Assembly: GCA_024276825.1 (NCBI GenBank)
Contig: JAJRWI010000009.1
Span: 1-64,000, forward strand
Length of the DNA stretch: 64,000 bases
Direction of reading: 5' to 3'
From: an archaeon
Lineage (GTDB): Archaea; Asgardarchaeota; Thorarchaeia; Thorarchaeales; Thorarchaeaceae
The notes beneath the pieces were generated by a model. That model was not told the origin of the DNA. It worked only from the letters and a program-made list of their open reading frames with translations, and searched no databases. Shown piece by piece: positions 1-64,000 of the stretch (position 1 is its first letter; the number at the start of each line of letters is the position of its first letter). The position numbers were made by a program, and so were the translations under genes.

Positions 1-332
1 ACATTCAATTGCTTCCTTGGCCTCTTCAAGAGTATATTCAGTGATTCGTGCATCAGGATAGTGAGCCTGAACATAATGATTAGCTAACTCTCGTAAGCAT
101 CCCATGACAAGCTTAGGCACTTTAATGCCTGTTTCAATCAATACATCAAGTAGTTCTGTGAGAAGATGAGTATGGGACCTAGCACCAATGATTTGTATTA
201 GAATACCTTTAAGAAACGCTCTACAGCCTGCTGATATGAAAAGTAAGCAAAATCATACCTCTTGCTTGTAATGGACTCATGAGATATTTCCTGATACATT
301 TTCGCCCTTTTGAACCACTGATTAGATTTCAT
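1..332 (-). pseudogene. HEPN-domain protein (HEPN/MNT TA type), frameshifted; runs off window edge
   Basis: Hand translation from ATG 332: MKSNQWFKRAKMYQEISHESITSKRYDFAYFSYQQAVERFLKVF* (stop 200-198). The -1 frame continues LKGILIQIIGARSHTHLLTELL...HYVQAHYPDARITEYTLEEAKEAIEC. The QQAxE-xLK, THxL and YPD motifs are typical of HEPN. Not in the ORF track. Confidence 0.8.
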
Positions 333-733
333 TTTGACCCGCCATAACGCGGATAGTCTATAATGATATTATATTCAATCATCAAGGGCTTGTTGGTCTA
401 ATGGTTGTTGGATTGTGCAGTGATGCATGGAGTTTAGATGATCACAGATATCAATTAAAAAGATGATATCTGAAAGAGATAGTGACGAGTCCCAATGGTC
501 ATGTCTAGAATAATGCAATGAAATAAGCCCTGTGCTCGTTCAATTAGAGCTGCATATAAAAATCCAACTTTCAACTAATGTTTTTCCGTAAAGAAACTGT
601 CTTGAGAAGTTAATAAAATAGAGCAAAATTTTATTAAATGAAGAAAAAATGGCCGAATTATTGTGTGAGAAAACAATAAATAGTATCAAATTATGACCTT
701 AAAGACCGAAATAATTACGAGTTGAAATATTAA

Positions 734-3085
734 ATGACGTTGAAATATCCCTTGATAGTATCATTGATTATTGTGAGTCTGTTTCTTTCAATTCCAAACA
801 ACTCAATGATGAGTTCACCCGAATTTCAAATAGAAATGGACAGACAAAATCAAGTAATGAAACCTGCTGAAATCAACTTCACTCGTGCAGAGTGGAAAGG
901 AAATTCAGTGATTAATGGTGAATTCGAAAAGTGGTATTCAGATAACCTACCTTATTCTTTTAATGGAATGGGAACGACTGAAATGGATGGATGGTATGCT
1001 GAATCGCCATGGCCAGTGTATGAGGGAAGCCGCTCACTTGGGTTCCATGTACGAACCTTGAATCCCAACCAGGTATCTATCAATCAAATAACCATGAGCA
1101 ACTGGACATTGTTTAACAATCCAACAAACCTCACAATAAAGCTTGACTATTATATAGAAAATGTCCCAAATCCATCTAGTGATAATGCCTTTTTCATCCA
1201 ATTGAAATTCTATGATTCATCGATCAGGTACTTGAATTACTATTTTGCTGGTCAGCCTACTTTATTTTTATCCAACTCATCAGTAAGGTCAAACATTATA
1301 ATAGACAGCCAGTTTGGTATGTGGCATGCCTTTGAACGAAATCTCACACAAGACTATTTTGATTCTTTTGCAGCAATGCCAATAGGATTCTATAATATGT
1401 ACATCTATGTGAAAACAGTTTCAGATAAATACGCCCGCGCGTTTATTGATGATGTAAATCTCGTAAACGGATCTTTTGTAAAGATTGGTGGAAATACTAA
1501 TCATGGCAATTTCGAAACCAGTGGAACAGGCACCAATTGGACATGGAATATTGGGGATCCCGGTGTAGTTTCTAAGAGCTCTGATTCAATTGTAGGAAAC
1601 TGGAGTGTCAACGCAACAGTCATTTCAAAGGGGAATGATGCATATGCAGAGATCATATATAATGTCGGGAAGATGCTCAATTCACAGACTCCAGGAATAC
1701 TATCAATGTCATGGCGATTGATTGACTTGCAGGGCTCAGGGCCCAATGCCTCATCATATCTAAGGTTAGACTGTCAAAATGGAACCGGACAGTCTTTCAC
1801 CGTTTACTACATGTTCACCTATGGCGGTAGCACACCACCATTCTCAGGTCCAGATAGTATTGTGGTTAATGTTCCGAATTTTAACACAACAGGCTCTTGG
1901 CAGACATTCAGTCGAAACATATTTGATGATGTCACTGCAGTCAACCAGACTACGAATCTGTTTATCAGTGGTCTTTCTCTGCGAGCATTCTCAAGAGAGC
2001 CCTCATCTCGCATCAGCATCCTCTTTGATAATTTATCCATTATTGTGCCATATGTCAATGGGGCGAGCTTTGAGGAGGAAGGCGATATCGGTGACGAAAT
2101 CAAATCATGGAGCTATTACTATGTGGCTTCGGATCCTGCATTCACGGTCACGAATGAGTCATATACAGGAAACAAGGCAGCAAATCTGACCGTGATAAAT
2201 GGTGATTACTTTTCAATGACTCAGAATTTGAACAAGAGGCCGCTAAGCAATAGGACCGAGTTGTACCTTGACTGGAGTTGGCGGCTTGACAATATTACAA
2301 GCATTATGGATGAATATGTTATGCTCTTGGTCTATACTAGCGCATATGATATTGCATATGTCATGGGCAATTCGAGTCTTGCACAATATTCTGATGAAGC
2401 AGATGCCTACATTGTCCTACCAGAGGCAAATGTGCTCGGCGGCTGGGTAAACACAGTGAGAGAGCTCTATGCAGACTATGTGTCGTTGTTCGGAGCGCCG
2501 TCGGACTCCCTTTATTTGAAACAATTGGTCCTCGTTGCGGACTCGTGGAGTCAGAGTGAAGTCAATATTTTATTGGATGACCTGTACCTTTACTATGATC
2601 CAGAACCATATCTTTCAAACCCAGGCTTCTCGCCTTTGATTCCAACAGAGGACCAAGCTGTATCGGTTCAGGTGACTGCCATTGATCCTAGTCTTGACAA
2701 GGTACTTGTGTACTATCGAGCCGATGGTGGTACTTGGCAGACAGCAACTCTCACTGCTGCGACAGGAAATATGTATACTGGCGAGATTCTGGCACAGGCT
2801 TCTGGTACGCTAGTTGAGTTTTACTTCTTTGCGAACGACACATATCAGCAGACTACGAATCTAATGAATGGGTCTGAGTACTTCTCATATTCAGTGCAGT
2901 TGTCTGCGACATCCATGACTACAACGACTACGACTACAACAACTCCAAATGATACTACAACTTCCACTACAACTTCTCCAACAGAGAACCCTCTTGATTC
3001 CATGCTTGCACTTGTGTATATTGCAGGAGCCGTTGCTCTGGTTATTGTAGTCATTTTGATAATGCGGAGCAAGGGAAGAACATGA
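734..3085 (+). CDS. Cell-surface glycoprotein: signal peptide, repeated NGxFE beta-sandwich (CBM-like) modules, Ig-like module, Thr linker, C-terminal TM
   Basis: Hydrophobic N-terminus, NGEFE/HGNFE/NGASFE motifs, many NxS/T sequons, poly-Thr, TM plus basic tail; paralog of 3442-5793. Confidence 0.75.
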   Translation: MTLKYPLIVSLIIVSLFLSIPNNSMMSSPEFQIEMDRQNQVMKPAEINFTRAEWKGNSVINGEFEKWYSDNLPYSFNGMGTTEMDGWYAESPWPVYEGSRSLGFHVRTLNPNQVSINQITMSNWTLFNNPTNLTIKLDYYIENVPNPSSDNAFFIQLKFYDSSIRYLNYYFAGQPTLFLSNSSVRSNIIIDSQFGMWHAFERNLTQDYFDSFAAMPIGFYNMYIYVKTVSDKYARAFIDDVNLVNGSFVKIGGNTNHGNFETSGTGTNWTWNIGDPGVVSKSSDSIVGNWSVNATVISKGNDAYAEIIYNVGKMLNSQTPGILSMSWRLIDLQGSGPNASSYLRLDCQNGTGQSFTVYYMFTYGGSTPPFSGPDSIVVNVPNFNTTGSWQTFSRNIFDDVTAVNQTTNLFISGLSLRAFSREPSSRISILFDNLSIIVPYVNGASFEEEGDIGDEIKSWSYYYVASDPAFTVTNESYTGNKAANLTVINGDYFSMTQNLNKRPLSNRTELYLDWSWRLDNITSIMDEYVMLLVYTSAYDIAYVMGNSSLAQYSDEADAYIVLPEANVLGGWVNTVRELYADYVSLFGAPSDSLYLKQLVLVADSWSQSEVNILLDDLYLYYDPEPYLSNPGFSPLIPTEDQAVSVQVTAIDPSLDKVLVYYRADGGTWQTATLTAATGNMYTGEILAQASGTLVEFYFFANDTYQQTTNLMNGSEYFSYSVQLSATSMTTTTTTTTTPNDTTTSTTTSPTENPLDSMLALVYIAGAVALVIVVILIMRSKGRT
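2914..2982 (+). repeat. Low-complexity ACN codon run encoding Thr-rich linker
   Basis: actacaacgactacgactacaacaact... in frame with the surface protein. Confidence 0.7.
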
Positions 3086-3139
3086 AGCTCATGGTTCAAC
3101 ATAGAATGTGAATCAATGAGAAACGCACCATATGTACAT

Positions 3140-3174
3140 GCTATGGGCCCTTCGTGGCTCATAGCTTTTTTTTT
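3140..3174 (+). terminator. Hairpin plus T9 tract
   Basis: gctatgggcc-cttcgt-ggctcatagc (10-bp stem, one G-U) followed directly by ttttttttt, about 55 nt after the stop. Confidence 0.7.
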
Positions 3175-3441
3175 CTTTTATTCCTTTAAAAGGCACGAGT
3201 ACAAAAAGATCCAATGGCAGGTTTTATGAGACCATCTAATTGTGCATGGATGTGAGACTACCGTGGACATCAATCAAAAGGCCAACCAAAATAACTAGCA
3301 TGGAATTGGATTGAAATCAGGTAATCCATGAGACATCATTACCTGAATCCAGCCCAATGCTATTTCTGTGCAGATAGGAAGTAATATTAAATGATGCAGT
3401 TCTATCTTGATGATTCTTAATTATAACGAGATGAATAATTA

Positions 3442-5793
3442 ATGCATAATAGAATTCAATTGTCTTGTATTGTTGTACTGATAGGTCTGATGCTTGCACA
3501 GCCTGTTGGTCTTATGATTAGTGTAAATGTGTATTCAGATCAAATTGAAACGAATTCCCCCATTAGGAGGCTCTCCGAAACAAATCTGACCCGTGAAATA
3601 TGGAGAAGTAATAACATCAAAAATAGTGGTTTTGAGTCATGGACTGAAGATGGTGTTCTTGATAGCTTTACTTCAACAGTGACAACTGAGAAGTACGCAT
3701 GGTACGCAGAAGCACCAGAACCTGTTAGTCAGGGAAGCAGATCACTGGGAATTAGGGCAAGAACACTGAGTCCAACAGCAATCTCGACCAATCGGGTCAC
3801 ACTCACTAATTGGACATATTTGACAGACCCCACAAACCTTACACTATCAATTGACTATTATATCGATCAAATGCCCAACGTGACAAAGGGAGACGCATTC
3901 TATGTGTTTATTAATATGGGCGCTCCAACAAAGAACCTTTACTATTATCTTGCTGGTGAGTCAGGATATTCAAACAGCACATCAAGTGTCTACTATATCT
4001 TGAACAATCCTGCGGGATCATGGCAGAAGTTGCAGAGAAACCTAACTCAAGACTTCATTGACGCCTTTGGATACACGCCCACACAGTTCAGACTAGCGAA
4101 CATCTATGTTGTGAGCCACACCGATGAGTATGTCAGCACATACATCGATGATATGCAAATCATTAATGGGACATTTGTAAAGGTGGGAGGAAGTATAAAT
4201 CATGGTGATTTTGAACTTGGAGGAACCGGTACCGGTTGGACATGGTACACAGGCGATCCCAGTGTCATTGCTCCCAGCTCTGATTCAATAGAAGGAAACT
4301 TGAGTGCGAATATAACGGCAATATCAAACGGTCACTCAAGCATTGCCCGAGTCAAAACGGACATTGGCAAGCTCTTGACCCCCCTTAACCTAGGGATTGT
4401 TTCGGTTTCTTGGAAACTTGACATTTTGAAAAACTCTAGTAGCACTGTATATGCTTACCTGAATATTGATGGAATGAATGGAACAGGACAAGAGTTTAAC
4501 ATCTATTACATGCTGACATATGGCGGTACATCACTGCCATTCAGTGGTTCAGGCGCAGTCATGTTCAATGCTACAGGATTCAATGAAACTGGTCAATGGC
4601 ATGAGTTCAACAGAAACATACTTGATGACCTAAAGTCGGTGAATCAGACAGAGGATTTCTTTGTAGATAGCATTGAAATGAGTGTATATGCATACCATGC
4701 ATCATCGCAGGTCACCCTTCTTATTGATAACATGACATTTGTATCATCAATCCTCAATGACATGAGTTACGAGCAGGAAGGAAACATTGGTGATGAGATC
4801 AAGTCGTGGAGCTGGAATAGCATATACACAGACCCGCATTTCACTGTGACCAATATTTCATACACTGGAAACAAAGCTGCCAACCTTACAGTCGCTGACA
4901 ATGATTACTACGGAGCCAACCAAAACCTAAATCAAATGCAATTAAACAACAGGACCGAACTGTTTCTCGATTGGAACTGGCGATTGAACAATTTCACCAA
5001 TCTGAATGATGAATACGTAATGTTGTGTTTTTACTTTGAGTCAGAGGGCTTTGCCTATGTCATGGGTAATGCAAGCCTCGCGGAAAATACTGGAGAATGT
5101 GATAAGTACATTGTACTCCCAGAAGCAGGCGTCATGAATGGCTGGGTGAACACACAACGTGACATCTACGCAGATTATGTGTCGCTGTTTGGAAGTGCTG
5201 AAACTAGCATAAGTGAGATATACTTAGTTGCATATGCCCCAGCGGGCGGTAAGATCGAGATTTTATTCGATGATCTCTATCTGTTCTATGACCCCGCACC
5301 TGACCTCTACAACCCTAAAATCTCCACGTTAGTCCCTACTGATGAGATGACAGTTAATGTCAATGTCACAGCTTTCGATTTGAATCTAGACGCAGTTCTA
5401 CTATTCTATAGAGTTGATGCAGGTTCATGGATATCGATCTCTATGAGCAATCTGGTTGGCAATACTTTCACTGCTACGATTCCAGAACAGTCTGCAGATA
5501 CTGTAGTTGAATACTATTTCTTCGCCAATGACACATACGAGAAAGAAACCACCCTGATGAATGACACAGACTACTTCAGATACACAGTAATGGCATCTTC
5601 AACTACATCTACCACAACAACAACTACGACTACCACAACCACATCACCAGAATCTACAACAACTACAACCACGCCCACACAAGGACAATTGATGGATCCC
5701 ACAATGGTTCTGTTAGCCATTGGGCTTATTGCTGCAGTGGTCGTCATTGTGCTTATATTTGCTTACAACAAGGGTAGATTGGGCAAAAACTAG
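3442..5793 (+). CDS. Cell-surface glycoprotein, tandem paralog of 734-3085
   Basis: Same length (783 aa) and collinear motifs (WYAEAPEPVSQGSRSLG, EGNIGDEIKSWS, YTGNKAANLTV, NRTELFLDWNWRL), Thr linker, C-terminal TM. Confidence 0.75.
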   Translation: MHNRIQLSCIVVLIGLMLAQPVGLMISVNVYSDQIETNSPIRRLSETNLTREIWRSNNIKNSGFESWTEDGVLDSFTSTVTTEKYAWYAEAPEPVSQGSRSLGIRARTLSPTAISTNRVTLTNWTYLTDPTNLTLSIDYYIDQMPNVTKGDAFYVFINMGAPTKNLYYYLAGESGYSNSTSSVYYILNNPAGSWQKLQRNLTQDFIDAFGYTPTQFRLANIYVVSHTDEYVSTYIDDMQIINGTFVKVGGSINHGDFELGGTGTGWTWYTGDPSVIAPSSDSIEGNLSANITAISNGHSSIARVKTDIGKLLTPLNLGIVSVSWKLDILKNSSSTVYAYLNIDGMNGTGQEFNIYYMLTYGGTSLPFSGSGAVMFNATGFNETGQWHEFNRNILDDLKSVNQTEDFFVDSIEMSVYAYHASSQVTLLIDNMTFVSSILNDMSYEQEGNIGDEIKSWSWNSIYTDPHFTVTNISYTGNKAANLTVADNDYYGANQNLNQMQLNNRTELFLDWNWRLNNFTNLNDEYVMLCFYFESEGFAYVMGNASLAENTGECDKYIVLPEAGVMNGWVNTQRDIYADYVSLFGSAETSISEIYLVAYAPAGGKIEILFDDLYLFYDPAPDLYNPKISTLVPTDEMTVNVNVTAFDLNLDAVLLFYRVDAGSWISISMSNLVGNTFTATIPEQSADTVVEYYFFANDTYEKETTLMNDTDYFRYTVMASSTTSTTTTTTTTTTTSPESTTTTTTPTQGQLMDPTMVLLAIGLIAAVVVIVLIFAYNKGRLGKN

Positions 5794-5815
5794 CCCGCAT
5801 ATATTTGAATGGACC

Positions 5816-5853
5816 ATGGACCTTTGAGGTTCGGGTCCATTTGCTCCTTTTTT
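5816..5853 (+). terminator. Hairpin plus T tract
   Basis: atggacc...ggtccat stem followed by ttgctcctttttt just after the stop. Confidence 0.5.
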
Positions 5854-5997
5854 GACTCTTGAAGATTAATGACTCCTTCTTTGTATAATCGTATCAGGCT
5901 AGACGTTCTTCTCTGAGAAATCGGTAGTAAATAAGGTCATATATCATGATACAAATCAGATAGAGAAAATTAAAACAGTCAATGTTAATAATCATTA

Positions 5998-6549
5998 TTG
6001 AAAAATCGTGAGAGGATTGAGTTGAGTCAGAGAATCGGGAGGTTCATCATCAAGATTCAGAAAGGAGATATCACTGAGTTTGATGTGGATGCAGTAATCA
6101 ATGCCGCGAACTCGGATCTCTGGATGGGCTCGGGGGTTGCAGGTGCCATTAAGAGTAAGGGGGGTATCATGATAGAGAGAGAAGCAATGGCGCAAGGTCC
6201 CATAAAGCCCGGTGAAGCGATCATCACAACAGGAGGAAACCTCAAGGCAATACATGTGATTCATTGCGCTGGAATGCCACCTGGAGGACAAGCAACATTC
6301 CTAGCAGTCAAAGAATCAATGGACCATGCAATTCGTCTTGCAGATGGTCATGGGTTGCGTTCTGTCGCAGTCCCTGCAATAGGTGCAGGTGTTGGTGGTC
6401 TTACAATAAATGAGGCTATGGAGGCGATTCTCGCTGCAATCAGAGAGAATTGCGAGGCACATGGTCCACTCGCAGAGATAGTCCTTGTTGGATATGGTGA
6501 GCGCGCCTATAACGAGATCTGCAAGATTGTGCAGAAATCTGGTGAGTAG
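5998..6549 (+). CDS. Macro domain protein (MacroD-type ADP-ribose/O-acetyl-ADP-ribose hydrolase)
   Basis: GDIT, VINAAN, MGSGVAGAI, VIH and PAIGAGVGG motifs; true start may be slightly downstream. Confidence 0.9.
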   Translation: MKNRERIELSQRIGRFIIKIQKGDITEFDVDAVINAANSDLWMGSGVAGAIKSKGGIMIEREAMAQGPIKPGEAIITTGGNLKAIHVIHCAGMPPGGQATFLAVKESMDHAIRLADGHGLRSVAVPAIGAGVGGLTINEAMEAILAAIRENCEAHGPLAEIVLVGYGERAYNEICKIVQKSGE

Positions 6550-6550
6550 A

Positions 6551-7042
6551 ATGCAGTGCTGGAAGGTAGGAAACATCTCGGTCAGAATAACATTGGGCAA
6601 TCCTAGTAATGAGGAGATTGATCTTGCTGTTACCTCAGAGGGAATCACACTCGGTTTCGATCCATCTGACCCATTCGGCAAGAGAACACCCGCAAAGATA
6701 TCAATCAAGGAGGATGCCCCAGCGAAACATGTGATTCACTGGCCACAGGTCTCCGTGCTGGATGAGAACCGCAGAGAGATTATCTACAACACTGTCAAGA
6801 AAGCTCTTGAGTCAGCCCACAAAGAACAGATGCAAAAGATCGGTTTCTACATCTTCTCTCTTGAAGTTGCACGGATTCCCAGCTGGGAGGTTGCAGAGGA
6901 GATAGTGAGAGCACTTCAAAACACAAGCAATGAACACTCTAGTGTTGATTCGGTCATCATAGTCACAAGCTCCGCAGTCCAGATGAGCTCACTCCAGTTC
7001 GCTCTTGAGAACCAGAACCTTGTCACTTACAAGAATGACTGA
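6551..7042 (+). CDS. Degenerate macro-fold protein
   Basis: ATG 6551 lies 1 nt after the upstream stop; KHVIH and the following helix/strand pattern match macro topology, but NAAN, GGGV and GxxG are absent. Confidence 0.5.
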   Translation: MQCWKVGNISVRITLGNPSNEEIDLAVTSEGITLGFDPSDPFGKRTPAKISIKEDAPAKHVIHWPQVSVLDENRREIIYNTVKKALESAHKEQMQKIGFYIFSLEVARIPSWEVAEEIVRALQNTSNEHSSVDSVIIVTSSAVQMSSLQFALENQNLVTYKND

Positions 7043-7252
7043 TTTTTTTCATATCTTATTATAATTCATGAAAACGCTCATTGATAGTATTCTCATATCT
7101 TGCATCCCGTTCAAGAGATGCTAAAGCGCAATATGCATAGTAAGCTTTGGTATCAAGACAATAGAGTTCAGCAATTTGGAGTATAAAAAACTCAACATTT
7201 CTTTAACGCAATGTTTGTACTCGTGGGAGTGAATATTAATTTAGTGGGACAT

Positions 7253-7501
7253 GTGTCATTTATTGCGAAAGTTGACAAAAAGGGAGGAATTCTACTGCAA
7301 AAAGAAACTAGAGAAAATGTTGGAATTAAAGAGGAAAGTAATGCTAGAATAAGAATTGAGAGTGAAAAAAAGGCAATCGAGCCGCTAGAGTCGATTGCAG
7401 ACAAATTCTTCGGAGTTTTCAGCAGTGATAGATGGCCAAAAGATCTTGATAACTTCATACTGGAGGTTATTAAAAATTGGAAGATATCAAGCAGTACATA
7501 G
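7253..7501 (+). CDS. AbrB/MazE-family antitoxin (VapB-like)
   Basis: AKVDKKGGILLQKETRENVGIKE resembles the AbrB signature; overlaps the PIN gene; GTG 7253 is the likely start. Confidence 0.7.
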   Translation: MSFIAKVDKKGGILLQKETRENVGIKEESNARIRIESEKKAIEPLESIADKFFGVFSSDRWPKDLDNFILEVIKNWKISSST

Positions 7502-7901
7502 ATGTCAGCATATTTGTTTATTGGCTTGGGAACCATCTCCTACTTTTGGACAAAAAGCATATGATTGGACTAAAAAGGTTGAGCAGAGCTCGCTGGGATC
7601 ATATGTAACAGCCAGTCCTTCGATTTACGAGGTCATGGTGATACTTGCAGGATTGACAAATAAAAAACTGAAAAACAATGAATTCACAAGGAGGATTATT
7701 GAGGCCATAACAAATCTGAGAGGCCTTATGATAGAAGCAGTTACACATGAAGAAATCTTATCAGCTCAAAGATTGATGATGCAGTATAATTTGGATTATG
7801 AGGATGCCTTGCACCTCTCGGTCGCTGCAAAGGTCAATGCAAAAGAAATAGTTTCAGATGATATTGATTTTGAAAATTTACCTATCGAGTCCTCCAATTA
7901 G
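7477..7901 (+). pseudogene. vapC: PIN-domain VapC toxin, frameshifted
   Basis: TTG 7477 gives LEDIKQYIDVSIFVYWLGNH; an extra ct at about 7537 moves the rest (PTFGQKAYDW...SIYEV...YEDALHLSVA...IVSDDIDF) to another frame. Confidence 0.8.
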
Positions 7902-8084
7902 ATATTGAATATTTGCATCAAAATTCGTCCTATGAGTCAAATTAAGTCGAGCATGTTCGTGATTAATGCCCAACTCTGCTCAAGAAGAATCAATAGCAGG
8001 TCATATCATTTGTCCATAAAGGTTCTGATTGAATAATTAGAATCAACCCAAGATGTGAGTTGGGCCAATATTGAAGAGATAATG

Positions 8085-9446
8085 CTATTTTCGAAATCGT
8101 CTACGTGCGGCATCTGCAGAAAGGACAATTGGGTCCCAAGTGTCGCAGATGGCAGGGGCGTAGCAATTCTCCCAGTCAAACACTTCGAGGGCGCTCAGAT
8201 CCTTTTGGATGGCAAGGGTCAGTACATTGATTCTCATAGCTGCATCCTCTACACCAATTATCTGGCCGCCAATGATTCTACCTGTGTGTTTATCGAACAG
8301 GGTCTTCACTTTTATCTCATGACCACCTTGAAAATAGGGAGGTTTGGTAGTGCCCTTGATTGAACCGCGCACAACCTCAATCTCGTACCTCTTGGCGAGT
8401 TGATCGGTAAGTCCTGTGCTGGCTATTTCGAGACCGAACAGTTTAGTGACCTTGGCACCAATGACTCCTGGGAACTTGATGTCGCCACCAGCAGCATTGA
8501 TGCCTGCAACACGAGCTTGGCGAACAGCAACGGTTCCGAGACCGCTCACAATGGTTCGTCGAGTGACAAAGTCGAAACTCTCGGCACAGTCGCCACATGC
8601 ATAGACGCCCTCAAGATTTGTCATCATGTGATTATCGGTCATGATTCCGCGAGTTGAACCAATCTGAACACCTATGTTCTCAGCAAGGTCAGTTACAGGT
8701 CTTACGCCTGTTGCAACAACAACAACATCAGCAGGAATCTCAGAAATTTCCTCATTCTCGCGGTTCTGCACAATGACGGCTGTGGGGGTTACATCGCCGA
8801 GAATCTCTTGGGCAGATGTGTTGGTCAATATCTTGAGACCGTGGGAACTGCAGTGTTCCTCTACAATTCGTGCCATTTCAGGATCCACCATGGCGAGGAG
8901 GATATTTGGTAGAAATTCAACAATGATAACATTGAGACCCCGTTCATGAAATGCTTCAGCGGTTTCCATGCCAATCAGACCACCGCCAATGACCACTACA
9001 TTCTTGGCCTTGTCAACCTCTTGAGCAAGGGCTTTTGCATCATCAAGGGTTCGCAGTCTATACACGCGTCTTTTATCCAGGCCTTTGATTGGTGGGTCTA
9101 TGTTTTTAGCTCCGGTGGCAAATACAAGGGAGTCATATTCCATTGAGCCAGTTCCCGCATCGCCGGTATAGAATATCTCTCTGTTTTCATGATCAATATT
9201 AGTGACCTTTGTGCCAAGCTTTGCATCTATTTTAAGAGACGCCCAGTTTTCAGGAGGGGTCAACACAAGGTCCTCAAATTCCTTGACCTTTCCCGATATT
9301 GTGTATGGAAGTCCACAACGAGAGTATTGCGAATATGGTTCGATGTCAAAAATCGTGATTTCGGCTTTACGATTAAACTTTCTAGCTTGCATGGCGGCGG
9401 TAGCCCCAGCTGCTCCACACCCAATGATAACTATCCTCACAGCCAT
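8085..9446 (-). CDS. NADH oxidase / CoA-disulfide reductase family flavoprotein
   Basis: GCGAAG FAD motif, YSRCGLPY redox Cys, ATG, GGGLIG NADH motif, ACGDC, C-terminal YAP. Confidence 0.9.
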   Translation of the reverse strand: MAVRIVIIGCGAAGATAAMQARKFNRKAEITIFDIEPYSQYSRCGLPYTISGKVKEFEDLVLTPPENWASLKIDAKLGTKVTNIDHENREIFYTGDAGTGSMEYDSLVFATGAKNIDPPIKGLDKRRVYRLRTLDDAKALAQEVDKAKNVVVIGGGLIGMETAEAFHERGLNVIIVEFLPNILLAMVDPEMARIVEEHCSSHGLKILTNTSAQEILGDVTPTAVIVQNRENEEISEIPADVVVVATGVRPVTDLAENIGVQIGSTRGIMTDNHMMTNLEGVYACGDCAESFDFVTRRTIVSGLGTVAVRQARVAGINAAGGDIKFPGVIGAKVTKLFGLEIASTGLTDQLAKRYEIEVVRGSIKGTTKPPYFQGGHEIKVKTLFDKHTGRIIGGQIIGVEDAAMRINVLTLAIQKDLSALEVFDWENCYAPAICDTWDPIVLSADAARRRFRK

Positions 9447-9742
9447 GGTGATTTACCTTCCTAGATAGGTTACACATCTTGCGACTGACATACTACAACT
9501 TCAATCTTTGGTAACAAGACATTGATAGTATATGAATGATATCACAGATTATAAAATAGGAAAGACATAGATGAAGGTTGGTTATTTGATTTTCATGAAG
9601 TAGAGAAGATGGCACTCTTTCTATTTGAGTAGAATAGACCATGCTTGCCAAATCCAATCAGTGCATAGTTTCGATGACTATCAAAACACTCTTGATTGTA
9701 ATTTCTAGCACATTTTCTTTCAATACTAACTGTACTAGATTT

Positions 9743-9770
9743 AAAAAAATGTGAGCCCAATAATGGGCTC
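9743..9770 (-). terminator. Hairpin plus U tract (minus strand)
   Basis: gagccca-ataa-tgggctc with adjacent aaaaaaa, about 30 nt past the stop at 9801. Confidence 0.55.
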
Positions 9771-9800
9771 GTTCCATTTGGGTGTTTGATCACTAATCAA

Positions 9801-11387
9801 TTATTGACGTTCGCGATCTAGTTCTTCAGGGGTCAGCTTGTCGCCCTCATCCTCTGCAGCTTCTTCCGCCATGGTTTCAGATGTGTCTTCGTCAATACTT
9901 TGTTCAGAGGTATAAGCAGATGGTTCTTCAGATTTCGGAGCTTTTTCGACCTCTGCTGGTTCACTCACCTTTGGAGTTGTGTCGGTGGGTTCATCGCTAA
10001 CTTCAGGTTCTGGTGAAGGTGTTGGCTCACTAGGGGGCTCTTGCATAGACTCTATTTCTACTGAGAACTTTTTGATCTGATTCTTCCTCGCAATATAAAG
10101 TGCAATTATCACAGCCAGTGATAGAGCAGCTCCGATGAATGTGAGTGTTGTTTGGATCTTGCTTGTTGCACCACCCAAGAGTTGTTGCCAAGTGAGAATA
10201 AGAAACACAAGACCTGCGAGGTTCATTGCAAATCCACGAATGGGGGTTTCAATCTTGGTGATCTCAGTGAGCCCCGCATCAACCATTGCGGCACCAATGA
10301 CGCCTGCGTTATAGTCCTTGAGTTTAGTCTTCTTTGCAATCTTTCTGATTGATAGTGATTTCTTTTTGCCAAGAAGCTTAACTGCCTTGTCTGCCTTTGA
10401 AACAAGGAAATCAGCATATGCCAGACGAGCACCTGTTTCATCCAACTTGCACTTTTTGCAATAATTGGTCTTCTTATTCCATTTCCTCTTGCATTTCGGA
10501 CACTTGTCCATGAGCCATGCAGATGGGGCAATCTCACGAATCTTCTGCTTGAGTCGGAACTCAGAAACATCTTCCCTAATGGGTTCTTCAGGCTCACCCT
10601 TCTTTTTCTTTCGCTTTTTCATTTTTGCTTTGAAAAGAACGAGTGAGAATAGTGCAGGTGTTGCTCCTAGCACTGTGAGATTTGGCAACGACTTCAATTC
10701 AGAGGCTTTTTTCTGGATACTTCGAAGTTTATGAGCTGTCTGGAACCCATCAAATAATTGCCAGATACTGCTCCCCATTCCAGTGACTGCACCCACTGTG
10801 GCCACACCGGCACTTATGCCTGCAACCGATGTTATCACTGTGAGAGGATCGGCAGGGATGAGGAGATAGAAGTCCGTGCCTATCTGATAAGTTTCAGTTT
10901 CGCCCTGTATGTGATATGTGAAATTGAGAGTAGCCTTGAATAGACCAGTTGCAATGTCAACACCACTAAGTGAAAGTATCTGGCCAAAGTCAATCAATGC
11001 AGAAACAGGAGGAATGCTGACATTAGCTGGAATAACGACTTCGGATGTATTAGTATTGGGGTCTCGAACTTCCAATGGAAACAGTGCCATGTCCAAGTAG
11101 TAGAACCATATCACACCTTTCATAACAATGGGCTCAGTGTATGTATTGTTTACCTGAAGATATATCTCCATTGGGTTTTCTAAATCCACAGTGATTGGAT
11201 TCTCCTCTGTAGCATGTGTGATTGGAGTGCCATCAAGCAGAATTTTAACAGCAAGCTTATCATCATAGACGAACTCATCTGTCCATTGAGCATTGGCGAT
11301 TCCAGCCCTCGAAAAGAAAAGTGCGGCTATGAAAAGAACATATGCAAACATAATCATTCGTGACCTTGAATGTTTCATTTTGACCAC
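9801..11387 (-). CDS. Hypothetical membrane protein: signal peptide, extracellular beta domain, CxxC-CxxC zinc finger, possible wHTH, further TMs, acidic Pro-rich tail
   Basis: ANA/QW cleavage-like site; CPKC..CKKC; LSIRKIAKKTKL...MVDAGL. Confidence 0.6.
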   Translation of the reverse strand: MVKMKHSRSRMIMFAYVLFIAALFFSRAGIANAQWTDEFVYDDKLAVKILLDGTPITHATEENPITVDLENPMEIYLQVNNTYTEPIVMKGVIWFYYLDMALFPLEVRDPNTNTSEVVIPANVSIPPVSALIDFGQILSLSGVDIATGLFKATLNFTYHIQGETETYQIGTDFYLLIPADPLTVITSVAGISAGVATVGAVTGMGSSIWQLFDGFQTAHKLRSIQKKASELKSLPNLTVLGATPALFSLVLFKAKMKKRKKKKGEPEEPIREDVSEFRLKQKIREIAPSAWLMDKCPKCKRKWNKKTNYCKKCKLDETGARLAYADFLVSKADKAVKLLGKKKSLSIRKIAKKTKLKDYNAGVIGAAMVDAGLTEITKIETPIRGFAMNLAGLVFLILTWQQLLGGATSKIQTTLTFIGAALSLAVIIALYIARKNQIKKFSVEIESMQEPPSEPTPSPEPEVSDEPTDTTPKVSEPAEVEKAPKSEEPSAYTSEQSIDEDTSETMAEEAAEDEGDKLTPEELDRERQ

Positions 11388-11561
11388 TCATTTAACCTTC
11401 GATTACTGAAAGAATCATTGCTATTTCTCATTTTCTCTTTAAATCATATAATCGACTAGTGGCATATCTAATTCTAGCATTAAAAAACGCTTTGTGTATC
11501 CAATCACTTCGAAATATAATCCTATTCTGATAATATTTGAGATTGAAGGGATTATAACTTG

Positions 11562-14500
11562 TTATGTAAATATGAGCATTAAGACAAATATCGAAATTGC
11601 GCCAATTAGAGCTAGCAGTGTGATGAATCGCATGTAGACTAATTGAGGGTGCTGACTCTCCTTGATCTTCAGAAATCTACTTAGAAACAGTAGAGACGCC
11701 GAGAGTGCAAGGAGAAGACTCTGATAGAATACACCGAATATGAAGGTGAATGCAAATCCCGTGATACCAAAGGACATAGGAGCAAGGAAGAGTTGACTGG
11801 ATTCCTTTTTTAGTAATGGATAGAGAAAGATTGCGGCCACGAATACTGCAAAATAGAGAGAGGCCAAGCTCACAAAGAATATGTTTGCTGTCCAGAGATA
11901 TGAAATAGCACCAGAGAACGCTGACAACAGGACCCAAAGAATGGGAATACTGCGTGTTGGCATCCACTCAATTCGTGTCGAGATCATCATTATACATAAT
12001 GCAGGATAAAATGCTGCAAATCCGCTCAGGAGCTGAAATTGCAATGTTGGAGCAAAAGGAAGGAGCAGTAGTAAAATAGCAATTCCAGAACTGACTGGCA
12101 CAGGCACCCAAGTGATTGTGATGTATTCTGGACTCAACTCAAGTTCTTGATTGATGATGAGTATTCCGATGAACAGAGAGACCAGAATTGTGAGAAGTGC
12201 CAGATGTGGAAGATTGTGATCTGCCAAAGTCGCCATGAGTGTAATTCCCATACCTAACATTGCTAAGAAGCCACTTGCATAGCCAAAGCGGCTCCTCACC
12301 GTTCTTCGGACAATTGCAATCAAGACAAGAAGTAGTCCAAGGATCATGAGTGGCATGCTGAAGCTTGGAATTGTGTATAACAGACCTTGAGGGTTCATGT
12401 TGACAAAATCACTGAAGAATGGGTAAGAGAGCACACCGAGAGTAATGGAGAAGGCAATTGAGAATATCGCCCACATGAAATAGCCCCATTTCTCGAATAG
12501 CTTTTTCACATACATCATAAACTGCTTGAAGGCCTGAACAATAAGCACACCAAGGTTGAAAAAGTTTCGAGCAATAAAGACGAGTGCAGGAAATATCACT
12601 GGAATCTCCAGAATAAAGAAGACGAACAGACCAGGGAGTAAGGCGTCCGCCAATGTGATTTCAAGAGCTAGTTGGTTAGTTAAGAGTGCCAAGAAGCCAA
12701 ATAATCCCATTATTCCCCAACTGCCTTTGGCAAATCTCCTATACTGCATCGCCCAGCCTAAGAGAGACAGAATTAATGTGGAGGTAGCCAAGTAGGTCAA
12801 AACATTCGAGAATACAAGCATTTGAGAGATCTCGCCCGAAGGCATCAGAAGTCCAAAGAGCAAAAGAAATGCATCAAACCAAATAGATGGCAAAGTGAAC
12901 TTCTTTAGATAGTCAAGCCGTAAGTCTTGGAAATAGAATATTTCTGAAATGATAAAAATGACTGCAGCTCCAAGACCAATTGCAAGTGAAACAACATAAT
13001 GACGGATTGGGATGTTCATAATGGAACTCGGTTGGAAGAGTAAATAGGTGAGAATTCCGCCAACAACCCCAAACATGAATGGAAAAACGATGACGGACCT
13101 CTCAAAGTGTTCATCATACTCATTCTTGATGAAATTGACCAGTCTTATAGCGAGAGGATAGGTTATTGATAGGGCTAAAAGCATCCAAATGATCAGGGTC
13201 ATGAGTATCAATTGATTGATTGGCATTATCAGAAGATTCCTCATATAAAACAGAACAGCAACACCAATCGAACCTACGAGATTGATTACTTTGATGAGGG
13301 ATTTTGGACAATTGTACCAGATTGAGAACAAGACCAAGCCAGCTCCAGCCATGACAATACATCCCACACCAAATGCAACTAGAACATCAGCAGTCAAAAG
13401 ATATGTAATGGCTGAGGAGTAGATGAAAGCACCCAAGACCGCGGGGAACCAAGCGCCATGAACTACGCGATCTTCCATTGGTAGATGGTTTGCTCGTTCA
13501 CCCAAGTAGAATCCAGGTGTTGCAACCAATGAGAATACAATCATGACACTGCCAAAGTATTGAAAAATAGCTATTGATGAATTAACTGCATACATTGTCA
13601 AATGGGCAGGCAATGAGTAGATCAATGCGAAGACTAATGACACCAGTTCCCATGCTGGTTCAAATTGGAACCACGACACAGGTCGAGTCATTGGCAAGAT
13701 TATTGTGAGTAGTGAGATGAATGTGGCGCCAAGGAGAATATCATTGAGTGGCAGTGTGTAAATGAATACTGAATGCCAGATCCATATTGATTCTAGAAAC
13801 ACTATAAACAGGGATGAGGACACAGCTTGAATCATTCCCTGACTGAGTCCATCAAATGGGTTCCAGAGCTCAAACAGCGAATACATAAACAGACCTGTGA
13901 TCAAGACCAGAACCACGCTTTCAAATATGGGATAGATTTGATACCAGAGGATGGATACGAACCCTGAAACTATCAGGCCCAAGATTCGCCAATGAAATCG
14001 TGGATGAGGACCAACCTTTGATCGCACAATTGATATAAAAAGTAAGGGCAAGAGTCCAATTAGAATTGGCACTATTGAATTGGGTGGCATAATCACTGAG
14101 AGATATCGGAACCCAGTGAGGGAGAGGAAGCCACAACCAACCAACGAGATTATCACGGTTATTGTTTCAGAAATATCAGAGCCACCCGAGAAGTAGAGCA
14201 CTATGATGAAAACAAAGATACTCAAGAATATTGAAACCTGAAGGTCAATGAGATTATAGCTGAACATGAAGACAAATAAAGCAGACAGAGCAGAACGAAA
14301 GAGTCCCAGGCCAAATACAAAATCACTCAGATCGAATGGCATATTGGGAGTCTTTCTCAACAGTTCAACGGCCAAGAGTAGTCCAATGGCTGGCGAAGCA
14401 ATAGTGAATGGGTACAGTCCATAGGCCACAAGTATTGCGAGTGAAATTGAGAAGAACATCCAAATCTGATACATGAATCGTCTGCGTGGGATGAATAACA

Positions 14501-17500
14501 ACAGGAAGGACTCTATTGTGAGGTAGATTAAAACAAACAAGAGAAGATTGTATGCTGACGTGTATAGTATTGAGAAAAGGCTCGCTAATGAAAGGCTTGT
14601 TAGTGATATATAACCAACCAACTCTCGTTTCTCTGGTCCTAGATAGAGTAATGCAATCAATGAATAACCAAGGGCAAGCACTAGTGCCTGCGAGATAATA
14701 CTCATTGGTAAAAGGAATACTCCATATGTGATCATTGTTGCTGCAAAGATTGTAATTGAGATATTGCGGACGATAGGCTTTTCTAGAAGGTGAGAGGACA
14801 TGGCTGAAAACATGCCAAATATGATGATTGCAAGTAATGTTGATAGAAATGCATCGGGAATTCGAATCAGGCGGACCAAGAGTATACTGACTAATACATC
14901 AAACATATAGGAAACAATCGTTAGTATAATTCCATATTCTGCTTTGCGGACCACCAGTGATGGAATCCAAAGAATGATGAAGAGCACTACAAAAAAGATA
15001 AAGACATCTAGGTAAGTCTGGAATAATGGGAAGATATGAGGGATGAATATCATTATGACATATAATGAGATGACTCCAGCAAAAATTGCAGAAAAGATGA
15101 CGAGATAGAGGGCAATATACATTGCAGCGATCCGAATTGCAAGAGCGTATTGATGATATACGAGAGGGATGGGAATTAATAGGAGAACAATCAAAATGCC
15201 AGTGATGCCATAACCCAATAGGTAAATCCATAGACTTCCACAGCCTAATGCTATCACAAAATATGTAGCATCGAGCACTCGACCTTTGACAGATGAACGC
15301 CTTAATGGGAGTAGACCAAGGCCAAATATGAGTCCAATTTGGGAGTGTGAAGTAAGATCTGCTGGAAGATAGTTAAAGTAGTAATATGAGAGTGCAAGCA
15401 TCAATACTGAGAGCCAAACTGCTGGAAAGACAAACTTCTGGACAACCTCGGGGTAATGCTGTCTTGTCAATGCAACGAACACAAACACTATGGAAAGCAT
15501 GGTTAGAACAGCAAGAATTGGGTTCGTAATATTGAGTAAAGTGACAGCATTCACTGCTATTACAATGGATAGGGCTATCAATATGCTTGAGTATAGGTTG
15601 GGATGTTCACTCCTTCGCCTAAACAGCGCAGGAAACCAGAAACAGAAGGTGATTAGGACAAAGAGAAATGAAGCAGACATCAGAGGATTTGGATATGCTG
15701 AAAACAAAGGCAAGAAGTAATGTGTTAGGTAAGCAGCCAGGACAACTGCAACAACAGCTGCTACAATCACAAGATGGGCAATAGCAACAACAATGAGAAG
15801 TTGAATAATTCGCCTGATAGCACTTGCCAGAAATATTGAGAATCGATAATACAATTCATAGGTGACAGGAAGGGGTAGCAAAAGAGCTGCAAAAAAGGTA
15901 ATCAAGTAATCACCAGTGATCATAAACAGGTACATGACAGCAGAGGGGACCACTGTTAGAAGATAGACAGCGTTTGGAAACTTGGAGGGAACACCGATCG
16001 CACGAATAGGGAACCAGCCAATACCAAATAGTATTGCTGACAACGAGGCTGCTGTCAAAGCTCCCAGATCAGGTTCTAGTATATAAAAACCCTGAAGTGA
16101 GAGTGTGAGAAGAGCAAATGTCCACGAAGTTGAAAATAATAGGTGTTTAATCGACTCGGAAAATAATCGGTTTCCACCAGCAAGTGTGATTGAAAAAATT
16201 GAAGCACTGATTAGTAGTCTAACAACAATGACAAATTCTGTGAAGAAAAGAAAACCGAATAATGCCATTGAAACAGCCAGTGCAATTATTGAGGTCCTCT
16301 TGATGGACTCTGTGATACTCTCGTTCATTAAGACTGCAGGCAGGAAGAAGAGCAGATATAGTGTTGACAACATTGAGCTGAAGAGCATTGGATCAGAGAG
16401 AAACATCTCTTGAAGGTAGAACCATGTGATTGAGGAGAACACCATAAGAAGTAGAACACCCCAGACTGCAATGTAATGTCTTTTAATGAATTCCATTGAA
16501 ATTATAGCGAATCTGACATAATGCGACCAGAGGAGTGGGGCCAATAGTGTAATGGCAACTGGAACGACAGCAAGAATGAGTCCTGAATATGCCCATGCTA
16601 AATACGAAACTCCCAAAACACCAAAGACATAAGGACATGAGATGTATTGTTTCCTTAATCCAATTCTCAAGAGTGAGATTGAGAGCAAAAACCATGCTGA
16701 TGCAAGGCCAAGTGAAATTTGAATACTATAATCAAGTGGATAATATGCTGCCCAAAAGGTGAACACTGAATAGGAAGCGAGTGTTGCAAAGACTGAGGGA
16801 ATGACAAGCCGAACTCTGGTTCTAAGAGATTCAATCTGAGCAAGGCCGATAGTTCCAAGGGTTGTAAATATCATACATCCGAGAGCAACAACAAGGAGTA
16901 AGGAATTCTCAAATGTGATCAAGAATGGATACAAGTATAATATTACTAAAAGAGTGAAGACAGTATCACCAATGATACCTGAGATGAGTATATGCGACCG
17001 AACCCAGTATTTCAATTCCCTGAATACATGAACAATTCTAAGCCATAGTAATTTCCATAATCTACGGATACTTCGAAATAGACCCGAGAGACCAGCTATG
17101 AAGAGTAAGATTGAGTAAGACACCGAATGGACTAGTTGCCATGCAAAATATTGGGTCCAGACAAAAAGTACCGAGCACCCGAAGATTAGGGCGGATAGCC
17201 CAATTACTCTCACATAGATGGATTCTTTCTCTCGATTTATAACGAATGCAAACCGTAAGAAGACAGGAGCAGGAGCGAGAATAAGAGCAGAGAAAAGCAA
17301 GGCCAAGGGGAGCATTAATATCATGAAGGAGGGTGATATGATCCAGCCTGTCCTTGAAGCCATCCAAAGAAATAGGAATGGTTCTCCAATAGCAATAAAG
17401 ACCATTGCAATACTTGACAGAGCATGACCATCATAGGGGTCAATCAACCATGGAATCTTAACATCCACTTCTCCCTCAGATTCTTGCTCAGTTAATGATT

Positions 17501-18320
17501 CGGAATCATCAATCTCAATGCCCATCATGGTCATTATGTGGATTTGTTTCTCTGACTTCTTCTTTATCCTCTCCTTTCGTGTGAATAGGTATAGTTGCAT
17601 TCGTCGAAAGATTTGAGACATAGCTAGAAGGCCGATTCCAGAGCCCGTCAAGAATAGAGAGGACAAAATAAGTAAATCAATTGTAGGACCAGAGAGCGAT
17701 ACAATCTCGATTGAAAGTATCCCAATTGAGAATGAGAGGATGAATGCTGACACAATGCCAAGTCTTGGTTTTCTGATAAAATATTGATAAATCTGAATAT
17801 AGACATATAACACAACTAGGGCAATAATCAATGACCATGTGAAAAGTCCTGTGAAGAAGTTCACTGTCAAGAATGATGCTAGGGGAGCAGTCACTAAGAT
17901 GATTGCAGAAAATAGTTTTCCAATCAGTCCCCATCTAGCGCGTGATATCTCTCCCCGTCTAAACAGATTAAACAGAATCACAAGTGATAATAGGGAGAAT
18001 GTATGAAAGCAAGCGACTGTTGCGTGTATTGCAGCCCAGCCTATACTCAGAGAAACAGCTGCAGACACATTGCTTATCATCAGCAGTGTTGTTCCTAATC
18101 TGTTCCGCTTCACCAAAAGCAGAAGGAATCCGCCCACTGCAACTCCCACAGCAGCTGACATCAATATTCGAACAACCGCATCTGGGATCACTGGTTCAAG
18201 TACAAAGTATACCATTGATAGAATTGCAACAGGCAGAATGAGTCCAAATACAACAATAGCAGCAAATGAATAGAGATAGTCTGCCCATTTCTTGACCCTA
18301 AGCGTGCTATCGGCGGTCAT
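11562..18320 (-). CDS. Giant polytopic membrane protein of unknown function (2252 aa)
   Basis: Uninterrupted 6.8-kb ORF made almost wholly of hydrophobic segments with short basic loops. Confidence 0.75.
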   Translation of the reverse strand: MTADSTLRVKKWADYLYSFAAIVVFGLILPVAILSMVYFVLEPVIPDAVVRILMSAAVGVAVGGFLLLLVKRNRLGTTLLMISNVSAAVSLSIGWAAIHATVACFHTFSLLSLVILFNLFRRGEISRARWGLIGKLFSAIILVTAPLASFLTVNFFTGLFTWSLIIALVVLYVYIQIYQYFIRKPRLGIVSAFILSFSIGILSIEIVSLSGPTIDLLILSSLFLTGSGIGLLAMSQIFRRMQLYLFTRKERIKKKSEKQIHIMTMMGIEIDDSESLTEQESEGEVDVKIPWLIDPYDGHALSSIAMVFIAIGEPFLFLWMASRTGWIISPSFMILMLPLALLFSALILAPAPVFLRFAFVINREKESIYVRVIGLSALIFGCSVLFVWTQYFAWQLVHSVSYSILLFIAGLSGLFRSIRRLWKLLWLRIVHVFRELKYWVRSHILISGIIGDTVFTLLVILYLYPFLITFENSLLLVVALGCMIFTTLGTIGLAQIESLRTRVRLVIPSVFATLASYSVFTFWAAYYPLDYSIQISLGLASAWFLLSISLLRIGLRKQYISCPYVFGVLGVSYLAWAYSGLILAVVPVAITLLAPLLWSHYVRFAIISMEFIKRHYIAVWGVLLLMVFSSITWFYLQEMFLSDPMLFSSMLSTLYLLFFLPAVLMNESITESIKRTSIIALAVSMALFGFLFFTEFVIVVRLLISASIFSITLAGGNRLFSESIKHLLFSTSWTFALLTLSLQGFYILEPDLGALTAASLSAILFGIGWFPIRAIGVPSKFPNAVYLLTVVPSAVMYLFMITGDYLITFFAALLLPLPVTYELYYRFSIFLASAIRRIIQLLIVVAIAHLVIVAAVVAVVLAAYLTHYFLPLFSAYPNPLMSASFLFVLITFCFWFPALFRRRSEHPNLYSSILIALSIVIAVNAVTLLNITNPILAVLTMLSIVFVFVALTRQHYPEVVQKFVFPAVWLSVLMLALSYYYFNYLPADLTSHSQIGLIFGLGLLPLRRSSVKGRVLDATYFVIALGCGSLWIYLLGYGITGILIVLLLIPIPLVYHQYALAIRIAAMYIALYLVIFSAIFAGVISLYVIMIFIPHIFPLFQTYLDVFIFFVVLFIILWIPSLVVRKAEYGIILTIVSYMFDVLVSILLVRLIRIPDAFLSTLLAIIIFGMFSAMSSHLLEKPIVRNISITIFAATMITYGVFLLPMSIISQALVLALGYSLIALLYLGPEKRELVGYISLTSLSLASLFSILYTSAYNLLLFVLIYLTIESFLLLFIPRRRFMYQIWMFFSISLAILVAYGLYPFTIASPAIGLLLAVELLRKTPNMPFDLSDFVFGLGLFRSALSALFVFMFSYNLIDLQVSIFLSIFVFIIVLYFSGGSDISETITVIISLVGCGFLSLTGFRYLSVIMPPNSIVPILIGLLPLLFISIVRSKVGPHPRFHWRILGLIVSGFVSILWYQIYPIFESVVLVLITGLFMYSLFELWNPFDGLSQGMIQAVSSSLFIVFLESIWIWHSVFIYTLPLNDILLGATFISLLTIILPMTRPVSWFQFEPAWELVSLVFALIYSLPAHLTMYAVNSSIAIFQYFGSVMIVFSLVATPGFYLGERANHLPMEDRVVHGAWFPAVLGAFIYSSAITYLLTADVLVAFGVGCIVMAGAGLVLFSIWYNCPKSLIKVINLVGSIGVAVLFYMRNLLIMPINQLILMTLIIWMLLALSITYPLAIRLVNFIKNEYDEHFERSVIVFPFMFGVVGGILTYLLFQPSSIMNIPIRHYVVSLAIGLGAAVIFIISEIFYFQDLRLDYLKKFTLPSIWFDAFLLLFGLLMPSGEISQMLVFSNVLTYLATSTLILSLLGWAMQYRRFAKGSWGIMGLFGFLALLTNQLALEITLADALLPGLFVFFILEIPVIFPALVFIARNFFNLGVLIVQAFKQFMMYVKKLFEKWGYFMWAIFSIAFSITLGVLSYPFFSDFVNMNPQGLLYTIPSFSMPLMILGLLLVLIAIVRRTVRSRFGYASGFLAMLGMGITLMATLADHNLPHLALLTILVSLFIGILIINQELELSPEYITITWVPVPVSSGIAILLLLLPFAPTLQFQLLSGFAAFYPALCIMMISTRIEWMPTRSIPILWVLLSAFSGAISYLWTANIFFVSLASLYFAVFVAAIFLYPLLKKESSQLFLAPMSFGITGFAFTFIFGVFYQSLLLALSASLLFLSRFLKIKESQHPQLVYMRFITLLALIGAISIFVLMLIFT

Positions 18321-18608
18321 GATAATTCGTTCCTAAAGTACCTCTTAACCTACGAGCGGTTATCCCCATGAACCTTTGAAACTATAGTCATTTAATATTT
18401 ACTGGAACAGCAGCGATTGAGCGGTAATTTCCATTAAATTTCATTTTAAGTGGTCATTCAATCATGATGTTTCAACATACAGGAGAATAATTCATTTCGA
18501 GCCACATTATTGATTGAATAATTGAATTGAGTCAGCAGTTTATGGATTATGTAAAAATGCGCAGTCCTTTTATGATTTAAAGCACCCTAGAAAGATGAGG
18601 ACACGCCA

Positions 18609-19118
18609 TTGCCAGAGAAAATAGAATGTAGGTATTGTGGGAGAATTTATTCAGAAGGCCAGACTGTCTGCACGAATTGTGGTGCGAGTCTTGCTGATGG
18701 ATTTCGAAGACTCACATGTGATAAATGTGGAAGGCCAGTGCCTGATGGAACAGACCCCGTGGGCAAATGTGTCACCTGTGGCAAAGAGGTCTATCTCTGT
18801 GACAAACATTTCAAGAGACTAAAGGATGATGAGGTCTTCTGTAATGAGCATGAGTCAGAGTGCTTTATCGCCACTGCTGTCTTTGGGACACCACTGGATC
18901 CACATCTCGACATTCTGAGGGAGTTCAGGGACAAATGGCTTCTGACCACGCCCATTGGTAGGGTTGCTGTTTTTACATACTATGAGATTTCACCACCAAT
19001 TGCAAGGAAAACGAGAAAAAGCCCCATTTTAAAGAAGATATTCAGGACAATATTAGTAGAACCTGGCCTAGGTCTTGCACGCATTGTACTTGGAAAGGAC
19101 TCCGATGAAGGCATCTGA
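18609..19118 (+). CDS. Zinc-ribbon protein with CFI-box-CTERM domain
   Basis: Four CxxC pairs plus CxxH, then CFIATAVFG...LREFRD...IGR...YYEISPPIA. Confidence 0.75.
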   Translation: MPEKIECRYCGRIYSEGQTVCTNCGASLADGFRRLTCDKCGRPVPDGTDPVGKCVTCGKEVYLCDKHFKRLKDDEVFCNEHESECFIATAVFGTPLDPHLDILREFRDKWLLTTPIGRVAVFTYYEISPPIARKTRKSPILKKIFRTILVEPGLGLARIVLGKDSDEGI

Positions 19119-19134
19119 TCAAGGTTGAAGATTG

Positions 19135-20022
19135 ATGAGAGTAAGAATCGGCGACACAGTGATTCCATATCCTATCAATCGAATTGTGGGCCATCTTCGA
19201 CTGGTGGGACTATCATACAATGATTGCTTCAGATTGACCCAGCCACTATATAATAATGCCCGGATTTTTGAGCTATCCGAACTATTGGAATATTTGAATA
19301 AAGAAATATTCAATATATCGGAAGAAGCGGCGGAGTCGTTTGAATTGATAAACAGGTATCAGGGTCTCAGGAGGTCGAAGAGGGGCGTGCCGCCAATCAT
19401 CATAGTCCTTGAAGGAGCTTCTGCAACGGGCAAGTCATTGCTGAGTATCTCCGTCATATCAAATCTGGGTCTAGCCAGAATAATCAGTACAGACAGCGTC
19501 CGACAGATATTACGATCCGTCATCAGCAAGGATGAGCACCCAGAATTGTTCTGTCATACTTATCAGGCCCACAAGTACAGAATGAGCGGCAACCCCAGAT
19601 TGAGCGAGTCAGTGAGGGGATTTCTCGCACAGGTGGACTTGATGAGGTCTGCATTGGAAAGTGCCGTGCAATTACTCATCAGTGAGGGTGCTGATGGAAT
19701 GATAGAGGGAGTCCATATTGTGCCAGGGTCATTCTCAAGGCTTGAGAAGAGTGTTCTTGAAATCTTGATACATCCCAGTGCTGAGATGCACAAAATGATG
19801 TTCATTTCAAAGAGCAAGGCTGCAGCATTGAAGTCAGTCAGTAATGATGAACAGATCAGAAGAGTCGAGTTCAAAGCGACGCGTGAGATACAGGACTACA
19901 TGTATGAGCAGGCAACGAAGAACGGGGTCCCAATAATCCAACTAGAGGATTATGAGAGTGCAGAGAATGAGCTTAATGCACTCATTCTCCGCAGAGTCCG
20001 AGAACTTGTGAGCGAGTTTTAG
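19135..20022 (+). CDS. 2-phosphoglycerate kinase-like P-loop kinase
   Basis: EGASATGKS Walker A, IISTDSVRQILR, IEGVHIVPG, REIQDY. Confidence 0.75.
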   Translation: MRVRIGDTVIPYPINRIVGHLRLVGLSYNDCFRLTQPLYNNARIFELSELLEYLNKEIFNISEEAAESFELINRYQGLRRSKRGVPPIIIVLEGASATGKSLLSISVISNLGLARIISTDSVRQILRSVISKDEHPELFCHTYQAHKYRMSGNPRLSESVRGFLAQVDLMRSALESAVQLLISEGADGMIEGVHIVPGSFSRLEKSVLEILIHPSAEMHKMMFISKSKAAALKSVSNDEQIRRVEFKATREIQDYMYEQATKNGVPIIQLEDYESAENELNALILRRVRELVSEF

Positions 20023-21524
20023 GGTATTAATGTGAAGGCGCCGTTTATTGCAAGTTCCATGATTATGCTGGGATTAAGAAATAGAATCACAGTCAGGGCA
20101 GCACAGATGATGACCGCCAGTGTTGGAATTCGGGGCAGTGTGATTCTTGACTCATCAGAGGGGTCTTCAAAGTAAGTGACCTTTAGCACTCGTAGGTAAT
20201 AACCCAGAGAGAACACCGAGTTGATAAGTCCAATCAATGCAAGCCACCACATACCAACTTCCACAGCGCTTTGGAATACGTACCACTTGGCCCAGAGACC
20301 CACAGTGAACGGGATTCCAGCCAGAGATATCATGAATATGACTAGCATTCCCGCAGCTAATGGAGACCGTCTGCTCAATCCAGACAGATCTGCATAAGTG
20401 ATTTCTTTTGCAAGTCTGAGTGAGAGAATCCATATGAGAATGAATGCTCCGGCCTTTGTAATGGCATGTGCAAATGCATAGAACAGTGCTGCTGAGGCAC
20501 CAAAGGAATTGGTTGCGGTAGTCGAGGCGATTCCGATGAACAGGTAGCCCATCTGGGCAATGGATGAAAATGCCAACATCTTGGTGATCGTTATCTTTGG
20601 ATCAAGTGCCAGTACATTGCCAATAATCATGGTTGCAACTGATACTATCACAATAAGCATGCTCCACTCAAAGCGTGCAACAAGGAACCCTACAAGGAGG
20701 ATTCGCATGAGGGCACTTATACCAGTCTTCTTGGTAGCGCCGGCCAAATACGAAACGACATTGCCATCGGAATTGCAATATGTGTCAGGGACCCATTGCC
20801 AGCCAGGGAATATACCAACTTTGAAGCCAAAGGCAATCACAAAAAGGATTAAGGCAAGAATCAGGGGGTATGCTGCTTCGCCAATTGGGGTTGTAGACCA
20901 GATTGTGTTGGCTGCGGCAGCGATAACAGGAATTGATGTGGTCCCTATCACACCATAGACTATTGCAATGCCAAAGGCGAGAAGCATGCTAGAGAGCAGA
21001 CCAATAACCAAGTACTTTACAGCACCGTCAATAGACCCTCTGAATGGACCAAGCGCGACAAGCACGTAAGTTGGTGTGGACATCAACTCCCATGCCATGA
21101 AAAGGGCGACGAGATCATTTGCCATTACAACCCACATGGCTCCCGCGAAAGATATCAGAAATAGTGCGTTATAGATCCCTTTTGAGCCGCCATAACTTGT
21201 GGCAGAGAGCAAGACAATGAAGGCAACAAACAGGATGATATAGATGAAGAAGTCTGTGAAGGCATTTCTGATGAACAGACCACCAAATGAATTGGTTGGT
21301 GCGAGAATTATCATCTCGAGCCCTGAGAGAATCACGCCTATGAAACTGATGGGCAGGGGGTTCCAGCGGAGACCCACCATCAGGGCCAATAATGCAAATA
21401 CTATCAAGGTTATTGCCGGAAGCGAACCAATCCAGTCGCTTGGAACATAGGTTGTCATAAGATCTCTTATTGGACTTGCGATGAGTTCGAACAGTTGTAG
21501 TAGTGGGTCAAATATCTGGAACAT
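20019..21524 (-). CDS. nuoN: Complex I-like subunit N
   Basis: WELMSTPTYVLV, AVKY, FKVGIFP-WVPD, LAFSSIAQMGY, SLAGIPFTVG. Confidence 0.88.
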   Translation of the reverse strand: MFQIFDPLLQLFELIASPIRDLMTTYVPSDWIGSLPAITLIVFALLALMVGLRWNPLPISFIGVILSGLEMIILAPTNSFGGLFIRNAFTDFFIYIILFVAFIVLLSATSYGGSKGIYNALFLISFAGAMWVVMANDLVALFMAWELMSTPTYVLVALGPFRGSIDGAVKYLVIGLLSSMLLAFGIAIVYGVIGTTSIPVIAAAANTIWSTTPIGEAAYPLILALILFVIAFGFKVGIFPGWQWVPDTYCNSDGNVVSYLAGATKKTGISALMRILLVGFLVARFEWSMLIVIVSVATMIIGNVLALDPKITITKMLAFSSIAQMGYLFIGIASTTATNSFGASAALFYAFAHAITKAGAFILIWILSLRLAKEITYADLSGLSRRSPLAAGMLVIFMISLAGIPFTVGLWAKWYVFQSAVEVGMWWLALIGLINSVFSLGYYLRVLKVTYFEDPSDESRITLPRIPTLAVIICAALTVILFLNPSIIMELAINGAFTLIP

Positions 21525-23017
21525 TATGGAATCACCCCTAGCATGTTATCAACAGCTGGTGCTATTAGGTTCAATATCAAGTCAGGCCACACACCCAACA
21601 GAATGACGGGAATCATCATCAGAACAGGAGCAATTAGGTCACTCCAACTGGCCTCTTTAACTCCACTCTCAGGATCTGGCTCGCTAAAGACAATCCTGTT
21701 AAGAGTCCATAACAGATAGCCGACAGTTATGAAAATGCCAAATGCTATCAGCCCTGATAATGGATAGATCATTACTGCGCCAAAGATAATGAGCAACTCG
21801 GCAATAAAGCCACTAAAGCCCGGTAGTCCGAAAGCAGCAAATGATGCAAGGATAAGCAGGACCGACATTCTTGGGGCTTGCTTCAGGAGACCCTTGACCT
21901 TGGGGATCTCGCGAGTGCCAGCAGAATATTTCAACTGTCCTGCCATGATGAACATCACAGAGATGATTGTTCCATGGGAGAACATCATGAATACTGCACC
22001 CTGAATTGCCAGACTTGTTCCCACTGCCACTCCAAGTAAGACCCAAGACATGTGATTGATTGAGGTATAGGCGACCATACTCTTGAGATCAGTCTGGGCC
22101 ATTGCGGTGAATGCCGCATAAATGCATGTAAAGATGGCAAGAATTACGAATGGAATGCTGAGTCTTGCAAATGCATCAGGCACAAGCCAGACACCAAGAC
22201 GGATGAAGGCGTATCCGCCCATCTTCAGCAGAATGCCAGCAAGAATTACAGACCCTGGAGTCGGCGCCTTTACATGAGCCCAAGGAAGCCAAGTGTGCAT
22301 CGGAAACACAGGGAGTTTCACTCCAGCGCCCATAAACACCGCAAGAACATAGCCCATCTGCACCATCGATGGAAGACTCATGTCGCGGAGGGCTAACATA
22401 TTGAAGGTATGACCTCCGAAGAAGAAGATCACAAAAAAGCCCACAAGCATGATTGCTGAGCCAAAGTGTGTGAAGATAAAGAACTTGATGGCCGCATGTT
22501 TGCAACCCTCCTCACCCCATTTGCCAATTATGAAGAACATGGGGATTAAGACCAGTTCCCACATAACAAAGAATCCCACAAGGTCGATGGACATGAAGAC
22601 TCCAAGCAGGCCGGTCTGCATGAACATGAATAATGAATAGTAAAGGCTCTGTGACTTGTTGATGTGGTTCGAGCTGATGGCTGCAATGAGAGTGACGATG
22701 TTGGACAATAGAATCATCACAACCGAGATACCATCAACTCCCAATGCGAGTTGCATGTTGGCCCAATCACCAGATACATAGATTCTGCCAAATGTGTAGG
22801 CCCATAGAAATGTCATGTCTGAGGAGGGATCAATACCAAGTGCCAGTAAAACTGCAAGTCCGAGTTCGAACAACGAAATTACCAGTGTGATTGCTCTTGC
22901 TGCCCGAGAACCGGTCAATAGAGATAGGAAAGCACCAATCAATGGCGCAAGCAGCATCAATGGCAGTATTGGTAGTGGCAAGCTCTGAAGTATCTGTAAG
23001 GCAAAGTCCAACTGCAA
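21524..23017 (-). CDS. nuoM: Complex I-like subunit M (canonical copy)
   Basis: DGIS, WELVLIPMF, AAIKFF, KLPVFPMHTWLPWAHVKAPTPGSVILAGILLKMGGY, AYTSINHM, SHG, GFIAE. Confidence 0.9.
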   Translation of the reverse strand: MQLDFALQILQSLPLPILPLMLLAPLIGAFLSLLTGSRAARAITLVISLFELGLAVLLALGIDPSSDMTFLWAYTFGRIYVSGDWANMQLALGVDGISVVMILLSNIVTLIAAISSNHINKSQSLYYSLFMFMQTGLLGVFMSIDLVGFFVMWELVLIPMFFIIGKWGEEGCKHAAIKFFIFTHFGSAIMLVGFFVIFFFGGHTFNMLALRDMSLPSMVQMGYVLAVFMGAGVKLPVFPMHTWLPWAHVKAPTPGSVILAGILLKMGGYAFIRLGVWLVPDAFARLSIPFVILAIFTCIYAAFTAMAQTDLKSMVAYTSINHMSWVLLGVAVGTSLAIQGAVFMMFSHGTIISVMFIMAGQLKYSAGTREIPKVKGLLKQAPRMSVLLILASFAAFGLPGFSGFIAELLIIFGAVMIYPLSGLIAFGIFITVGYLLWTLNRIVFSEPDPESGVKEASWSDLIAPVLMMIPVILLGVWPDLILNLIAPAVDNMLGVIP

Positions 23018-25204
23018 TCACAGCACCCCCATTATGACAAGAAGGATGATTATCATCACTCCAAGTCCAAAGATTATCATTGCAACATAATCGTTGATAC
23101 GTCCCGTCTGCACAGTCATTCCCGTTCTGGATGCCTGCACACTCTGAGTGGCCACACCCTCAGCAAAGCCATCGATGACATGATCATCGAACCATCTAAT
23201 CTTTCTCGACATCGTCTGTGCCAGTCTTGATGAACCAAAGTCAATGCCATCTATTATTCGATTGTCAATCTTTACACGCCACCACTCGACAAACCTCAAG
23301 AACTTGTAAAGTACCCAGTAATAGAACTCGTTGATATACCAGCGATGTTTCAAAAAGCTGTAGACTCTTCTTCGGACTCCTCTTTCGGGAATGAGTGCAT
23401 TGTTCTTACCTTCACCCTTGATGTAAATCATATATGCAGGAATGCCGCCCAGCGCCAATGCAGCCAGAGTGGCTCCAAAGGGTATCAGGCCAGGCATGGT
23501 GATCTTGACTATAATCATTTCCATGAGAATCTCATCCCATGGAGTATCTGCAGCCAAGACAATGTTCTGAATTATCGGGTAAATGAGAAACGCGATTAGT
23601 GTGAATCCAGCAAGAATGTACAGTGGAATCATCATTGCAGGGCCCGGATCATGAGGCGAATTATGCGCCTCTTTATCTTGCATTTCATGATGCTCTTCTT
23701 CATGGCCATAGAACACGATACCCATTAGTCTGATACTATAGAATATTGTGCACATAGCAGCCAAGACTGCAAGTATGAACAAGACCATTCCAAGCTGATT
23801 CAGAAACACACCTGCCTCAGAGGCCACTGCAAGCTCATATGTGTATTCGATGATTGAGTCTTTTGACCAGAACCCTGAGAATGGAGGAATTCCAGCAAGT
23901 GCTGCAACTCCAATCCACATCACCGCCAGGGTTCTTGGCATGTACTTCTTGAGACCACCCATTTTTGTCATGTACTTGGTATGAACCGCATGAATTACTC
24001 CGCCTGCTGCAAGGAATAGGAGAGCCTTGAAGGCACCATGACTGATGACATGAAGAACAGAAGAGAGATAGGCGGCTTCCCCAGCATGGAGGAGATGTTC
24101 ATTGGCCCCAATCAAAAGACCGCCAACGCCAATCGCCAACATCATGTAGCCCAGCTGACTTAGAGTAGAGAATGCCAGAACCTGCTTCATTTCGTTTGAT
24201 GTCATACCCATGGTTGCTGTCATGAATGCAGTAATGGCACCAATGACAGCAATAACGAGGAAGAATGTCTGTGCACTGCCGAGCGAGATTAGAGAGGATT
24301 GAATATGTCCTGCAGCTTCCACAAGAGTGATGAGAAATCTGGCGCTTATGTATACTCCGGCCTTGACCATGGTGGCAGCATGAATTAGGGCAGAAACAGC
24401 AGTTGGACCTGCCATGGCCTCAGGCAGCCAAACCTGCAGTGGTGCCTGTCCGGACTTTCCAATCGCACCCATGAATATCAGCAGGAAGGTCGGTATCAGC
24501 ATTCCAGCCCCAACCATTGCTACAAACCATTCACCACTCTCAGCCATTTCAGTGAACATGAATGTTCCAGTGAAGAGAAATAGGAGAAGTATTCCCCCTA
24601 GCATAAAGGCGTCACCAATTCTTGTGACTATGAATGCCTTTGTGCCACAGTGTGTATTGTATTGACCCTCAGTCTTATAGTTCAGCAATGGATTGCTCTG
24701 AGGATAACCTGTGGGATCTTCTTCAGGAGGATTTCGTTTGTCGTTCCAGAAGCCAATCAGTCCATAGGAACAGAACCCCATTATCTCCCAGCCAATGAAC
24801 CCGATCAATAGGTTGTTGCTCAATACAAGTGTCAGCATTCCGCCTCCGAAGGCAAGCATCAGGAAGAAGAATCGATCTTTGTCCTCTTCATGTGCCATAT
24901 ATTCGGTACTGTAGACATAAATGAGGAAGCAGAGCGTGCTGGCCAGAACAGCCATAATAACCGACAGGGGATCCAATAAGACACCAAACTCAAGATGCAA
25001 TGAGGGAATCCACATCCAAGTTGTCTGTGTCTGAGGATTGTTGATCTCAAGGAGTAGCGACCAGCACAAGATCATAGTGATCCCCATCAGAATTGCGGGA
25101 GTCCAGTCTCTTAATTTCTGACTGAGCCTTCCAATCAGGGGGACGAATAATGAACCAGCAAGGGGAATCACAAGAATGATGTAATAGGGTAATCCGAACA
25201 GCAT
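23018..25204 (-). CDS. nuoL: Complex I-like subunit L with lengthened lateral helix
   Basis: GWEIMGFCSYGLIGFW, GKSGQAPLQVWLPEAMAGPTAVSALIHAATMVKAGVY, STLSQLGYM, GFWSKD, QTG. Confidence 0.92.
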   Translation of the reverse strand: MLFGLPYYIILVIPLAGSLFVPLIGRLSQKLRDWTPAILMGITMILCWSLLLEINNPQTQTTWMWIPSLHLEFGVLLDPLSVIMAVLASTLCFLIYVYSTEYMAHEEDKDRFFFLMLAFGGGMLTLVLSNNLLIGFIGWEIMGFCSYGLIGFWNDKRNPPEEDPTGYPQSNPLLNYKTEGQYNTHCGTKAFIVTRIGDAFMLGGILLLFLFTGTFMFTEMAESGEWFVAMVGAGMLIPTFLLIFMGAIGKSGQAPLQVWLPEAMAGPTAVSALIHAATMVKAGVYISARFLITLVEAAGHIQSSLISLGSAQTFFLVIAVIGAITAFMTATMGMTSNEMKQVLAFSTLSQLGYMMLAIGVGGLLIGANEHLLHAGEAAYLSSVLHVISHGAFKALLFLAAGGVIHAVHTKYMTKMGGLKKYMPRTLAVMWIGVAALAGIPPFSGFWSKDSIIEYTYELAVASEAGVFLNQLGMVLFILAVLAAMCTIFYSIRLMGIVFYGHEEEHHEMQDKEAHNSPHDPGPAMMIPLYILAGFTLIAFLIYPIIQNIVLAADTPWDEILMEMIIVKITMPGLIPFGATLAALALGGIPAYMIYIKGEGKNNALIPERGVRRRVYSFLKHRWYINEFYYWVLYKFLRFVEWWRVKIDNRIIDGIDFGSSRLAQTMSRKIRWFDDHVIDGFAEGVATQSVQASRTGMTVQTGRINDYVAMIIFGLGVMIIILLVIMGVL

Positions 25205-25214
25205 CTGTCACACC

Positions 25215-26744
25215 TCACGGAGTCGGAATGATATTAATCAGGTGACTGACTGCAGGCATAATCACATCCACAGCAAGCCCTGGGAATATTCCAAATAGCA
25301 CAATCAGCACGCCCAGTAGTATCTGGGGAATGATCATTGAGCGTGGACCCTCTTTGACATCTTCCAGCTCATCAGGATGAGGCCCGAGAAAGACCTTCCA
25401 GAGAAACCGCAGCATGTAGCCAGCACTAATGATTGAGCTCGAAACAGCAAAGATTGTCAGTATCAGAAAATTGAATGATCCAGTAGCATAATAGACTTGG
25501 AAGCCACCCAGAAACATCAACCATTCACTAGCAAAGCCTGAGAGGGGTGGGCTGCCTGCAATGCTCATGGCTCCGACTGCAGCCATAAATGCGGTGATTG
25601 GCATCTTATTGGAGAGACCGCCCATCTTATTGATATCTCTCAGACCTGTCTGATGGATAACTGTTCCAGCAGTCATGAACAACAGACCTTTTGAGAAGGC
25701 ATGATTAATCAGATGAAACATGCCTCCAGTCACGCCAAATGTGGAAAATGTGCCAAGGGCAAAGAGCACATAGCCCATTTGCGAAACTGATGAGTAAGCG
25801 AGCAGTCTCTTGATGTCCACTTGAACCAGTGCCATGAAGCCACCATAGAACATTGTGATGACGCCAATAGAACTGATGAAGAAAGCGAGGTCTCTGGCTG
25901 CTGAAAAGAGCATGATGTTTCCGAAGCGCATTAGAGCATAGGCACCGGTTTCAATCATTGCACCTGACAAGAGAACAGATATTGGAGTTGGAGCTTCAGC
26001 GTGAACGGGAGGTAGCCACCAATGGATTGGGAATACCGCCATCTTGACGAGAAACCCTGCAGCGAGTAAGATGAATATCACCTTGAGCATTCCAGAAGCA
26101 ATCAGTTCGCCAACAGCAGGCCCTCCAGCTATCAGAAATGCCTGAATGTCATTCAATACAAACATTCCTGTCACCATGTAGGTCAGTCCAAGGCCAACGA
26201 TTATGCAGACAGCTCCAGCCTGTGTGTAAAGCCAGAACTTCAGAGCTGTCCGCTGACGAGTTTCGGGTAGGCCCCAGAATAGTATCAGGAAATAGCTTGG
26301 GACCAACATCAGCTCCCAGGCGATGAAGAACTCTACGATGTTAGTTGCAAGAGTGACCCATTGCATGCCCATTAGAAAGAACAGTTGATTTGCAAAGAAG
26401 GTCGACCTGTTCTCCATATGTTTCGTATAGCCGATAGCATAGACAACTGACAGGAATCCAAGGAATACTACAGCGAAAGTAATGGGAAATGCGACACCAT
26501 CAAGAAACAGGCCAAATGAGCCCAAAACCGATGACCACTCGATAGACTCAAGGGCCACACCATTCTCGACCATCACACGATAGAACGGCGGTATCATGAG
26601 CAGCAAAGCAACAAAGGAGATTGCCGAGGCAACTTTTCCCGCATAGTTTTCAAATCGATCACCGTTCAGATATATCAACAGGCCGCCAAAGAACAGCACC
26701 ACGAGGGATGCTGTCATGAATGGAAATTCTACTATCTGCATCAT
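25215..26744 (-). CDS. nuoM: Additional NuoM-like antiporter subunit
   Basis: WELMLVPSY, ALKF, KMAVFPIHWWLPPVHAEAPTPISVLLSG, LAYSSVSQMGY, NHAFSK, GFASE. Confidence 0.8.
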   Translation of the reverse strand: MMQIVEFPFMTASLVVLFFGGLLIYLNGDRFENYAGKVASAISFVALLLMIPPFYRVMVENGVALESIEWSSVLGSFGLFLDGVAFPITFAVVFLGFLSVVYAIGYTKHMENRSTFFANQLFFLMGMQWVTLATNIVEFFIAWELMLVPSYFLILFWGLPETRQRTALKFWLYTQAGAVCIIVGLGLTYMVTGMFVLNDIQAFLIAGGPAVGELIASGMLKVIFILLAAGFLVKMAVFPIHWWLPPVHAEAPTPISVLLSGAMIETGAYALMRFGNIMLFSAARDLAFFISSIGVITMFYGGFMALVQVDIKRLLAYSSVSQMGYVLFALGTFSTFGVTGGMFHLINHAFSKGLLFMTAGTVIHQTGLRDINKMGGLSNKMPITAFMAAVGAMSIAGSPPLSGFASEWLMFLGGFQVYYATGSFNFLILTIFAVSSSIISAGYMLRFLWKVFLGPHPDELEDVKEGPRSMIIPQILLGVLIVLFGIFPGLAVDVIMPAVSHLINIIPTP

Positions 26745-27172
26745 CTGAATCTACTCCCTCGCCATTCTAGAGGATCCCTGTCTAGGGTTTCTATTCTTTC
26801 TGGATCGTAATGCAATCGCTCGCGTTCTGGCTCGCTCAGATCAACCACTTTAGTATGGAACAAGGCATTAAACCGACATGCTTGAACACAGAGGCCACAG
26901 AATATGCATCGAGTATAGTCAAAATACAAGGCTGCATCCTTCTCATATTTGCGGTCAGACTTGTCAATTCTGATGGCCACGACAGGGCAGGCCCGCACAC
27001 ATTGTGCGCATGCAGTACATTTCTCTCTAATGTGTATATGTCGGCCTCGTGTACGTTCAGGATGCTCCCGGTCCTCGTAGGGATAGAGCACCGTAAATGG
27101 TCGCTCAAAGACCTGACTGAACACATGTTTTAAGATTGTGAATATTTCTCCGAGAGTTGAAAAGAACCCCAT
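26741..27172 (-). CDS. nuoI: Complex I-like subunit I, 2x[4Fe-4S]
   Basis: TVLYPYE, RGRH, CTACAQCVRACP, CIFCGLCVQAC. Confidence 0.92.
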   Translation of the reverse strand: MGFFSTLGEIFTILKHVFSQVFERPFTVLYPYEDREHPERTRGRHIHIREKCTACAQCVRACPVVAIRIDKSDRKYEKDAALYFDYTRCIFCGLCVQACRFNALFHTKVVDLSEPERERLHYDPERIETLDRDPLEWRGSRFR

Positions 27173-27176
27173 TTGC

Positions 27177-28316
27177 TTAACCTCCCATTACAAGGGCCGC
27201 AAGGCCATCAATGTATGCCAGTCCAAATAGCACAAGAATGATGTTCAGCATTGATAGTGGCAGCAAATATTTCCAGCAGTATCTTGTGATCTGGTCCTGC
27301 CTTAGTCTGTAAAATGAAGATGTCACTATAATGAAGAAGAACATCACAATCAAGAATTTGATTATAAAGTTGACAAATCCCGGTAGAAACGGAAGTCCTG
27401 AAGCTCCTCCAAAGAAAAGTACAACCATGAGTGCGCTATAGAGCATCTGTTCAGCAAACTCTGCAAAGTAGGTCAGAGTGAAATAGACACCAGAGAGTTC
27501 AGTTCTCCAGCCAAAAATAATCTCGGAGTCTGCAACAGGTGCATCAAACGGGAAGGTCCCAACAGCGACCACAGAGCTGACAAGGAAGGTAACAAAATTG
27601 ATCGGTAGCAGAAACACATACCACACCGAACTCTGAGCTCCTGAAATCGCCATTAGACTCAGAGACCCAGCAAGCAGGGCAGGACCAACTGAAGACATTA
27701 TGATGGGGATTTCTGCTGCAAACTGATTGTTTGCTGCTCGGAAACCACCTATCAATGAGTATTTAGAGCCGCTAATCCATCCAATCAGTAATGCCAGAAT
27801 TGGTACTGCGGCTAGAAATGCAAACACTAGTACTAGGCTAACGCTAAGGTCAGCGATATACCAAGTTGCGTCCCAAGGTATGAAAGCGAAGGGCAGAAGG
27901 ACTATGACTAACAGGATTGATGGTAAGATGCGATACATCCAACGTCTTGAACCATCAGGAATGATGACCTCTTTGGAAATAAGCTTGATGGCATCAGCAA
28001 AGAGCTGCAGTCCACCAAATTTGCCCATATGAAACGGACCCCGTCGCATCTGGATTCGACCCCACATTTTTCGGGTGAACCAGACTGTATAGATCAGGGC
28101 AAGGACTACGAATATGAGTCCTGGAAATAAGATTGCCTTAATCAGAAAGTCGAGATTCAGGAAGACTAAATCCCAAATCCAGAATATAACACCCCAGACC
28201 CAGTTGTAGACCCAAAGGATGATTCCAACAATCCAGTTAACGACATCATAAACCCAGAAGATTAGCCCATAGACCCAATCAATCAGAATTTGAAACCAGT
28301 TGACTTGCATCATCAC
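27177..28316 (-). CDS. nuoH: Complex I-like subunit H
   Basis: RKMWGRIQMRRGP, QLFADAIKLISKE, SKYSLIGGFR, PFD, RLRQDQ, WK. Confidence 0.92.
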   Translation of the reverse strand: MMMQVNWFQILIDWVYGLIFWVYDVVNWIVGIILWVYNWVWGVIFWIWDLVFLNLDFLIKAILFPGLIFVVLALIYTVWFTRKMWGRIQMRRGPFHMGKFGGLQLFADAIKLISKEVIIPDGSRRWMYRILPSILLVIVLLPFAFIPWDATWYIADLSVSLVLVFAFLAAVPILALLIGWISGSKYSLIGGFRAANNQFAAEIPIIMSSVGPALLAGSLSLMAISGAQSSVWYVFLLPINFVTFLVSSVVAVGTFPFDAPVADSEIIFGWRTELSGVYFTLTYFAEFAEQMLYSALMVVLFFGGASGLPFLPGFVNFIIKFLIVMFFFIIVTSSFYRLRQDQITRYCWKYLLPLSMLNIILVLFGLAYIDGLAALVMGG

Positions 28317-28326
28317 TCTTATCCTC

Positions 28327-29463
28327 CTATCTGTCCCAAAGCCCGGGATATGGATCTAGACTTCCAAATATCACAATAAAGTCTGCAAAGCGCGATCCTG
28401 GCACTAGATGCTTTAAGGCATAGTATGAGGCAAAGCACGGGCCTCGAATCTTCGCCCTATAGGCGGTCTGTGCCTTTTCGGTCGTCTTCAACCAGAGGGA
28501 GGTTATTCCTCGTGTCCCTTCAACTCTGCCATATGCCTCGCCTTCAGGTAGTCTGTTTGCCTTTGCTCTTGCCTTTGGATCAATTATTGGACCTTCTGGA
28601 ATCTGAGGCAATAGCTGTCGTATTATGTTGATTGAGGTCTCAACCTCCAAAAACCGCTGAACCATTCTGTCGTAAGCATCGCTCTGGCCGGGATGCTCCT
28701 CATTGTGAACCGTGGGCACTTCCCAGTCTGCAAGATCATAGGCGAGGTTGGAGTCGGGCTTGTCCTTTCGCAGGTCCATTGGCACCCCACACGCCTTGAT
28801 GTTCGGTCCTGAGAGACCCCAACGTAGGCCCTGTTCTGCACTGAAGAGACCTACATTCTTTGTACGAAGACGAAATGTCGGGCCATGTAATAGCATATCT
28901 TTGAACTTCGGCAATCGTTCCTCGATCCGCAATAGTGCACGATCAAGTTTCTTGAGAAATTTGTCAGTAAAGTCGTATTTCACGCCGCCAGGAGTATTGA
29001 ATGAAACTGCATGACGAGAGCCTGTGAGTTCCTCAAAGGCATCTAGGAAGTATTCACGATCCACCCATGGCCATAATAGCATCGTGAATAGACCAAGTTC
29101 TGCTGCAAACTGCCCCCACCAGAACTGAAGACTATGGATTCGACTGGCCTCCATGAGAATTGTACGCATGATACGGGCACGTTCGGGAACCTCAAGTCCA
29201 GCAATCTGCTCAACCGCTGAAACATATGGATATTCCATAAGAAATGATTCAAGCATGCACAACCGCTCCATCACTAGGGGGCCCTGCCTGAAATTCCTAA
29301 ACTCCAGCACTTTTTCAGCAGAACGATGGAAGTAGCCAGCATGCGGGTCACATTCCACAATGTAATCACCAATGAGTGTCAGCTTAGCGGCCCAGCCATG
29401 TGCTGAAACATGTTGGGGGCCAAACCAGATCTCGATTGCTTCATCAAGAATGTCAGGACTCAT
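28327..29463 (-). CDS. nuoD: Complex I-like subunit D (no NiFe CxxC motifs)
   Basis: FGPQHVSAHG, GYFHRSAEK, VPERA, PGGV, SGP, C-terminal SLDPYPGLWDR. Confidence 0.9.
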   Translation of the reverse strand: MSPDILDEAIEIWFGPQHVSAHGWAAKLTLIGDYIVECDPHAGYFHRSAEKVLEFRNFRQGPLVMERLCMLESFLMEYPYVSAVEQIAGLEVPERARIMRTILMEASRIHSLQFWWGQFAAELGLFTMLLWPWVDREYFLDAFEELTGSRHAVSFNTPGGVKYDFTDKFLKKLDRALLRIEERLPKFKDMLLHGPTFRLRTKNVGLFSAEQGLRWGLSGPNIKACGVPMDLRKDKPDSNLAYDLADWEVPTVHNEEHPGQSDAYDRMVQRFLEVETSINIIRQLLPQIPEGPIIDPKARAKANRLPEGEAYGRVEGTRGITSLWLKTTEKAQTAYRAKIRGPCFASYYALKHLVPGSRFADFIVIFGSLDPYPGLWDR

Positions 29464-29975
29464 TATTCATTCGCCTCCTTTGGTGGGCGTGGCTTGGGCT
29501 GCGGAAGTCCAGACTCTGCCAATCGACTGCGGTCAGTCATAAAGCTCTTTCTCATGGGATATCTTCCTACAAGTTCATCAGGAAGCAATAGAGGTCTGAG
29601 ATCGGGATGTCCCTTGAACTTGATACCGAACATCTCATGGGTCTCGCGCTCATGCCATTCAAGTCCAGCAATAATATCACTCACAGTATCAATCTCTGGG
29701 GGCTCGCCCTCAAGTAGAACCCGCACTTGAACCAGCAGTCTTTTGTTTCGCGACCAGAAGATGTAGATCATCTCATACTGATTGTTCCTTAGATCCACAC
29801 CGAAGCACGATTCAGGAAACAGATCATTGATGTACTCGTCTAAGAATCTGATTACATCACGTATCTTCTCCGGAGCTGCTTTGATGTCCAGTCTGTCAAT
29901 TGATGGCACTACTTCAATATCAGGCATCTTGTTGACCAGTTCCCGAGCCAGAGTCATTGCCTCACCATCACTCAT
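29463..29975 (-). CDS. nuoC: Complex I-like subunit C
   Basis: WHERETHEMFGIKFKGHPDLRPLLLP...PMRK; ATG 29975 overlaps the nuoK end. Confidence 0.9.
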   Translation of the reverse strand: MSDGEAMTLARELVNKMPDIEVVPSIDRLDIKAAPEKIRDVIRFLDEYINDLFPESCFGVDLRNNQYEMIYIFWSRNKRLLVQVRVLLEGEPPEIDTVSDIIAGLEWHERETHEMFGIKFKGHPDLRPLLLPDELVGRYPMRKSFMTDRSRLAESGLPQPKPRPPKEANE

Positions 29976-30288
29976 CAGAAATCTCCTCCTGAACAACTGG
30001 GACACCGAGGTCAATGGTCTGATATCTACGATGATACATGAGCATTAGTACCATGGCCAGAGCTGTATGAGCTGCAGCTACTGAAATAATCAGAATGACA
30101 AGACCTTGGCCAGTGAATGTAAAAGTGTCCAGATATAATGAGAATGCAACTAGAGCGATCATTACACCATTTCCCATGATTTCTGCGCTAATGATTATTC
30201 GAATGAGGTTTCTCTTCACCATCATTCCATATGCTCCAAGCCCAATGAGCATGAAAGCAAGTGCAAGATACCATGATAATGGAATCAT
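29968..30288 (-). CDS. nuoK: Complex I-like subunit K
   Basis: RNLIRIIISAEIM, GQ, VAAA; three TMs. Confidence 0.9.
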   Translation of the reverse strand: MIPLSWYLALAFMLIGLGAYGMMVKRNLIRIIISAEIMGNGVMIALVAFSLYLDTFTFTGQGLVILIISVAAAHTALAMVLMLMYHRRYQTIDLGVPVVQEEISDE

Positions 30289-30290
30289 CC

Positions 30291-30959
30291 TTATGTCCCC
30301 TCCTCTTCAGCATCCTGTGCCATTATGACAGGAACGGTGTCTTCTGATTTGTTTCCCGCCTTTGCTTTTTCAGAAGTGTCATCATCCCAGGTCGCTAAGC
30401 CATATACACCACTCTCAGGGTTCAAATGCTCAGCCTTCTCAAGCTTAAGGATTGCAAGTGAACCAATTAATGATGTGAGAATAATTATCGCGATAAACTG
30501 AACATATATTCCATGGTTACCCCAAAGCCATTGCGCAAGCCCTTCAAGGCTCTGAGCCAAGTCAACATTAACTGCAGGGATCTCAGTGGGCCAAGTGAAT
30601 AAAAAGACCAGACTCCCGCTCAAGATTATTACAAATATTGAAAGAACAATTCCTAATCGCTTCTTTCTGATTGTCTCAAAGCGCTCGCGCGTTGTGTCAT
30701 GAAAGATGGGAAGTAGTAATACTCCAAAGATTATCAGCACACTGATGCCTCCAGTGTAGACAGCAATCTGCATACCTGCAACAAAGGGGGCTTCAAGCAA
30801 TAGGAAAAAGCCTGCTACAAAGGAGGCCATTATTCCAAAGAAGAACACTGCATAGACCAAGTCTTTGTGTTCAAGAGCCAGTATTGCAAGAACAAGCACA
30901 ATTCCTGCAATTAGAAGGAATTCAATATGTTCGAGTAGTGCTTCAATCTGCATAAGCAT
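30291..30959 (-). CDS. nuoJ: Complex I-like subunit J
   Basis: LEAPFVAGMQIAVYTGGISVLIIFGVLL. Confidence 0.88.
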   Translation of the reverse strand: MLMQIEALLEHIEFLLIAGIVLVLAILALEHKDLVYAVFFFGIMASFVAGFFLLLEAPFVAGMQIAVYTGGISVLIIFGVLLLPIFHDTTRERFETIRKKRLGIVLSIFVIILSGSLVFLFTWPTEIPAVNVDLAQSLEGLAQWLWGNHGIYVQFIAIIILTSLIGSLAILKLEKAEHLNPESGVYGLATWDDDTSEKAKAGNKSEDTVPVIMAQDAEEEGT

Positions 30960-31393
30960 TAATGGTGAACCTCCTTTGTTTCATGCTTGGTTTTTGCCTC
31001 CCGATACAGCTTGAGGGTCTCCTCGCCAGACAGGAAGGTTTGCGGCAGAATCTTTACAGCAAACATGATTCCTGCCATTATGAACAGAGCAAAGAAAAGG
31101 ACCTGCCAGACAACCATCTTATCAAGTCGTAGTGCAGATACTGAGAACAACCAAAGAAAGGCGCCCATTACATCTACAACTAGAAACAAGATGGAATAGA
31201 CTATGTAATTATAGGGATATGAGACTCTTGCTGGACCAATTGGCTCTTCACCGCATTCATAGGTCGAGGTCTTCTCAGAGTTCTGCAACACATGGGGACG
31301 TAGCACCCATGAAGCAAGCAGCATAACAATAACCAGAACAACTGCAAGTATTGCCCATACCAGCACGGGGATGAAGTCCAGGAACAATCTCAT
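30959..31393 (-). CDS. nuoA: Complex I-like subunit A
   Basis: EKTSTYECGEEP, ILFLVVDV; GGTGA SD upstream. Confidence 0.9.
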   Translation of the reverse strand: MRLFLDFIPVLVWAILAVVLVIVMLLASWVLRPHVLQNSEKTSTYECGEEPIGPARVSYPYNYIVYSILFLVVDVMGAFLWLFSVSALRLDKMVVWQVLFFALFIMAGIMFAVKILPQTFLSGEETLKLYREAKTKHETKEVHH

Positions 31394-31407
31394 GCTATCA
31401 CCGTCCC

Positions 31408-31433
31408 CATGTTGATGTTATCAAATCAACATG
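31408..31433. promoter_or_regulatory. Perfect 9-bp inverted repeat upstream of nuoA (operator or leader hairpin)
   Basis: catgttgat-gttatcaa-atcaacatg between the SD and a TTTTTATC TATA-like element (about 31463-31470, minus strand). Confidence 0.5.
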
Positions 31434-31556
31434 TGAAGTAGGATTCTAGCCACAATTTCCATGATAAAAAGACTTCGCAAGCAAGGAGAAGATGTTATAT
31501 ATAGCTCATTTACGAATTCTGACATGTGTTGAAAGGAACAGAATGGTGAAAGATTC

Positions 31557-31922
31557 ATGGTCATGATCAAAATCACATGGACTTCATTGTATTATGTAGG
31601 GTTCATACTAGGACTATTCTTGGTCGCCACAAATCTCTGGGTCATTATCGACACAATTCCTGTTAATTATACGGTTCATTTCATTCTATTCATGAGCGGA
31701 ATTGGAATGGTAATCTCAACATTGCTTATTGTCAATTCAAGCAGCCGGTCGGGAAGATTATTATTGACGATTGCATCGGGGTCCTTGGCAGGAGTTCATG
31801 GATTTCTTGATGTGGTCTACTTTCCAACCCTTCCAGGATATTTCATGTTCATGTGGCTGGCTTTCGGAACATTGTTGACCCTCTCCTGCTACGATTGGCT
31901 GGCCAGAAAGCCATCTGCATAG
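31557..31922 (+). CDS. Hypothetical 4-TM membrane protein
   Basis: Four hydrophobic segments; TTATATAT box at about 31496. Confidence 0.65.
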   Translation: MVMIKITWTSLYYVGFILGLFLVATNLWVIIDTIPVNYTVHFILFMSGIGMVISTLLIVNSSSRSGRLLLTIASGSLAGVHGFLDVVYFPTLPGYFMFMWLAFGTLLTLSCYDWLARKPSA

Positions 31923-31926
31923 TTGT

Positions 31927-32451
31927 TCATGATGTGCTTTCTTCTGATTGGTCTCCTGCAGAAGGCACTGTTTCAGTTTTGGGTTTCTTTTCAGGTTCAG
32001 GCTCTGGCTCAGGCGCAGGCTTAGGGCCATAATGGAGAGCACTCACATCCATTATCCCAAGAGTCGTGGCCTGATCATAGCTGTGTCTCATGGAGAAACC
32101 CAAAGCAACAACAATTGCACTCCCAATACCCCAAGTTGTGAGAAACACCCCTCCAACAGGGTAGGAGATCACAAGGTATAATGCAGAGAGAAAGATTGCC
32201 AATGCGAGCATGTTGATCCTCAACTTCTTCCTCTTTGGTCTGAAATAGCCAATGAATAAAAACACAAGAAGCACAGGGATTATTATCAGTGATAGAAATC
32301 TCCCGCCGAGAGATGCGATGAAGTCAGCCTGCAAGAACTGGTTATAGAAGAAATTGAAGTAATATGCTGCAAAGAAGAGTATTCCAACCCACAATGTGCA
32401 GTATGGATCAGCATCCTCACGAAGTCTTGGTGTTCTTGACTCAGAACTCAT
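31927..32451 (-). CDS. Hypothetical 4-TM membrane protein with PE-rich tail, coupled to the FAD-NuoB fusion
   Basis: ATGA overlap with the upstream stop at 32448-32451; hydrophobic segments; PKPAPEPEPEPE. Confidence 0.65.
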   Translation of the reverse strand: MSSESRTPRLREDADPYCTLWVGILFFAAYYFNFFYNQFLQADFIASLGGRFLSLIIIPVLLVFLFIGYFRPKRKKLRINMLALAIFLSALYLVISYPVGGVFLTTWGIGSAIVVALGFSMRHSYDQATTLGIMDVSALHYGPKPAPEPEPEPEKKPKTETVPSAGDQSEESTS

Positions 32452-34388
32452 TTGATCAACCCCATTGCATCTTGGCTCTCGTGTTTGAGTTGCCAATGAG
32501 TAGTGCCTGCTCGAATCTTATTCTCTAGAATGATATGAGCACGAACAAAGTCAGATGGCTTGGGCGGGCAGCCAGGCAGATAGACATCAACAGGAACAAT
32601 TGACTCTGGAGAAGTGACCAAGGAATAGCCATCCCAGAAAAGGCCCCCACTTGCAGCACATTGACCGAAAGAGATGACGAACTTTGGTTCGGGCATCTGT
32701 TCATAGATGCGCCTGAGTCGTGGAGCCATCTTCTTAGTGAGTGATCCTGAGATCCACAAAACATCACATTGACGTGGACCAAAGAGAGGCAGCATTCCGA
32801 ACCGCTCAATGTCCCATCGTGATGCAACTGCTGCAGCACCATCGACCATGCAGCAGCCAAGTCCATATTGTACAGGCCAAGGACTGTGAGCTCTGCCCCA
32901 ACGAAGTATCCATTTAACAGGAGGCAAGTTCTGAAGCCATTTTAAGAATATTGGCGCGATCCTACCAAAGCCGTTTCTGAATAGGTCGAATCCCAACCAC
33001 ATGAAATACTTGCCAACCCGTAATATGAAAGGTAACCAGAAGGCAAAGATCTTGCCTGGATTTGATATCTCCTTTGGGTCATACTTTAGCTTTGCAGCGC
33101 GAATCTTTCCAAGGCGTCGCTTGCCAAAGTACTGCGGAGCATAGTTTGCGAACCAGATGCCTGTGGAATGTGGATGTCCACCATGACGCTGTGCAATCTT
33201 GAATATCACAAAGCTCTGAGACCAGCTTAGCATGAAAAAGTGTCTGCGTTCATCCTCGAGAAAATAGCCCATCATTGTCACGCCATTCTTAGAGGTCACA
33301 TAGCCATCGATCCCTGCTCTTGCAGATGCCTGCTCAAACTGAAAGTCATCAAGAATTGCCTCTAAGTTTTCTAGTGGGGCAAATGCTTGGCCGACCACTA
33401 ATGTTGGACCAGCCTTTTTGATCTTCATTGGATAGAAACGTTCATGCCACTCATGTTCAGCAACTTGATCATCATAAACAGTACCTTTGAGTTCTGCTGT
33501 GACCCTCTTCACTACTTCGATACCTTCCTCGATCTCTTCTTCAGGGCCATCATATGCCACCAGCATTACACAGTGATGTACTGGAAATGGAAATCGCTCT
33601 TTCTTATCCCATATTCGTTTCTTTAAGTCAACATATTTGCTCTCTTCGAACTTGATTGTATGTGGAAGAGGCCCCTCCTCAATTATCTTCTCTATTGCGA
33701 ACACCATTAGATAGTTCTCTGGAAAGCTTGCGACAATGGCCTTTATCTTTGTAAGTGGCTTTACTTTGAGTTTGATCTTAGTGATAATGCCAAGAATGCC
33801 CTCAGTGTCGCAGAACAGTTCGCGATCCTTGCTCTTCACAATTCTACCTGTTGGAATGACCACTTCAAACTCAAGCACATTTTCGTTGATATTCCCGTAC
33901 TTTAGGGAGCCGATGCCATCACCGCCTTGAGCAACCCAACCGCCAATAGTGGCAGCAAGTCCTGACGATGGGTAAGCACGCAGATCAAGTCCTTGCCTGT
34001 TCAACTCAAACTGAAGGTTTGCCCAGGAAATTCCTGGTTCTACAACAACAGTCAGGTTCTCTTTGTCAATCTCTATTATTGAGTCCATTCTACGCATGTC
34101 AACAATTATTCCACCTTTGCGTGGGATGGCACCGCCATATCCCGAGGTGCCTGCCCCGCGGGGGACAATTGGAATCTCTTCTTGATTGGCGAATTCATAG
34201 AGAGCCTTAATCTCTTCGGGTGTAGTGGGCTGAACAATGGCATCAGGTTTGTTGTTCATCAACCAGCCTACTTGTTTTGGCAGAGAACCGACATCCATCG
34301 AGTCGATGATGAGCTCATGTTTTTCAAGAATAACACGATCACCAAAGAGTTCTTTGAGCCTATCGACATGATGTTTTTTCAGTTTCAA
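32448..34388 (-). CDS. Fusion: GlcD/D-lactate dehydrogenase-family FAD oxidoreductase + NuoB
   Basis: N-terminal PRGAGTSGYGGA, VEPG, TIGGW, TEGILGIITK, DPKEISNPGK; C-terminal GLGCC, DIERFG, PRQCD, MPEPKFVISFGQCAASGG, PVDVYLPGCPP. TTG 34388 follows GGAG. Confidence 0.9.
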   Translation of the reverse strand: MKLKKHHVDRLKELFGDRVILEKHELIIDSMDVGSLPKQVGWLMNNKPDAIVQPTTPEEIKALYEFANQEEIPIVPRGAGTSGYGGAIPRKGGIIVDMRRMDSIIEIDKENLTVVVEPGISWANLQFELNRQGLDLRAYPSSGLAATIGGWVAQGGDGIGSLKYGNINENVLEFEVVIPTGRIVKSKDRELFCDTEGILGIITKIKLKVKPLTKIKAIVASFPENYLMVFAIEKIIEEGPLPHTIKFEESKYVDLKKRIWDKKERFPFPVHHCVMLVAYDGPEEEIEEGIEVVKRVTAELKGTVYDDQVAEHEWHERFYPMKIKKAGPTLVVGQAFAPLENLEAILDDFQFEQASARAGIDGYVTSKNGVTMMGYFLEDERRHFFMLSWSQSFVIFKIAQRHGGHPHSTGIWFANYAPQYFGKRRLGKIRAAKLKYDPKEISNPGKIFAFWLPFILRVGKYFMWLGFDLFRNGFGRIAPIFLKWLQNLPPVKWILRWGRAHSPWPVQYGLGCCMVDGAAAVASRWDIERFGMLPLFGPRQCDVLWISGSLTKKMAPRLRRIYEQMPEPKFVISFGQCAASGGLFWDGYSLVTSPESIVPVDVYLPGCPPKPSDFVRAHIILENKIRAGTTHWQLKHESQDAMGLIK

Positions 34389-34749
34389 TTGGCTTTCTCC
34401 TTTCAGTTCTGAGTGGTTGCCATCAATCTTAATGGAATAAAAAATGTTCCCATTCACAATTCAAGAGTAAATAATGGAGAATTATTGAACATTTTTTCAG
34501 ATCTATTCGTTGATTTGCATACATGGTCCAATGAAATAAGCATACTTCAAGCATCTGATTTGTTTCCTGATAAGAAGTCTTGATTAAGATCGCACCTGCC
34601 AAGAAGGAACAAAATAGTTCAGTGATTACAAAATGGCAATCAATTATTAATTATCTTTGACAGTGATTTGAATATCCTTATTTGGGAAAAGTATTAGTGG
34701 GAGGAAAAACGCCAAAGAGCCTAACTGGAAATTCATTGAGGTATCGATT

Positions 34750-35976
34750 ATGCGATTCTCAACTCTGAACAAGTTTGGTCTTCAAGACATTCCATTCACT
34801 TGCGCTCAATGCAGCTTTTGTCAGGTAGGCAATGGCGCATGTCCTACCTACAAGGTCAAACGAAGAAACAGCTATTCAGGCAAGGGAAAGATGGTTCTCA
34901 CTAGATCCTTGATGCAGGGCCGATTAAGTAAGAATGATGGTCTTGAAGGTCTACGCGATGCAATATTTGGCTGCACGCTTTGCGGCGGTTGCGAGGAGAT
35001 TTGCCAAGTGGACATTCCATTTGTTCAGATCTATCAACTCATGCGTGCAGAGTTTTTGAAGCGCGGCATGTGGCCAGAACAACTTGTGCCAATGCGTGAA
35101 ACCCTTGTTAAGGAGAGAAACATTCAAGGACAATGGAATGGCGACAGAGTTGAGGGTTGGTCATATTGGCATCCTGATGAGGATGAGTTATTAGAACATG
35201 TGGGCCGCAAAGCCAAGACTGCTTTCTATGTGGGCTGCACATCCTCGTTTAGGGGCATTCCAATTCAGGCCACCATAGCCACTACTCTTATTATGGAAAA
35301 GACAGGTGAGGATTACACCCTGCTTGGTGAGGAAGAGTGGTGTTGTGGGGCCCCATTAATCATGACTGGAGATTTCGACACAGCAAGGCAATTTGCAGAG
35401 CATAATATCGCAGCATATCAGGAGTTGGGTGTTGAGAAGATTGTGACCAACTGTCCAGGATGCTACAAGATGTGGGCACATGAATATCATGAGTTTCTTG
35501 AAATAGATGTTCCATTTGAGGTCCAATATGGTGCCCAGTATCTTGCTGAGCTCGTTGATGATAACAGGCTCACTGGACTCTCCAATCCACTAGATGTGTC
35601 AATCACTTTTCATGACGGATGTGATGCTGGCAGGAATTGTGGAATTTATGAAGAGCCTCGTAAGGTGCTCGAATATCTCCCAGGCGTTGAATTTGAAGAG
35701 CTTCCTCATAATAAGAACCGTTGCTATTGTTGTGGCTCTGGGGGTGTGCTTCGTCCAGTCGATGCAGACTTTGCAATCCAGATTAACAGACTCAAGGTCA
35801 AGGACATTGAACAGACAAATGCGGATTTGGTGATTTCTGCGTGCCCGTCATGTGTTGATTTCATGTATGACCAGTTGCCGCAAGCAAGCTCAAATCGAAT
35901 CAGCAAGGATCTTGCAGTCATAGTGGCTCAGGCACTTGGTCTCACATGGGATGGTCTAGAAGAAACTTATGGTTAG
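34750..35976 (+). CDS. HdrD/GlcF/GlpC-like Fe-S oxidoreductase (2x[4Fe-4S] + two CCG domains)
   Basis: CAQCSFC..CP, CTLCGGCEEIC, VGC..WCCG..CPGC, HDGC..CCG..CPSC. Confidence 0.9.
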   Translation: MRFSTLNKFGLQDIPFTCAQCSFCQVGNGACPTYKVKRRNSYSGKGKMVLTRSLMQGRLSKNDGLEGLRDAIFGCTLCGGCEEICQVDIPFVQIYQLMRAEFLKRGMWPEQLVPMRETLVKERNIQGQWNGDRVEGWSYWHPDEDELLEHVGRKAKTAFYVGCTSSFRGIPIQATIATTLIMEKTGEDYTLLGEEEWCCGAPLIMTGDFDTARQFAEHNIAAYQELGVEKIVTNCPGCYKMWAHEYHEFLEIDVPFEVQYGAQYLAELVDDNRLTGLSNPLDVSITFHDGCDAGRNCGIYEEPRKVLEYLPGVEFEELPHNKNRCYCCGSGGVLRPVDADFAIQINRLKVKDIEQTNADLVISACPSCVDFMYDQLPQASSNRISKDLAVIVAQALGLTWDGLEETYG

Positions 35977-37037
35977 ACTGGAACTCTTATTGATGCGATG
36001 TTTCGATATACAATGTATGTAATCACAATGACTATCAGAAGGTAGACTGCAAACAATTCAATGGATATTTCAAGACTAGTACAAATGTATGCACCAGACA
36101 TAATGAGTCCTGTGAATAGGTGAACCTGAATTGTTCCAACATAACTGGGAATCAATGCGACTGAATTTGAAAAGTTCTTCATCGTGTTACGGGTTGCAAG
36201 TATTGCTATAGGCAGAGTTACCAATGCAGATAGCGCATAGAACGGAATTAGAAACAGAACAACCAAGGCAAGTAATGATACATATACACCCATCATCAAT
36301 ACAGCGTATCCCTTTGCAGCTTTCTCGAGTCCAAGACGCACAACCAGAGTTTTCTTTCCAGCAGCTTTATCAGCATTATAATCTGGAAACTCGTTTATGT
36401 AAAGTATCGCAGTGATGAGAAGTGAAACTGGAATTGATGCTGAAATTGGCCACAGATCAATAGTCTGCGCTTGGACATAGTATGATCCCAAAGTCATCAA
36501 AATGCCAAAGTTCAATCCAATGAATATCTCACCGATACCACGGGAAACCAATTTGAATGGGGGTGCAGTATAGAAAAAGCCAGAGAGGGCCCCGATAATT
36601 CCAAGATATAAAATGGTAATGCCTCTCATCAATGTAAGGTAAAGGCCGATAATTCCACCACATGCGAAAAATACCAGAGACCCCGCTAATACCTCACGTG
36701 GTGATAGCCAGCCACGTTGAATCATTCTGGCGCCACCGCTGAATGGACTGATGAATTCTACATTAATATCATCTGTCCCACTCTTGTGATCAAAGTAGTC
36801 ATTTGAAACATTGGCACCAAAATGGAGAAACATTCCTGCTGTTAATGTCAATAGAAAGTAGTCAATCAAAAATACTCCAGAAACTGCCCATGCAACTGTG
36901 GTTCCAAGAATAATTGGTACAATAGTAGCTGTGAGAAATGGAAGTCGAAGCTCCATTAACCAAATTCGACCTTTTCCAAGTCGGTCTTGACTTGTTGTCC
37001 TATCGTTCATTATCATAAGGTGGCTTATCTTGACCAA
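35973..37037 (-). CDS. menA: 1,4-dihydroxy-2-naphthoate polyprenyltransferase
   Basis: LRLPFL, NVSNDYFDHKSGTD, YTAPP, RGIGE, INEFPDYNADKAAGKKTLVVRLG. Confidence 0.88.
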   Translation of the reverse strand: MVKISHLMIMNDRTTSQDRLGKGRIWLMELRLPFLTATIVPIILGTTVAWAVSGVFLIDYFLLTLTAGMFLHFGANVSNDYFDHKSGTDDINVEFISPFSGGARMIQRGWLSPREVLAGSLVFFACGGIIGLYLTLMRGITILYLGIIGALSGFFYTAPPFKLVSRGIGEIFIGLNFGILMTLGSYYVQAQTIDLWPISASIPVSLLITAILYINEFPDYNADKAAGKKTLVVRLGLEKAAKGYAVLMMGVYVSLLALVVLFLIPFYALSALVTLPIAILATRNTMKNFSNSVALIPSYVGTIQVHLFTGLIMSGAYICTSLEISIELFAVYLLIVIVITYIVYRNIASIRVPV

Positions 37038-37234
37038 TAAAAGGGTTTTGAATCATAATATTCAAATATTGAAATAATTCATATTTAAGATATGTTTCAA
37101 TGAGTCATATAGACAATGCCCACTCTGAGATATTGTGGCTGTTGCCCATCAACCATAGAATTATGAGATTCAAAACGTTTTAAGGTCAACATATCTTACA
37201 AAACATAACAAAATACATCGAGTTACATAACGAA

Positions 37235-38302
37235 GTGTTATCCATGAAGGAAGACATCTCTGAGCCAAGAACCGGACCTGAATCGCCAGTTGTATTTTAT
37301 GAGAGAGATAGACCTGTTGGCTTGGAGACAGAAGCGGCAGATACGCTTCTTAGTTATGAGCCTTTTAGAAAAAGAATTGAAATGGTCAATAGCGGGATAG
37401 AGGACATATTAAGCAGCAAAGCTGGTCATTCAGAAATACTCTACGAAGCCGCTGCATATCTTTTAAGAGCTGGAGGAAAACGGCTCAGACCGTTGTTAAC
37501 AATTCTCTCATGTGAAGCCACAGGTGGAACTGCAGAAAGCGCTCTTCCGTATGCAATTGCTACGGAATTCATACAGACAGCAAGCCTAATTCATGATGAT
37601 ATAATTGATGGTAGTGATAGAAGGAGGGGTGTACCTTCGGTCCACAAAAAATATGGATTGCGCGTGGCAATTCTTGCTGCGGACTTGTTAATTGCACTTT
37701 CAATTAAAATTGTCAGTGAGCGTGGTAAGCCTGAGGTCATAGTACATCTGGGAAAATGTGGTATCCAAATGGTCGAGGGTGAGGCCACCGATATGTTGAT
37801 TGATCTTGGCCGTATTGATATCGACAGTCAAAATCAATATTTCAAGATGATTGAGAGCAAGACTGTGTCATTTATCAGGGAAGTGGCAAGGCTCGGAGGA
37901 ATTGTCAGTGATGCCAGTGAGGATCATATTGAACAGTTGGGAAAATATGGCGAGCTAATTGGATATGCCTTCCAGATTCGAGATGACATTATAGACTTCA
38001 TTGATTCGAGCACAGGGAAAGTCACTCATATTGATCTCTTAAAGAAGCGTTATAACTATCCAATTATCCTTGCTCTTGAAACACTGTCAATTGAAGAGCG
38101 TAAAGCAATCATTGATGAAATAACTGAGGGGAACCTAGAATCAGCCGTTAATCTAATAGACAAAACTGATGCGTTGAGTAAGGCCAATGAAGTTGCAAGC
38201 GACTACATAGAACAAGCGAAAAAGCTGGTCGAGTTCTCCGATTTCAAACAGAAGCAGCTTTTGATGAAGCTGGCCGATTTCATCATAACTCGAAAACATT
38301 GA
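37235..38302 (+). CDS. trans-polyprenyl diphosphate synthase, probably long-chain
   Basis: GGKRLRP, ASLIHDDIID..RRG, KT, AFQIRDDIID. Confidence 0.9.
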   Translation: MLSMKEDISEPRTGPESPVVFYERDRPVGLETEAADTLLSYEPFRKRIEMVNSGIEDILSSKAGHSEILYEAAAYLLRAGGKRLRPLLTILSCEATGGTAESALPYAIATEFIQTASLIHDDIIDGSDRRRGVPSVHKKYGLRVAILAADLLIALSIKIVSERGKPEVIVHLGKCGIQMVEGEATDMLIDLGRIDIDSQNQYFKMIESKTVSFIREVARLGGIVSDASEDHIEQLGKYGELIGYAFQIRDDIIDFIDSSTGKVTHIDLLKKRYNYPIILALETLSIEERKAIIDEITEGNLESAVNLIDKTDALSKANEVASDYIEQAKKLVEFSDFKQKQLLMKLADFIITRKH

Positions 38303-38314
38303 ATGACTTCATTG

Positions 38315-39544
38315 TTATAGGAAGTATCTCAAGATTGAAACAAATGTCTTTGACGCCAGGTCAACAGCAATTGGCAGCCTACATCGGATAATATGTTTTA
38401 GAAAGCGTGGCCCTGCAAGTCGCATGCAGATGTCTGTCAGTGATTCGGAAGGCATTACCCGATCCGCAATATGGAGGATTCTCAATGCAGAATCGAGCTC
38501 ATTCCCGAACTCCACTCTCCACTGTTTCTCATATTCACTCAGCGGTGTCCCTTCAGACAGATATGAGATAATAGTGTCCGCAGCAATGTCTCCCCCAGCA
38601 AGTGCTGTAGGAATACCTCCGCCATTGGACGCCATCACATGACCAGCAGCATCACCAACAAGCAGAGTTGATTTGGAATATGTCTTCTTGAGAGGTCCAC
38701 CCATTGGTATCAAGGCACTGACTCTTGCCTTGATCTTTGCCTTCTTGCATCGTGGAGCGACCAGTGGATGCTTCTTTATCATTCTTTGTAAATATTTAAT
38801 GAGGGGCGCATTATCCCTCTGAAATTGCCTTCTTATTCCAAGACCAACATTTGCAACATTATCGCTCTTTGGGATTATCCATGCATAGCCACCTGGTGAA
38901 ATGTCGGATCCAAAATACATCTCTGTTACATCATCATCAAATTCACATCCCTCTAGCACGAACTGAATTGCAGGTGATATATCATTAGGATCATGTGTGA
39001 ATATATGACCAAGATATTTTGCAACCACTGACGTGGCGCCATCAGCCGCAACAACAACATATGAAGTGATCTCCATTGTTTCGCCGTTATTCTTCAAGAC
39101 CAGACGTGATTCATTATCCACCCTAATAACTCTAGAGCCTAGAAGAAGATCTGCTCCAAGATCAATTGCAGTCATTGCGAGCGATGAGTCAAAATCCGCG
39201 CGATTTAGAATATTGGCTCTTAATGAGAATTGAAACTCACTATTCTTGGGTGAAACCATCCTTAGAATATGGGTCTTGTTCTCTATAAATTGTGATGGCA
39301 CATTGACAAGTCTTGAAGCTCTTTTACATGATGGCAGCATATCAAGCATTTCATGGGATGTTGGAAGAAATTCGCCACATTGTACAGGGTTGCCAAGTTT
39401 AGTCCGTCTATCAATCAATGCAACTCTAAGGCCCGCCTTAGCAAGTTTCTGAGCACATGTGCTTCCTGCAGGGCCTGCACCTACAATTGTTACATCATAA
39501 TGTTGGGCCATTTTGTTCATCTCAAGTTCCATATGCGAATCCAT
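38315..39544 (-). CDS. Geranylgeranyl reductase family flavoprotein
   Basis: GAGPAG, PVQCGE, RADFD, AADG, PGGYAWIIPK, GDAAG..GGGI. Confidence 0.9.
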   Translation of the reverse strand: MDSHMELEMNKMAQHYDVTIVGAGPAGSTCAQKLAKAGLRVALIDRRTKLGNPVQCGEFLPTSHEMLDMLPSCKRASRLVNVPSQFIENKTHILRMVSPKNSEFQFSLRANILNRADFDSSLAMTAIDLGADLLLGSRVIRVDNESRLVLKNNGETMEITSYVVVAADGATSVVAKYLGHIFTHDPNDISPAIQFVLEGCEFDDDVTEMYFGSDISPGGYAWIIPKSDNVANVGLGIRRQFQRDNAPLIKYLQRMIKKHPLVAPRCKKAKIKARVSALIPMGGPLKKTYSKSTLLVGDAAGHVMASNGGGIPTALAGGDIAADTIISYLSEGTPLSEYEKQWRVEFGNELDSALRILHIADRVMPSESLTDICMRLAGPRFLKHIIRCRLPIAVDLASKTFVSILRYFL

Positions 39545-39642
39545 ATTCTGATTTGAAATTGATTCAACTCGGTGCTAAAGCCTTGATAGATTTGTTGATA
39601 ATTCCATTAAAGTAGTATACTTTAGTTCATCCCACAGTATAA

Positions 39643-41091
39643 ATGTCAGTATACAATAGAGTGCAATGCGGAGACCAACAAATGAGTTGGAAGATTGATT
39701 CACTCAACCATCTTTTCAATCCATCAACTATTGCTGTTATTGGAGCGTCGCAGAGAAAAGCAAGTCTTGGAGGACTCACACTCAGGGCCCTACGAAACTA
39801 TAATGGAAGTCTGTATGCGGTCAATCCAAAATATCAGAATATTGGCACTCTGAAATGTTTTCCGAGTGTTAAAGACATCGGCGATCAGATTGACCTTGCA
39901 ATCATCGCACTGCAGGCACCACAGGTCCTTCCAGTCATGAGAGAATGTGCAGAGGCTAATGTGAGGAGTGCAATCATATTTACTGCGGGATTTAAGGAAT
40001 TGGGCTCATTGGGCGAAATGGAACAAGAGCGAATCAAAGAAGTCGCAGATAACGCAGGAATTGTAGTTATTGGTCCAAACTGTCTTGGTGCAGGAAATCT
40101 CAAGACAGGGCTCAATGCAACCTTTTTCTCACACCCTGTGCGTATTAAGAGCGGTACAGTCAGCATGGCAAGCCAGAGTGGTGGCGTGACAGGCTTGATG
40201 TTGTACCGTGCCTACGATACAGGCCTTGGCGTTTCGAAGTTTGTGTCAGTTGGGAACAGAGTGAACATCGACTTTCATGATATCGTCAGATACTTTGGGA
40301 GTGATCAAGACACTGATGTCATCTGCCTGTTTGTTGAGGGAACCGAATTTGCCCGTGAGATGTACGAAGAGGTTTCTAGAATTACTAATGAGAAACCAGT
40401 CTTAATACACAAAGTTGGCAAGACACCAGCGGCAAAGGCAGCAGCCCTGAGTCATACAGGAAGTCTTGCAGGGGACAGCTCAATATACACAGGAGCATTC
40501 AGACAGGCAAGGGCGCTCGAGTTAGATAGTATATCCGAAATGATTGATATAGCCAAGGTGATGACTGTTTGCAAGAACCACCCGAGGGGAAATCAGGTTG
40601 TCATTATCACTCATACATTGGGCCTTGCATTGATTGCTGCACAATCATTAGAGATGAATGGATTATGTCTCAAGCCACCAAAGAAGCAGATTGCAAAAGA
40701 TATTCAGTCATTCCTTGGAATGCCTGTAGATATCCCAATTTCGAATCCTGTTGACCTTCTCGCACAAGGCTGGTCTAACCCCGAGATCTTCGCCAATGCA
40801 TTTGACCTAGTAATCAAGAATGATCAATATGATGCTGCTATCATAGTATTCGCTCCCAATTTTCAGGAGGACATTGGTGGAGGGCTTCCAGCAAAGAGAA
40901 TAGCAGAGTCAGCAAGAATATCGAAAAAACCAATTATAGCTATACTCAGTTCTCCATATTGCAAGAAGCCTCCAGAAGCCGCATTTCTTGAGGATAATGG
41001 AATTCCCGTGTTTACAGACCCCCAAAGGGCTGCTGTCGCTCTTGCAAGTGTGATTAAATATTACGCTGGCATTGCCAGTAATGTGCAGTGA
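39643..41091 (+). CDS. acdA: ADP-forming acyl-CoA synthetase alpha subunit
   Basis: FNPSTIAVIGAS, GPNCLG, SQSGG, SVGN, SHTGSLAG phospho-His, NPVDL; start may be ATG 39682. Confidence 0.85.
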   Translation: MSVYNRVQCGDQQMSWKIDSLNHLFNPSTIAVIGASQRKASLGGLTLRALRNYNGSLYAVNPKYQNIGTLKCFPSVKDIGDQIDLAIIALQAPQVLPVMRECAEANVRSAIIFTAGFKELGSLGEMEQERIKEVADNAGIVVIGPNCLGAGNLKTGLNATFFSHPVRIKSGTVSMASQSGGVTGLMLYRAYDTGLGVSKFVSVGNRVNIDFHDIVRYFGSDQDTDVICLFVEGTEFAREMYEEVSRITNEKPVLIHKVGKTPAAKAAALSHTGSLAGDSSIYTGAFRQARALELDSISEMIDIAKVMTVCKNHPRGNQVVIITHTLGLALIAAQSLEMNGLCLKPPKKQIAKDIQSFLGMPVDIPISNPVDLLAQGWSNPEIFANAFDLVIKNDQYDAAIIVFAPNFQEDIGGGLPAKRIAESARISKKPIIAILSSPYCKKPPEAAFLEDNGIPVFTDPQRAAVALASVIKYYAGIASNVQ

Positions 41092-41112
41092 TATAACATG
41101 CCTTAGAGAACA

Positions 41113-41673
41113 TTAAAAGATGCCAAATAATATCAACATACCAACGATAATGAAGGCAGGGCCAGCCGTATTCTTGATTTTTCGAAATGACACATTCTCA
41201 GCCAGTCTTGCTCCAATAGACGCACCGATCATATTCACTAAGAGGAGCCCCAAGACCGCACCCAAAAATACAACCAATGGTAGTCCAGTCTGAGCTGAGA
41301 TCAGTACTGCGGCCAACTGAGTCTTATCACCCATCTCTGATAGAAACACGAGAGAAAACATGCCAATCATGGAACCTTGTGAGGGCACAGCTTCGCATTC
41401 ATTGGAGTTGGCCCATAGTGTATGCAGACCAATAATAATGAAAAGAACAGCAGATACTGTAGTTATGATTTCAGTGGGCAAAGAGAAGTTGAGTAATGCT
41501 CCTACTAGTACTGCAATTGCGGTTGAAGTGACCAGAGCAGTCATTGCGACAAGAAGCACTAGACGAGGTCGCCTGTACCGAGCGGCCAGACACACTGTTG
41601 CCAGCATTGTCTTGTCACCAAGTTCTGCAAGAAAAATTAGAACTAATGAAGTGACAAATATGTCAATTATCAT
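41113..41673 (-). CDS. TMEM165/GDT1 (UPF0016) Mn2+/Ca2+ transporter
   Basis: Two signature motifs, ELGDKT and EMGDKT. Confidence 0.92.
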   Translation of the reverse strand: MIIDIFVTSLVLIFLAELGDKTMLATVCLAARYRRPRLVLLVAMTALVTSTAIAVLVGALLNFSLPTEIITTVSAVLFIIIGLHTLWANSNECEAVPSQGSMIGMFSLVFLSEMGDKTQLAAVLISAQTGLPLVVFLGAVLGLLLVNMIGASIGARLAENVSFRKIKNTAGPAFIIVGMLILFGIF

Positions 41674-41725
41674 TTCTTGCTAGGGCCAATGCGTCCTGTT
41701 TTAATAATTTGCATTTGTGCTTCAA

Positions 41726-42076
41726 TTACCATTCGCCCGAGAAAAACACGATCCAAGCCACGATTGCTTCAAGTTCATCGCGGGGGTCATCATCAACTCG
41801 AAACAGTGTTGAACCACTGGAGGTCATGATACTTCTTGAGTCCAGTCTGAACCTTGTTGAGCCAGAGCTACTCATGATATATTTTCTATCGTACCGACCT
41901 ATGGTGCTTCCTGAAGAGTTGGTGACATATCCATTCTTTACATAACCAATTGTGCTTCCTGAAGAGTTAGCCACAGTACCCGATGAGAATCGACCAATCG
42001 TGCTTCGTGAAGAGTTCATTATGTAATTGCCCTCAATGAATCCAATGGTCGATCCGCTGCTGCTCATAATTCTCAT
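41726..42076 (-). CDS. Small 16-aa repeat protein (SSGSTIG; beta-flower-like)
   Basis: Six repeats of xIxxSSGSTIGx at 16-aa period, then a short helix. Confidence 0.7.
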   Translation of the reverse strand: MRIMSSSGSTIGFIEGNYIMNSSRSTIGRFSSGTVANSSGSTIGYVKNGYVTNSSGSTIGRYDRKYIMSSSGSTRFRLDSRSIMTSSGSTLFRVDDDPRDELEAIVAWIVFFSGEW

Positions 42077-42642
42077 GTGAACACCAGGAGTTCCAGCGCA
42101 TTTCGATTTAGAGTTTTTCTCATATGGCTATCCAATATTGATTCGTGATATTTTCTAAACTTAAAGAGATAAACTAACACAACCACACCTATGATCATGG
42201 TAAATACAAATGCCACAGCCATAGTTGATGGAATGAATGTCGGATAAGGTGTAAATGTGAATAGAGGTCTAGTAATGTTTCCTGTAACATGGATGGATTG
42301 AGAAGCTGTTTCTGGATTATGAATTACAATATACCATATATCTTTGTATAGAACTACAAAGTCCCAAGATAGTTCATCTAGACCCTGTTGGTAATGATAA
42401 AGATAAGCAGTTCCGTTATTCTGCCATATTGTGTAATTTCCACTATCACATATGAAAAATGTAGCTCCTGAGCCTTTATTGACGACAAATGCGCCAGTCA
42501 GAACATAGTTTCTATCAACGCATGCTGTCGCAAAAAAATCATCACCAGGTTGTATCCAAGCGTTAAACTCGTAAAGGTCATTCATCTGCATCATCACAGG
42601 TGCCATAAAAACAATAAAAATAATCCAAACAGCCATTTTCAT
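42073..42642 (-). CDS. Type I membrane protein with beta-sandwich (GOLD/emp24-like) ectodomain
   Basis: Signal peptide, FFICDSGNY..W...WYIVIHN pattern, C-terminal TM; family assignment tentative. Confidence 0.5.
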   Translation of the reverse strand: MKMAVWIIFIVFMAPVMMQMNDLYEFNAWIQPGDDFFATACVDRNYVLTGAFVVNKGSGATFFICDSGNYTIWQNNGTAYLYHYQQGLDELSWDFVVLYKDIWYIVIHNPETASQSIHVTGNITRPLFTFTPYPTFIPSTMAVAFVFTMIIGVVVLVYLFKFRKYHESILDSHMRKTLNRNALELLVFT

Positions 42643-42761
42643 TGTTATTCATTATTCTAATCACATTGAACAGATTTATCTTTTTTTAACGAATTAGCAG
42701 AGCCATTACGGTCGATAGCATTAAGAGTAAAACATAATTTCGTGAGGTTGAGGAGCTGGCC

Positions 42762-45368
42762 ATGAAAAAGAGGACCCCAATGCAACGCCAATACCTTGAA
42801 CTGAAACGCCAGTATCCTGATTGCCTGCTTATGTTCAGACTGGGCGATTTCTATGAGCTGTTCAATGAAGATGCCAAAATAGCCAGCAATGTTCTTGACA
42901 TTGTTCTCACTGCCAGAGGAGAGGGAGTTGACAAGTGGCCAATGTGTGGTGTCCCTTACCATTCGGTTGATGGATATATTGCCAAGTTGCTTCATGCTGG
43001 ATTCACCGTTGCAATTGCCGAGCAGGTCGAAGACGCATCACAGGCCAAAGGACTGGTAAGGCGTGAAGTTGTCAGAGTGATCACACCGGGAACTGTCCTT
43101 GAATCATCAATGCTTGAAGATGCGACAAACAACTATCTTATGTCATTGGTCGAACATGATGGACGAGCTGGTATTGGTGTTGTTGACGTTTCAACAGGTG
43201 AGTTCATGGTCACTGAAACTAAGGGGCGAATCACAAGTGATGTTGTATTGAATGAGATAGGAAGACTGAGTCCATCTGAGATATTATTGCCTGAGTCCTA
43301 TTCTGGTAGAAGTGAATTGCGTGAAGTATTGGAAGAAACTGGAGCACTATTGACCTTTCGGAATGATACTGATTTTTCTGCCAGAGTGGCAGAGGAAAAG
43401 TTAAAGGACCACTTCGGTGTTTCAACGCTCGAAGGTTTTGGTCTGACTGATAAACATGTTGCGCTTGGTGCTAGCGGGGCCATAATTGCATATCTCATGG
43501 AAGTTCATAAGACTAATGCAATCACAATCTCTTCACTTCGGACATATTCGATTGAGCAACACATGATCATTGATGTGACAACCCAGAGGAATCTGGAGCT
43601 GACCAGAAATGCAAGAGATGGCTCTCAAAGGGGCACACTATTGTCTGTGCTCAATCAGACTGTCACATCGATGGGAAAGAGAAGGCTCAAGCAATGGATC
43701 TTACAACCCTTGCGAGATATTAATGCAATTGAAAGAAGACTTGACTGTGTGGATGAGCTGGCAAGAAATGCTATTCTGCGAAAAGAGATCTCTAGTAGGC
43801 TTAGAGACCTTGGAGACCTCGAGAGGGTCTCAAGCAGAATTGTCTTTGGAAACTCCAATGCTCGTGAACTATTAGCCCTCAGAAATGCCCTCAAAAGGCT
43901 ACCAGAAATCAAGAAGACCCTTGCCGAGTGCAAGTCCGAGATACTGAAGGATGCAGCTAGAGATATCGATCCGCTTGAAGAGTTATACAAGACCCTAGAA
44001 GATGCCATTGTCGAAGACCCTCCAGTCAGTGTAAAAGATGGTGGAATGATCAAGGAAGGATTTGATGAGCAACTCGATAGTCTTCGTGCATCAATTGCAT
44101 CTGACAAGAAATGGATTGCTTCTCTGCAGGCAAGAGAACGACATAGAACAGGTATTAAGTCATTGAAGGTGGGCTTTAACAAGGTCTTTGGATATTATAT
44201 AGAAGTCACCAAGGCAAACCTGCATCTTGTGCCTACTGAATATGAGCGTAAGCAGACACTGACTGGAGCCGAGCGTTTCATAACGCCCGAACTGAAAGAG
44301 AAGGAGACCTCGGTCCTTGCAGGCGAGGAGAAGATAAATCAACTAGAGTTTGAGATCTATGAGAAGCTCAGAGCCCAAGTCAAAGACGTGATTGACATCC
44401 TGAGAAAGAATGCTTCAGCAATTGCGACGACTGATGTTCTGAGCGCATTAGCGGAGGTCGCTGTTCTAAGAAGATACTGCAGGCCCAACTTGACAAATGG
44501 CAAGAGGATTAAGATAGTTGATGGCAGACACCCCTCACTTGAGGTAATTCTTGGCCCCAATGAATTTGTGCCAAACAGCCTTGAGATTGGCGATGGTGGT
44601 GCGACACTCATCATAGTCACAGGGCCTAACATGGCTGGGAAGTCAACCTTCATGCGACAAGCAGCATTGATCATTCTTCTTGCACAGATGGGCTCATTCG
44701 TCCCTGCCAAGTCTGCAGAAATTGGTCTCGTGGACAGAATCTTCACGCGAGTGGGAGCATTTGACGATCTTACAGCCAGACAGAGTACATTCATGGTTGA
44801 GATGATTGAAACCGCCAACATACTCAATAATGCCACTGACAAGAGTTTTGTCATACTTGATGAGATTGGTAGAGGGACCTCCACATTTGACGGAATGGCA
44901 CTGGCGTGGGCTGTTGCTGAAGAAATGGCCCAAATGAAGACAAGAACCCTCTTTGCAACCCATTTTCATCAGTTGACAGATATGGCTCGAACCCATCATG
45001 GAGTCAAGAATGTCCATACTCTTGCGAAAGAGGTAGGCCATAAGATCGTATTCTTGCACAAGGTTGTTGAGGGAGGGACCGATAAGAGCTATGGTGTCCA
45101 TGTAGCGGCTCTTGCAGGAGTTCCTGAATCTGTTGTCAACCGAGCGCGCAAGATTCTCACCAAGCTTGAAAGAGAGAGCGTCGTGGATATTGCAAATGTT
45201 GGAGAGAGTCCCGTTGAAGAGGTTGTTCAGACCACTCTTGAATCGCTACTTGTAACGGATCCGATTGTAGAGATGATTCTGAAACTTGACATAGACAGAA
45301 TGACTCCCATTGATGCATTGATTCTTCTCAAAGAACTTCAAGAGGACGCGAAAAAAAGAGAGGAATAG
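42762..45368 (+). CDS. mutS: DNA mismatch repair protein MutS (MutS1)
   Basis: TPMQRQY, GDFYELF, TGPNMAGKST, STFMVEM, DEIGRGTST, SYG. Confidence 0.97.
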   Translation: MKKRTPMQRQYLELKRQYPDCLLMFRLGDFYELFNEDAKIASNVLDIVLTARGEGVDKWPMCGVPYHSVDGYIAKLLHAGFTVAIAEQVEDASQAKGLVRREVVRVITPGTVLESSMLEDATNNYLMSLVEHDGRAGIGVVDVSTGEFMVTETKGRITSDVVLNEIGRLSPSEILLPESYSGRSELREVLEETGALLTFRNDTDFSARVAEEKLKDHFGVSTLEGFGLTDKHVALGASGAIIAYLMEVHKTNAITISSLRTYSIEQHMIIDVTTQRNLELTRNARDGSQRGTLLSVLNQTVTSMGKRRLKQWILQPLRDINAIERRLDCVDELARNAILRKEISSRLRDLGDLERVSSRIVFGNSNARELLALRNALKRLPEIKKTLAECKSEILKDAARDIDPLEELYKTLEDAIVEDPPVSVKDGGMIKEGFDEQLDSLRASIASDKKWIASLQARERHRTGIKSLKVGFNKVFGYYIEVTKANLHLVPTEYERKQTLTGAERFITPELKEKETSVLAGEEKINQLEFEIYEKLRAQVKDVIDILRKNASAIATTDVLSALAEVAVLRRYCRPNLTNGKRIKIVDGRHPSLEVILGPNEFVPNSLEIGDGGATLIIVTGPNMAGKSTFMRQAALIILLAQMGSFVPAKSAEIGLVDRIFTRVGAFDDLTARQSTFMVEMIETANILNNATDKSFVILDEIGRGTSTFDGMALAWAVAEEMAQMKTRTLFATHFHQLTDMARTHHGVKNVHTLAKEVGHKIVFLHKVVEGGTDKSYGVHVAALAGVPESVVNRARKILTKLERESVVDIANVGESPVEEVVQTTLESLLVTDPIVEMILKLDIDRMTPIDALILLKELQEDAKKREE

Positions 45369-45437
45369 TTCGTTGCAACACAACATATCAATTGGCAATA
45401 TAAACCAAAATGCTAAAATATTAGGATTTAAATCATA

Positions 45438-46883
45438 ATGATTATGCCCCTAAAGTTTATCGATAGAGAGTTCGAGTTAGATATCCTTACCAAGGAGTAT
45501 TCAAAAAAAGGTTTCACATTCACTATCATTTATGGACGAAGAAGAGTTGGAAAGACTGAGTTGGTCCGACATTTTATTAATGGTAAAAAGGCGATTTATT
45601 TTCAATGTGATAAAAGGGGAGTTAGAGCTAATATCGAGTCGATGCGAAAAGTTTGTTCACGATTTTTCGATGATGTGGAGCCTTCTCTTGCTTCATTAAA
45701 TGAGATCTTCCACTACATCATCAAAAGAAAGGAATATGAGAAAATAGTATTCATCATTGATGAATTCCCCTATCTTATTCAACAGGATGGAGCATTAACA
45801 TCTGAATTGCAGAGAATAATTGACACATTTCTTATCCACGAAGATATGTATCTGATCATTCTTGGTTCGTCCATCGGAATGATGAAGGATGAACTGCTAA
45901 GTGAGAAAAGTCCGCTATATGGACGAAGAACTAGTCAATTAGAGATCAGACCTTTTGGCTTCAGAAATCTAATTGAGTGGTTCCCTCAAATTAATCCCAA
46001 AAGACTAGTAAAAATCTATGGCGCTTTTGGAGGAATGCCATTCTATCTGCAATTCATTAACCAAAAGGAGAACTTTTTCAAAAATTTGGAGAGAACAGTT
46101 TTCAATAAATCACATGTCTTGTACCCAGAGGGAGAATTCGTTATTCGATCCGAATTATCGCAAGTATCAAGTTATATGAAAATATTGCAAGCGATTGCAT
46201 CGGGGGCGTCAAAGGTAGTAGATATTGCAGTAAAATCAGGCATTAAGGCTAGCGACCTGCCACATTATCTTGATAGATTGAGAGCCCTTGACATCATACA
46301 TAGGGAGAGGCCAATTCTTGGAAGGAGCAAGAAAAGCAAAAAGTCACTTTATTTCCTGTCAGACAATTTCTTGCAATTTTGGTTCAGGTATGTATTGCCA
46401 TATGGCAGTATGATTGAAATTGGCAACTTGGACCCCATATTTGATGATTTAAAACGTTCCTATGACACATTTCTTGGGCGAGTCTTCGAGCAGATCAGTC
46501 GAGAGTATCTGATGCTTGCAAATAAAATGAAGATTGAACCAATCAAATTTACTCGTTTAGGTTCACAATGGGGAAAAATTCCCGGAATGCCAAAAGGGCG
46601 AAATGAATATGAAATTGATCATATTGCAATTGATATGAATGAGAAGTCATTGATAATTGCCGAATCTAAATGGCAGAATAATGTAAATCCAGTTTCAATG
46701 GAGAAGCGGCTTAATGATCTTGTCAAGGTAGTTCCAGAATTATCAAGATGGAAGACAGTCCACCTGATTGGGTTCGCAAGGTCATTCAGAAAAACGCGGA
46801 AGGATTTGAGTATTCATACAGTCGACCTAAAGACAATTCATAGTACATTCAAATCAAGCTTGAAGAGCAAGAAAGAGATCTAG
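45438..46883 (+). CDS. Archaeal ATPase with wHTH and C-terminal DUF234/PD-(D/E)XK-like domain
   Basis: FIDREFEL, YGRRRVGKT, IIDEFPY, SPLYGRRT, GGMPFYL, DNFLQFWFRY, EID..AESKW. Confidence 0.9.
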   Translation: MIMPLKFIDREFELDILTKEYSKKGFTFTIIYGRRRVGKTELVRHFINGKKAIYFQCDKRGVRANIESMRKVCSRFFDDVEPSLASLNEIFHYIIKRKEYEKIVFIIDEFPYLIQQDGALTSELQRIIDTFLIHEDMYLIILGSSIGMMKDELLSEKSPLYGRRTSQLEIRPFGFRNLIEWFPQINPKRLVKIYGAFGGMPFYLQFINQKENFFKNLERTVFNKSHVLYPEGEFVIRSELSQVSSYMKILQAIASGASKVVDIAVKSGIKASDLPHYLDRLRALDIIHRERPILGRSKKSKKSLYFLSDNFLQFWFRYVLPYGSMIEIGNLDPIFDDLKRSYDTFLGRVFEQISREYLMLANKMKIEPIKFTRLGSQWGKIPGMPKGRNEYEIDHIAIDMNEKSLIIAESKWQNNVNPVSMEKRLNDLVKVVPELSRWKTVHLIGFARSFRKTRKDLSIHTVDLKTIHSTFKSSLKSKKEI

Positions 46884-46929
46884 TTACAAACAGGGATGCT
46901 TAAAAGAAACAAGTGCTCTCTGAATTCAC

Positions 46930-47598
46930 ATGAAGCATCCTCCTGAGATCGCACCTTCAATCCTTTCAGCCAATTTTGCAAATCTCGAGACTGACATAAG
47001 GCAGGCTGAGAAGGGCGGTGCTGATTGGTTTCATCTAGACATCATGGACGGTCATTTTGTTCCCAACATCTCCTTTGGGCCATGGGTCGCCAAGATCATG
47101 AAGGCTATCACTGATGTGCCTCTTGATGCGCATCTTATGATCACCAATCCTCGTGAGTATATTCCAAAGTTCATTGATGCAGGTGTAGAACTGATCTATC
47201 CACATTACGAGGCCTCTTATGATGTCTACAGAACTGTTCAACTCATCGTCGATCTTGGAGCAAAGGCAGGCATTACTCTAAACCCGGCAACTCGTTTTGA
47301 TGTTGTCGAACCATTCTTGGAACTCATTGATTCTGTACTAATCATGAGTGTGTGCCCTGGATTCGGTGGTCAGAAATTCATTGAGTCCTCAGTCCAGAAG
47401 ATTAGATGGTTAAGGAAACTTCTCGATGAGCAGAAACCCGAGGTGCGAATTGCAATTGATGGTGGTGTAAATCTAGAAAACATTGCAGACTTGCGGCATG
47501 CTGGCGTGGATTTCTTTGTTGCGGGATCTGCTGTTTTTAAGGCTAAAAATATTGAAGAAACTGTTCGAAGGTTAAAGCAGATTGCTGAAAGTGTATAA
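46930..47598 (+). CDS. rpe: Ribulose-phosphate 3-epimerase
   Basis: IAPSILSANF, HLDIMDGHFVPN, DAHLM, MSVCPGFGGQKF, DGG. Confidence 0.95.
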   Translation: MKHPPEIAPSILSANFANLETDIRQAEKGGADWFHLDIMDGHFVPNISFGPWVAKIMKAITDVPLDAHLMITNPREYIPKFIDAGVELIYPHYEASYDVYRTVQLIVDLGAKAGITLNPATRFDVVEPFLELIDSVLIMSVCPGFGGQKFIESSVQKIRWLRKLLDEQKPEVRIAIDGGVNLENIADLRHAGVDFFVAGSAVFKAKNIEETVRRLKQIAESV

Positions 47599-47758
47599 AT
47601 CGATTCATGAATTTTATGCGAATGGGACAGCATCTGCAATGTTTTCAAAATAACACATCAATAAATAGTAAGATTCAATTCATATTATTAATAGATTGAA
47701 TGAACAATATTAACAAGTCAATTATCACTTTTTCATAATATCAACATGAGAAAAAAAG

Positions 47759-47971
47759 GTGAAAATTCAATTTCCTGTTGTAATTACGAAGGAAGAAAAA
47801 TACTATGTTACATTGGCTGTAAATGTTGATATATCTTCACAAGGTGAAACAGTTGAAGAGGCCCTTGAAAACCTTCTTGAAGCGCTAGAGCTTTATTTGG
47901 AAGATGAAGACTCAATAATTCCTGAATCCTCGGAAAAACCAATATTGACAATAATTGAGGTATCTTATTAA
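47759..47971 (+). CDS. hicB: HicB-family antitoxin
   Basis: SQGETVEEALENLLEALELYLE. Confidence 0.85.
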   Translation: MKIQFPVVITKEEKYYVTLAVNVDISSQGETVEEALENLLEALELYLEDEDSIIPESSEKPILTIIEVSY

Positions 47972-48215
47972 AAGTTCCAATTGTATCAGCAAGCGAGTTA
48001 ATCAAGTATCTTGAGAAAATGGCTTTAGAATAGTTGGAAGGGGAGGGAGTCATATTAGATTAAAGAGAATAGTGAAGCCAAGCAAATTAATTGTAATTAT
48101 TCCATTTCATAAAGGGCTTGCAATGTGAACACTGCGTTTCATTCTGCGGCAAGCGAATAGTCCTTTGGAAGAGTTTATTGAAGACTTCAGTAAGAACTCT
48201 CATCATACTAGCTAA
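47965..48215 (+). pseudogene. hicA: HicA toxin with frameshift, internal stop and no start codon
   Basis: KVPIVSASELIKYLEK, 1-nt loss in gagaaaatggc (about 48018), NGFRIVGRGGSHIRLKR...IIPFHKGLAM*TLRFILRQA; TGA at 48126 replaces the conserved Gly. Confidence 0.85.
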
Positions 48216-48278
48216 ATAGACAATGTAATATATTGGGATTCACTGAAAAGCGCAAGCACTTGCATGAGTTGAGATGAT

Positions 48279-48929
48279 ATGAAGTTCTTCATTGATACTG
48301 CAAATGTAGAGGCGATAAGAAAGGCTCACGAGCGTGGAATGGTTGATGGCGTGACTACGAACCCGACTCTTGTAGCTAAAGAGGGACGCGATTTCCGACA
48401 GATTGTTGAGGAGATCGCATCCTTTGTTGAAGGTCCCATCAGCCTAGAGGTAGTGAGTGAGGACGCAGAAGGAATGATCGAGGAGGCACGAGAACTCAAT
48501 GGCTGGATTGATAACGCAGCAATCAAGATTCCTATGACATGGGAGGGTCTCAAAGCAGTCAGGGTTCTTGCCAGTGAAGACATCAAGACAAATGTCACCC
48601 TCTGTTTTAGTGCCAATCAAGCCCTGTTGGCGGCGAAGGCAGGAGCAACATTCGTGTCACCATTCATTGGCAGACTGGATGATGTTGGTCATACTGGAAT
48701 GCAGTTGATTGCAGATGTTGTTCAAATCTATGCCAACTATGGATATGACACAGAAGTGATTGTAGCCAGTATTCGACATCCAATTCATGTCTATGAAGCA
48801 GCACTTCTGGGTGCTGATATAGCAACAATTCCTCCGGCAGTCCTTGACAAGATGGTCAACCATCCACTCACTGATGTCGGGATAAAGCGATTCCTTGCAG
48901 ATTGGGAACGAGTGAAGAAAAAAAGTTGA
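48279..48929 (+). CDS. tal: Transaldolase (TalC/FSA family)
   Basis: FIDTA, GVTTNPT, SLEV (Glu), IKIP Schiff-base Lys, SPFIGRLDD (Phe): transaldolase-type residues. Confidence 0.92.
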
Positions 48930-48997
48930 CCCCTACTAAAAATAGGTACAACAATCATTGATATGTTTGCATTCGAAATAACCAGATGTGACATTCC

Positions 48998-50560
48998 TTG
49001 AGATTGGAAACTGACCTGATCATCTATAATGCCAACATTATTACCATGGACCCTGCAAATCCGATGGCATCAGCACTGGCCGTCAAAAGTTACAAAATAG
49101 TTGCCGTTGGCAGTGAGGAACAGGTTGCAGAACTTATTGAGGGAGCAGAGCGAGTAATGGACCTTGGTGGCAAGACTGTAGTACCAGGGTTTGTTGATTC
49201 TCACACTCATCTCACGAGTGCAGGGGTTAGATCGAGGGATGTCGATCTTGCTAACACTAAATCCATAACAGAGGTCAAGAAAAGGCTCAGGCAGGCCATA
49301 GGCAGCTATTCTCGAGATGGCTGGCTTCTGGGTTTTGGCTGGGATGAGAGCTCCTGGCGAGTGAAGAGATATTTGACTGCAAGAGACCTCGATGAGGTCA
49401 GTGCCGATATCCCAATGGCCATCTTTAGAATAGATGGGCATCTGGCCACTGTTAATAGTGCAGGTCTCAAGCTCCTTGGGAAGAAGCTCACAGGCGAGGG
49501 TGTGGAGAGAGACAGCGAAGGCAGACCAACTGGCGTCTTGAAAGACATGGATGATGTCTTTAAGGAGGTAAGGTACCGTTCAGAGAATCTGATCGAGGGC
49601 GTGGTCGAGGGAAATAAGATTGCCAATCGCAATGGGATCACAACTGCGGTTGATAATGTTTCAGCCCATTATATCAAGCCCATACGACGAGCAGAAACAA
49701 TGGGTCTATTAACAACAAGAATGGTGATCAACCCACCCATTGAGCTAATGAAGCATATGATTGGTCTTGGGCTCACTTCTGGGGTGGGCAGCCCGATGTT
49801 CAGACTTGGTGGAATAAAGTCGTTCATCGATGGTTCAATCGGAGCACGGACCGCCTATCTCAGTGAGGATTATGCTGATGCACCTGGCGAGAAAGGCATG
49901 CTTCTTTTCAAAGAACGAAAGTTTAGAAAATATGTCAAGGATGCAGTGGAGAATGACATTCAGACCGTCACCCATGCCATTGGCGATGCTGCCATTGAGA
50001 TTGTCATCTCTGCTTTTGAGGATATTAATGACAAGGCACTCATTAGAGAACAGAGGCATCGAATAGAACATGCTGAGATAATTAATGAGAACCAGATCAG
50101 GCGAGCTGCCAGTCTTGGTTTGATTCTTTCAATGCAACCAAACTTTGTGGGTCAGTGGCAACAGAGAAGGGGGATGTATGAAGAGCGACTCGGTATAGAG
50201 AGAACAAGTCAGTTGAACATGTTCAGAACAATTCTATCTAATGGCGCAAGGTTGTGCTTTGGCTCTGATGGCATGCCATATGGTCCATTGTATGGGATCT
50301 GGTGTGCAATCAACCATCCAAATGAGAAAGAACGACTCACTTTAGAAGAGGCATTGCGCTGCTATACAATGGAAGGGGCGTACTCTGTCTTTATGGAACG
50401 GACCATAGGGAGTATCACACCGGGCAAGCGTGCTGATTTTGTTGTCTTGTCCAAGGATATTATGAGAGTTCCAGCGGCCATAATAAAGGACATTGAGGTG
50501 GATATGACCGTAGTCGGGGGAATTGTTGAGTTCTCCAAAGTCAAGAGCCAAGGTGGTTGA
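48998..50560 (+). CDS. Amidohydrolase (YtcJ-like, Amidohydro_3)
   Basis: PGFVDSHTH, KSFIDGSIGARTA, HAIGD, RIEHAE, GSD, GKRADFVVL. Confidence 0.9.
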   Translation: MRLETDLIIYNANIITMDPANPMASALAVKSYKIVAVGSEEQVAELIEGAERVMDLGGKTVVPGFVDSHTHLTSAGVRSRDVDLANTKSITEVKKRLRQAIGSYSRDGWLLGFGWDESSWRVKRYLTARDLDEVSADIPMAIFRIDGHLATVNSAGLKLLGKKLTGEGVERDSEGRPTGVLKDMDDVFKEVRYRSENLIEGVVEGNKIANRNGITTAVDNVSAHYIKPIRRAETMGLLTTRMVINPPIELMKHMIGLGLTSGVGSPMFRLGGIKSFIDGSIGARTAYLSEDYADAPGEKGMLLFKERKFRKYVKDAVENDIQTVTHAIGDAAIEIVISAFEDINDKALIREQRHRIEHAEIINENQIRRAASLGLILSMQPNFVGQWQQRRGMYEERLGIERTSQLNMFRTILSNGARLCFGSDGMPYGPLYGIWCAINHPNEKERLTLEEALRCYTMEGAYSVFMERTIGSITPGKRADFVVLSKDIMRVPAAIIKDIEVDMTVVGGIVEFSKVKSQGG

Positions 50561-52360
50561 ATGGGGCATATTAGACCGCTCAGTGACGACCTCGTCGCAC
50601 TTATCTCTGCAGGAGAGGTGATTGAGAACCCAGCATCAATTGTCAAAGAGCTAATTGAAAATTCACTTGATGCAGGAGCAAGTCTGATTGAGATAGAGAT
50701 AGAAGAGGGGGGAATCAAGAGCATTGCTGTTTCCGATAATGGCACGGGGATTCTCAAAGAAGATGTTCCAGTCTGCATTCAACGACATACGACAAGCAAG
50801 ATCGCATCGCATGAGGACATCCATCGTGTTAAGACCTATGGATTCAGAGGAGAGGCGCTTGCAAGCATTGCGTCTGTTGCAGAATTGACAATCAAGACGC
50901 GTCATGTTGATGAGGAGATTGGAACACAGTTAGTATCAAGACCAAATGAACCACCCATCATCACAGACATTTCGAAACCCTCAGGCACCCGAGTTGAAGT
51001 CAGAAACCTATTTCTGCAAGTGCCTGCTAGAAGGAAGCATCTGCAAGAACCCAAGTTTGAAGGAATAAGGATTCATGAAATCATTCTGCGTCATGCAATT
51101 ATTCGAACTGATGTGGGATTTCGTTTTGTGAAGGATGGTGCATTACTAATAGACTGCCCCCCAGATCAAGATGCTCGAGATCGAGTCCTTATACTCTGGG
51201 GAATGAGCCTTGCAAAGAATCTGATTCCAGTGATATATAAAGAGAAGGGTCTGATAATCAGGGGCTTTATAGTTAAACCGCCCTTCTCGAGGGGCAACCG
51301 AAGCAGAGAGTATTTCTCAGTGTTGAAAAGGCCAATTGAGGAAATTCGACTCAGCAAAGCTGTAGAGAGAGCCTACTCAACCCTTCTAATGAAAGGCAGG
51401 TTTCCCATTTGCTCTTTGGATATTGTTCTTGATGTCGAGAGAGTTGATCCCAATGTGCATCCTACAAAGAGAGAGGTTCGAATTCAAGACATAGATGGAA
51501 TTGTTCAAGCAGTATTCAGAGCTGTTCGAAAGGCACTGAGCCCCAAGACTGACAAATATGAAACGGAGCCAATTATGGAGGAAACTTCAGCAGACATAGT
51601 AGTTGATAGAGATAGGGTCAGGGTGTCAACCACATCAGAAGAGGAACAGACGTCACTCCTTGAACATATGACATTGTTCTCTGATAGTGATTTTGAGATT
51701 TCTAGCAAGACAGTCGACCTGCACGATCTTGGTGGCGAATTCAGAGTTATTGGTCAATTTCAGAACCTCTATCTATTGCTAGAGTTCAATGACGCTCTCG
51801 TGATTGTCGATCAACATGCAGCTCATGAACGCGTTTTGTATGAGAGGTTAAGAGCACTGGTTAATAGTGGTGAGGTCACAATTCAAGAGCTTATTGAACC
51901 ATATGTAATAAAACTGGGTCCACAGGATGTTGAAAGGATTCTTAATATATCTGGGAGTCTTAAGGCCCTTGGTTTTGAGATCACGAGCTTTGGGGGAAAT
52001 GAGATCCTTGTTTCTGCAGTGCCTGAAATTCTTGGGCGTATTGCAACAGAGCAGGAGATCATATCATTCATGGACAGAGTTCTCGATATAGGCTCTGGAC
52101 TTGCCCATCGGGAGTTCATGGATGAAGTGATAAAACTGACCGCATGCCATTCTGCCATTCGTGCTGGCCAACCAATGTCCAATGCAGAGATTGCAGATCT
52201 ATTAATTGACCTCTCAAAGGCAGAGAATAAAACTGCATGCTGTCATGGAAGGCCTTCAATCATTTTTGTCCCCAGAAAAACATTAGACAAACGTTTTGGC
52301 AGAACCGATCCTGAAGCTATTGCGAGATATAAAGCACGACACAGAACTGATCCTCAATGA
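50561..52360 (+). CDS. mutL: DNA mismatch repair endonuclease MutL
   Basis: AGEVIE, KELIENSLDAGA, DNGTG, GFRGEALASI, NVHPTKREV, DQHAAHERVLYE, CHGRP. Confidence 0.96.
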   Translation: MGHIRPLSDDLVALISAGEVIENPASIVKELIENSLDAGASLIEIEIEEGGIKSIAVSDNGTGILKEDVPVCIQRHTTSKIASHEDIHRVKTYGFRGEALASIASVAELTIKTRHVDEEIGTQLVSRPNEPPIITDISKPSGTRVEVRNLFLQVPARRKHLQEPKFEGIRIHEIILRHAIIRTDVGFRFVKDGALLIDCPPDQDARDRVLILWGMSLAKNLIPVIYKEKGLIIRGFIVKPPFSRGNRSREYFSVLKRPIEEIRLSKAVERAYSTLLMKGRFPICSLDIVLDVERVDPNVHPTKREVRIQDIDGIVQAVFRAVRKALSPKTDKYETEPIMEETSADIVVDRDRVRVSTTSEEEQTSLLEHMTLFSDSDFEISSKTVDLHDLGGEFRVIGQFQNLYLLLEFNDALVIVDQHAAHERVLYERLRALVNSGEVTIQELIEPYVIKLGPQDVERILNISGSLKALGFEITSFGGNEILVSAVPEILGRIATEQEIISFMDRVLDIGSGLAHREFMDEVIKLTACHSAIRAGQPMSNAEIADLLIDLSKAENKTACCHGRPSIIFVPRKTLDKRFGRTDPEAIARYKARHRTDPQ

Positions 52361-52553
52361 GCTACAATCTATTGATTATGGACTCAGACCACTGAGGATC
52401 AGAAAGATATTGGATCCTTTGACTCTTTGCGTTTATTATCATTTAGTATTTTAATAATTCTTCAATATGTATAATCGGATAGAATAAGGTTAAACCTTCG
52501 ACACATAGAATAGATTATTAATGATTTAAATTGTCACGGCGTGAGAGGAACAA

Positions 52554-52696
52554 GAGTGATTGCAAATTCGACCATTGACAAGACAAGAGTCATAACCAGA
52601 ACAGCTATTGTCAAAACTTTCGAATGACATGCAATTGCAGTCATTGCGATGCTCATGAGTATTGTTCAAGTCAATGGTTGAAATGAGCAGTTATTC
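52554..52696 (+). ncRNA. Candidate structured cis-regulatory RNA upstream of antiporter
   Basis: Five nested stems identified by eye, several with G-U pairs that only work on the + strand; no known family recognised. Confidence 0.4.
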
Positions 52697-52756
52697 CATT
52701 GTCACAAAGAATTCAATTATTAGCCCACAACTGAAATCTCAAACAGATCGAGTGGA

Positions 52757-54037
52757 GTGAATAATGTGGAACATGTACTGATAGTAATTGGCACTGGTCT
52801 GGCCTTGGCGTTTATTGCATCCAAGATCTTCAAAAAATTCGGGATTCCACAAGTTGTCGGCTTTATGGTTGCAGGCATACTCCTTCGAGCTGTCGGTGTT
52901 ATGACATCAGAGGTAATTGAGCCATTAACAGTAATTGTGACTCTGGCACTTGGCCTTATTGGATATAATATTGGATTGGAGCTGAAGATCAAAGTCTTTA
53001 GGGGCAAGCTCAAAAAACTGTTCTTCATTGTGGTCTTTGAGGCAACCGCTGCATTCTGGCTTGTGACATTATTGACTTACGCATTCACTCAGCAACTGCA
53101 TCTATCACTTCTACTTGGCTCGGTAGCCAGTGCTACTGCACCTGCAGCCACAGCGGATGTGATCTGGGAGCATGAATGTAGGGGTCCACTCTCAGAGTCA
53201 CTGATGTTCATTCTTGCCATGGATGATGTTATTGCAGTCATATTGACCAACTCTGCAATTGCATACGCGCTCTTTGTTCTGGTTCCTGGAACAGAGGTGA
53301 TCACTCTTCTCATCAATCCCCTGATCATCATACTTGGATCACTCCTCTTTGGTGGTCTGTTTGGAATAGTATTTGTTAAGTTCATGAAATATGAAACCAA
53401 AAGGAGTGTCCTTGTTGAGCTAGAGCTGGCATTGATAGTGCTACTTGTTGGTGTGGTTGATTTTCTCAATATGAGCGACATCCTTGCTGCAGTGGTCTTT
53501 GGATTTGTTGTGGGTAATCGTGTGCCAGAAGAGAAACAGCAAGCTCCACATATGCTGGAGGTCATCATGTCACCAATAGTCATGCTGTTTTTTGTTCTAG
53601 TGGGAGCCAAGACTGACCTAGGAATATTCATCAGCAGTCTTGGAGGTGTAGTACTATTTCTAGTACTCATATATCTTGCTGGCAGAACACTTGGGAAAAT
53701 ACTAGGCACTCGATTAAGTGCGGCGATTGTAAATTGTGAAACCCCGGTGAAGAAATATCTTGGAACAAGTCTTCTTAGTCAGGCAGGGGTGGCCCTTGGA
53801 CTTGGAATAATAATTGAAACAAAGTTTGTTGCTCTTGGTGGAGAGGCTGCGATTATTGGAATTATAATCCTTAATGTTGTTGCGATTTCAACCATTTTTC
53901 TTGAATTGATTGGGCCTATTGCTGCCAAATGGAGTCTTTGTAGGGCGGGAGAGATCACAACATCTGATGAGTGCGTTTCGCTCGAAGTTAAAAAGATGAA
54001 AGACGATATTTTGACCTACAAGGAAAAGGACTCTTGA
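52757..54037 (+). CDS. Cation:proton antiporter (Na+/K+:H+ exchanger family)
   Basis: IPQVVGFMVAGI, IGLEL, ATAPAAT, AMDD, FFVLVGA, QAGVALGL. Confidence 0.88.
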   Translation: MNNVEHVLIVIGTGLALAFIASKIFKKFGIPQVVGFMVAGILLRAVGVMTSEVIEPLTVIVTLALGLIGYNIGLELKIKVFRGKLKKLFFIVVFEATAAFWLVTLLTYAFTQQLHLSLLLGSVASATAPAATADVIWEHECRGPLSESLMFILAMDDVIAVILTNSAIAYALFVLVPGTEVITLLINPLIIILGSLLFGGLFGIVFVKFMKYETKRSVLVELELALIVLLVGVVDFLNMSDILAAVVFGFVVGNRVPEEKQQAPHMLEVIMSPIVMLFFVLVGAKTDLGIFISSLGGVVLFLVLIYLAGRTLGKILGTRLSAAIVNCETPVKKYLGTSLLSQAGVALGLGIIIETKFVALGGEAAIIGIIILNVVAISTIFLELIGPIAAKWSLCRAGEITTSDECVSLEVKKMKDDILTYKEKDS

Positions 54038-54266
54038 ATTGTGATATCCGATTCTGTCCGATGTCTGGTTTGAAATATACCATGGAGCAGGTTGACCATC
54101 TTAAGAATAAGAAAATGGTCATGTGTGAATACTGTGAAACTTCAATCGGGTGATCGACATTTGAATACTGTCAAGGCAAAGCCACAATTCTCGTAATGCG
54201 AAGACTTTTACTATTATTTTGCTATAATTACATAGGCAAAATGAGAGAGTTAAGGATAGGAGTCCG

Positions 54267-54662
54267 TTGAGCACAACTTGGTTCATTGCAAAAGAATATC
54301 TAAAAAGGCTGAATATCGAGTTTGAAGAGAAGGGTAGAAAGACCTTTAGCCTGTTCCCATATGGACCAACAGAAACAGAAGAGATTGAGGTGTTTCCGGG
54401 TAAGAACTGGATCACTCTGACTACCCGACTTCTCAGTCTTTCGGATGTATCTGCATCAAAACGACGGCAGATTCATAGTGCTCTGCTGAAGGCAAACGCC
54501 AAACTTGTTGAAGTGAGCTTTGGAATCGACAAGAAGAATTGCATTATTTTAAGAAACGCCATTCCAGTCACAGGCATCTCGTATGATGTCTTCAGCTGCG
54601 TATATGAAGCACATCTGATGGGAATCAGGTTCTTCTACAAGGAGCTAATGCCATCTTTCTAA
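54267..54662 (+). CDS. YbjN / T3SS-chaperone-fold-like protein
   Basis: LLKANAKLVEVSFGID pattern; about 130 aa. Confidence 0.5.
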   Translation: MSTTWFIAKEYLKRLNIEFEEKGRKTFSLFPYGPTETEEIEVFPGKNWITLTTRLLSLSDVSASKRRQIHSALLKANAKLVEVSFGIDKKNCIILRNAIPVTGISYDVFSCVYEAHLMGIRFFYKELMPSF

Positions 54663-54744
54663 CAATATGGCCTTTGATTAACAAATAATAGCAGATTCGC
54701 CAATAATATATTGATTTCAATTGGACTATTCATAGTCAGATAAT

Positions 54745-55287
54745 TCAATCATGTTTTCCAACTGCAAAAGATTCTGGAAGACGCCTTCTGAGTTCGTCAA
54801 AAAGCAACTTGAATTTTTCTAGGCGGCCAAGACCTTCCAGTTGATCCTTCATTTCCTTGCGAAGCCTTCTCAGAAGTAGACCGGCATACATAGAGTCAAA
54901 GAGGATAAATCCTCGTTTAAGAGCCTGATGATCATCATCACTTATGTAAGCAAGGCCACTAGATACAAGCTCAACCCCGCGGGCCTCAGGTGCCTTGTCA
55001 ATGTCTTTACTTACATCTGCCCCATGAATAATCTCAGCCATATCCTTAAGGACTGGATCATCGAGGTTATAGTGATCAATCAGCACTTCAAAAGTGCATT
55101 TCCCATCGTGATGCGTGAAGGGAATGTCCATGTTTGGAAAGTCAAAGGGCGTTCCATCTTCAGGAGTCAGCTCTGTGCCTGGCCATTGAACAAACTTGAA
55201 TTTGGCATCAAGATCGATGAAACGTTTGATCAGCCAAGGCGATACCACTCTATCAACATGTACATGATTTCTTGTGACCCACAACAT
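54745..55287 (-). CDS. Chromate-resistance ChrB-family domain protein
   Basis: WVTR..HVDR..PWLIKRFID..A.F.F, PFD, FTH..CTFE, IIHGAD, PEARG. Confidence 0.85.
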   Translation of the reverse strand: MLWVTRNHVHVDRVVSPWLIKRFIDLDAKFKFVQWPGTELTPEDGTPFDFPNMDIPFTHHDGKCTFEVLIDHYNLDDPVLKDMAEIIHGADVSKDIDKAPEARGVELVSSGLAYISDDDHQALKRGFILFDSMYAGLLLRRLRKEMKDQLEGLGRLEKFKLLFDELRRRLPESFAVGKHD

Positions 55288-55373
55288 GATATTTCACATG
55301 TCGGGCACTCCTAAAACCGGGATTTAAACTATTTGAATTTCAGTGAAGAAATCAAATAGAAGATAGTTGATAG

Positions 55374-55409
55374 AAAAAAGAGTATGGAAAGAGGGGATAC
55401 CCCCTCTTT
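55374..55409 (-). terminator. Hairpin plus U tract after giant surface gene
   Basis: aaagagggg-atac-cccctcttt perfect 9-bp stem 8 nt past the stop, with aaaaaa beyond it. Confidence 0.65.
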
Positions 55410-55417
55410 GTATTAAA

Positions 55418-58400
55418 CTAACGCCTACGTCTCATAACAACTATTGCTAGGATAAGGACCACTATACCAACGCCTGCTAACATTATCATTGTGTCAGATG
55501 TACCAGGCACAGGTTCCGAACCTGGGCCAGGCGTGGTAGTAGTGACTGCACCTTGTCCAACAATGTATGAGAGCACATAGGACTCATAGGTTCCTGAGTC
55601 AGTGTAGACGACAACCTTGTAGTATACCTGAGTGCCATCAGGATATGGTGGAATCTCACCAACCCAGTGAACTCCATCGTAGGAACTCATTTGGGTGCTG
55701 CTCCAAGAGAACTGATCAGTCGAGTATTGAAGCTCAACACTCATGATGTCCTCCTGTGATAAGATGTCCACACCAACCTGCACTGTGTCGCTGGAGGTTG
55801 GCACTTCAGGATAGATGCTGAATCCGGAGAACTGGACTCCGCCAGGAGCAGTCGAGGTTCCAGTGTTGGACACATATGCCACGAACACTGGATCCTGGTA
55901 TACTGAGTAGCCATCCCAATTCAGGAATCCGATGGACACATAGAACTGGGTTGATGTGAAACTCCATGCAGTTGCTGACTGGCCATTATCAGACTGGTAT
56001 GCAGATCTGAATGTCCCTGCGGGAGTGGTGTAGCTAACGACATCGTATGGAGCACTCAAGTTCTTGCCCCAGTCATAAGTCACCCCACCCATTATCATCT
56101 CAGCAAACTTGGCATTCTGAGTTTCAAGTTCAAAGACATCTGCACCAACCACCATGTCCTGATCGGTCAGTGTGCCATTTGCCTTGAAGGCAAAGTCCTC
56201 CATGTTAACATCGGCGAAGTAGTTCAATGCCAATGACTTGTTCTCAAGGTTGTCGCGTCCACCAAGCATGTCGACATCCCAGTTGCCAATGTAGTTGTCA
56301 ACTTTGATAGTTGCATAATTGTTCAGGGAGTCGGTTTCATTGATGTATCCTTGGAAGTGTACAAGGAATGAGATCTCATCAATGTTGACTTTGGTTGGAC
56401 GCTCGTCGAATGTTCGCATGTCGGAACCAGACACAACGCTGTCATACCAACCCCAATAGCCAAAGTCAAGGAATGGGAAGGTTGTACCATTGATATCAGT
56501 GAATGACACACCCCAGACTACTTCATCGGTCAGGTTGACTCTCATCTCACCAGACGCATCCGTTATGCCGAATGCTGCACCTGGCGTGACAAACGTCACA
56601 TTTCCTACATAGTCGGGGATGAAGAAGTGCGTAAGCTCACTGTCACTTGGGTTATTGAGGTCAACGTCCATCAGGCTATCATTGTTCTGGTCCTCCCAGA
56701 GCATGAGTCCTGAGAACTCGTAGTGCAGGTTGATTCCGAGCCAGTGGTCAACATCGCCATCCTGATAGCTTGTTCCATAGTTCTGATCGATGCCAAAGCT
56801 CATCCAAGTCCATGTCTGTTCATTGGATGTTATCCAGTCCCAGCCATTCTCTTGAGCCATCTGGAGGAGGTCCGCCCATGTGACGTTCTCCGCCATCCAT
56901 GCGATGTCCCAATAACCTGGCATTGGATCGCCTTCAGGGGACAGCAGTGTGTCATGAACTGTTTGCATCTCAGTTGAGTTTAGCAGAGTGAAATCGTCCG
57001 CATGGAACCAGTAGAATGTCTGATTCCACTCGTAGGTCCATGTGAATGTGTTAAGACCCAGCCAAGAGTGGACATTGATCTCATCGCCATACAGGGTGAC
57101 ATTTGGATCCCATTTGAGTCCGACATCCATCCAGCTCCACTCATGAGTCCAGCTGTCAGTGGATGAGTACTCTTCGAGGACGAAGTATTGGTCATCTGTT
57201 GTGTCTAGGTTGCCATCAAGATCGAGGGCACCATTGTCCTCATTGACAGTCCATGCTGTTACACCCCACATTCCCCACTTTGGTTCACCAATGATAAAGT
57301 CATGGTGGTTCTTGTATGTTGGCCATTCTATTGGGGCAGGACCATAGATAACATCGTATCCATAGACAAATCTCTGGCGGTTGACCATCTCCTTGAATGG
57401 ATAGGCCTGCACCGTGGAGCCCTTGTAGTTAAACTCAAGTATCTCAGGAGGAATGACCTCGAAGTACATGTACAGGTCGCCACCATAAGTGGCATTTAGG
57501 ACCTTGTAGGTGTAAATGTAGTTCCATCCATAATAGGAATATGACTCATTCATGAAGCTATAGAAGTATTCTCCCGTAAATGAGTCATAGAATGCCTCAG
57601 CGAGGTATTTGTCAACAATAATGAACTCAGAGTAGTCATAGAACTTCAGTACAGTACCGTTAAGGGTTGTGAACTCGTACCAGCTTTCGTTTCCAACACT
57701 CTGCCAATTGGGATATGTTTCTGTTGAATAGAACACACCCTGTGTTGAGTTGAACTTGTAGATGTTGAACAGGTATGTTTCATTCAACAACCAAGTGGTC
57801 CCATTCATTAGGTTAATGTAGTATTTGTCGAGGTTTCCATCATATGCTGGGTAGGCACCATTTGGAGACATGTACGACAGGTTCCAGAGCATATGGAAAC
57901 CAAGATTGATGTCGTACTCGCCGAAGCTGCCAAAATTGCCGACAGTGGCGGGTTCCCAAATATCCGTGCCGTTAGCTCTTGTATATCTTAGGAACCATTG
58001 ATCAAGGCGATATGAAGTGCCATTGATATCAACCCAGTAGTTGCCCAATGTATCGTTGTAGACAGGATACTCGACATTATTGTACATCACAGAAAATGTG
58101 GTTGGAACCTTGCCACCATCAGTTTCTTTGTGGTCTAAGTCCCATTGCCAGTCGGCATTAGCACCTGGATATGGCATTTCATGCTTGACCCCATTGGAGT
58201 CTTCATAGTACCAGAACTTGTGAATCCAAGCATTAACAAAGTATGAGGAAGTGCCGTTATAGTCAATGTAGTAGTAGTATAGTGGGTAGCTGACATATTC
58301 CCAGGTACCGTTGATATATGCCATGTATGAGCCCTGTCCATCATCCCAGATCAATGTGTAGTAATTGCCATTGTTGTCAATCATTATGTAGGTGTCGTTC

Positions 58401-61246
58401 ATGCTTGACCAGAACCATTCAGAGATAAGAAGCACATTATCAAGTCCAACCCTGACGAGTTGGAATGTTGGTTCGTAATTGAATGGAACTGTGTCATAAA
58501 GGTCGTAGGATATTGCTGGACTGGTACTGGTGTGTGCCACACCATCAATGTCGATCCAAATGTTATAGCCCTGTCCCATGTAATACATATAGTCGGGATA
58601 ATCCTGAGTTGTTAGGAATGACTCTCCCTCAACGGTTGATACATTGTAAATCCATAGCGAGTCAGTTGATGTGACATAGATGTTTGTGCCGTTGGTCAGC
58701 TCGTATCTATAGACATCCTTGCCATTTTCGTAGTCATAGTGGTCATAGAGGAACATTGCATCCCAAGTAGTTCCACTCCATGGGTCATAGTTCTCATAGA
58801 CTTTGACGGGCAACTTCTCATCATTGATCACAATGTATGGAGTCTCCTTGCCCATCAGATAGTCAGGACTCAGAGTTGAATTTGTAAATGCCAATTGATT
58901 CCATTCGACTGGATCGACATATACTCGCTCACCATTGTACTTGAAGCTCCAGACAAGTTCATCGTCCCAAGAGTATACCTGATGGAGACCATATTCACTT
59001 GAGTAATCAGTGTACCATGTATTGTTGAGCAGTCTCACATCCCACCAGTAGTTGGAGTCTGGGACATTCTGGGACATATTGACCAGAAACTCGTAGTATA
59101 GGTCTCCCCCATCAAACCATTTTGTGAAATTCGAAACAACTGCAAATGTTGTTGAAACTACTGTTTCTGGACCGCGCATATCAATCCATTCGGTCTGCCA
59201 TTCACCGGTCTTCTGGTTGTAGTACCACCATTGCCAGTGCCAGCCTTCTACTTCGGCCCAGTCCCAGTCAGTGTAATTGCCATAGGTCCACTCCCAGACA
59301 CCTGACATGGGGTTGAGCTCATAGTGCCATCCAGTCTTATTGACTTGCACCCAGTCCCAATAGGTCCCATAGGTGTAATTCATCTTCTCAGTGTAATTGT
59401 AAGCAGTCATGGTTGGAATGCCATTGTTGTCAAATCTGATTATGTATGCAAGGTTTGACCACCTGCTCTCAGTTTCGGTCCAGTAACCATCATAAGTATC
59501 TAGCTCAAGCTGGATGCCGTCAATGTCATCTGCATATTCACTTCCACCCTGAAGTCTAGTACGGACCATGAAATTCTCGCCCTTGTTAACTTGAAACATC
59601 CATGAGGAGGGTTCAGTACCGTCTCCTTCCAAGATTTTTGCAATAACGACAGGGCTCTCAATTGTGACCTGATGGGCAAGTTCAAACTCAGATGGTGATT
59701 GTCTTGCTGCATCACCCCAAGTAGCGGCGTCGAACCACTGGTCTTCAGTGCCTCTCACACGAGAGTCAAACCTGAAGGTATTGAAATCAGTGCTCTTTGG
59801 CATCTGATCCGTGAAGTGTCCAACAAAGTCGACCACAAGTTCTCCGTTAATTGTTGTGGCAGAACATAGAGTATCATTTAGCTCAAAGAGGACAATTCCT
59901 GAAGCATTCAGAGGCTCAAAGACGAAGATCTCTTTATTCCATGTATCTGGGATGTATTGGTCATATGGATAGCCATAGTAATCATAGCCGTAGTACGACT
60001 CAAAACTGTCAGTGGTTGCATTGTATATGTAGTAGAATTTCTTGTCAACCCAAGTGGTTGTATTGACAACTTCATAGACCCAAGTCTGAGACTGGTCATC
60101 CCAATACTCATTCAGGTAGGTGATGTTGACTTCTTGCCATGTTGAGAGATCAATCCATTCTCGGTCTTCGAACTCGCCAAATACATCCTTGACCGTCGTA
60201 ATGACAGCCGATGCATTCCACACATAAGTATCAAGTACTGGGTCGTACTCCCAACCTCCAGTTTCAGTGATTACTTCTTGATGCCAACCCGTTCGGTTCA
60301 CAGGAACAAACATTCCACCAGGTAGCTGAAATGAGAGCATCGCATAGGCAACATTCTCGCCAGTAATATTGAACCTCATCATGAAGTCCTTGTTTCTACT
60401 GACAGAGTAGATGGTGTCACCGGTTAGGTCTAATTTTTGCACGGTGTAGCTTCCACCCCATGACCATTTCCAAGCCAGGTCTGGTGACATTCCAATTGCA
60501 ACACCCTTGAACTCCCAGCCTGATCCAAAATTGTAAGAACCAATCCAATTGTAATCTGTATCAAGTACATTCAGGTTAATCTCATACAGACCCTTTGGCA
60601 CATAATTGTTAAAGATCACAACGACATCAGCATAATATGCCATGGAGTCGGTGTAGTTCTGGCAGTCTTCTCCCACAATATCGAGGAATGGAGGTTCAGG
60701 GTCTACACTCCCGGTCTCAGAATTGTTATATGTATAAGACCATGCATAGAATGGTTGCCATTCGTCTATTGGACTAAATCCGATTGTGAACCCTGCACTG
60801 AAATTCCAGTCGGGAGTAAGGTACCAAGCATTCAGTTCAACTCTTCCAAATTCTGAACCTTGAGTAAATACACCCATTGGTACTTCAAAATGAAAAGTGA
60901 CTTTCTCACCAATCACAATATACGAGTCTTTGGTGATTAGTGAGCCGTTCTCGTGATAAATCTCAACTGTTGGACTGGGCCCAAATAGCCAGTTACGACT
61001 GTCCCAGGTCCATTGGTCGCTAGTGCTGTTTGTTTCCTGCCGCCACCACACAAATGTACCGTTGTCTTCATTTTGAGAGATCTGTGGAATCATTTGTGGT
61101 GTGAGGATATATTCTGAAGGCGTGCTATTAAGTACGCTTTCTGAGGCTGGCAGTGATGCCATTCCTCCTGAATATATCATAGAAAACAGGAATATTGCAA
61201 CAGCGACTATAGAGATAAGTTTCTTATTACCCTTAGTCAGTTGCAT
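55418..61246 (-). CDS. Giant Trp/Tyr/Asp-rich cell-surface glycoprotein (1942 aa)
   Basis: Signal peptide, many NxS/T sequons, DLDGNLD and DQNNDSLMD Ca-loop-like motifs, Ig-like module, TM plus RRRR. Confidence 0.8.
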   Translation of the reverse strand: MQLTKGNKKLISIVAVAIFLFSMIYSGGMASLPASESVLNSTPSEYILTPQMIPQISQNEDNGTFVWWRQETNSTSDQWTWDSRNWLFGPSPTVEIYHENGSLITKDSYIVIGEKVTFHFEVPMGVFTQGSEFGRVELNAWYLTPDWNFSAGFTIGFSPIDEWQPFYAWSYTYNNSETGSVDPEPPFLDIVGEDCQNYTDSMAYYADVVVIFNNYVPKGLYEINLNVLDTDYNWIGSYNFGSGWEFKGVAIGMSPDLAWKWSWGGSYTVQKLDLTGDTIYSVSRNKDFMMRFNITGENVAYAMLSFQLPGGMFVPVNRTGWHQEVITETGGWEYDPVLDTYVWNASAVITTVKDVFGEFEDREWIDLSTWQEVNITYLNEYWDDQSQTWVYEVVNTTTWVDKKFYYIYNATTDSFESYYGYDYYGYPYDQYIPDTWNKEIFVFEPLNASGIVLFELNDTLCSATTINGELVVDFVGHFTDQMPKSTDFNTFRFDSRVRGTEDQWFDAATWGDAARQSPSEFELAHQVTIESPVVIAKILEGDGTEPSSWMFQVNKGENFMVRTRLQGGSEYADDIDGIQLELDTYDGYWTETESRWSNLAYIIRFDNNGIPTMTAYNYTEKMNYTYGTYWDWVQVNKTGWHYELNPMSGVWEWTYGNYTDWDWAEVEGWHWQWWYYNQKTGEWQTEWIDMRGPETVVSTTFAVVSNFTKWFDGGDLYYEFLVNMSQNVPDSNYWWDVRLLNNTWYTDYSSEYGLHQVYSWDDELVWSFKYNGERVYVDPVEWNQLAFTNSTLSPDYLMGKETPYIVINDEKLPVKVYENYDPWSGTTWDAMFLYDHYDYENGKDVYRYELTNGTNIYVTSTDSLWIYNVSTVEGESFLTTQDYPDYMYYMGQGYNIWIDIDGVAHTSTSPAISYDLYDTVPFNYEPTFQLVRVGLDNVLLISEWFWSSMNDTYIMIDNNGNYYTLIWDDGQGSYMAYINGTWEYVSYPLYYYYIDYNGTSSYFVNAWIHKFWYYEDSNGVKHEMPYPGANADWQWDLDHKETDGGKVPTTFSVMYNNVEYPVYNDTLGNYWVDINGTSYRLDQWFLRYTRANGTDIWEPATVGNFGSFGEYDINLGFHMLWNLSYMSPNGAYPAYDGNLDKYYINLMNGTTWLLNETYLFNIYKFNSTQGVFYSTETYPNWQSVGNESWYEFTTLNGTVLKFYDYSEFIIVDKYLAEAFYDSFTGEYFYSFMNESYSYYGWNYIYTYKVLNATYGGDLYMYFEVIPPEILEFNYKGSTVQAYPFKEMVNRQRFVYGYDVIYGPAPIEWPTYKNHHDFIIGEPKWGMWGVTAWTVNEDNGALDLDGNLDTTDDQYFVLEEYSSTDSWTHEWSWMDVGLKWDPNVTLYGDEINVHSWLGLNTFTWTYEWNQTFYWFHADDFTLLNSTEMQTVHDTLLSPEGDPMPGYWDIAWMAENVTWADLLQMAQENGWDWITSNEQTWTWMSFGIDQNYGTSYQDGDVDHWLGINLHYEFSGLMLWEDQNNDSLMDVDLNNPSDSELTHFFIPDYVGNVTFVTPGAAFGITDASGEMRVNLTDEVVWGVSFTDINGTTFPFLDFGYWGWYDSVVSGSDMRTFDERPTKVNIDEISFLVHFQGYINETDSLNNYATIKVDNYIGNWDVDMLGGRDNLENKSLALNYFADVNMEDFAFKANGTLTDQDMVVGADVFELETQNAKFAEMIMGGVTYDWGKNLSAPYDVVSYTTPAGTFRSAYQSDNGQSATAWSFTSTQFYVSIGFLNWDGYSVYQDPVFVAYVSNTGTSTAPGGVQFSGFSIYPEVPTSSDTVQVGVDILSQEDIMSVELQYSTDQFSWSSTQMSSYDGVHWVGEIPPYPDGTQVYYKVVVYTDSGTYESYVLSYIVGQGAVTTTTPGPGSEPVPGTSDTMIMLAGVGIVVLILAIVVMRRRR

Positions 61247-61447
61247 TTTTGAATCATCTCCTGCGCTTGATTTACATTAGTCCCAGCAGTTAGATATACG
61301 GTATGCTGCCTTAGTAAAATTGTAAATCGATTAGGCGCGCTTGACTACAATTCTATTACTATTTTACCTCACATTGTTTATAAAAAAATCCATGACATAT
61401 TTAGTCATGCTTTTTTTGAATAAGTAGTAATAAAAATCGAGGGGGAT

Positions 61448-61482
61448 AAAAAAGAAGGAAAAGGGGGCGGGGTATAACCCGC
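61448..61482 (-). terminator. Short hairpin plus pyrimidine tract
   Basis: gcggg-gtataa-cccgc then ccccttttccttctttttt on the minus strand. Confidence 0.45.
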
Positions 61483-61489
61483 ACACACC

Positions 61490-64000
61490 TTACTTTCGCA
61501 TTCTGACAACTATCAAGATGACAGCAATGGCCATCATGCCACCAAACCAAAGCATAATTGTTGTCAATAATGGCCCGCCAGTTTCTGGAGTCTCACCAGG
61601 GGTGGTTGTTGTAGTTGAAGTTATTGGGGGTGTTGTCTCCCCACTCACAGTGTAGCTGTTTATGGCAGAGTCAATGTAGTTCCCAGATGTATCGTAGGCT
61701 CGAATGTAGTACTCAACGAATGACCCTTCGGGTTGTGGTGGAATCTGAGCCGAGTACTGATCACCCACAGCTGTCATTGATACAGCAATCCAATCGCTCG
61801 AGTCAACTCTGTAGTAGAGTGTTGCATTATCAATTGCTATATCATCAGTAATTGTTGCAGTAATAGTGACAGTGTCGGACGATGTTGGATTCAGAATGTC
61901 TATTCCAATTGATGATATCTGGGGGCTGGTTGTATCTGCATCACTCACAAGATAGTGTCCTGTAGCGCTTGTTGTCTGCTGGTCAATAGTGTCAAAGGCC
62001 ACTATATAGAACTCCACATAGCTGCCATCGGCCTGTGCCGGAATCTGAGCGCTGTAAGTGTTTCCATCAGCAGTCATCGCAATTGATATCCAAGACCCAT
62101 TGTTCACTCTGTAGTAGAGAGTTGCATTCTTAACACCGAAGTCATCGAGAATCTGTACTGATACAGTGACAATATCAGAAGATGTTGGGCTAGTCGGTGA
62201 AATGGTTATTTCTCCGAGTCCTGGCGGAGTGTCTCCAGATGTTGAGAACATATAACTCTCTTCAGTGCTTGTTGCTATGTTGCCATCGCCATCAGTAGCA
62301 GTCACATAATAGAATACCCAAGTACCAGGTGCCTGATGTGGAATTATGTATTCGTATTGCAAGGTTTCACTATTGAAGGTCATATCAACAGTAGTTGAAA
62401 CACTGCTAATTGTATAGGTCAGTTGAACTGAATTAAGACCAGATCCGCCGACATCATTGACTGATGCCTCAATGAGGAGAGTTTCTGATTCAGTTCCAAC
62501 ATCTTGCGCTGTTGACGCCACTGACAGATACGGAGCGATTGCATCATTGAAATGATATGTTAGTGTCGATGACTGATCGTAGTTGTCTGCGTTATCATAG
62601 GCAATGATGATGTACTGGAGGTCGTATTCCATTCCTGATGTTCTAGCTATGGTGGCCTCGTATTTTCCTGTGGTGGCATTGTAGCTCATCAGGACATAGG
62701 TCTCGGTGTTGACAAGATATACCACAACCTGCTTGACTCCTGAACCACCTACATTGTCACTCACTGAAACTGATATCTTCATGTAGTTTGCATCAATCTT
62801 GATGACTGAGAGGTCACTGATAGTGGGCTTTTCAGGATCATTCCAGAATGTATGATGGTACACAATGGTCGAGTTCTCGTTGCCCGCATAGTCAGCAGCA
62901 ACAATCGTGTAGTTTAAGGTATAGGGATCAGTGCCTTGCATGCTCACTGAACCACGCCAGTCACCTGTATCGCCCTGATAAGTCAGAGTTGTGTTCTCCT
63001 TGGTGTCAACATTCATAACTTTTACTTCTTGGATTCCTGAGCCACCAATGTCACTTGCAGTGACGGTAAAGTCCAGCTGTTCCTTACTGTTGACAAAGTT
63101 CACATCCGTGTCGATTGAATCTATGGATGGCTTCTGATTATCATCAACTCCTTGAGAGGATGAATATCCCACAAAAACAGGGTCAACAATGACCTTGTAT
63201 CCATCCCACCACTTGAAGTTGATCAAGGTGTAGAAGTGTGACTCTGTCACCGTAAATGATGTTGCACTCTGACCCGAGTCAGAAGTATATGCAGACATGA
63301 ATGCACCATATGGGATTGTTTGAGAGTCTACAATTGTCGTGTTCAAAGATGGGTTCTTGGTCCAGATGTAATGAGCGCCACCAAGATTCATCGATGCCAC
63401 TTCTGAAGAACCAAGTGAAACATCGAATTTACTTGACTGCGAAGTATAATTGTTTGATGCTGGCTGACCATATTCATCAAGGAACTGCGTCTGCAGCAGG
63501 GATCCATTCACAGAGGTCATTGCGACTGAACTATAGAATCCGACACCAAGACTCCTATCATCAAGTACTGAGCGACCTCCTGGAGAATCAACTGTCCAGT
63601 CCCCAATGGTCAGGTTGAATTTGACTGAACCTTGGTTATTCTGAGTACCAGTTACGTTTCCTGTAAATGTCACTCCAATATCAAAGGTTTCTGTGGAGGC
63701 GGAGGTTGGACGTTCATCGAAACTGGAGAAACTCGAGTTTGTGTACTGACCCATGTACCAGTCCCAGTATGAGAATTCACCAAATGGGAACACAGTACCC
63801 GAAACATTCTGGAATGACACACCAAATGGCACTGACGCGTTCACTGGCCAGTACTCATCACCTGAAAGGCTTGAGTTTGGCCGTGTGAAGCTGATAGCAT
63901 CAATGCCTGATGGAATCCAGTAATGAGTGATCTCTGACGAGTCAGTATTATACTGGTCAAAGTCTAGAAGATCATTATTGTTTGTGTCGTTCCATGCGAA
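61490..64000 (-). CDS. Cell-surface protein, paralog of 55418-61246, with about five Ig-like modules; 5'-truncated by the window
   Basis: Frame is open to 64000 (FAWNDTNNNDLLD..SEITHYWIP matches LWEDQNNDSLMD..SELTHFFIP); shares FDERPT, SDxGQSAT and WDGY..DPVFV. Confidence 0.8.
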   Translation of the reverse strand, partial: FAWNDTNNNDLLDFDQYNTDSSEITHYWIPSGIDAISFTRPNSSLSGDEYWPVNASVPFGVSFQNVSGTVFPFGEFSYWDWYMGQYTNSSFSSFDERPTSASTETFDIGVTFTGNVTGTQNNQGSVKFNLTIGDWTVDSPGGRSVLDDRSLGVGFYSSVAMTSVNGSLLQTQFLDEYGQPASNNYTSQSSKFDVSLGSSEVASMNLGGAHYIWTKNPSLNTTIVDSQTIPYGAFMSAYTSDSGQSATSFTVTESHFYTLINFKWWDGYKVIVDPVFVGYSSSQGVDDNQKPSIDSIDTDVNFVNSKEQLDFTVTASDIGGSGIQEVKVMNVDTKENTTLTYQGDTGDWRGSVSMQGTDPYTLNYTIVAADYAGNENSTIVYHHTFWNDPEKPTISDLSVIKIDANYMKISVSVSDNVGGSGVKQVVVYLVNTETYVLMSYNATTGKYEATIARTSGMEYDLQYIIIAYDNADNYDQSSTLTYHFNDAIAPYLSVASTAQDVGTESETLLIEASVNDVGGSGLNSVQLTYTISSVSTTVDMTFNSETLQYEYIIPHQAPGTWVFYYVTATDGDGNIATSTEESYMFSTSGDTPPGLGEITISPTSPTSSDIVTVSVQILDDFGVKNATLYYRVNNGSWISIAMTADGNTYSAQIPAQADGSYVEFYIVAFDTIDQQTTSATGHYLVSDADTTSPQISSIGIDILNPTSSDTVTITATITDDIAIDNATLYYRVDSSDWIAVSMTAVGDQYSAQIPPQPEGSFVEYYIRAYDTSGNYIDSAINSYTVSGETTPPITSTTTTTPGETPETGGPLLTTIMLWFGGMMAIAVILIVVRMRK

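Follow-up and report, generated by a model that had tools for sequence, protein, structure and literature searches.

A GlcD-like flavoprotein fused to NuoB beside a NuoEFG-less complex I-like operon in Thor-type Asgard archaea

How does a complex I-like pump exchange electrons when its NuoB subunit is the C-terminal part of a flavoenzyme? The question is raised by positions 1 to 64,000 (forward strand) of contig JAJRWI010000009.1 (GCA_024276825.1, Thorarchaeaceae), the whole stretch of 64,000 nucleotides analysed here and called the window. An earlier note on this DNA proposed that the flavoprotein is a new electron-input module, making the complex an ion-pumping substrate:quinone oxidoreductase. 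The present analysis supports that interpretation in part.

The fusion is encoded by a single open frame of 669 codons (32448-34457, minus strand) with GTG 34457 as its upstream limit. Translation probably starts at TTG 34388, which has GGAG upstream and gives a protein of 646 aa, the length of the orthologues. The gene would then span 32448-34388, with its stop codon at 32448-32450. Residue numbers used here (24-669) follow the 669-codon frame from GTG 34457. Pfam searches recovered the three domains that the note had placed in one uninterrupted frame, namely FAD_binding_4 (residues 71-208, E 2e-40), FAD-oxidase_C (residues 239-470, E 1.6e-12), and Oxidored_q6 (residues 536-640, E 4e-23). The GlcD/D-LDH-like FAD domain (residues 24-470; 33048-34388, minus strand) ends in NPGKIF. 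Its FAD-binding motifs match fully (138 bits), its AF2 model has a pLDDT mostly above 90, and the predicted fold resembles mLDHD in Foldseek (TM 0.85). The NuoB domain (residues 512-669; 32451-32924, minus strand) is complete and of the complex I type, with the tandem-Cys N2 ligands GLGCC, GQC, and PGCPP. It is 62-63% identical to the closest standalone NuoB, and the fusion scores 170.9 bits with the NCBIfam model nuoB_fam (cut-off 142.7). The two domains are connected by the Trp/Phe-rich amphipathic helical linker (residues 471-511; 32925-33047, minus strand) that the note had described. It consists of the C-terminal tail of the flavoprotein subfamily followed by the N-terminal helices of NuoB. 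The linker region (approximately residues 471-525) contains 8 Phe and 5 Trp within 55 residues and three helices predicted by AF2, and the Kyte-Doolittle maximum of the linker (1.37, 19-residue window) is below the transmembrane level. At its end, the linker joins the helix that directly precedes the tandem cysteines of N2.

An assembly or annotation error could in principle have joined two separate genes. The junction is uninterrupted in 57 of the 87 species genomes of the order, in 12 genera and at 80-91% identity, which extends the fusion to related genomes. A one-contig genome carries the same fusion with identical synteny. The linker is no less conserved than the domains: it is 80-84% identical among 44 orthologues and fixed in length, and the FAD domain is 78% identical. 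The same three-domain architecture is found in about 46 protein clusters from NCBI, JGI, ENA, and Logan, and only one 50%-identity cluster among 1.84 billion representatives spans both domains. Since the junction is intact in 57 independent species-level assemblies, including the single-contig genome, an artefact is hardly credible, and the fusion is a genuine, selected gene fusion. No published description of a flavoenzyme-NuoB fusion was found in the literature, and the note had likewise not recognised the architecture as described.

The nuo genes follow the order nuoA-J-K-C-D-H-I-M-L-M-N (20019-31393, minus strand), as the note had read it, and each subunit is matched by Pfam: nuoA (30959-31393, Oxidored_q4), nuoJ (30291-30959, Oxidored_q3), nuoK (29968-30288, Oxidored_q2), nuoC (29463-30014, Complex1_30kDa), nuoD (28327-29463), nuoH (27177-28316, NADHdh), nuoI (26741-27172), and the genes for four antiporter-like subunits, M-like (25215-26744), L (23018-25204), M (21524-23017), and N (20019-21524). 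NuoI, with two [4Fe-4S] clusters, is the presumed ferredoxin entry point. Because 11 of 11 subunits are present when the fused NuoB is counted, NuoB has the tandem cysteines, and NuoD lacks the NiFe Cys pairs, the pump is, as judged from its genes, complete and of the complex I type. NuoD retains His22 (Nqo4 His38) and has Met70 at the position of the quinone-ligand Tyr87. This replacement is also present in an unfused relative and is therefore not tied to the fusion. The fusion gene lies outside the nuoA-N transcription unit. Between them are a coupled gene (31927-32451, minus strand), whose ATG overlaps the fusion stop codon and whose 174-aa product is a membrane protein that has several hydrophobic segments and matches no known family, and an opposite-strand gene for a 121-aa hydrophobic protein that is kept in relatives (31557-31922, plus strand). 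The 174-aa protein is kept in relatives that have nuo genes; in genus g2, which lacks them, it was not found. Divergent from the fusion gene is a gene for an HdrD/GlcF/TfrB-like CCG protein identified by Pfam (34750-35976, plus strand), followed by those for a MenA-like prenyltransferase (35973-37037, minus strand; TIGR00751, 120.8 bits, cut-off 102.15) and a polyprenyl diphosphate synthase (37235-38302, plus strand).

Other NuoB- and NuoF-like genes in the genome might serve this pump. Oxidored_q6 has five further matches genome-wide, so the claim of an only nuoB stands for the complex I type and not for the family. These five proteins, all compared by sequence and one of them inspected in detail, appear to be hydrogenase small subunits. 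The standalone NuoB-like copy on contig C24 belongs to a hydrogenase, because it has CxxC ligands and its gene adjoins that of a large subunit whose NiFe motifs (RICGICS, DPCFSC) are intact. No NuoF or FrhB/FpoF homologue is present on the window's contig, in agreement with the note. In the genome, NuoF is encoded on C77 only, and C70 and C65 carry FrhB-like genes. The NuoE/NuoF genes of C77 adjoin genes for an FdhA-type molybdopterin protein and NfnB/GltD-like proteins, a gene context that assigns them to a soluble FdhA/NuoEF cluster, not to the pump. Thus, a standalone nuoB and NuoEF genes, which the note had held to be damaging to its proposal, formally exist, yet they belong to other enzymes. 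On gene content, the fused protein is the sole NuoB of a NuoEFG-less pump in one clade of Thor-type Asgard archaea.

The flavoprotein belongs to a subfamily with conserved motifs of its own, including ERFYPMK, in which the His-His-Glu metal site known from D-lactate/glycolate dehydrogenases is missing throughout. The metal-site motifs HxGDGNxH and GEHGxG are absent from the FAD domain of the fusion, which scores 150.9 with TIGR00387 (glcD), far below the cut-off of 567.9. Its nearest homologues (36-40% identity) are single chains of GlcD, Fer4_8, and CCG domains, and at least 11 flavoprotein/CCG gene pairs are present in the genome. The CCG protein contains two 4Fe-4S motifs and two complete CCG motifs, with all cluster cysteines kept across 30 sequences. 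Its best match among curated families is TfrB, below the cut-off. Complex prediction of the FAD domain with the CCG protein gave an ipSAE of 0.91 (runs 0.91, 0.92, and 0.91), a mark reached by 58 of 80 solved complexes and by 2 of 110 mismatched pairs, and the best control gave 0.00. The runs share at least 95% of contacts, and the partner pLDDT is at least 91. In these models, the 4Fe-4S Cys region of the CCG protein (residues 13-30 and 84-88) meets FAD-domain loops and ERFYPMK, and the CCG protein is predicted to dock on the FAD domain of the fusion.

The flavoprotein might nevertheless be a structural or regulatory appendage, in which case a neighbouring gene fused to nuoB now encodes a domain that has an accessory or assembly role but exchanges no electrons with the pump. 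Mitochondrial complex I has enzyme-derived accessory subunits. Flavoprotein/CCG genes are found near nuo genes in unfused relatives, an adjacency that could have produced the fusion, and the absence of the catalytic metal site also fits this view. This explanation is very unlikely, since the FAD-binding motifs and predicted fold are intact, the missing metal motifs and the distinct conserved motifs extend to the whole subfamily and indicate a separate enzyme family instead of a decayed copy, and the CCG partner has kept its cysteines. Furthermore, genus g2 retains the pair intact without a pump. In that genus, this same locus reads polyprenyl synthase-MenA-CCG-GlcD, with a GlcD of 498 aa including the tail, and neither a nuo operon nor a window-type NuoD was found anywhere in the genome. 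The module can thus do without N2 as a partner.

Attachment to membranes is a recurrent feature of the subfamily. All members have a hydrophobic tail after NPGK, and the flavoprotein paralogues have long, hydrophobic, transmembrane-looking C-terminal tails. In another archaeal MAG (P0090, L034), a member of the same subfamily is separately fused to NrfD, a quinone-site membrane subunit, and the gene adjoins those for multihaem cytochromes, an NrfC-like protein, a CCG protein, and UbiE.

In the reading of the earlier note, the flavoprotein and the CCG clusters replace NuoEFG/FpoF and feed N2 and then quinone, so that substrate oxidation drives pumping. The missing NuoEFG/FpoF at the locus, the sole complex I-type NuoB, and the fused form in every sampled genome with this nuo operon are consistent with this idea. 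So are the conserved tether of fixed length that enters the helix preceding the N2 cysteines, the up to four clusters that the CCG protein would place beside FAD, and the NrfD fusion, in which the subfamily is attached to the quinone-site subunit of another enzyme. Nevertheless, the reading is improbable. The pair persists in genus g2 without any Nuo complex, the 2-hydroxyacid metal triad is absent, and NuoI has the intact form of an ordinary entry point of the ferredoxin type. In the complex I structures that have been solved, NuoB, NuoD, and NuoH enclose N2, and N6b is the only cluster known to lie next to it. The span from a lactate-type 2-hydroxyacid to menaquinone is about 0.12 V (about -22 kJ per 2 e-), far less than the roughly 58 kJ that moving 4 H+ takes at 150 mV. 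With this span, 2-hydroxyacid oxidation could not power a pump that has four antiporter-like subunits, and the substrate:quinone oxidoreductase is not upheld as stated. The span from ferredoxin to menaquinone, about 0.38 V, is enough for 4 H+.

Our preferred explanation, held tentatively and at somewhat less than even chances, is that a self-standing flavoprotein/CCG redox module is bolted to the quinone end, close to the membrane, of a ferredoxin-fed, NuoEFG-less pump. Electrons from reduced ferredoxin would enter at NuoI, travel along N6a/N6b to the N2 cluster of the fused NuoB domain, and reduce a prenylated carrier in the membrane, for whose synthesis the neighbouring MenA-like and polyprenyl synthase genes would serve, while ions cross through the four antiporter-like subunits. 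The module would be an enzyme in its own right, with electrons moving between FAD, ferredoxin-type clusters, and CCG clusters. It would rest on the membrane surface via its amphipathic tail and trade electrons with the local carrier pool at the quinone entrance of the pump, not directly with N2. It might work as a dehydrogenase that feeds this pool or as the reductase that re-oxidises it. The fusion would set a 1:1 stoichiometry and a defined geometry. What we infer in this scheme is that ferredoxin is the donor, what kind of carrier is used, which way electrons flow, and that no direct path leads to N2.

The stand-alone module of genus g2, the CCG pairing, the hydrophobic tails, the NrfD fusion, the energetics, and the MenA-like neighbour, which adjoins the module together with the polyprenyl synthase gene both in the window and in genus g2, support this explanation. 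Several points count against it. The conserved linker would also suit direct coupling, and the NrfD fusion can equally be read as borrowing the quinone site of a partner through Fe-S wiring. Met70 replaces the quinone-ligand Tyr, though also in the unfused relative. MenA-like genes are present also in genera without the pump. In the 98%-complete genome, MenD and MqnA/D were not found and MenB-like matches were only below the cut-off; neither known naphthoquinone head-group route was found, and the carrier is thus putative. It is also hard to see what would be gained by tethering two enzymes whose only connection is a shared diffusible pool.

Alternatively, the module may drain the pump, in the pattern of Fpo with heterodisulfide reductase. 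Electrons would leave N2 or the Q site directly, or via a bound carrier, and reduce a cytoplasmic acceptor, a disulfide or 2-oxoacid-like compound, at the CCG or FAD site. This would give a self-contained ferredoxin:acceptor respiratory unit, and the reverse, pmf-driven reduction of ferredoxin from the substrate of the module, is also conceivable. All HdrD cofactors are represented in the CCG protein, and TfrB is a thiol-oxidising CCG subunit. The span from ferredoxin to a -190 mV acceptor, about 0.26 V, is sufficient for ion translocation. The NuoD without the canonical quinone-ligand Tyr also fits, as does the failure to find a menaquinone head-group pathway, and a precedent has been proposed in Methanomassiliicoccales. 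Dld/HdrD pairs of Asgard archaea have been interpreted as disulfide-linked (PMC9723677). This alternative is unlikely. The Tyr-to-Met change is shared with the unfused relative, the adjoining genes for a MenA-like protein and a polyprenyl synthase speak for a lipid carrier, the acceptor and a thiol cofactor pathway are hypothetical, and sequence does not tell which way the electrons flow.

Each part of the locus resembles known systems. GlcDEF, Dld-II/LdhAB-type enzymes, GlpABC, and TfrAB also combine a VAO/GlcD-fold FAD subunit with a GlcF/GlpC/TfrB-like Fe-S/CCG subunit and associate peripherally with the membrane, as predicted here. Unlike GlcDEF and D-LDH, the fusion has no His-His-Glu metal site, has its own motifs and hydrophobic tail, and carries NuoB. 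NuoB is also tolerated within longer polypeptides in the known NuoB-C and NuoB-C-D fusions, which, like NuoC-D, have been described (PMC11237513). However, those join adjacent core subunits at the C-terminus of NuoB, whereas a foreign enzyme is attached here at the N-terminus. The NrfD-GlcD-like fusion, for which no published description was found in the literature, shares the subfamily (41% identity), a fused quinone-site subunit, and a CCG neighbour, but NrfD is at the N-terminus of the flavoprotein, within a multihaem-cytochrome/NrfC-like cluster.

The NuoEFG-less 11-subunit relatives of complex I, archaeal Fpo/Fqo without FpoF and the ferredoxin-dependent NDH-1 type, share the 11 core subunits without an NADH module, the tandem-Cys N2, NuoD without NiFe cysteines, NuoI with two 4Fe-4S clusters, and several antiporter-like subunits. 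In contrast to these, the N-terminus of NuoB here bears a flavoprotein of 50 kDa, the genes stand in a rearranged order (B on its own, followed by A-J-K-C-D-H-I-M-L-M-N), there is an additional M-like subunit, and Met replaces the quinone-ligand Tyr. The Fpo-like complex of Methanomassiliicoccales, together with HdrD, is reportedly hypothesised to be an energy-converting ferredoxin:heterodisulfide oxidoreductase. It likewise pairs a headless complex I-like pump with an HdrD-type protein with two [4Fe-4S] clusters and two CCG motifs. The host here is no methanogen, a MenA-like gene lies alongside, and heterodisulfide chemistry is only putative; the link to the pump is covalent through the GlcD-like flavoprotein, to which the CCG protein is predicted to bind.

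A single unbroken open reading frame at 32448–34457 (reverse strand) encodes a GlcD-like flavoprotein and a NuoB domain in one chain. Pfam places FAD_binding_4 at residues 71–208 (E 2e-40), FAD-oxidase_C at residues 239–470 and Oxidored_q6 at residues 536–640 (E 4e-23) of the 669-codon frame. Since the orthologues are 646 amino acids long and align from residue 24, and a TTG codon at 34388 has GGAG on its 5' side, the gene is taken as 32448–34388. The NuoB domain scores above three curated cut-offs: PF01058 (82 bits against 27), TIGR01957 (170.9 against 142.7) and NF005012 (178.5 against 116). Its N2 ligands, GLGCC, GQC and PGCPP, form the tandem-cysteine site of the complex I type and align with those of a standalone NuoB. 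The hydrogenase copy in the same genome has GSCNGC instead of the tandem CC. The fusion proteins are named simply 'NuoB' at NCBI.

The fusion is real, as the earlier note had supposed. The 141-residue stretch across the junction is unbroken in 57 of the 87 species-level genomes of the order, in 12 genera and at 80–91% identity. The whole locus also occurs in identical order in a single-contig genome of the same genus, and the probability of an assembly or annotation artefact is negligible. An apparently short form in one relative (G007) was rejected as a variant, being a 100-N scaffold gap within the gene with the NuoB C-terminus present after it. The three-domain architecture is found in about 46 protein clusters from four archives, which belong to Thorarchaeota wherever they are named. 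When 1.84 billion representatives were searched exhaustively with HMMER, where other fused forms would be expected to rank near the top, only one 50%-identity cluster covered both domains. A contig scan with the NuoB part was dominated by a motif common to actinobacterial NuoB and added only two named Thorarchaeota loci.

The two enzymes are joined by a linker of about 50 residues between NPGKIF, the customary terminus of GlcD-like proteins, and the NuoB core. It contains 8 Phe and 5 Trp, its hydrophobicity is under the transmembrane level, and three helices are predicted there by AF2. Among 44 orthologues the linker is 80–84% identical and of invariant length, compared with 78% identity for the flavin domain. 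Judged from this conservation, the linker is a structured element under selection and not a floppy tether. A conserved linker of fixed length that runs straight into the helix before the N2 cysteines favors two readings in which the flavoprotein and the pump would exchange electrons. In one, the model of the earlier note, the tethered flavin would feed electrons directly to N2 in NuoB and so drive ion pumping; we consider this quite unlikely. In the other, electrons would leave the pump through the flavoprotein/CCG module, directly or via a carrier and possibly reversibly, in the pattern of Fpo plus Hdr; this is unlikely. In the genomes sampled, NuoB is fused wherever the pump occurs, which also favors both readings.

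Downstream of the fusion, the ATG of a gene for a 174-amino acid membrane protein (31927–32451, reverse strand) overlaps the fusion stop codon. This protein is translationally coupled to the fusion and has a Pro/Glu-rich tail. A 121-amino acid hydrophobic protein is encoded on the opposite strand (31557–31922, forward), between the fusion gene and nuoA. Neither belongs to a known family, both are kept in the nuo-bearing relatives, and the 174-residue protein was not found in genus g2, which lacks nuo genes. Beyond them lies nuoA-J-K-C-D-H-I-M-L-M-N (20019–31393), on the same strand as the fusion gene and 1 kb from it; among the genomes sampled, the operon and the fusion occur together. On the other side and divergent from the fusion gene is the gene for a 408-amino acid CCG protein (34750–35976, forward strand), in which Pfam recognizes two 4Fe-4S motifs (Fer4_8) and two CCG domains. 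It adjoins a gene for a MenA-like prenyltransferase (TIGR00751, 120.8 bits; cut-off 102.15), beside which a polyprenyl synthase is encoded; the two genes occupy 35973–38302. The gene for a 296-amino acid protein (19132–20022, forward strand), which resembles 2-phosphoglycerate kinase at a score below the cut-off, converges on nuoN and forms a conserved flank of the locus, in genus g2 too. Just upstream of the region is an open reading frame of 2252 amino acids (11562–18320, reverse strand).

The pump itself appears to be of the complex I type. NuoD reads RLCMLE and DPYPG in place of RxCGxC and DPCxxC, and thus has neither of the cysteine pairs that bind NiFe. The top sequence matches of NuoD in the PDB are MbsL of the Pyrococcus sulfane reductase (4e-56) and Nqo4 (3e-54). 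His22 is kept and corresponds to His38 of Thermus thermophilus Nqo4, and the position of the quinone ligand Tyr87 is occupied by Met70, a substitution common to an unfused relative. NuoI has both cluster motifs, and four subunits of the pump are antiporter-like. The missing tyrosine ligand again favors electron input or output through the flavoprotein. So does the search for the two known pathways to the menaquinone head group, neither of which turned up: MenD, MenB over its cut-off, MqnA and MqnD were not found in the 98%-complete genome.

This genome (2.94 Mb) contains five Oxidored_q6 matches besides the fusion. One lies in a six-gene cluster of nuoA-like, B, C, D, H and I genes on contig C24 (L012:10235–14382, reverse strand), where the NuoB-like protein has 172 amino acids and CxxC ligands. 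Since the 'NuoD' of this cluster carries the intact NiFe motifs RICGICS and DPCFSC, the cluster encodes a group 4 [NiFe] hydrogenase. It directly adjoins genes for 2-hydroxyglutaryl-CoA dehydratase subunits and their activator, and three more antiporter-like genes are located apart from it, at C14:53944–58414. The remaining Oxidored_q6 proteins were missed by phmmer with the NuoB domain or matched it only marginally; one of their genes adjoins an FrhB-like gene. Homologues of NuoE and NuoF occur in a single copy each, on contig C77 (L013:8126–15052), in one row with an FdhA-type molybdopterin protein, a DHODB-type Fe-S protein and NfnB/GltD-like genes; the NuoF-like protein has extra ferredoxin domains. 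This row looks like a soluble, possibly bifurcating enzyme of the formate dehydrogenase type, and a PCI-domain protein is encoded just upstream of it. Given the hydrogenase context of the CxxC copy, the distance of the other Oxidored_q6 proteins and the soluble cluster on C77, the fusion is the only complex I-type NuoB of the genome. The genes of the pump are also not accompanied by any for an NADH or F420 module.

The flavin domain is confidently modeled by AF2 (pLDDT mostly above 90). Foldseek aligns it with mouse D-lactate dehydrogenase (mLDHD, TM 0.85), LctD (0.81) and also alkyl-DHAP synthase. In D-lactate dehydrogenase and GlcD, the motifs HxGDGNxH and GEHGxG hold the catalytic metal in a His-His-Glu site. 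E. coli GlcD has both motifs; the fusion and all 30 of the nearest homologues checked have neither, and the corresponding positions read VTSKNGVT and a shortened HPHSTG. The GlcD equivalog cut-offs are also missed by a wide range (TIGR00387, 150.9 bits against 567.9; NF008408, 102 against 897). Instead, the homologues have motifs of their own, EWxERFYPMRxKxxGP and PYS(T/V)G(I/L)W, the latter with His for Tyr in Thorarchaeota, and they have in common a hydrophobic tail after NPGK. The fused flavoprotein belongs to a distinct, uncharacterized GlcD-like subfamily, for which 'D-lactate dehydrogenase' is an unsafe name.

Among the closest relatives, many combine GlcD, Fer4_8 and two CCG domains in one chain. 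One relative, at 41% identity, is fused behind NrfD, a quinone-site membrane subunit, in a protein of 867 amino acids. Its locus (L034:4758–11657, NCBI MAG GCA_046760505.1; also L035) encodes two multihaem cytochrome c-like proteins, an NrfC-like Fe-S protein, a divergent CCG protein and a UbiE-type methyltransferase. This is the second case, independent of the first, in which a flavoprotein of the subfamily is fused to a membrane subunit with a quinone site. The genome of the window has 14 GlcD/VAO-like genes, at least 11 of which adjoin a gene for a CCG protein. The EHGxG motif known from genuine 2-hydroxyacid dehydrogenases occurs in just one of the 14 (C24:148203–149867). Pairs of a flavoprotein gene and an HdrD-like CCG gene are located on contigs C16 (45285–57706), C64, C81, C8, C48, C73, C40 and C33. 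In the three closest paralogues, the C-terminus is drawn out into a long hydrophobic tail. On C16 there are three pairs in a row, whose flavoproteins have long, hydrophobic and transmembrane-looking tails. Published work on other Asgard classes had reported many 'Dld' genes adjoining HdrD, along with complex I lacking NuoEFG and genes for menaquinone (PMC9723677).

The CCG gene adjoins the fusion gene in 10 of the 14 fused genomes examined and the flavoprotein gene in both g2 genomes. The CCG protein does not meet any equivalog cut-off. Seventeen cysteines of its 4Fe-4S and CCG motifs do not vary in 30 sequences; the one remaining, C328, the second cysteine of the second CC pair, is nearly invariant (at least 90%). 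A complex of the CCG protein with the FAD domain, modeled from our own alignments with FAD included, reached an ipSAE of 0.91 (0.91, 0.92 and 0.91 in the three runs), compared with 0.00 for the best control. The contacts agreed between runs by at least 95%, and the pLDDT of the partner was at least 91. This level of ipSAE is attained by 58 of 80 solved complexes and 2 of 110 mismatched pairs; for the CCG/FAD pair, this calibration is only rough, and the value is support for binding and not a demonstration of it. In the predicted interface, the cluster-binding N-terminal region of the partner would pack against loops of the FAD domain and the subfamily-specific ERFYPMK. The top 50 Foldseek PDB matches included no flavoprotein–CCG complex; all were single flavoprotein chains (D-LDH, LctD of the Ldh-EtfAB complex and AGPS).

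Relatives without the fusion indicate what preceded it. The closest standalone NuoB proteins, 62–63% identical, are encoded on metagenomic contigs where nuoA-nuoB is divergent from nuoJ-K-C-D-H-I-L. Within 10 kb of them are a geranylgeranyl-reductase-like gene, a polyprenyl synthase, a UbiA-family gene and a CCG protein. Since these contigs carry both prenylation and CCG genes, the neighborhood of pump, prenylation and CCG genes is older than the fusion. In three such loci (L033, L129 and L130, from metagenomes or MAGs), a B12-binding radical SAM gene comes after the divergent nuoA-nuoB and nuoJ-K, followed by the geranylgeranyl-reductase-like, polyprenyl synthase and UbiA-family genes; in L129 and L130, no nuoC, D, H or I was found between nuoK and the antiporter-like gene among the called genes. 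One unfused relative has flavoprotein/CCG pairs 5 kb from its nuo genes. GlcD-like genes near nuo in unfused relatives were ruled out as orthologues of the fused domain, being 31–35% identical over the FAD domain only. Within the family, the junction was found in none of 7, 3 and 3 genomes of genera g4, g7 and g12, respectively, and NuoD of the window type was not found in the one representative of each that was searched (G005, G008 and G013).

Genus g2 has polyprenyl synthase, MenA, CCG and GlcD genes at the same place with the same flanking genes. Its GlcD-like protein (498 amino acids) is 59% identical, tail included, and terminates just past a PPLKWI motif that resembles the N-terminal helix of NuoB. 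There is no nuo operon anywhere in the genome and no nuo remnant 3' of the gene. In a quick tree of the GlcD domain with long outgroup branches, g2 is sister to all fused sequences (SH-aLRT 86 for the fused clade). Genus g2 is either a truncation or a pre-fusion state; in both cases, the flavoprotein/CCG pair can do without the pump. A link between the presence of the MenA-like gene and that of the pump was considered and rejected, as such genes also occur in the pump-less g7 and g12.

The retention of the module, that is, the flavoprotein and its CCG protein, in g2 without a pump favors the reading that we tentatively put first, although it falls somewhat short of even likelihood. According to this reading, the module is tethered to the pump but autonomous, a peripheral membrane oxidoreductase that would exchange electrons with a lipid carrier pool at the quinone entrance of the pump, while ferredoxin would feed the pump at NuoI. 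The hydrophobic tails of the subfamily, the hydrophobic, transmembrane-looking tails of the paralogues and the conserved MenA-like neighbor all point in the same direction, as do GlcDEF, GlpABC and type E succinate dehydrogenase, in which CCG subunits work at the membrane. Electron transfer from ferredoxin to menaquinone spans about 0.38 V, which would suffice for about 4 H+; a donor at −190 mV would yield only about 22 kJ per 2 e− with menaquinone. A purely structural module is very unlikely. It is possible, if on the improbable side, that the module is wired through Fe-S clusters into N2 or the Q site; ferredoxin and a cytoplasmic substrate, handled at a flavin or CCG site, would then be the two partners of an ion-translocating oxidoreductase with no free quinone pool. 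If true, this would be a new class of complex I relative, fed by or discharging into a substrate, and would give a physical form to the long-hypothesized 'Fpo-like + HdrD' coupling.

Direct exchange of electrons between module and pump would be a new respiratory enzyme design; it would also offer the 'headless complex I + HdrD' model, as yet unproven, a natural test case that can be purified. If, as in the autonomous reading, the carrier pool is merely shared, the fusion would be a hard-wired respiratory supercomplex. Either way, an uncharacterized GlcD-like subfamily is marked out. Since it is devoid of the metal site of lactate dehydrogenase, 'D-lactate dehydrogenase' annotations in genome surveys may be wrong. 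The host is a widespread Asgard group whose energy metabolism has so far been inferred from genomes alone.

The literature describes NuoB-C and B-C-D fusions, headless Asgard complex I-like enzymes and Dld/HdrD pairs; a flavoprotein–NuoB fusion was not found in the part searched, outside which most subscription journals lie. The locus encodes a relative of complex I to which a module without known precedent is appended. On the usual view, complex I arose by the addition of electron-input modules, such as NuoEFG, FpoF and ferredoxin sites, to a hydrogenase-derived core. To our knowledge, the known input modules all work at the distant end of the Fe-S chain. In this fusion, the subunit that carries the last cluster, beside the quinone site, is covalently joined to a flavoenzyme that has an HdrD-like Fe-S partner of its own.

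Follow-up and report, generated by a model that had tools for sequence, protein, structure and literature searches.

A thorarchaeal complex I-like operon with four antiporter-like genes and one extra 26-residue module in the lateral helix of NuoL

The 64,000-nucleotide archaeal stretch analysed here (the window) carries an operon that probably encodes a complex I-like, redox-driven ion pump without the NADH module, with four antiporter-like subunits in its membrane arm and a strap helix longer by one module. The evidence supports a 2M-type cassette, in which a fourth antiporter-like gene accompanies a 26-residue lengthening of the NuoL helix. The Thor operon adds a further clean case to the known '2M' design, without being a new kind of machine, and gives the four-pump design of complex I a place among Asgard archaea. 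A literature search found no paper pairing 'Thorarchae' with 'NuoM' and no description of an Asgard four-pump complex I. The 2M complex I is reportedly treated by Chadwick, Hemp, Fischer and Orphan (2018, ISME J 12:2668), as cited in later papers.

Organization of the operon

The operon (20019–31393, minus strand) is tightly packed in the order NuoA-J-K-C-D-H-I-M1-L-M2-N. Neighbouring genes are separated by 10 nt or less or overlap slightly, the largest overlap being 47 nt between nuoK and nuoC. The M1 gene shares 4 nt with nuoI and stops 10 nt short of nuoL, and its position between these two genes is fixed across families. The whole order is kept in all Thor loci long enough to show it. The initial annotation had listed four antiporter genes in the order M-L-M-N, and a Pfam search agrees, with PF00361 in the four minus-strand ORFs M1, L, M2 and N (and additionally PF00662 in L). 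Subunits A, J, C, D, H, I, L, M and N were assigned by Pfam; for K and the NuoB part, the assignment comes from BLAST comparison with E. coli and Asgard homologues. The features are as follows.

32448–34457, minus: FAD-oxidase-like domain fused to NuoB, the NuoB part being C-terminal (translation)
31927–32496, minus: 189-aa membrane protein, flanked by the NuoB fusion and nuoA (14 Thor loci have it at the same position, 37–44% identity)
30959–31393, minus: NuoA (PF00507, E 2e-18)
30291–30959, minus: NuoJ (PF00499, E 9e-22)
29968–30288, minus: NuoK (ORF; 39% to E. coli NuoK; matches the NuoK genes of other Asgard clusters)
29463–30014, minus: NuoC (PF00329, E 7e-29)
28327–29463, minus: NuoD without NiFe cysteine ligands (PF00346, E 6e-61)
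27177–28316, minus: NuoH (PF00146, E 9e-85)
26741–27172, minus: NuoI, 2x[4Fe-4S] (PF00037 and PF12838)
25215–26744, minus: M1, fourth antiporter-like subunit, Asgard M type (PF00361, E 5e-70)
23018–25204, minus: NuoL, 728 aa, three-module lateral helix (PF00361 and PF00662)
23117–23377, minus: lateral helix HL of NuoL, residues 610–696 (AF2 helices 610–619, 621–676 and 678–696)
23183–23260, minus: HL module 2, residues 649–674, the extra 26-residue module (the first IDG motif, 646–653, straddles its start)
23105–23182, minus: HL module 3, residues 675–700 (the second IDG motif, 672–679, straddles its start)
23033–23098, minus: TM16, C-terminal anchor helix of NuoL, residues 703–724 (AF2 helix 703–724)
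21524–23017, minus: M2, classical NuoM (PF00361; TIGR01972, 437 bits)
20019–21524, minus: NuoN (PF00361; NuoN NCBIfam models, 275–279 bits)

All core subunits of the membrane and Q modules (A, B, C, D, H, I, J, K, L, M, N) have their genes together here. The C-terminal part of the fusion protein exhibits 38–52% identity to stand-alone NuoB genes (143–190 aa) of other Asgard clusters, and the fusion is kept in Thor loci.

Several known machines do not fit this gene set. None of NuoE, NuoF and NuoG, the NADH module, was found among the ORFs of 20019–34457, and the absence of their genes from the operon rejects a canonical 14-subunit NADH:quinone oxidoreductase. NuoD lacks the two CxxC NiFe-ligand motifs of a Group 4 membrane-bound [NiFe] hydrogenase (Mbh/Hyf type); its single Cys is located in RLCM, and the C-terminal DPYPGLWDR is Cys-free. 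An Mrp cation/proton antiporter combines an MrpA extended by an MrpB-like part with MrpC, E, F and G and has no redox module, whereas genes for NuoB, C, D, H and I are present in the operon and its long subunit finishes, like NuoL, with a lateral helix and TM16. This subunit scores 487 bits with NF005141 and 456 bits with TIGR01974 (cut-off 407.5), and its model superposes on solved NuoL chains with a VIA-align Z of 46 and an rmsd of 2.0–2.7 Å. One such NuoL speaks against the rhizobial 'green' complex I. In that enzyme and in Complex_I_3 of Ca. Manganitrophaceae a 26-aa lateral-helix insertion accommodates extra pumps (PMC9040806); both have two MrpD-like subunits in place of NuoL and five pumps, whereas the Thor operon has a single NuoL and four.

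Identity and ancestry of the antiporter-like subunits

All four antiporter-like subunits retain Glu in TM5, Lys in TM7 and a charged residue in TM12. M2 is a classical NuoM. Its top PDB matches are all NuoM, ND4 or NdhD, its key residues E-K-K-H-H-E are identical to those of E. coli NuoM, and the two form one clade with a support of 100. NuoN has a Lys on TM12 and falls in a clade with E. coli NuoN.

M1 scores 297 bits with TIGR01972 (cut-off 263.8), barely over the MbsH'-type (293) and MrpA (273) models, and its best PDB matches are MrpA, MbsH' and MbhH, with NuoM next. In trees M1 falls with the M subunit of Asgard three-pump complexes, to which it is 40–44% identical. M1 and M2 display only 27% identity, belong to one M superclade (98–99 support) and both carry the NuoM-type TM12 Glu. 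With its PF00361 domain, a score above the TIGR01972 cut-off and a place in the M superclade, M1 qualifies as the proposed fourth antiporter-like gene inside the cassette. The idea that the two M genes are copies did not hold. An AU test, of a group named after a first tree had been seen, rejects an M1+M2 clade (p 4e-11), and with it a recent tandem duplication of nuoM. M1 is a deep paralogue related to the Asgard three-pump M and is no copy of M2. Its key residues E-K-E-Q-H-E are present in 19/19 orthologues, with Glu instead of Lys in TM8. Because of this replacement, the transport chemistry of M1 may be different.

The NuoL lateral helix and the number of pump genes

The tail of NuoL was said to contain the DxxI/VIDG motif twice, 26 aa apart. 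Indeed, IDNRIIDG lies at residues 646–653 (nt 23246–23269) and FDDHVIDG at 672–679 (nt 23168–23191), with an offset of exactly 26 residues. The pair of motifs is conserved at this spacing, with no indels, in 22 Thorarchaeota orthologues (58–76% identity). The two 26-residue modules share 7 of their 26 residues, with a BLOSUM62 sum of 12 against –23.6 ± 10.1 for shuffled sequences (z 3.5, p 6.5e-4). The best self-similarity offset, as a mean over 23 orthologues, is also 26; significance is confined to the fixed-offset test; the self-similarity of the entire region, compared with the best over any offset in shuffles, gives p 0.2.

From the WY anchor (Y623) to the TG anchor (G701) there are 78 residues, versus 52 in the other NuoL of the same genome and 49 in E. 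coli NuoL. The net gain of the lateral helix relative to these two proteins is 26–30 residues, so that alignment with E. coli leaves a net insertion. The claim that the helix is lengthened by about the 2M amount likewise stands, the net 26 residues being the size of the 2M insertion, which is accompanied by a second NuoM (PMC9040806, PMC6606698). The AF2 model of NuoL (pLDDT 88.9) has the helix up to residue 696 and TM16 at 703–724. In superposition, solved NuoL chains end the helix at model residues 645–679, and the model stays helical for ~25 residues beyond their turn into TM16, with a pLDDT of only 45–58 across residues 660–700.

Helix lengths were compared with pump-gene numbers, the genomic context of NuoL representatives coming from genome searches and one metagenome scan. 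The 136 nearest NuoL representatives measured fall into classes of 25, 49–54, 77–83 and 103–106 residues between the anchors, and about half have the 78 form. In the surveyed loci the helix grows in steps of 26 residues (25, 52, 78, 104–106). Asgard loci have a helix of 25 with two pump genes, 51–53 with three and 78 with four. The 52 form is found in each of the 13 Asgard three-pump clusters examined, counting 12 complete ones and one with two pump genes visible at a contig end (L069), and all Asgard four-pump clusters have 78 or more. Two genomes with a helix of 80 (G298, G299) carry four dispersed PF00361 genes, and one with a helix of 106 (G101) has four in the cluster and one orphan. Among the six lineages examined, no four-gene cluster has a helix of the 52 class.

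The initial annotation had matched the extra NuoM with the helix duplication. This pairing is conserved in Thorarchaeota, and M1-L-M2-N together with the long helix is also found in three other Asgard families (L056, L068, L071). The long helix by itself, however, is no predictor. The same FDxxVIDG duplication occurs in three complete metagenomic clusters (L079, L098, L110) whose only pump genes are L-M-N; this breaks a strict rule that helix modules plus one equal the pump genes of the cluster, and shows that a long helix needs no fourth cluster gene. The 26-aa insertion was also reported in cassettes without an extra pump gene (PMC9040806). A fourth subunit cannot be deduced from helix length alone.

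It is accordingly conceivable, though unlikely, that the long helix is inherited in a large NuoL lineage and is unrelated to M1, which would then sit elsewhere (for example distal to L, as MrpD beside MrpA) or outside the complex. The abundance of the 78 form among the nearest representatives, the three complete L-M-N clusters bearing it and the presence of MrpA, MbsH' and MbhH among the best solved relatives of M1 agree with such an inheritance; the separation of Asgard three-pump (13/13 with 52) from four-pump clusters by helix length, and the close linkage of M1 to nuoI and nuoL at a place fixed across families, do not.

Quite improbable is an alternation of M1 and M2 in a single M position, leaving three pumps at once and an extra module that binds a non-pump partner or stays spare. 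The TM12 Glu common to both, their joint superclade and the apparently spare helix modules of the three L-M-N clusters would suit it, but the two genes share an operon and show no sign of being regulated separately, the proteins differ in native neighbours as well as in most of their residues, and both have been kept since before the Asgard families split. That the motif pair is a chance likeness in an amphipathic helix and the alignment gap an artefact, as the whole-region test and the few identical residues might allow, is extremely improbable, for the residue count between the anchors is independent of gap placement, helix lengths are quantised in steps of 26, the fixed-offset similarity is well above shuffled sequences, and other lineages, L066 and L079 among them, show the module duplication plainly.

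Proposed arm, energetics and related systems

In the preferred reading, a 2M-type arm with both M subunits in place, the order outward from the quinone-site end would most likely be N, M2, M1, L. This order is favoured because it keeps the native contacts N-M2, as in classical complex I, and M1-L, as in the Asgard three-pump complex. The NuoL strap helix may consist of 26-residue docking modules, ~39 Å each at 1.5 Å per helical residue. A tandem duplication of the IDG-containing module would have added one; therefore, the lengthened helix could run past three neighbours before the TM16 anchor re-enters the membrane. M1 would be built into the same arm beneath the extra module, and the enzyme might move about five ions per two electrons instead of four. 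As to direction, we lean towards a low-potential donor, e.g. reduced ferredoxin, that reduces a membrane carrier; ion-driven reverse flow, equally suited by the higher ratio, has perhaps one chance in a few. The finding bears on the energy that such anaerobes can conserve from ferredoxin. Since module number and pump-gene number agree in the Thor operon and the separate origin of the extra pump can be traced, it is a good test object for two questions: whether each 26-residue module docks one pump subunit, and what sits under the spare module in long-helix enzymes with three pump genes.

A more specific proposal, which we consider doubtful, is a hybrid of independent origin. An M subunit of the Asgard three-pump complex would have entered, as M1, a classical L-M-N arm strapped by the duplicated-module helix, with the FAD-oxidase::NuoB fusion and an HdrD-like partner as a new input head and a prenylated carrier linked to MenA; it would run in reverse, using five ions per cycle to drive electrons from a mid-potential donor to ferredoxin. 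If true, this would be a reverse-running enzyme in an anaerobic relative of the eukaryotic host lineage. A MenA-like gene adjoins the operon, and under the hybrid proposal the prenylated membrane carrier would be made locally. A search of the genome (98% complete) found neither MqnA/D nor MqnC of the futalosine pathway; of the men pathway, MenA was searched. The three-pump complex that would have donated M1 is called hydrogenase-related.

As described in the papers cited here, 2M complexes I share with the Thor operon a fourth antiporter-like cassette subunit, a NuoL helix longer by ~26 residues and a proposed gain of one more ion per cycle (PMC6606698, PMC9040806, PMC7117926, bioRxiv 10.1101/2021.05.03.442362). 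The operon also lacks NuoEFG, as do the Nitrospira and ammonia-oxidising archaeal 2M forms. It differs in that the extra subunit is a deep paralogue of the Asgard three-pump M type with the TM8 Glu and no NuoM duplicate, that NuoB is fused to an FAD-oxidase-like domain, and that the host is an anaerobic Asgard archaeon. The Chloroflexi-type 2M cassette has the order nuoL-M1-M2-N (PMC7117926), which is shared by a metagenomic cluster (L137; helix of 79 residues between the anchors). Like the Thor operon, both have four pump genes and a helix of three modules. In L137, however, the M genes are adjacent and both within the classical NuoM clade, whereas the Thor M1 precedes L and belongs to another M lineage.

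The Asgard three-pump clusters (K-L-M-N) have a NuoL of the same family and an M of the M1 type. Unlike the Thor four-pump operon, they have a two-module helix (51–53), an MrpD-like N and no classical NuoM. The genome that holds the operon also contains such a three-pump cluster on contig C14; the corresponding D and H genes are on C24.

The operon and its four pump genes

The operon lies in a 2.9 Mb Thorarchaeota (Asgard) assembly (98% complete) and is densely packed on the minus strand, neighbouring genes being at most 10 nt apart or overlapping slightly (by up to 47 nt, at nuoK/nuoC).

Genes of the complex I operon (window coordinates)
32448-34457, minus: FAD-oxidase-like domain fused to NuoB, first gene
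After the NuoB fusion and before NuoA, minus: 189-aa membrane protein
Upstream of M1, minus: NuoA, J, K, C, D, H and I, in that order
25215-26744, minus: M1, antiporter-like subunit
23018-25204, minus: NuoL, 728 aa, between M1 and M2
21524-23017, minus: M2, NuoM
20019-21524, minus: NuoN, last gene

The four antiporter genes in the order M-L-M-N, described in the initial annotation, are all in the operon. NuoE, F and G are not encoded within it, and inspection of the NuoD sequence found no NiFe cysteine motifs. The NuoB fusion was seen only in the Thor family, the Thorarchaeota loci sharing the order A-J-K-C-D-H-I-M1-L-M2-N. NuoB stands alone in two other Asgard M1-L-M2-N clusters (L068, L071), so the four-pump arm would predate the fusion.

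M2 scores 437 bits with TIGR01972, and its top PDB matches are all NuoM, ND4 or NdhD. Its key residues, read at E. coli NuoM positions 144/234/265/322/348/407, are E-K-K-H-H-E as in the E. coli protein, with which it clusters in trees (support 100). These features mark M2 as a classical NuoM.

Profile scores leave M1 ambiguous (TIGR01972 297 bits, MbsH'-type 293, MrpA 273), and its best PDB matches are MrpA, MbsH' and MbhH, with NuoM only after those. The trees place M1 and M2 within one M superclade (support 98-99), where M1 clusters with the M subunit of Asgard three-pump complexes. Constraining M1 and M2 to one clade lowers the log-likelihood by 226 units (AU p 4e-11). The extra NuoM first proposed thus stands as a fourth pump, of M type, but not as a sister copy of M2. 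In contrast, the two M genes of each of two bacterial-like clusters (L137, L087) both fall inside the classical NuoM clade.

The M1 key residues are E-K-E-Q-H-E in 19/19 orthologues, placing Glu where other subunits carry the TM8 Lys; this residue, which corresponds to K265 of E. coli NuoM, lies in MIETGAY in all 19 Thor sequences. Several other Asgard complexes have the TM8 Glu in their M1-type subunits as well. NuoN (E-K-K-M-H-K) and NuoL (E-K-K-Q-H-K) are standard, and NuoL, M1, M2 and NuoN all retain the charged residues that an active pump should have.

The lateral helix of NuoL

The motif reported to occur twice in the NuoL tail is present as IDNRIIDG (residues 646-653) and FDDHVIDG (672-679), offset by 26 residues (nt 23168-23269). 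The two 26-residue modules are identical at 7 positions. Their similarity at this offset has z 3.5 and p 6.5e-4, and self-similarity of the whole region, when compared with the best score over all offsets, does not reach significance (p 0.2). In 22 orthologues, 58-76% identical, from Thorarchaeota or Promethearchaeota, the two motifs are retained at the same spacing with zero indels.

Helix length was counted as the residues between anchors Y623 (RWY motif) and G701 (TG motif preceding TM16, the C-terminal anchor). The count is 78 for the window NuoL, 52 for the second NuoL of the same genome (contig C14) and 49 for E. coli NuoL, which bears out a net insertion. A separate loop of about 20-35 residues (YKTEGxYN...CG; residues about 154-188, window 24640-24745) lies between TM helices; the C14 NuoL has part of it, E. 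coli lacks it, and it is predicted to be coil.

The AlphaFold2 model of NuoL (pLDDT 88.9, pTM 0.87) contains helices at 610-619, 621-676 and 678-696 and TM16 at 703-724, with confidence falling to 45-58 across residues 660-700. VIA-align superposes it on solved NuoL chains with Z about 46 and rmsd 2.0-2.7 Å. The aligned range ends at model residues 645-679, where the helix of the solved chains ends (T. thermophilus residue 583 aligns to model residue 674); the modelled helix is therefore predicted to extend about 25 residues further before reaching the anchor. Full-length Foldseek alignments give rmsd near 15 Å, versus about 4 Å for targets without helix and TM16, which agrees with a displaced anchor in the model.

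Helix length and pump number

Among 136 NuoL representatives found by searching 1.8 billion proteins, inter-anchor counts fall near 25-26, 49-54, 77-83 and 103-106, with a few sequences in between. The length of the helix is quantised in 26-residue steps, at about 25, 52, 78 and 104-106 (P0005-P0154; loci L056-L157). In each lineage the inserted modules resemble their own neighbours, a sign that tandem duplication probably occurred repeatedly and independently.

Helix length and pump genes in 20 loci fetched within the Asgard phylum (related genomes, not independent samples)
25: one L-N cluster, 2 pump genes
51-53: 13 K-L-M-N clusters, 3 pump genes (L069, cut by a contig end, shows two)
78: L056, L068 and the Thor family, order M1-L-M2-N, 4 pump genes
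80: genomes G298 and G299, 2 adjacent and 2 elsewhere in the genome, 4 pump genes
106: genome G101, 4 pump genes in the cluster and 1 orphan in the genome

The M1-L-M2-N cluster of G101 (L071:8576 onward, G101:C25) has a NuoL with four helix modules, and the orphan PF00361 gene (G101:C2:124626-125576) could be a fifth pump.

In a metagenome sample of 80 loci, the helix is 52-54 in 26 complete three-gene clusters, 79 in one L-M-M-N cluster and 105 in one truncated L-M-N-M cluster. Every four-pump cluster surveyed has a long helix. A long helix need not come with a fourth pump gene in its cluster, because three complete clusters of the sample (L079:9986-11899, L098:10010-11938, L110:9797-11725) carry a genuine 26-residue FDxxVIDG duplication and helix 78, yet only L-M-N. 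The same holds in Manganitrophaceae (PMC9040806).

Proposed arm, known 2M enzymes and neighbouring genes

The best reading is a membrane arm of four pumps, probably in the order N-M2-M1-L, since this keeps each subunit type's native contacts. The lateral helix that would strap it consists of three modules of 26 residues; at 1.5 Å per residue a module measures about 39 Å, which is roughly how wide a single antiporter-like subunit is in solved complex I structures. Module 1 is similar to module 1 of the two-module Asgard helices, and modules 2 and 3 belong to the duplicated IDG type.

Such an arm would be expected to move about five ions, rather than four, for every two electrons. On textbook potentials, moving five ions requires roughly 400 mV or more, which fits electron transfer from ferredoxin to a menaquinone-like carrier and makes NADH or a 2-hydroxyacid unfit as forward donor. 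Forward pumping driven by ferredoxin is the preferred reading; the reverse, ion-driven electron flow first proposed may occur and ranks below it. Five versus four ions is the published 2M hypothesis (PMC6606698, PMC9040806).

Three sequence-level features of 2M complex I occur in the locus: the full set of core subunits, a fourth gene for a pump and the 26-residue insertion in the helix. Ammonia oxidisers and Angelarchaeales already provide archaeal examples of 2M enzymes that lack NuoEFG (bioRxiv 10.1101/2021.05.03.442362). The window locus differs from known 2M enzymes in the separate ancestry of its extra subunit, the TM8 Glu of that subunit and the fused input head. The literature searched yielded no paper mentioning both Thorarchaeota and NuoM, and the passages searched in an Asgard survey that cites the 2018 2M paper say nothing of a four-pump arm.

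Three prenyl-type genes (35973-39544) directly adjoin the operon and its HdrD-like CCG gene, hinting that they may serve synthesis of a prenylated membrane electron carrier. MqnA/D and MqnC were not found in the genome.

Genes beside the operon (window coordinates)
34750-35976: HdrD-like CCG gene
35973-37037, minus: MenA-family UbiA prenyltransferase (TIGR00751, 121 bits; cut-off 102)
37235-38302, plus: polyprenyl synthase
38315-39544, minus: geranylgeranyl-reductase-like flavoprotein

The same genome (G000) holds a second, three-pump complex I-like set, split over two contigs.

Genes of the second set
G000:C14:53187-58706 (L024:9187-14706): K-L-M-N, near an aldehyde:ferredoxin oxidoreductase gene
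G000:C24:126653-128541: NuoD and NuoH
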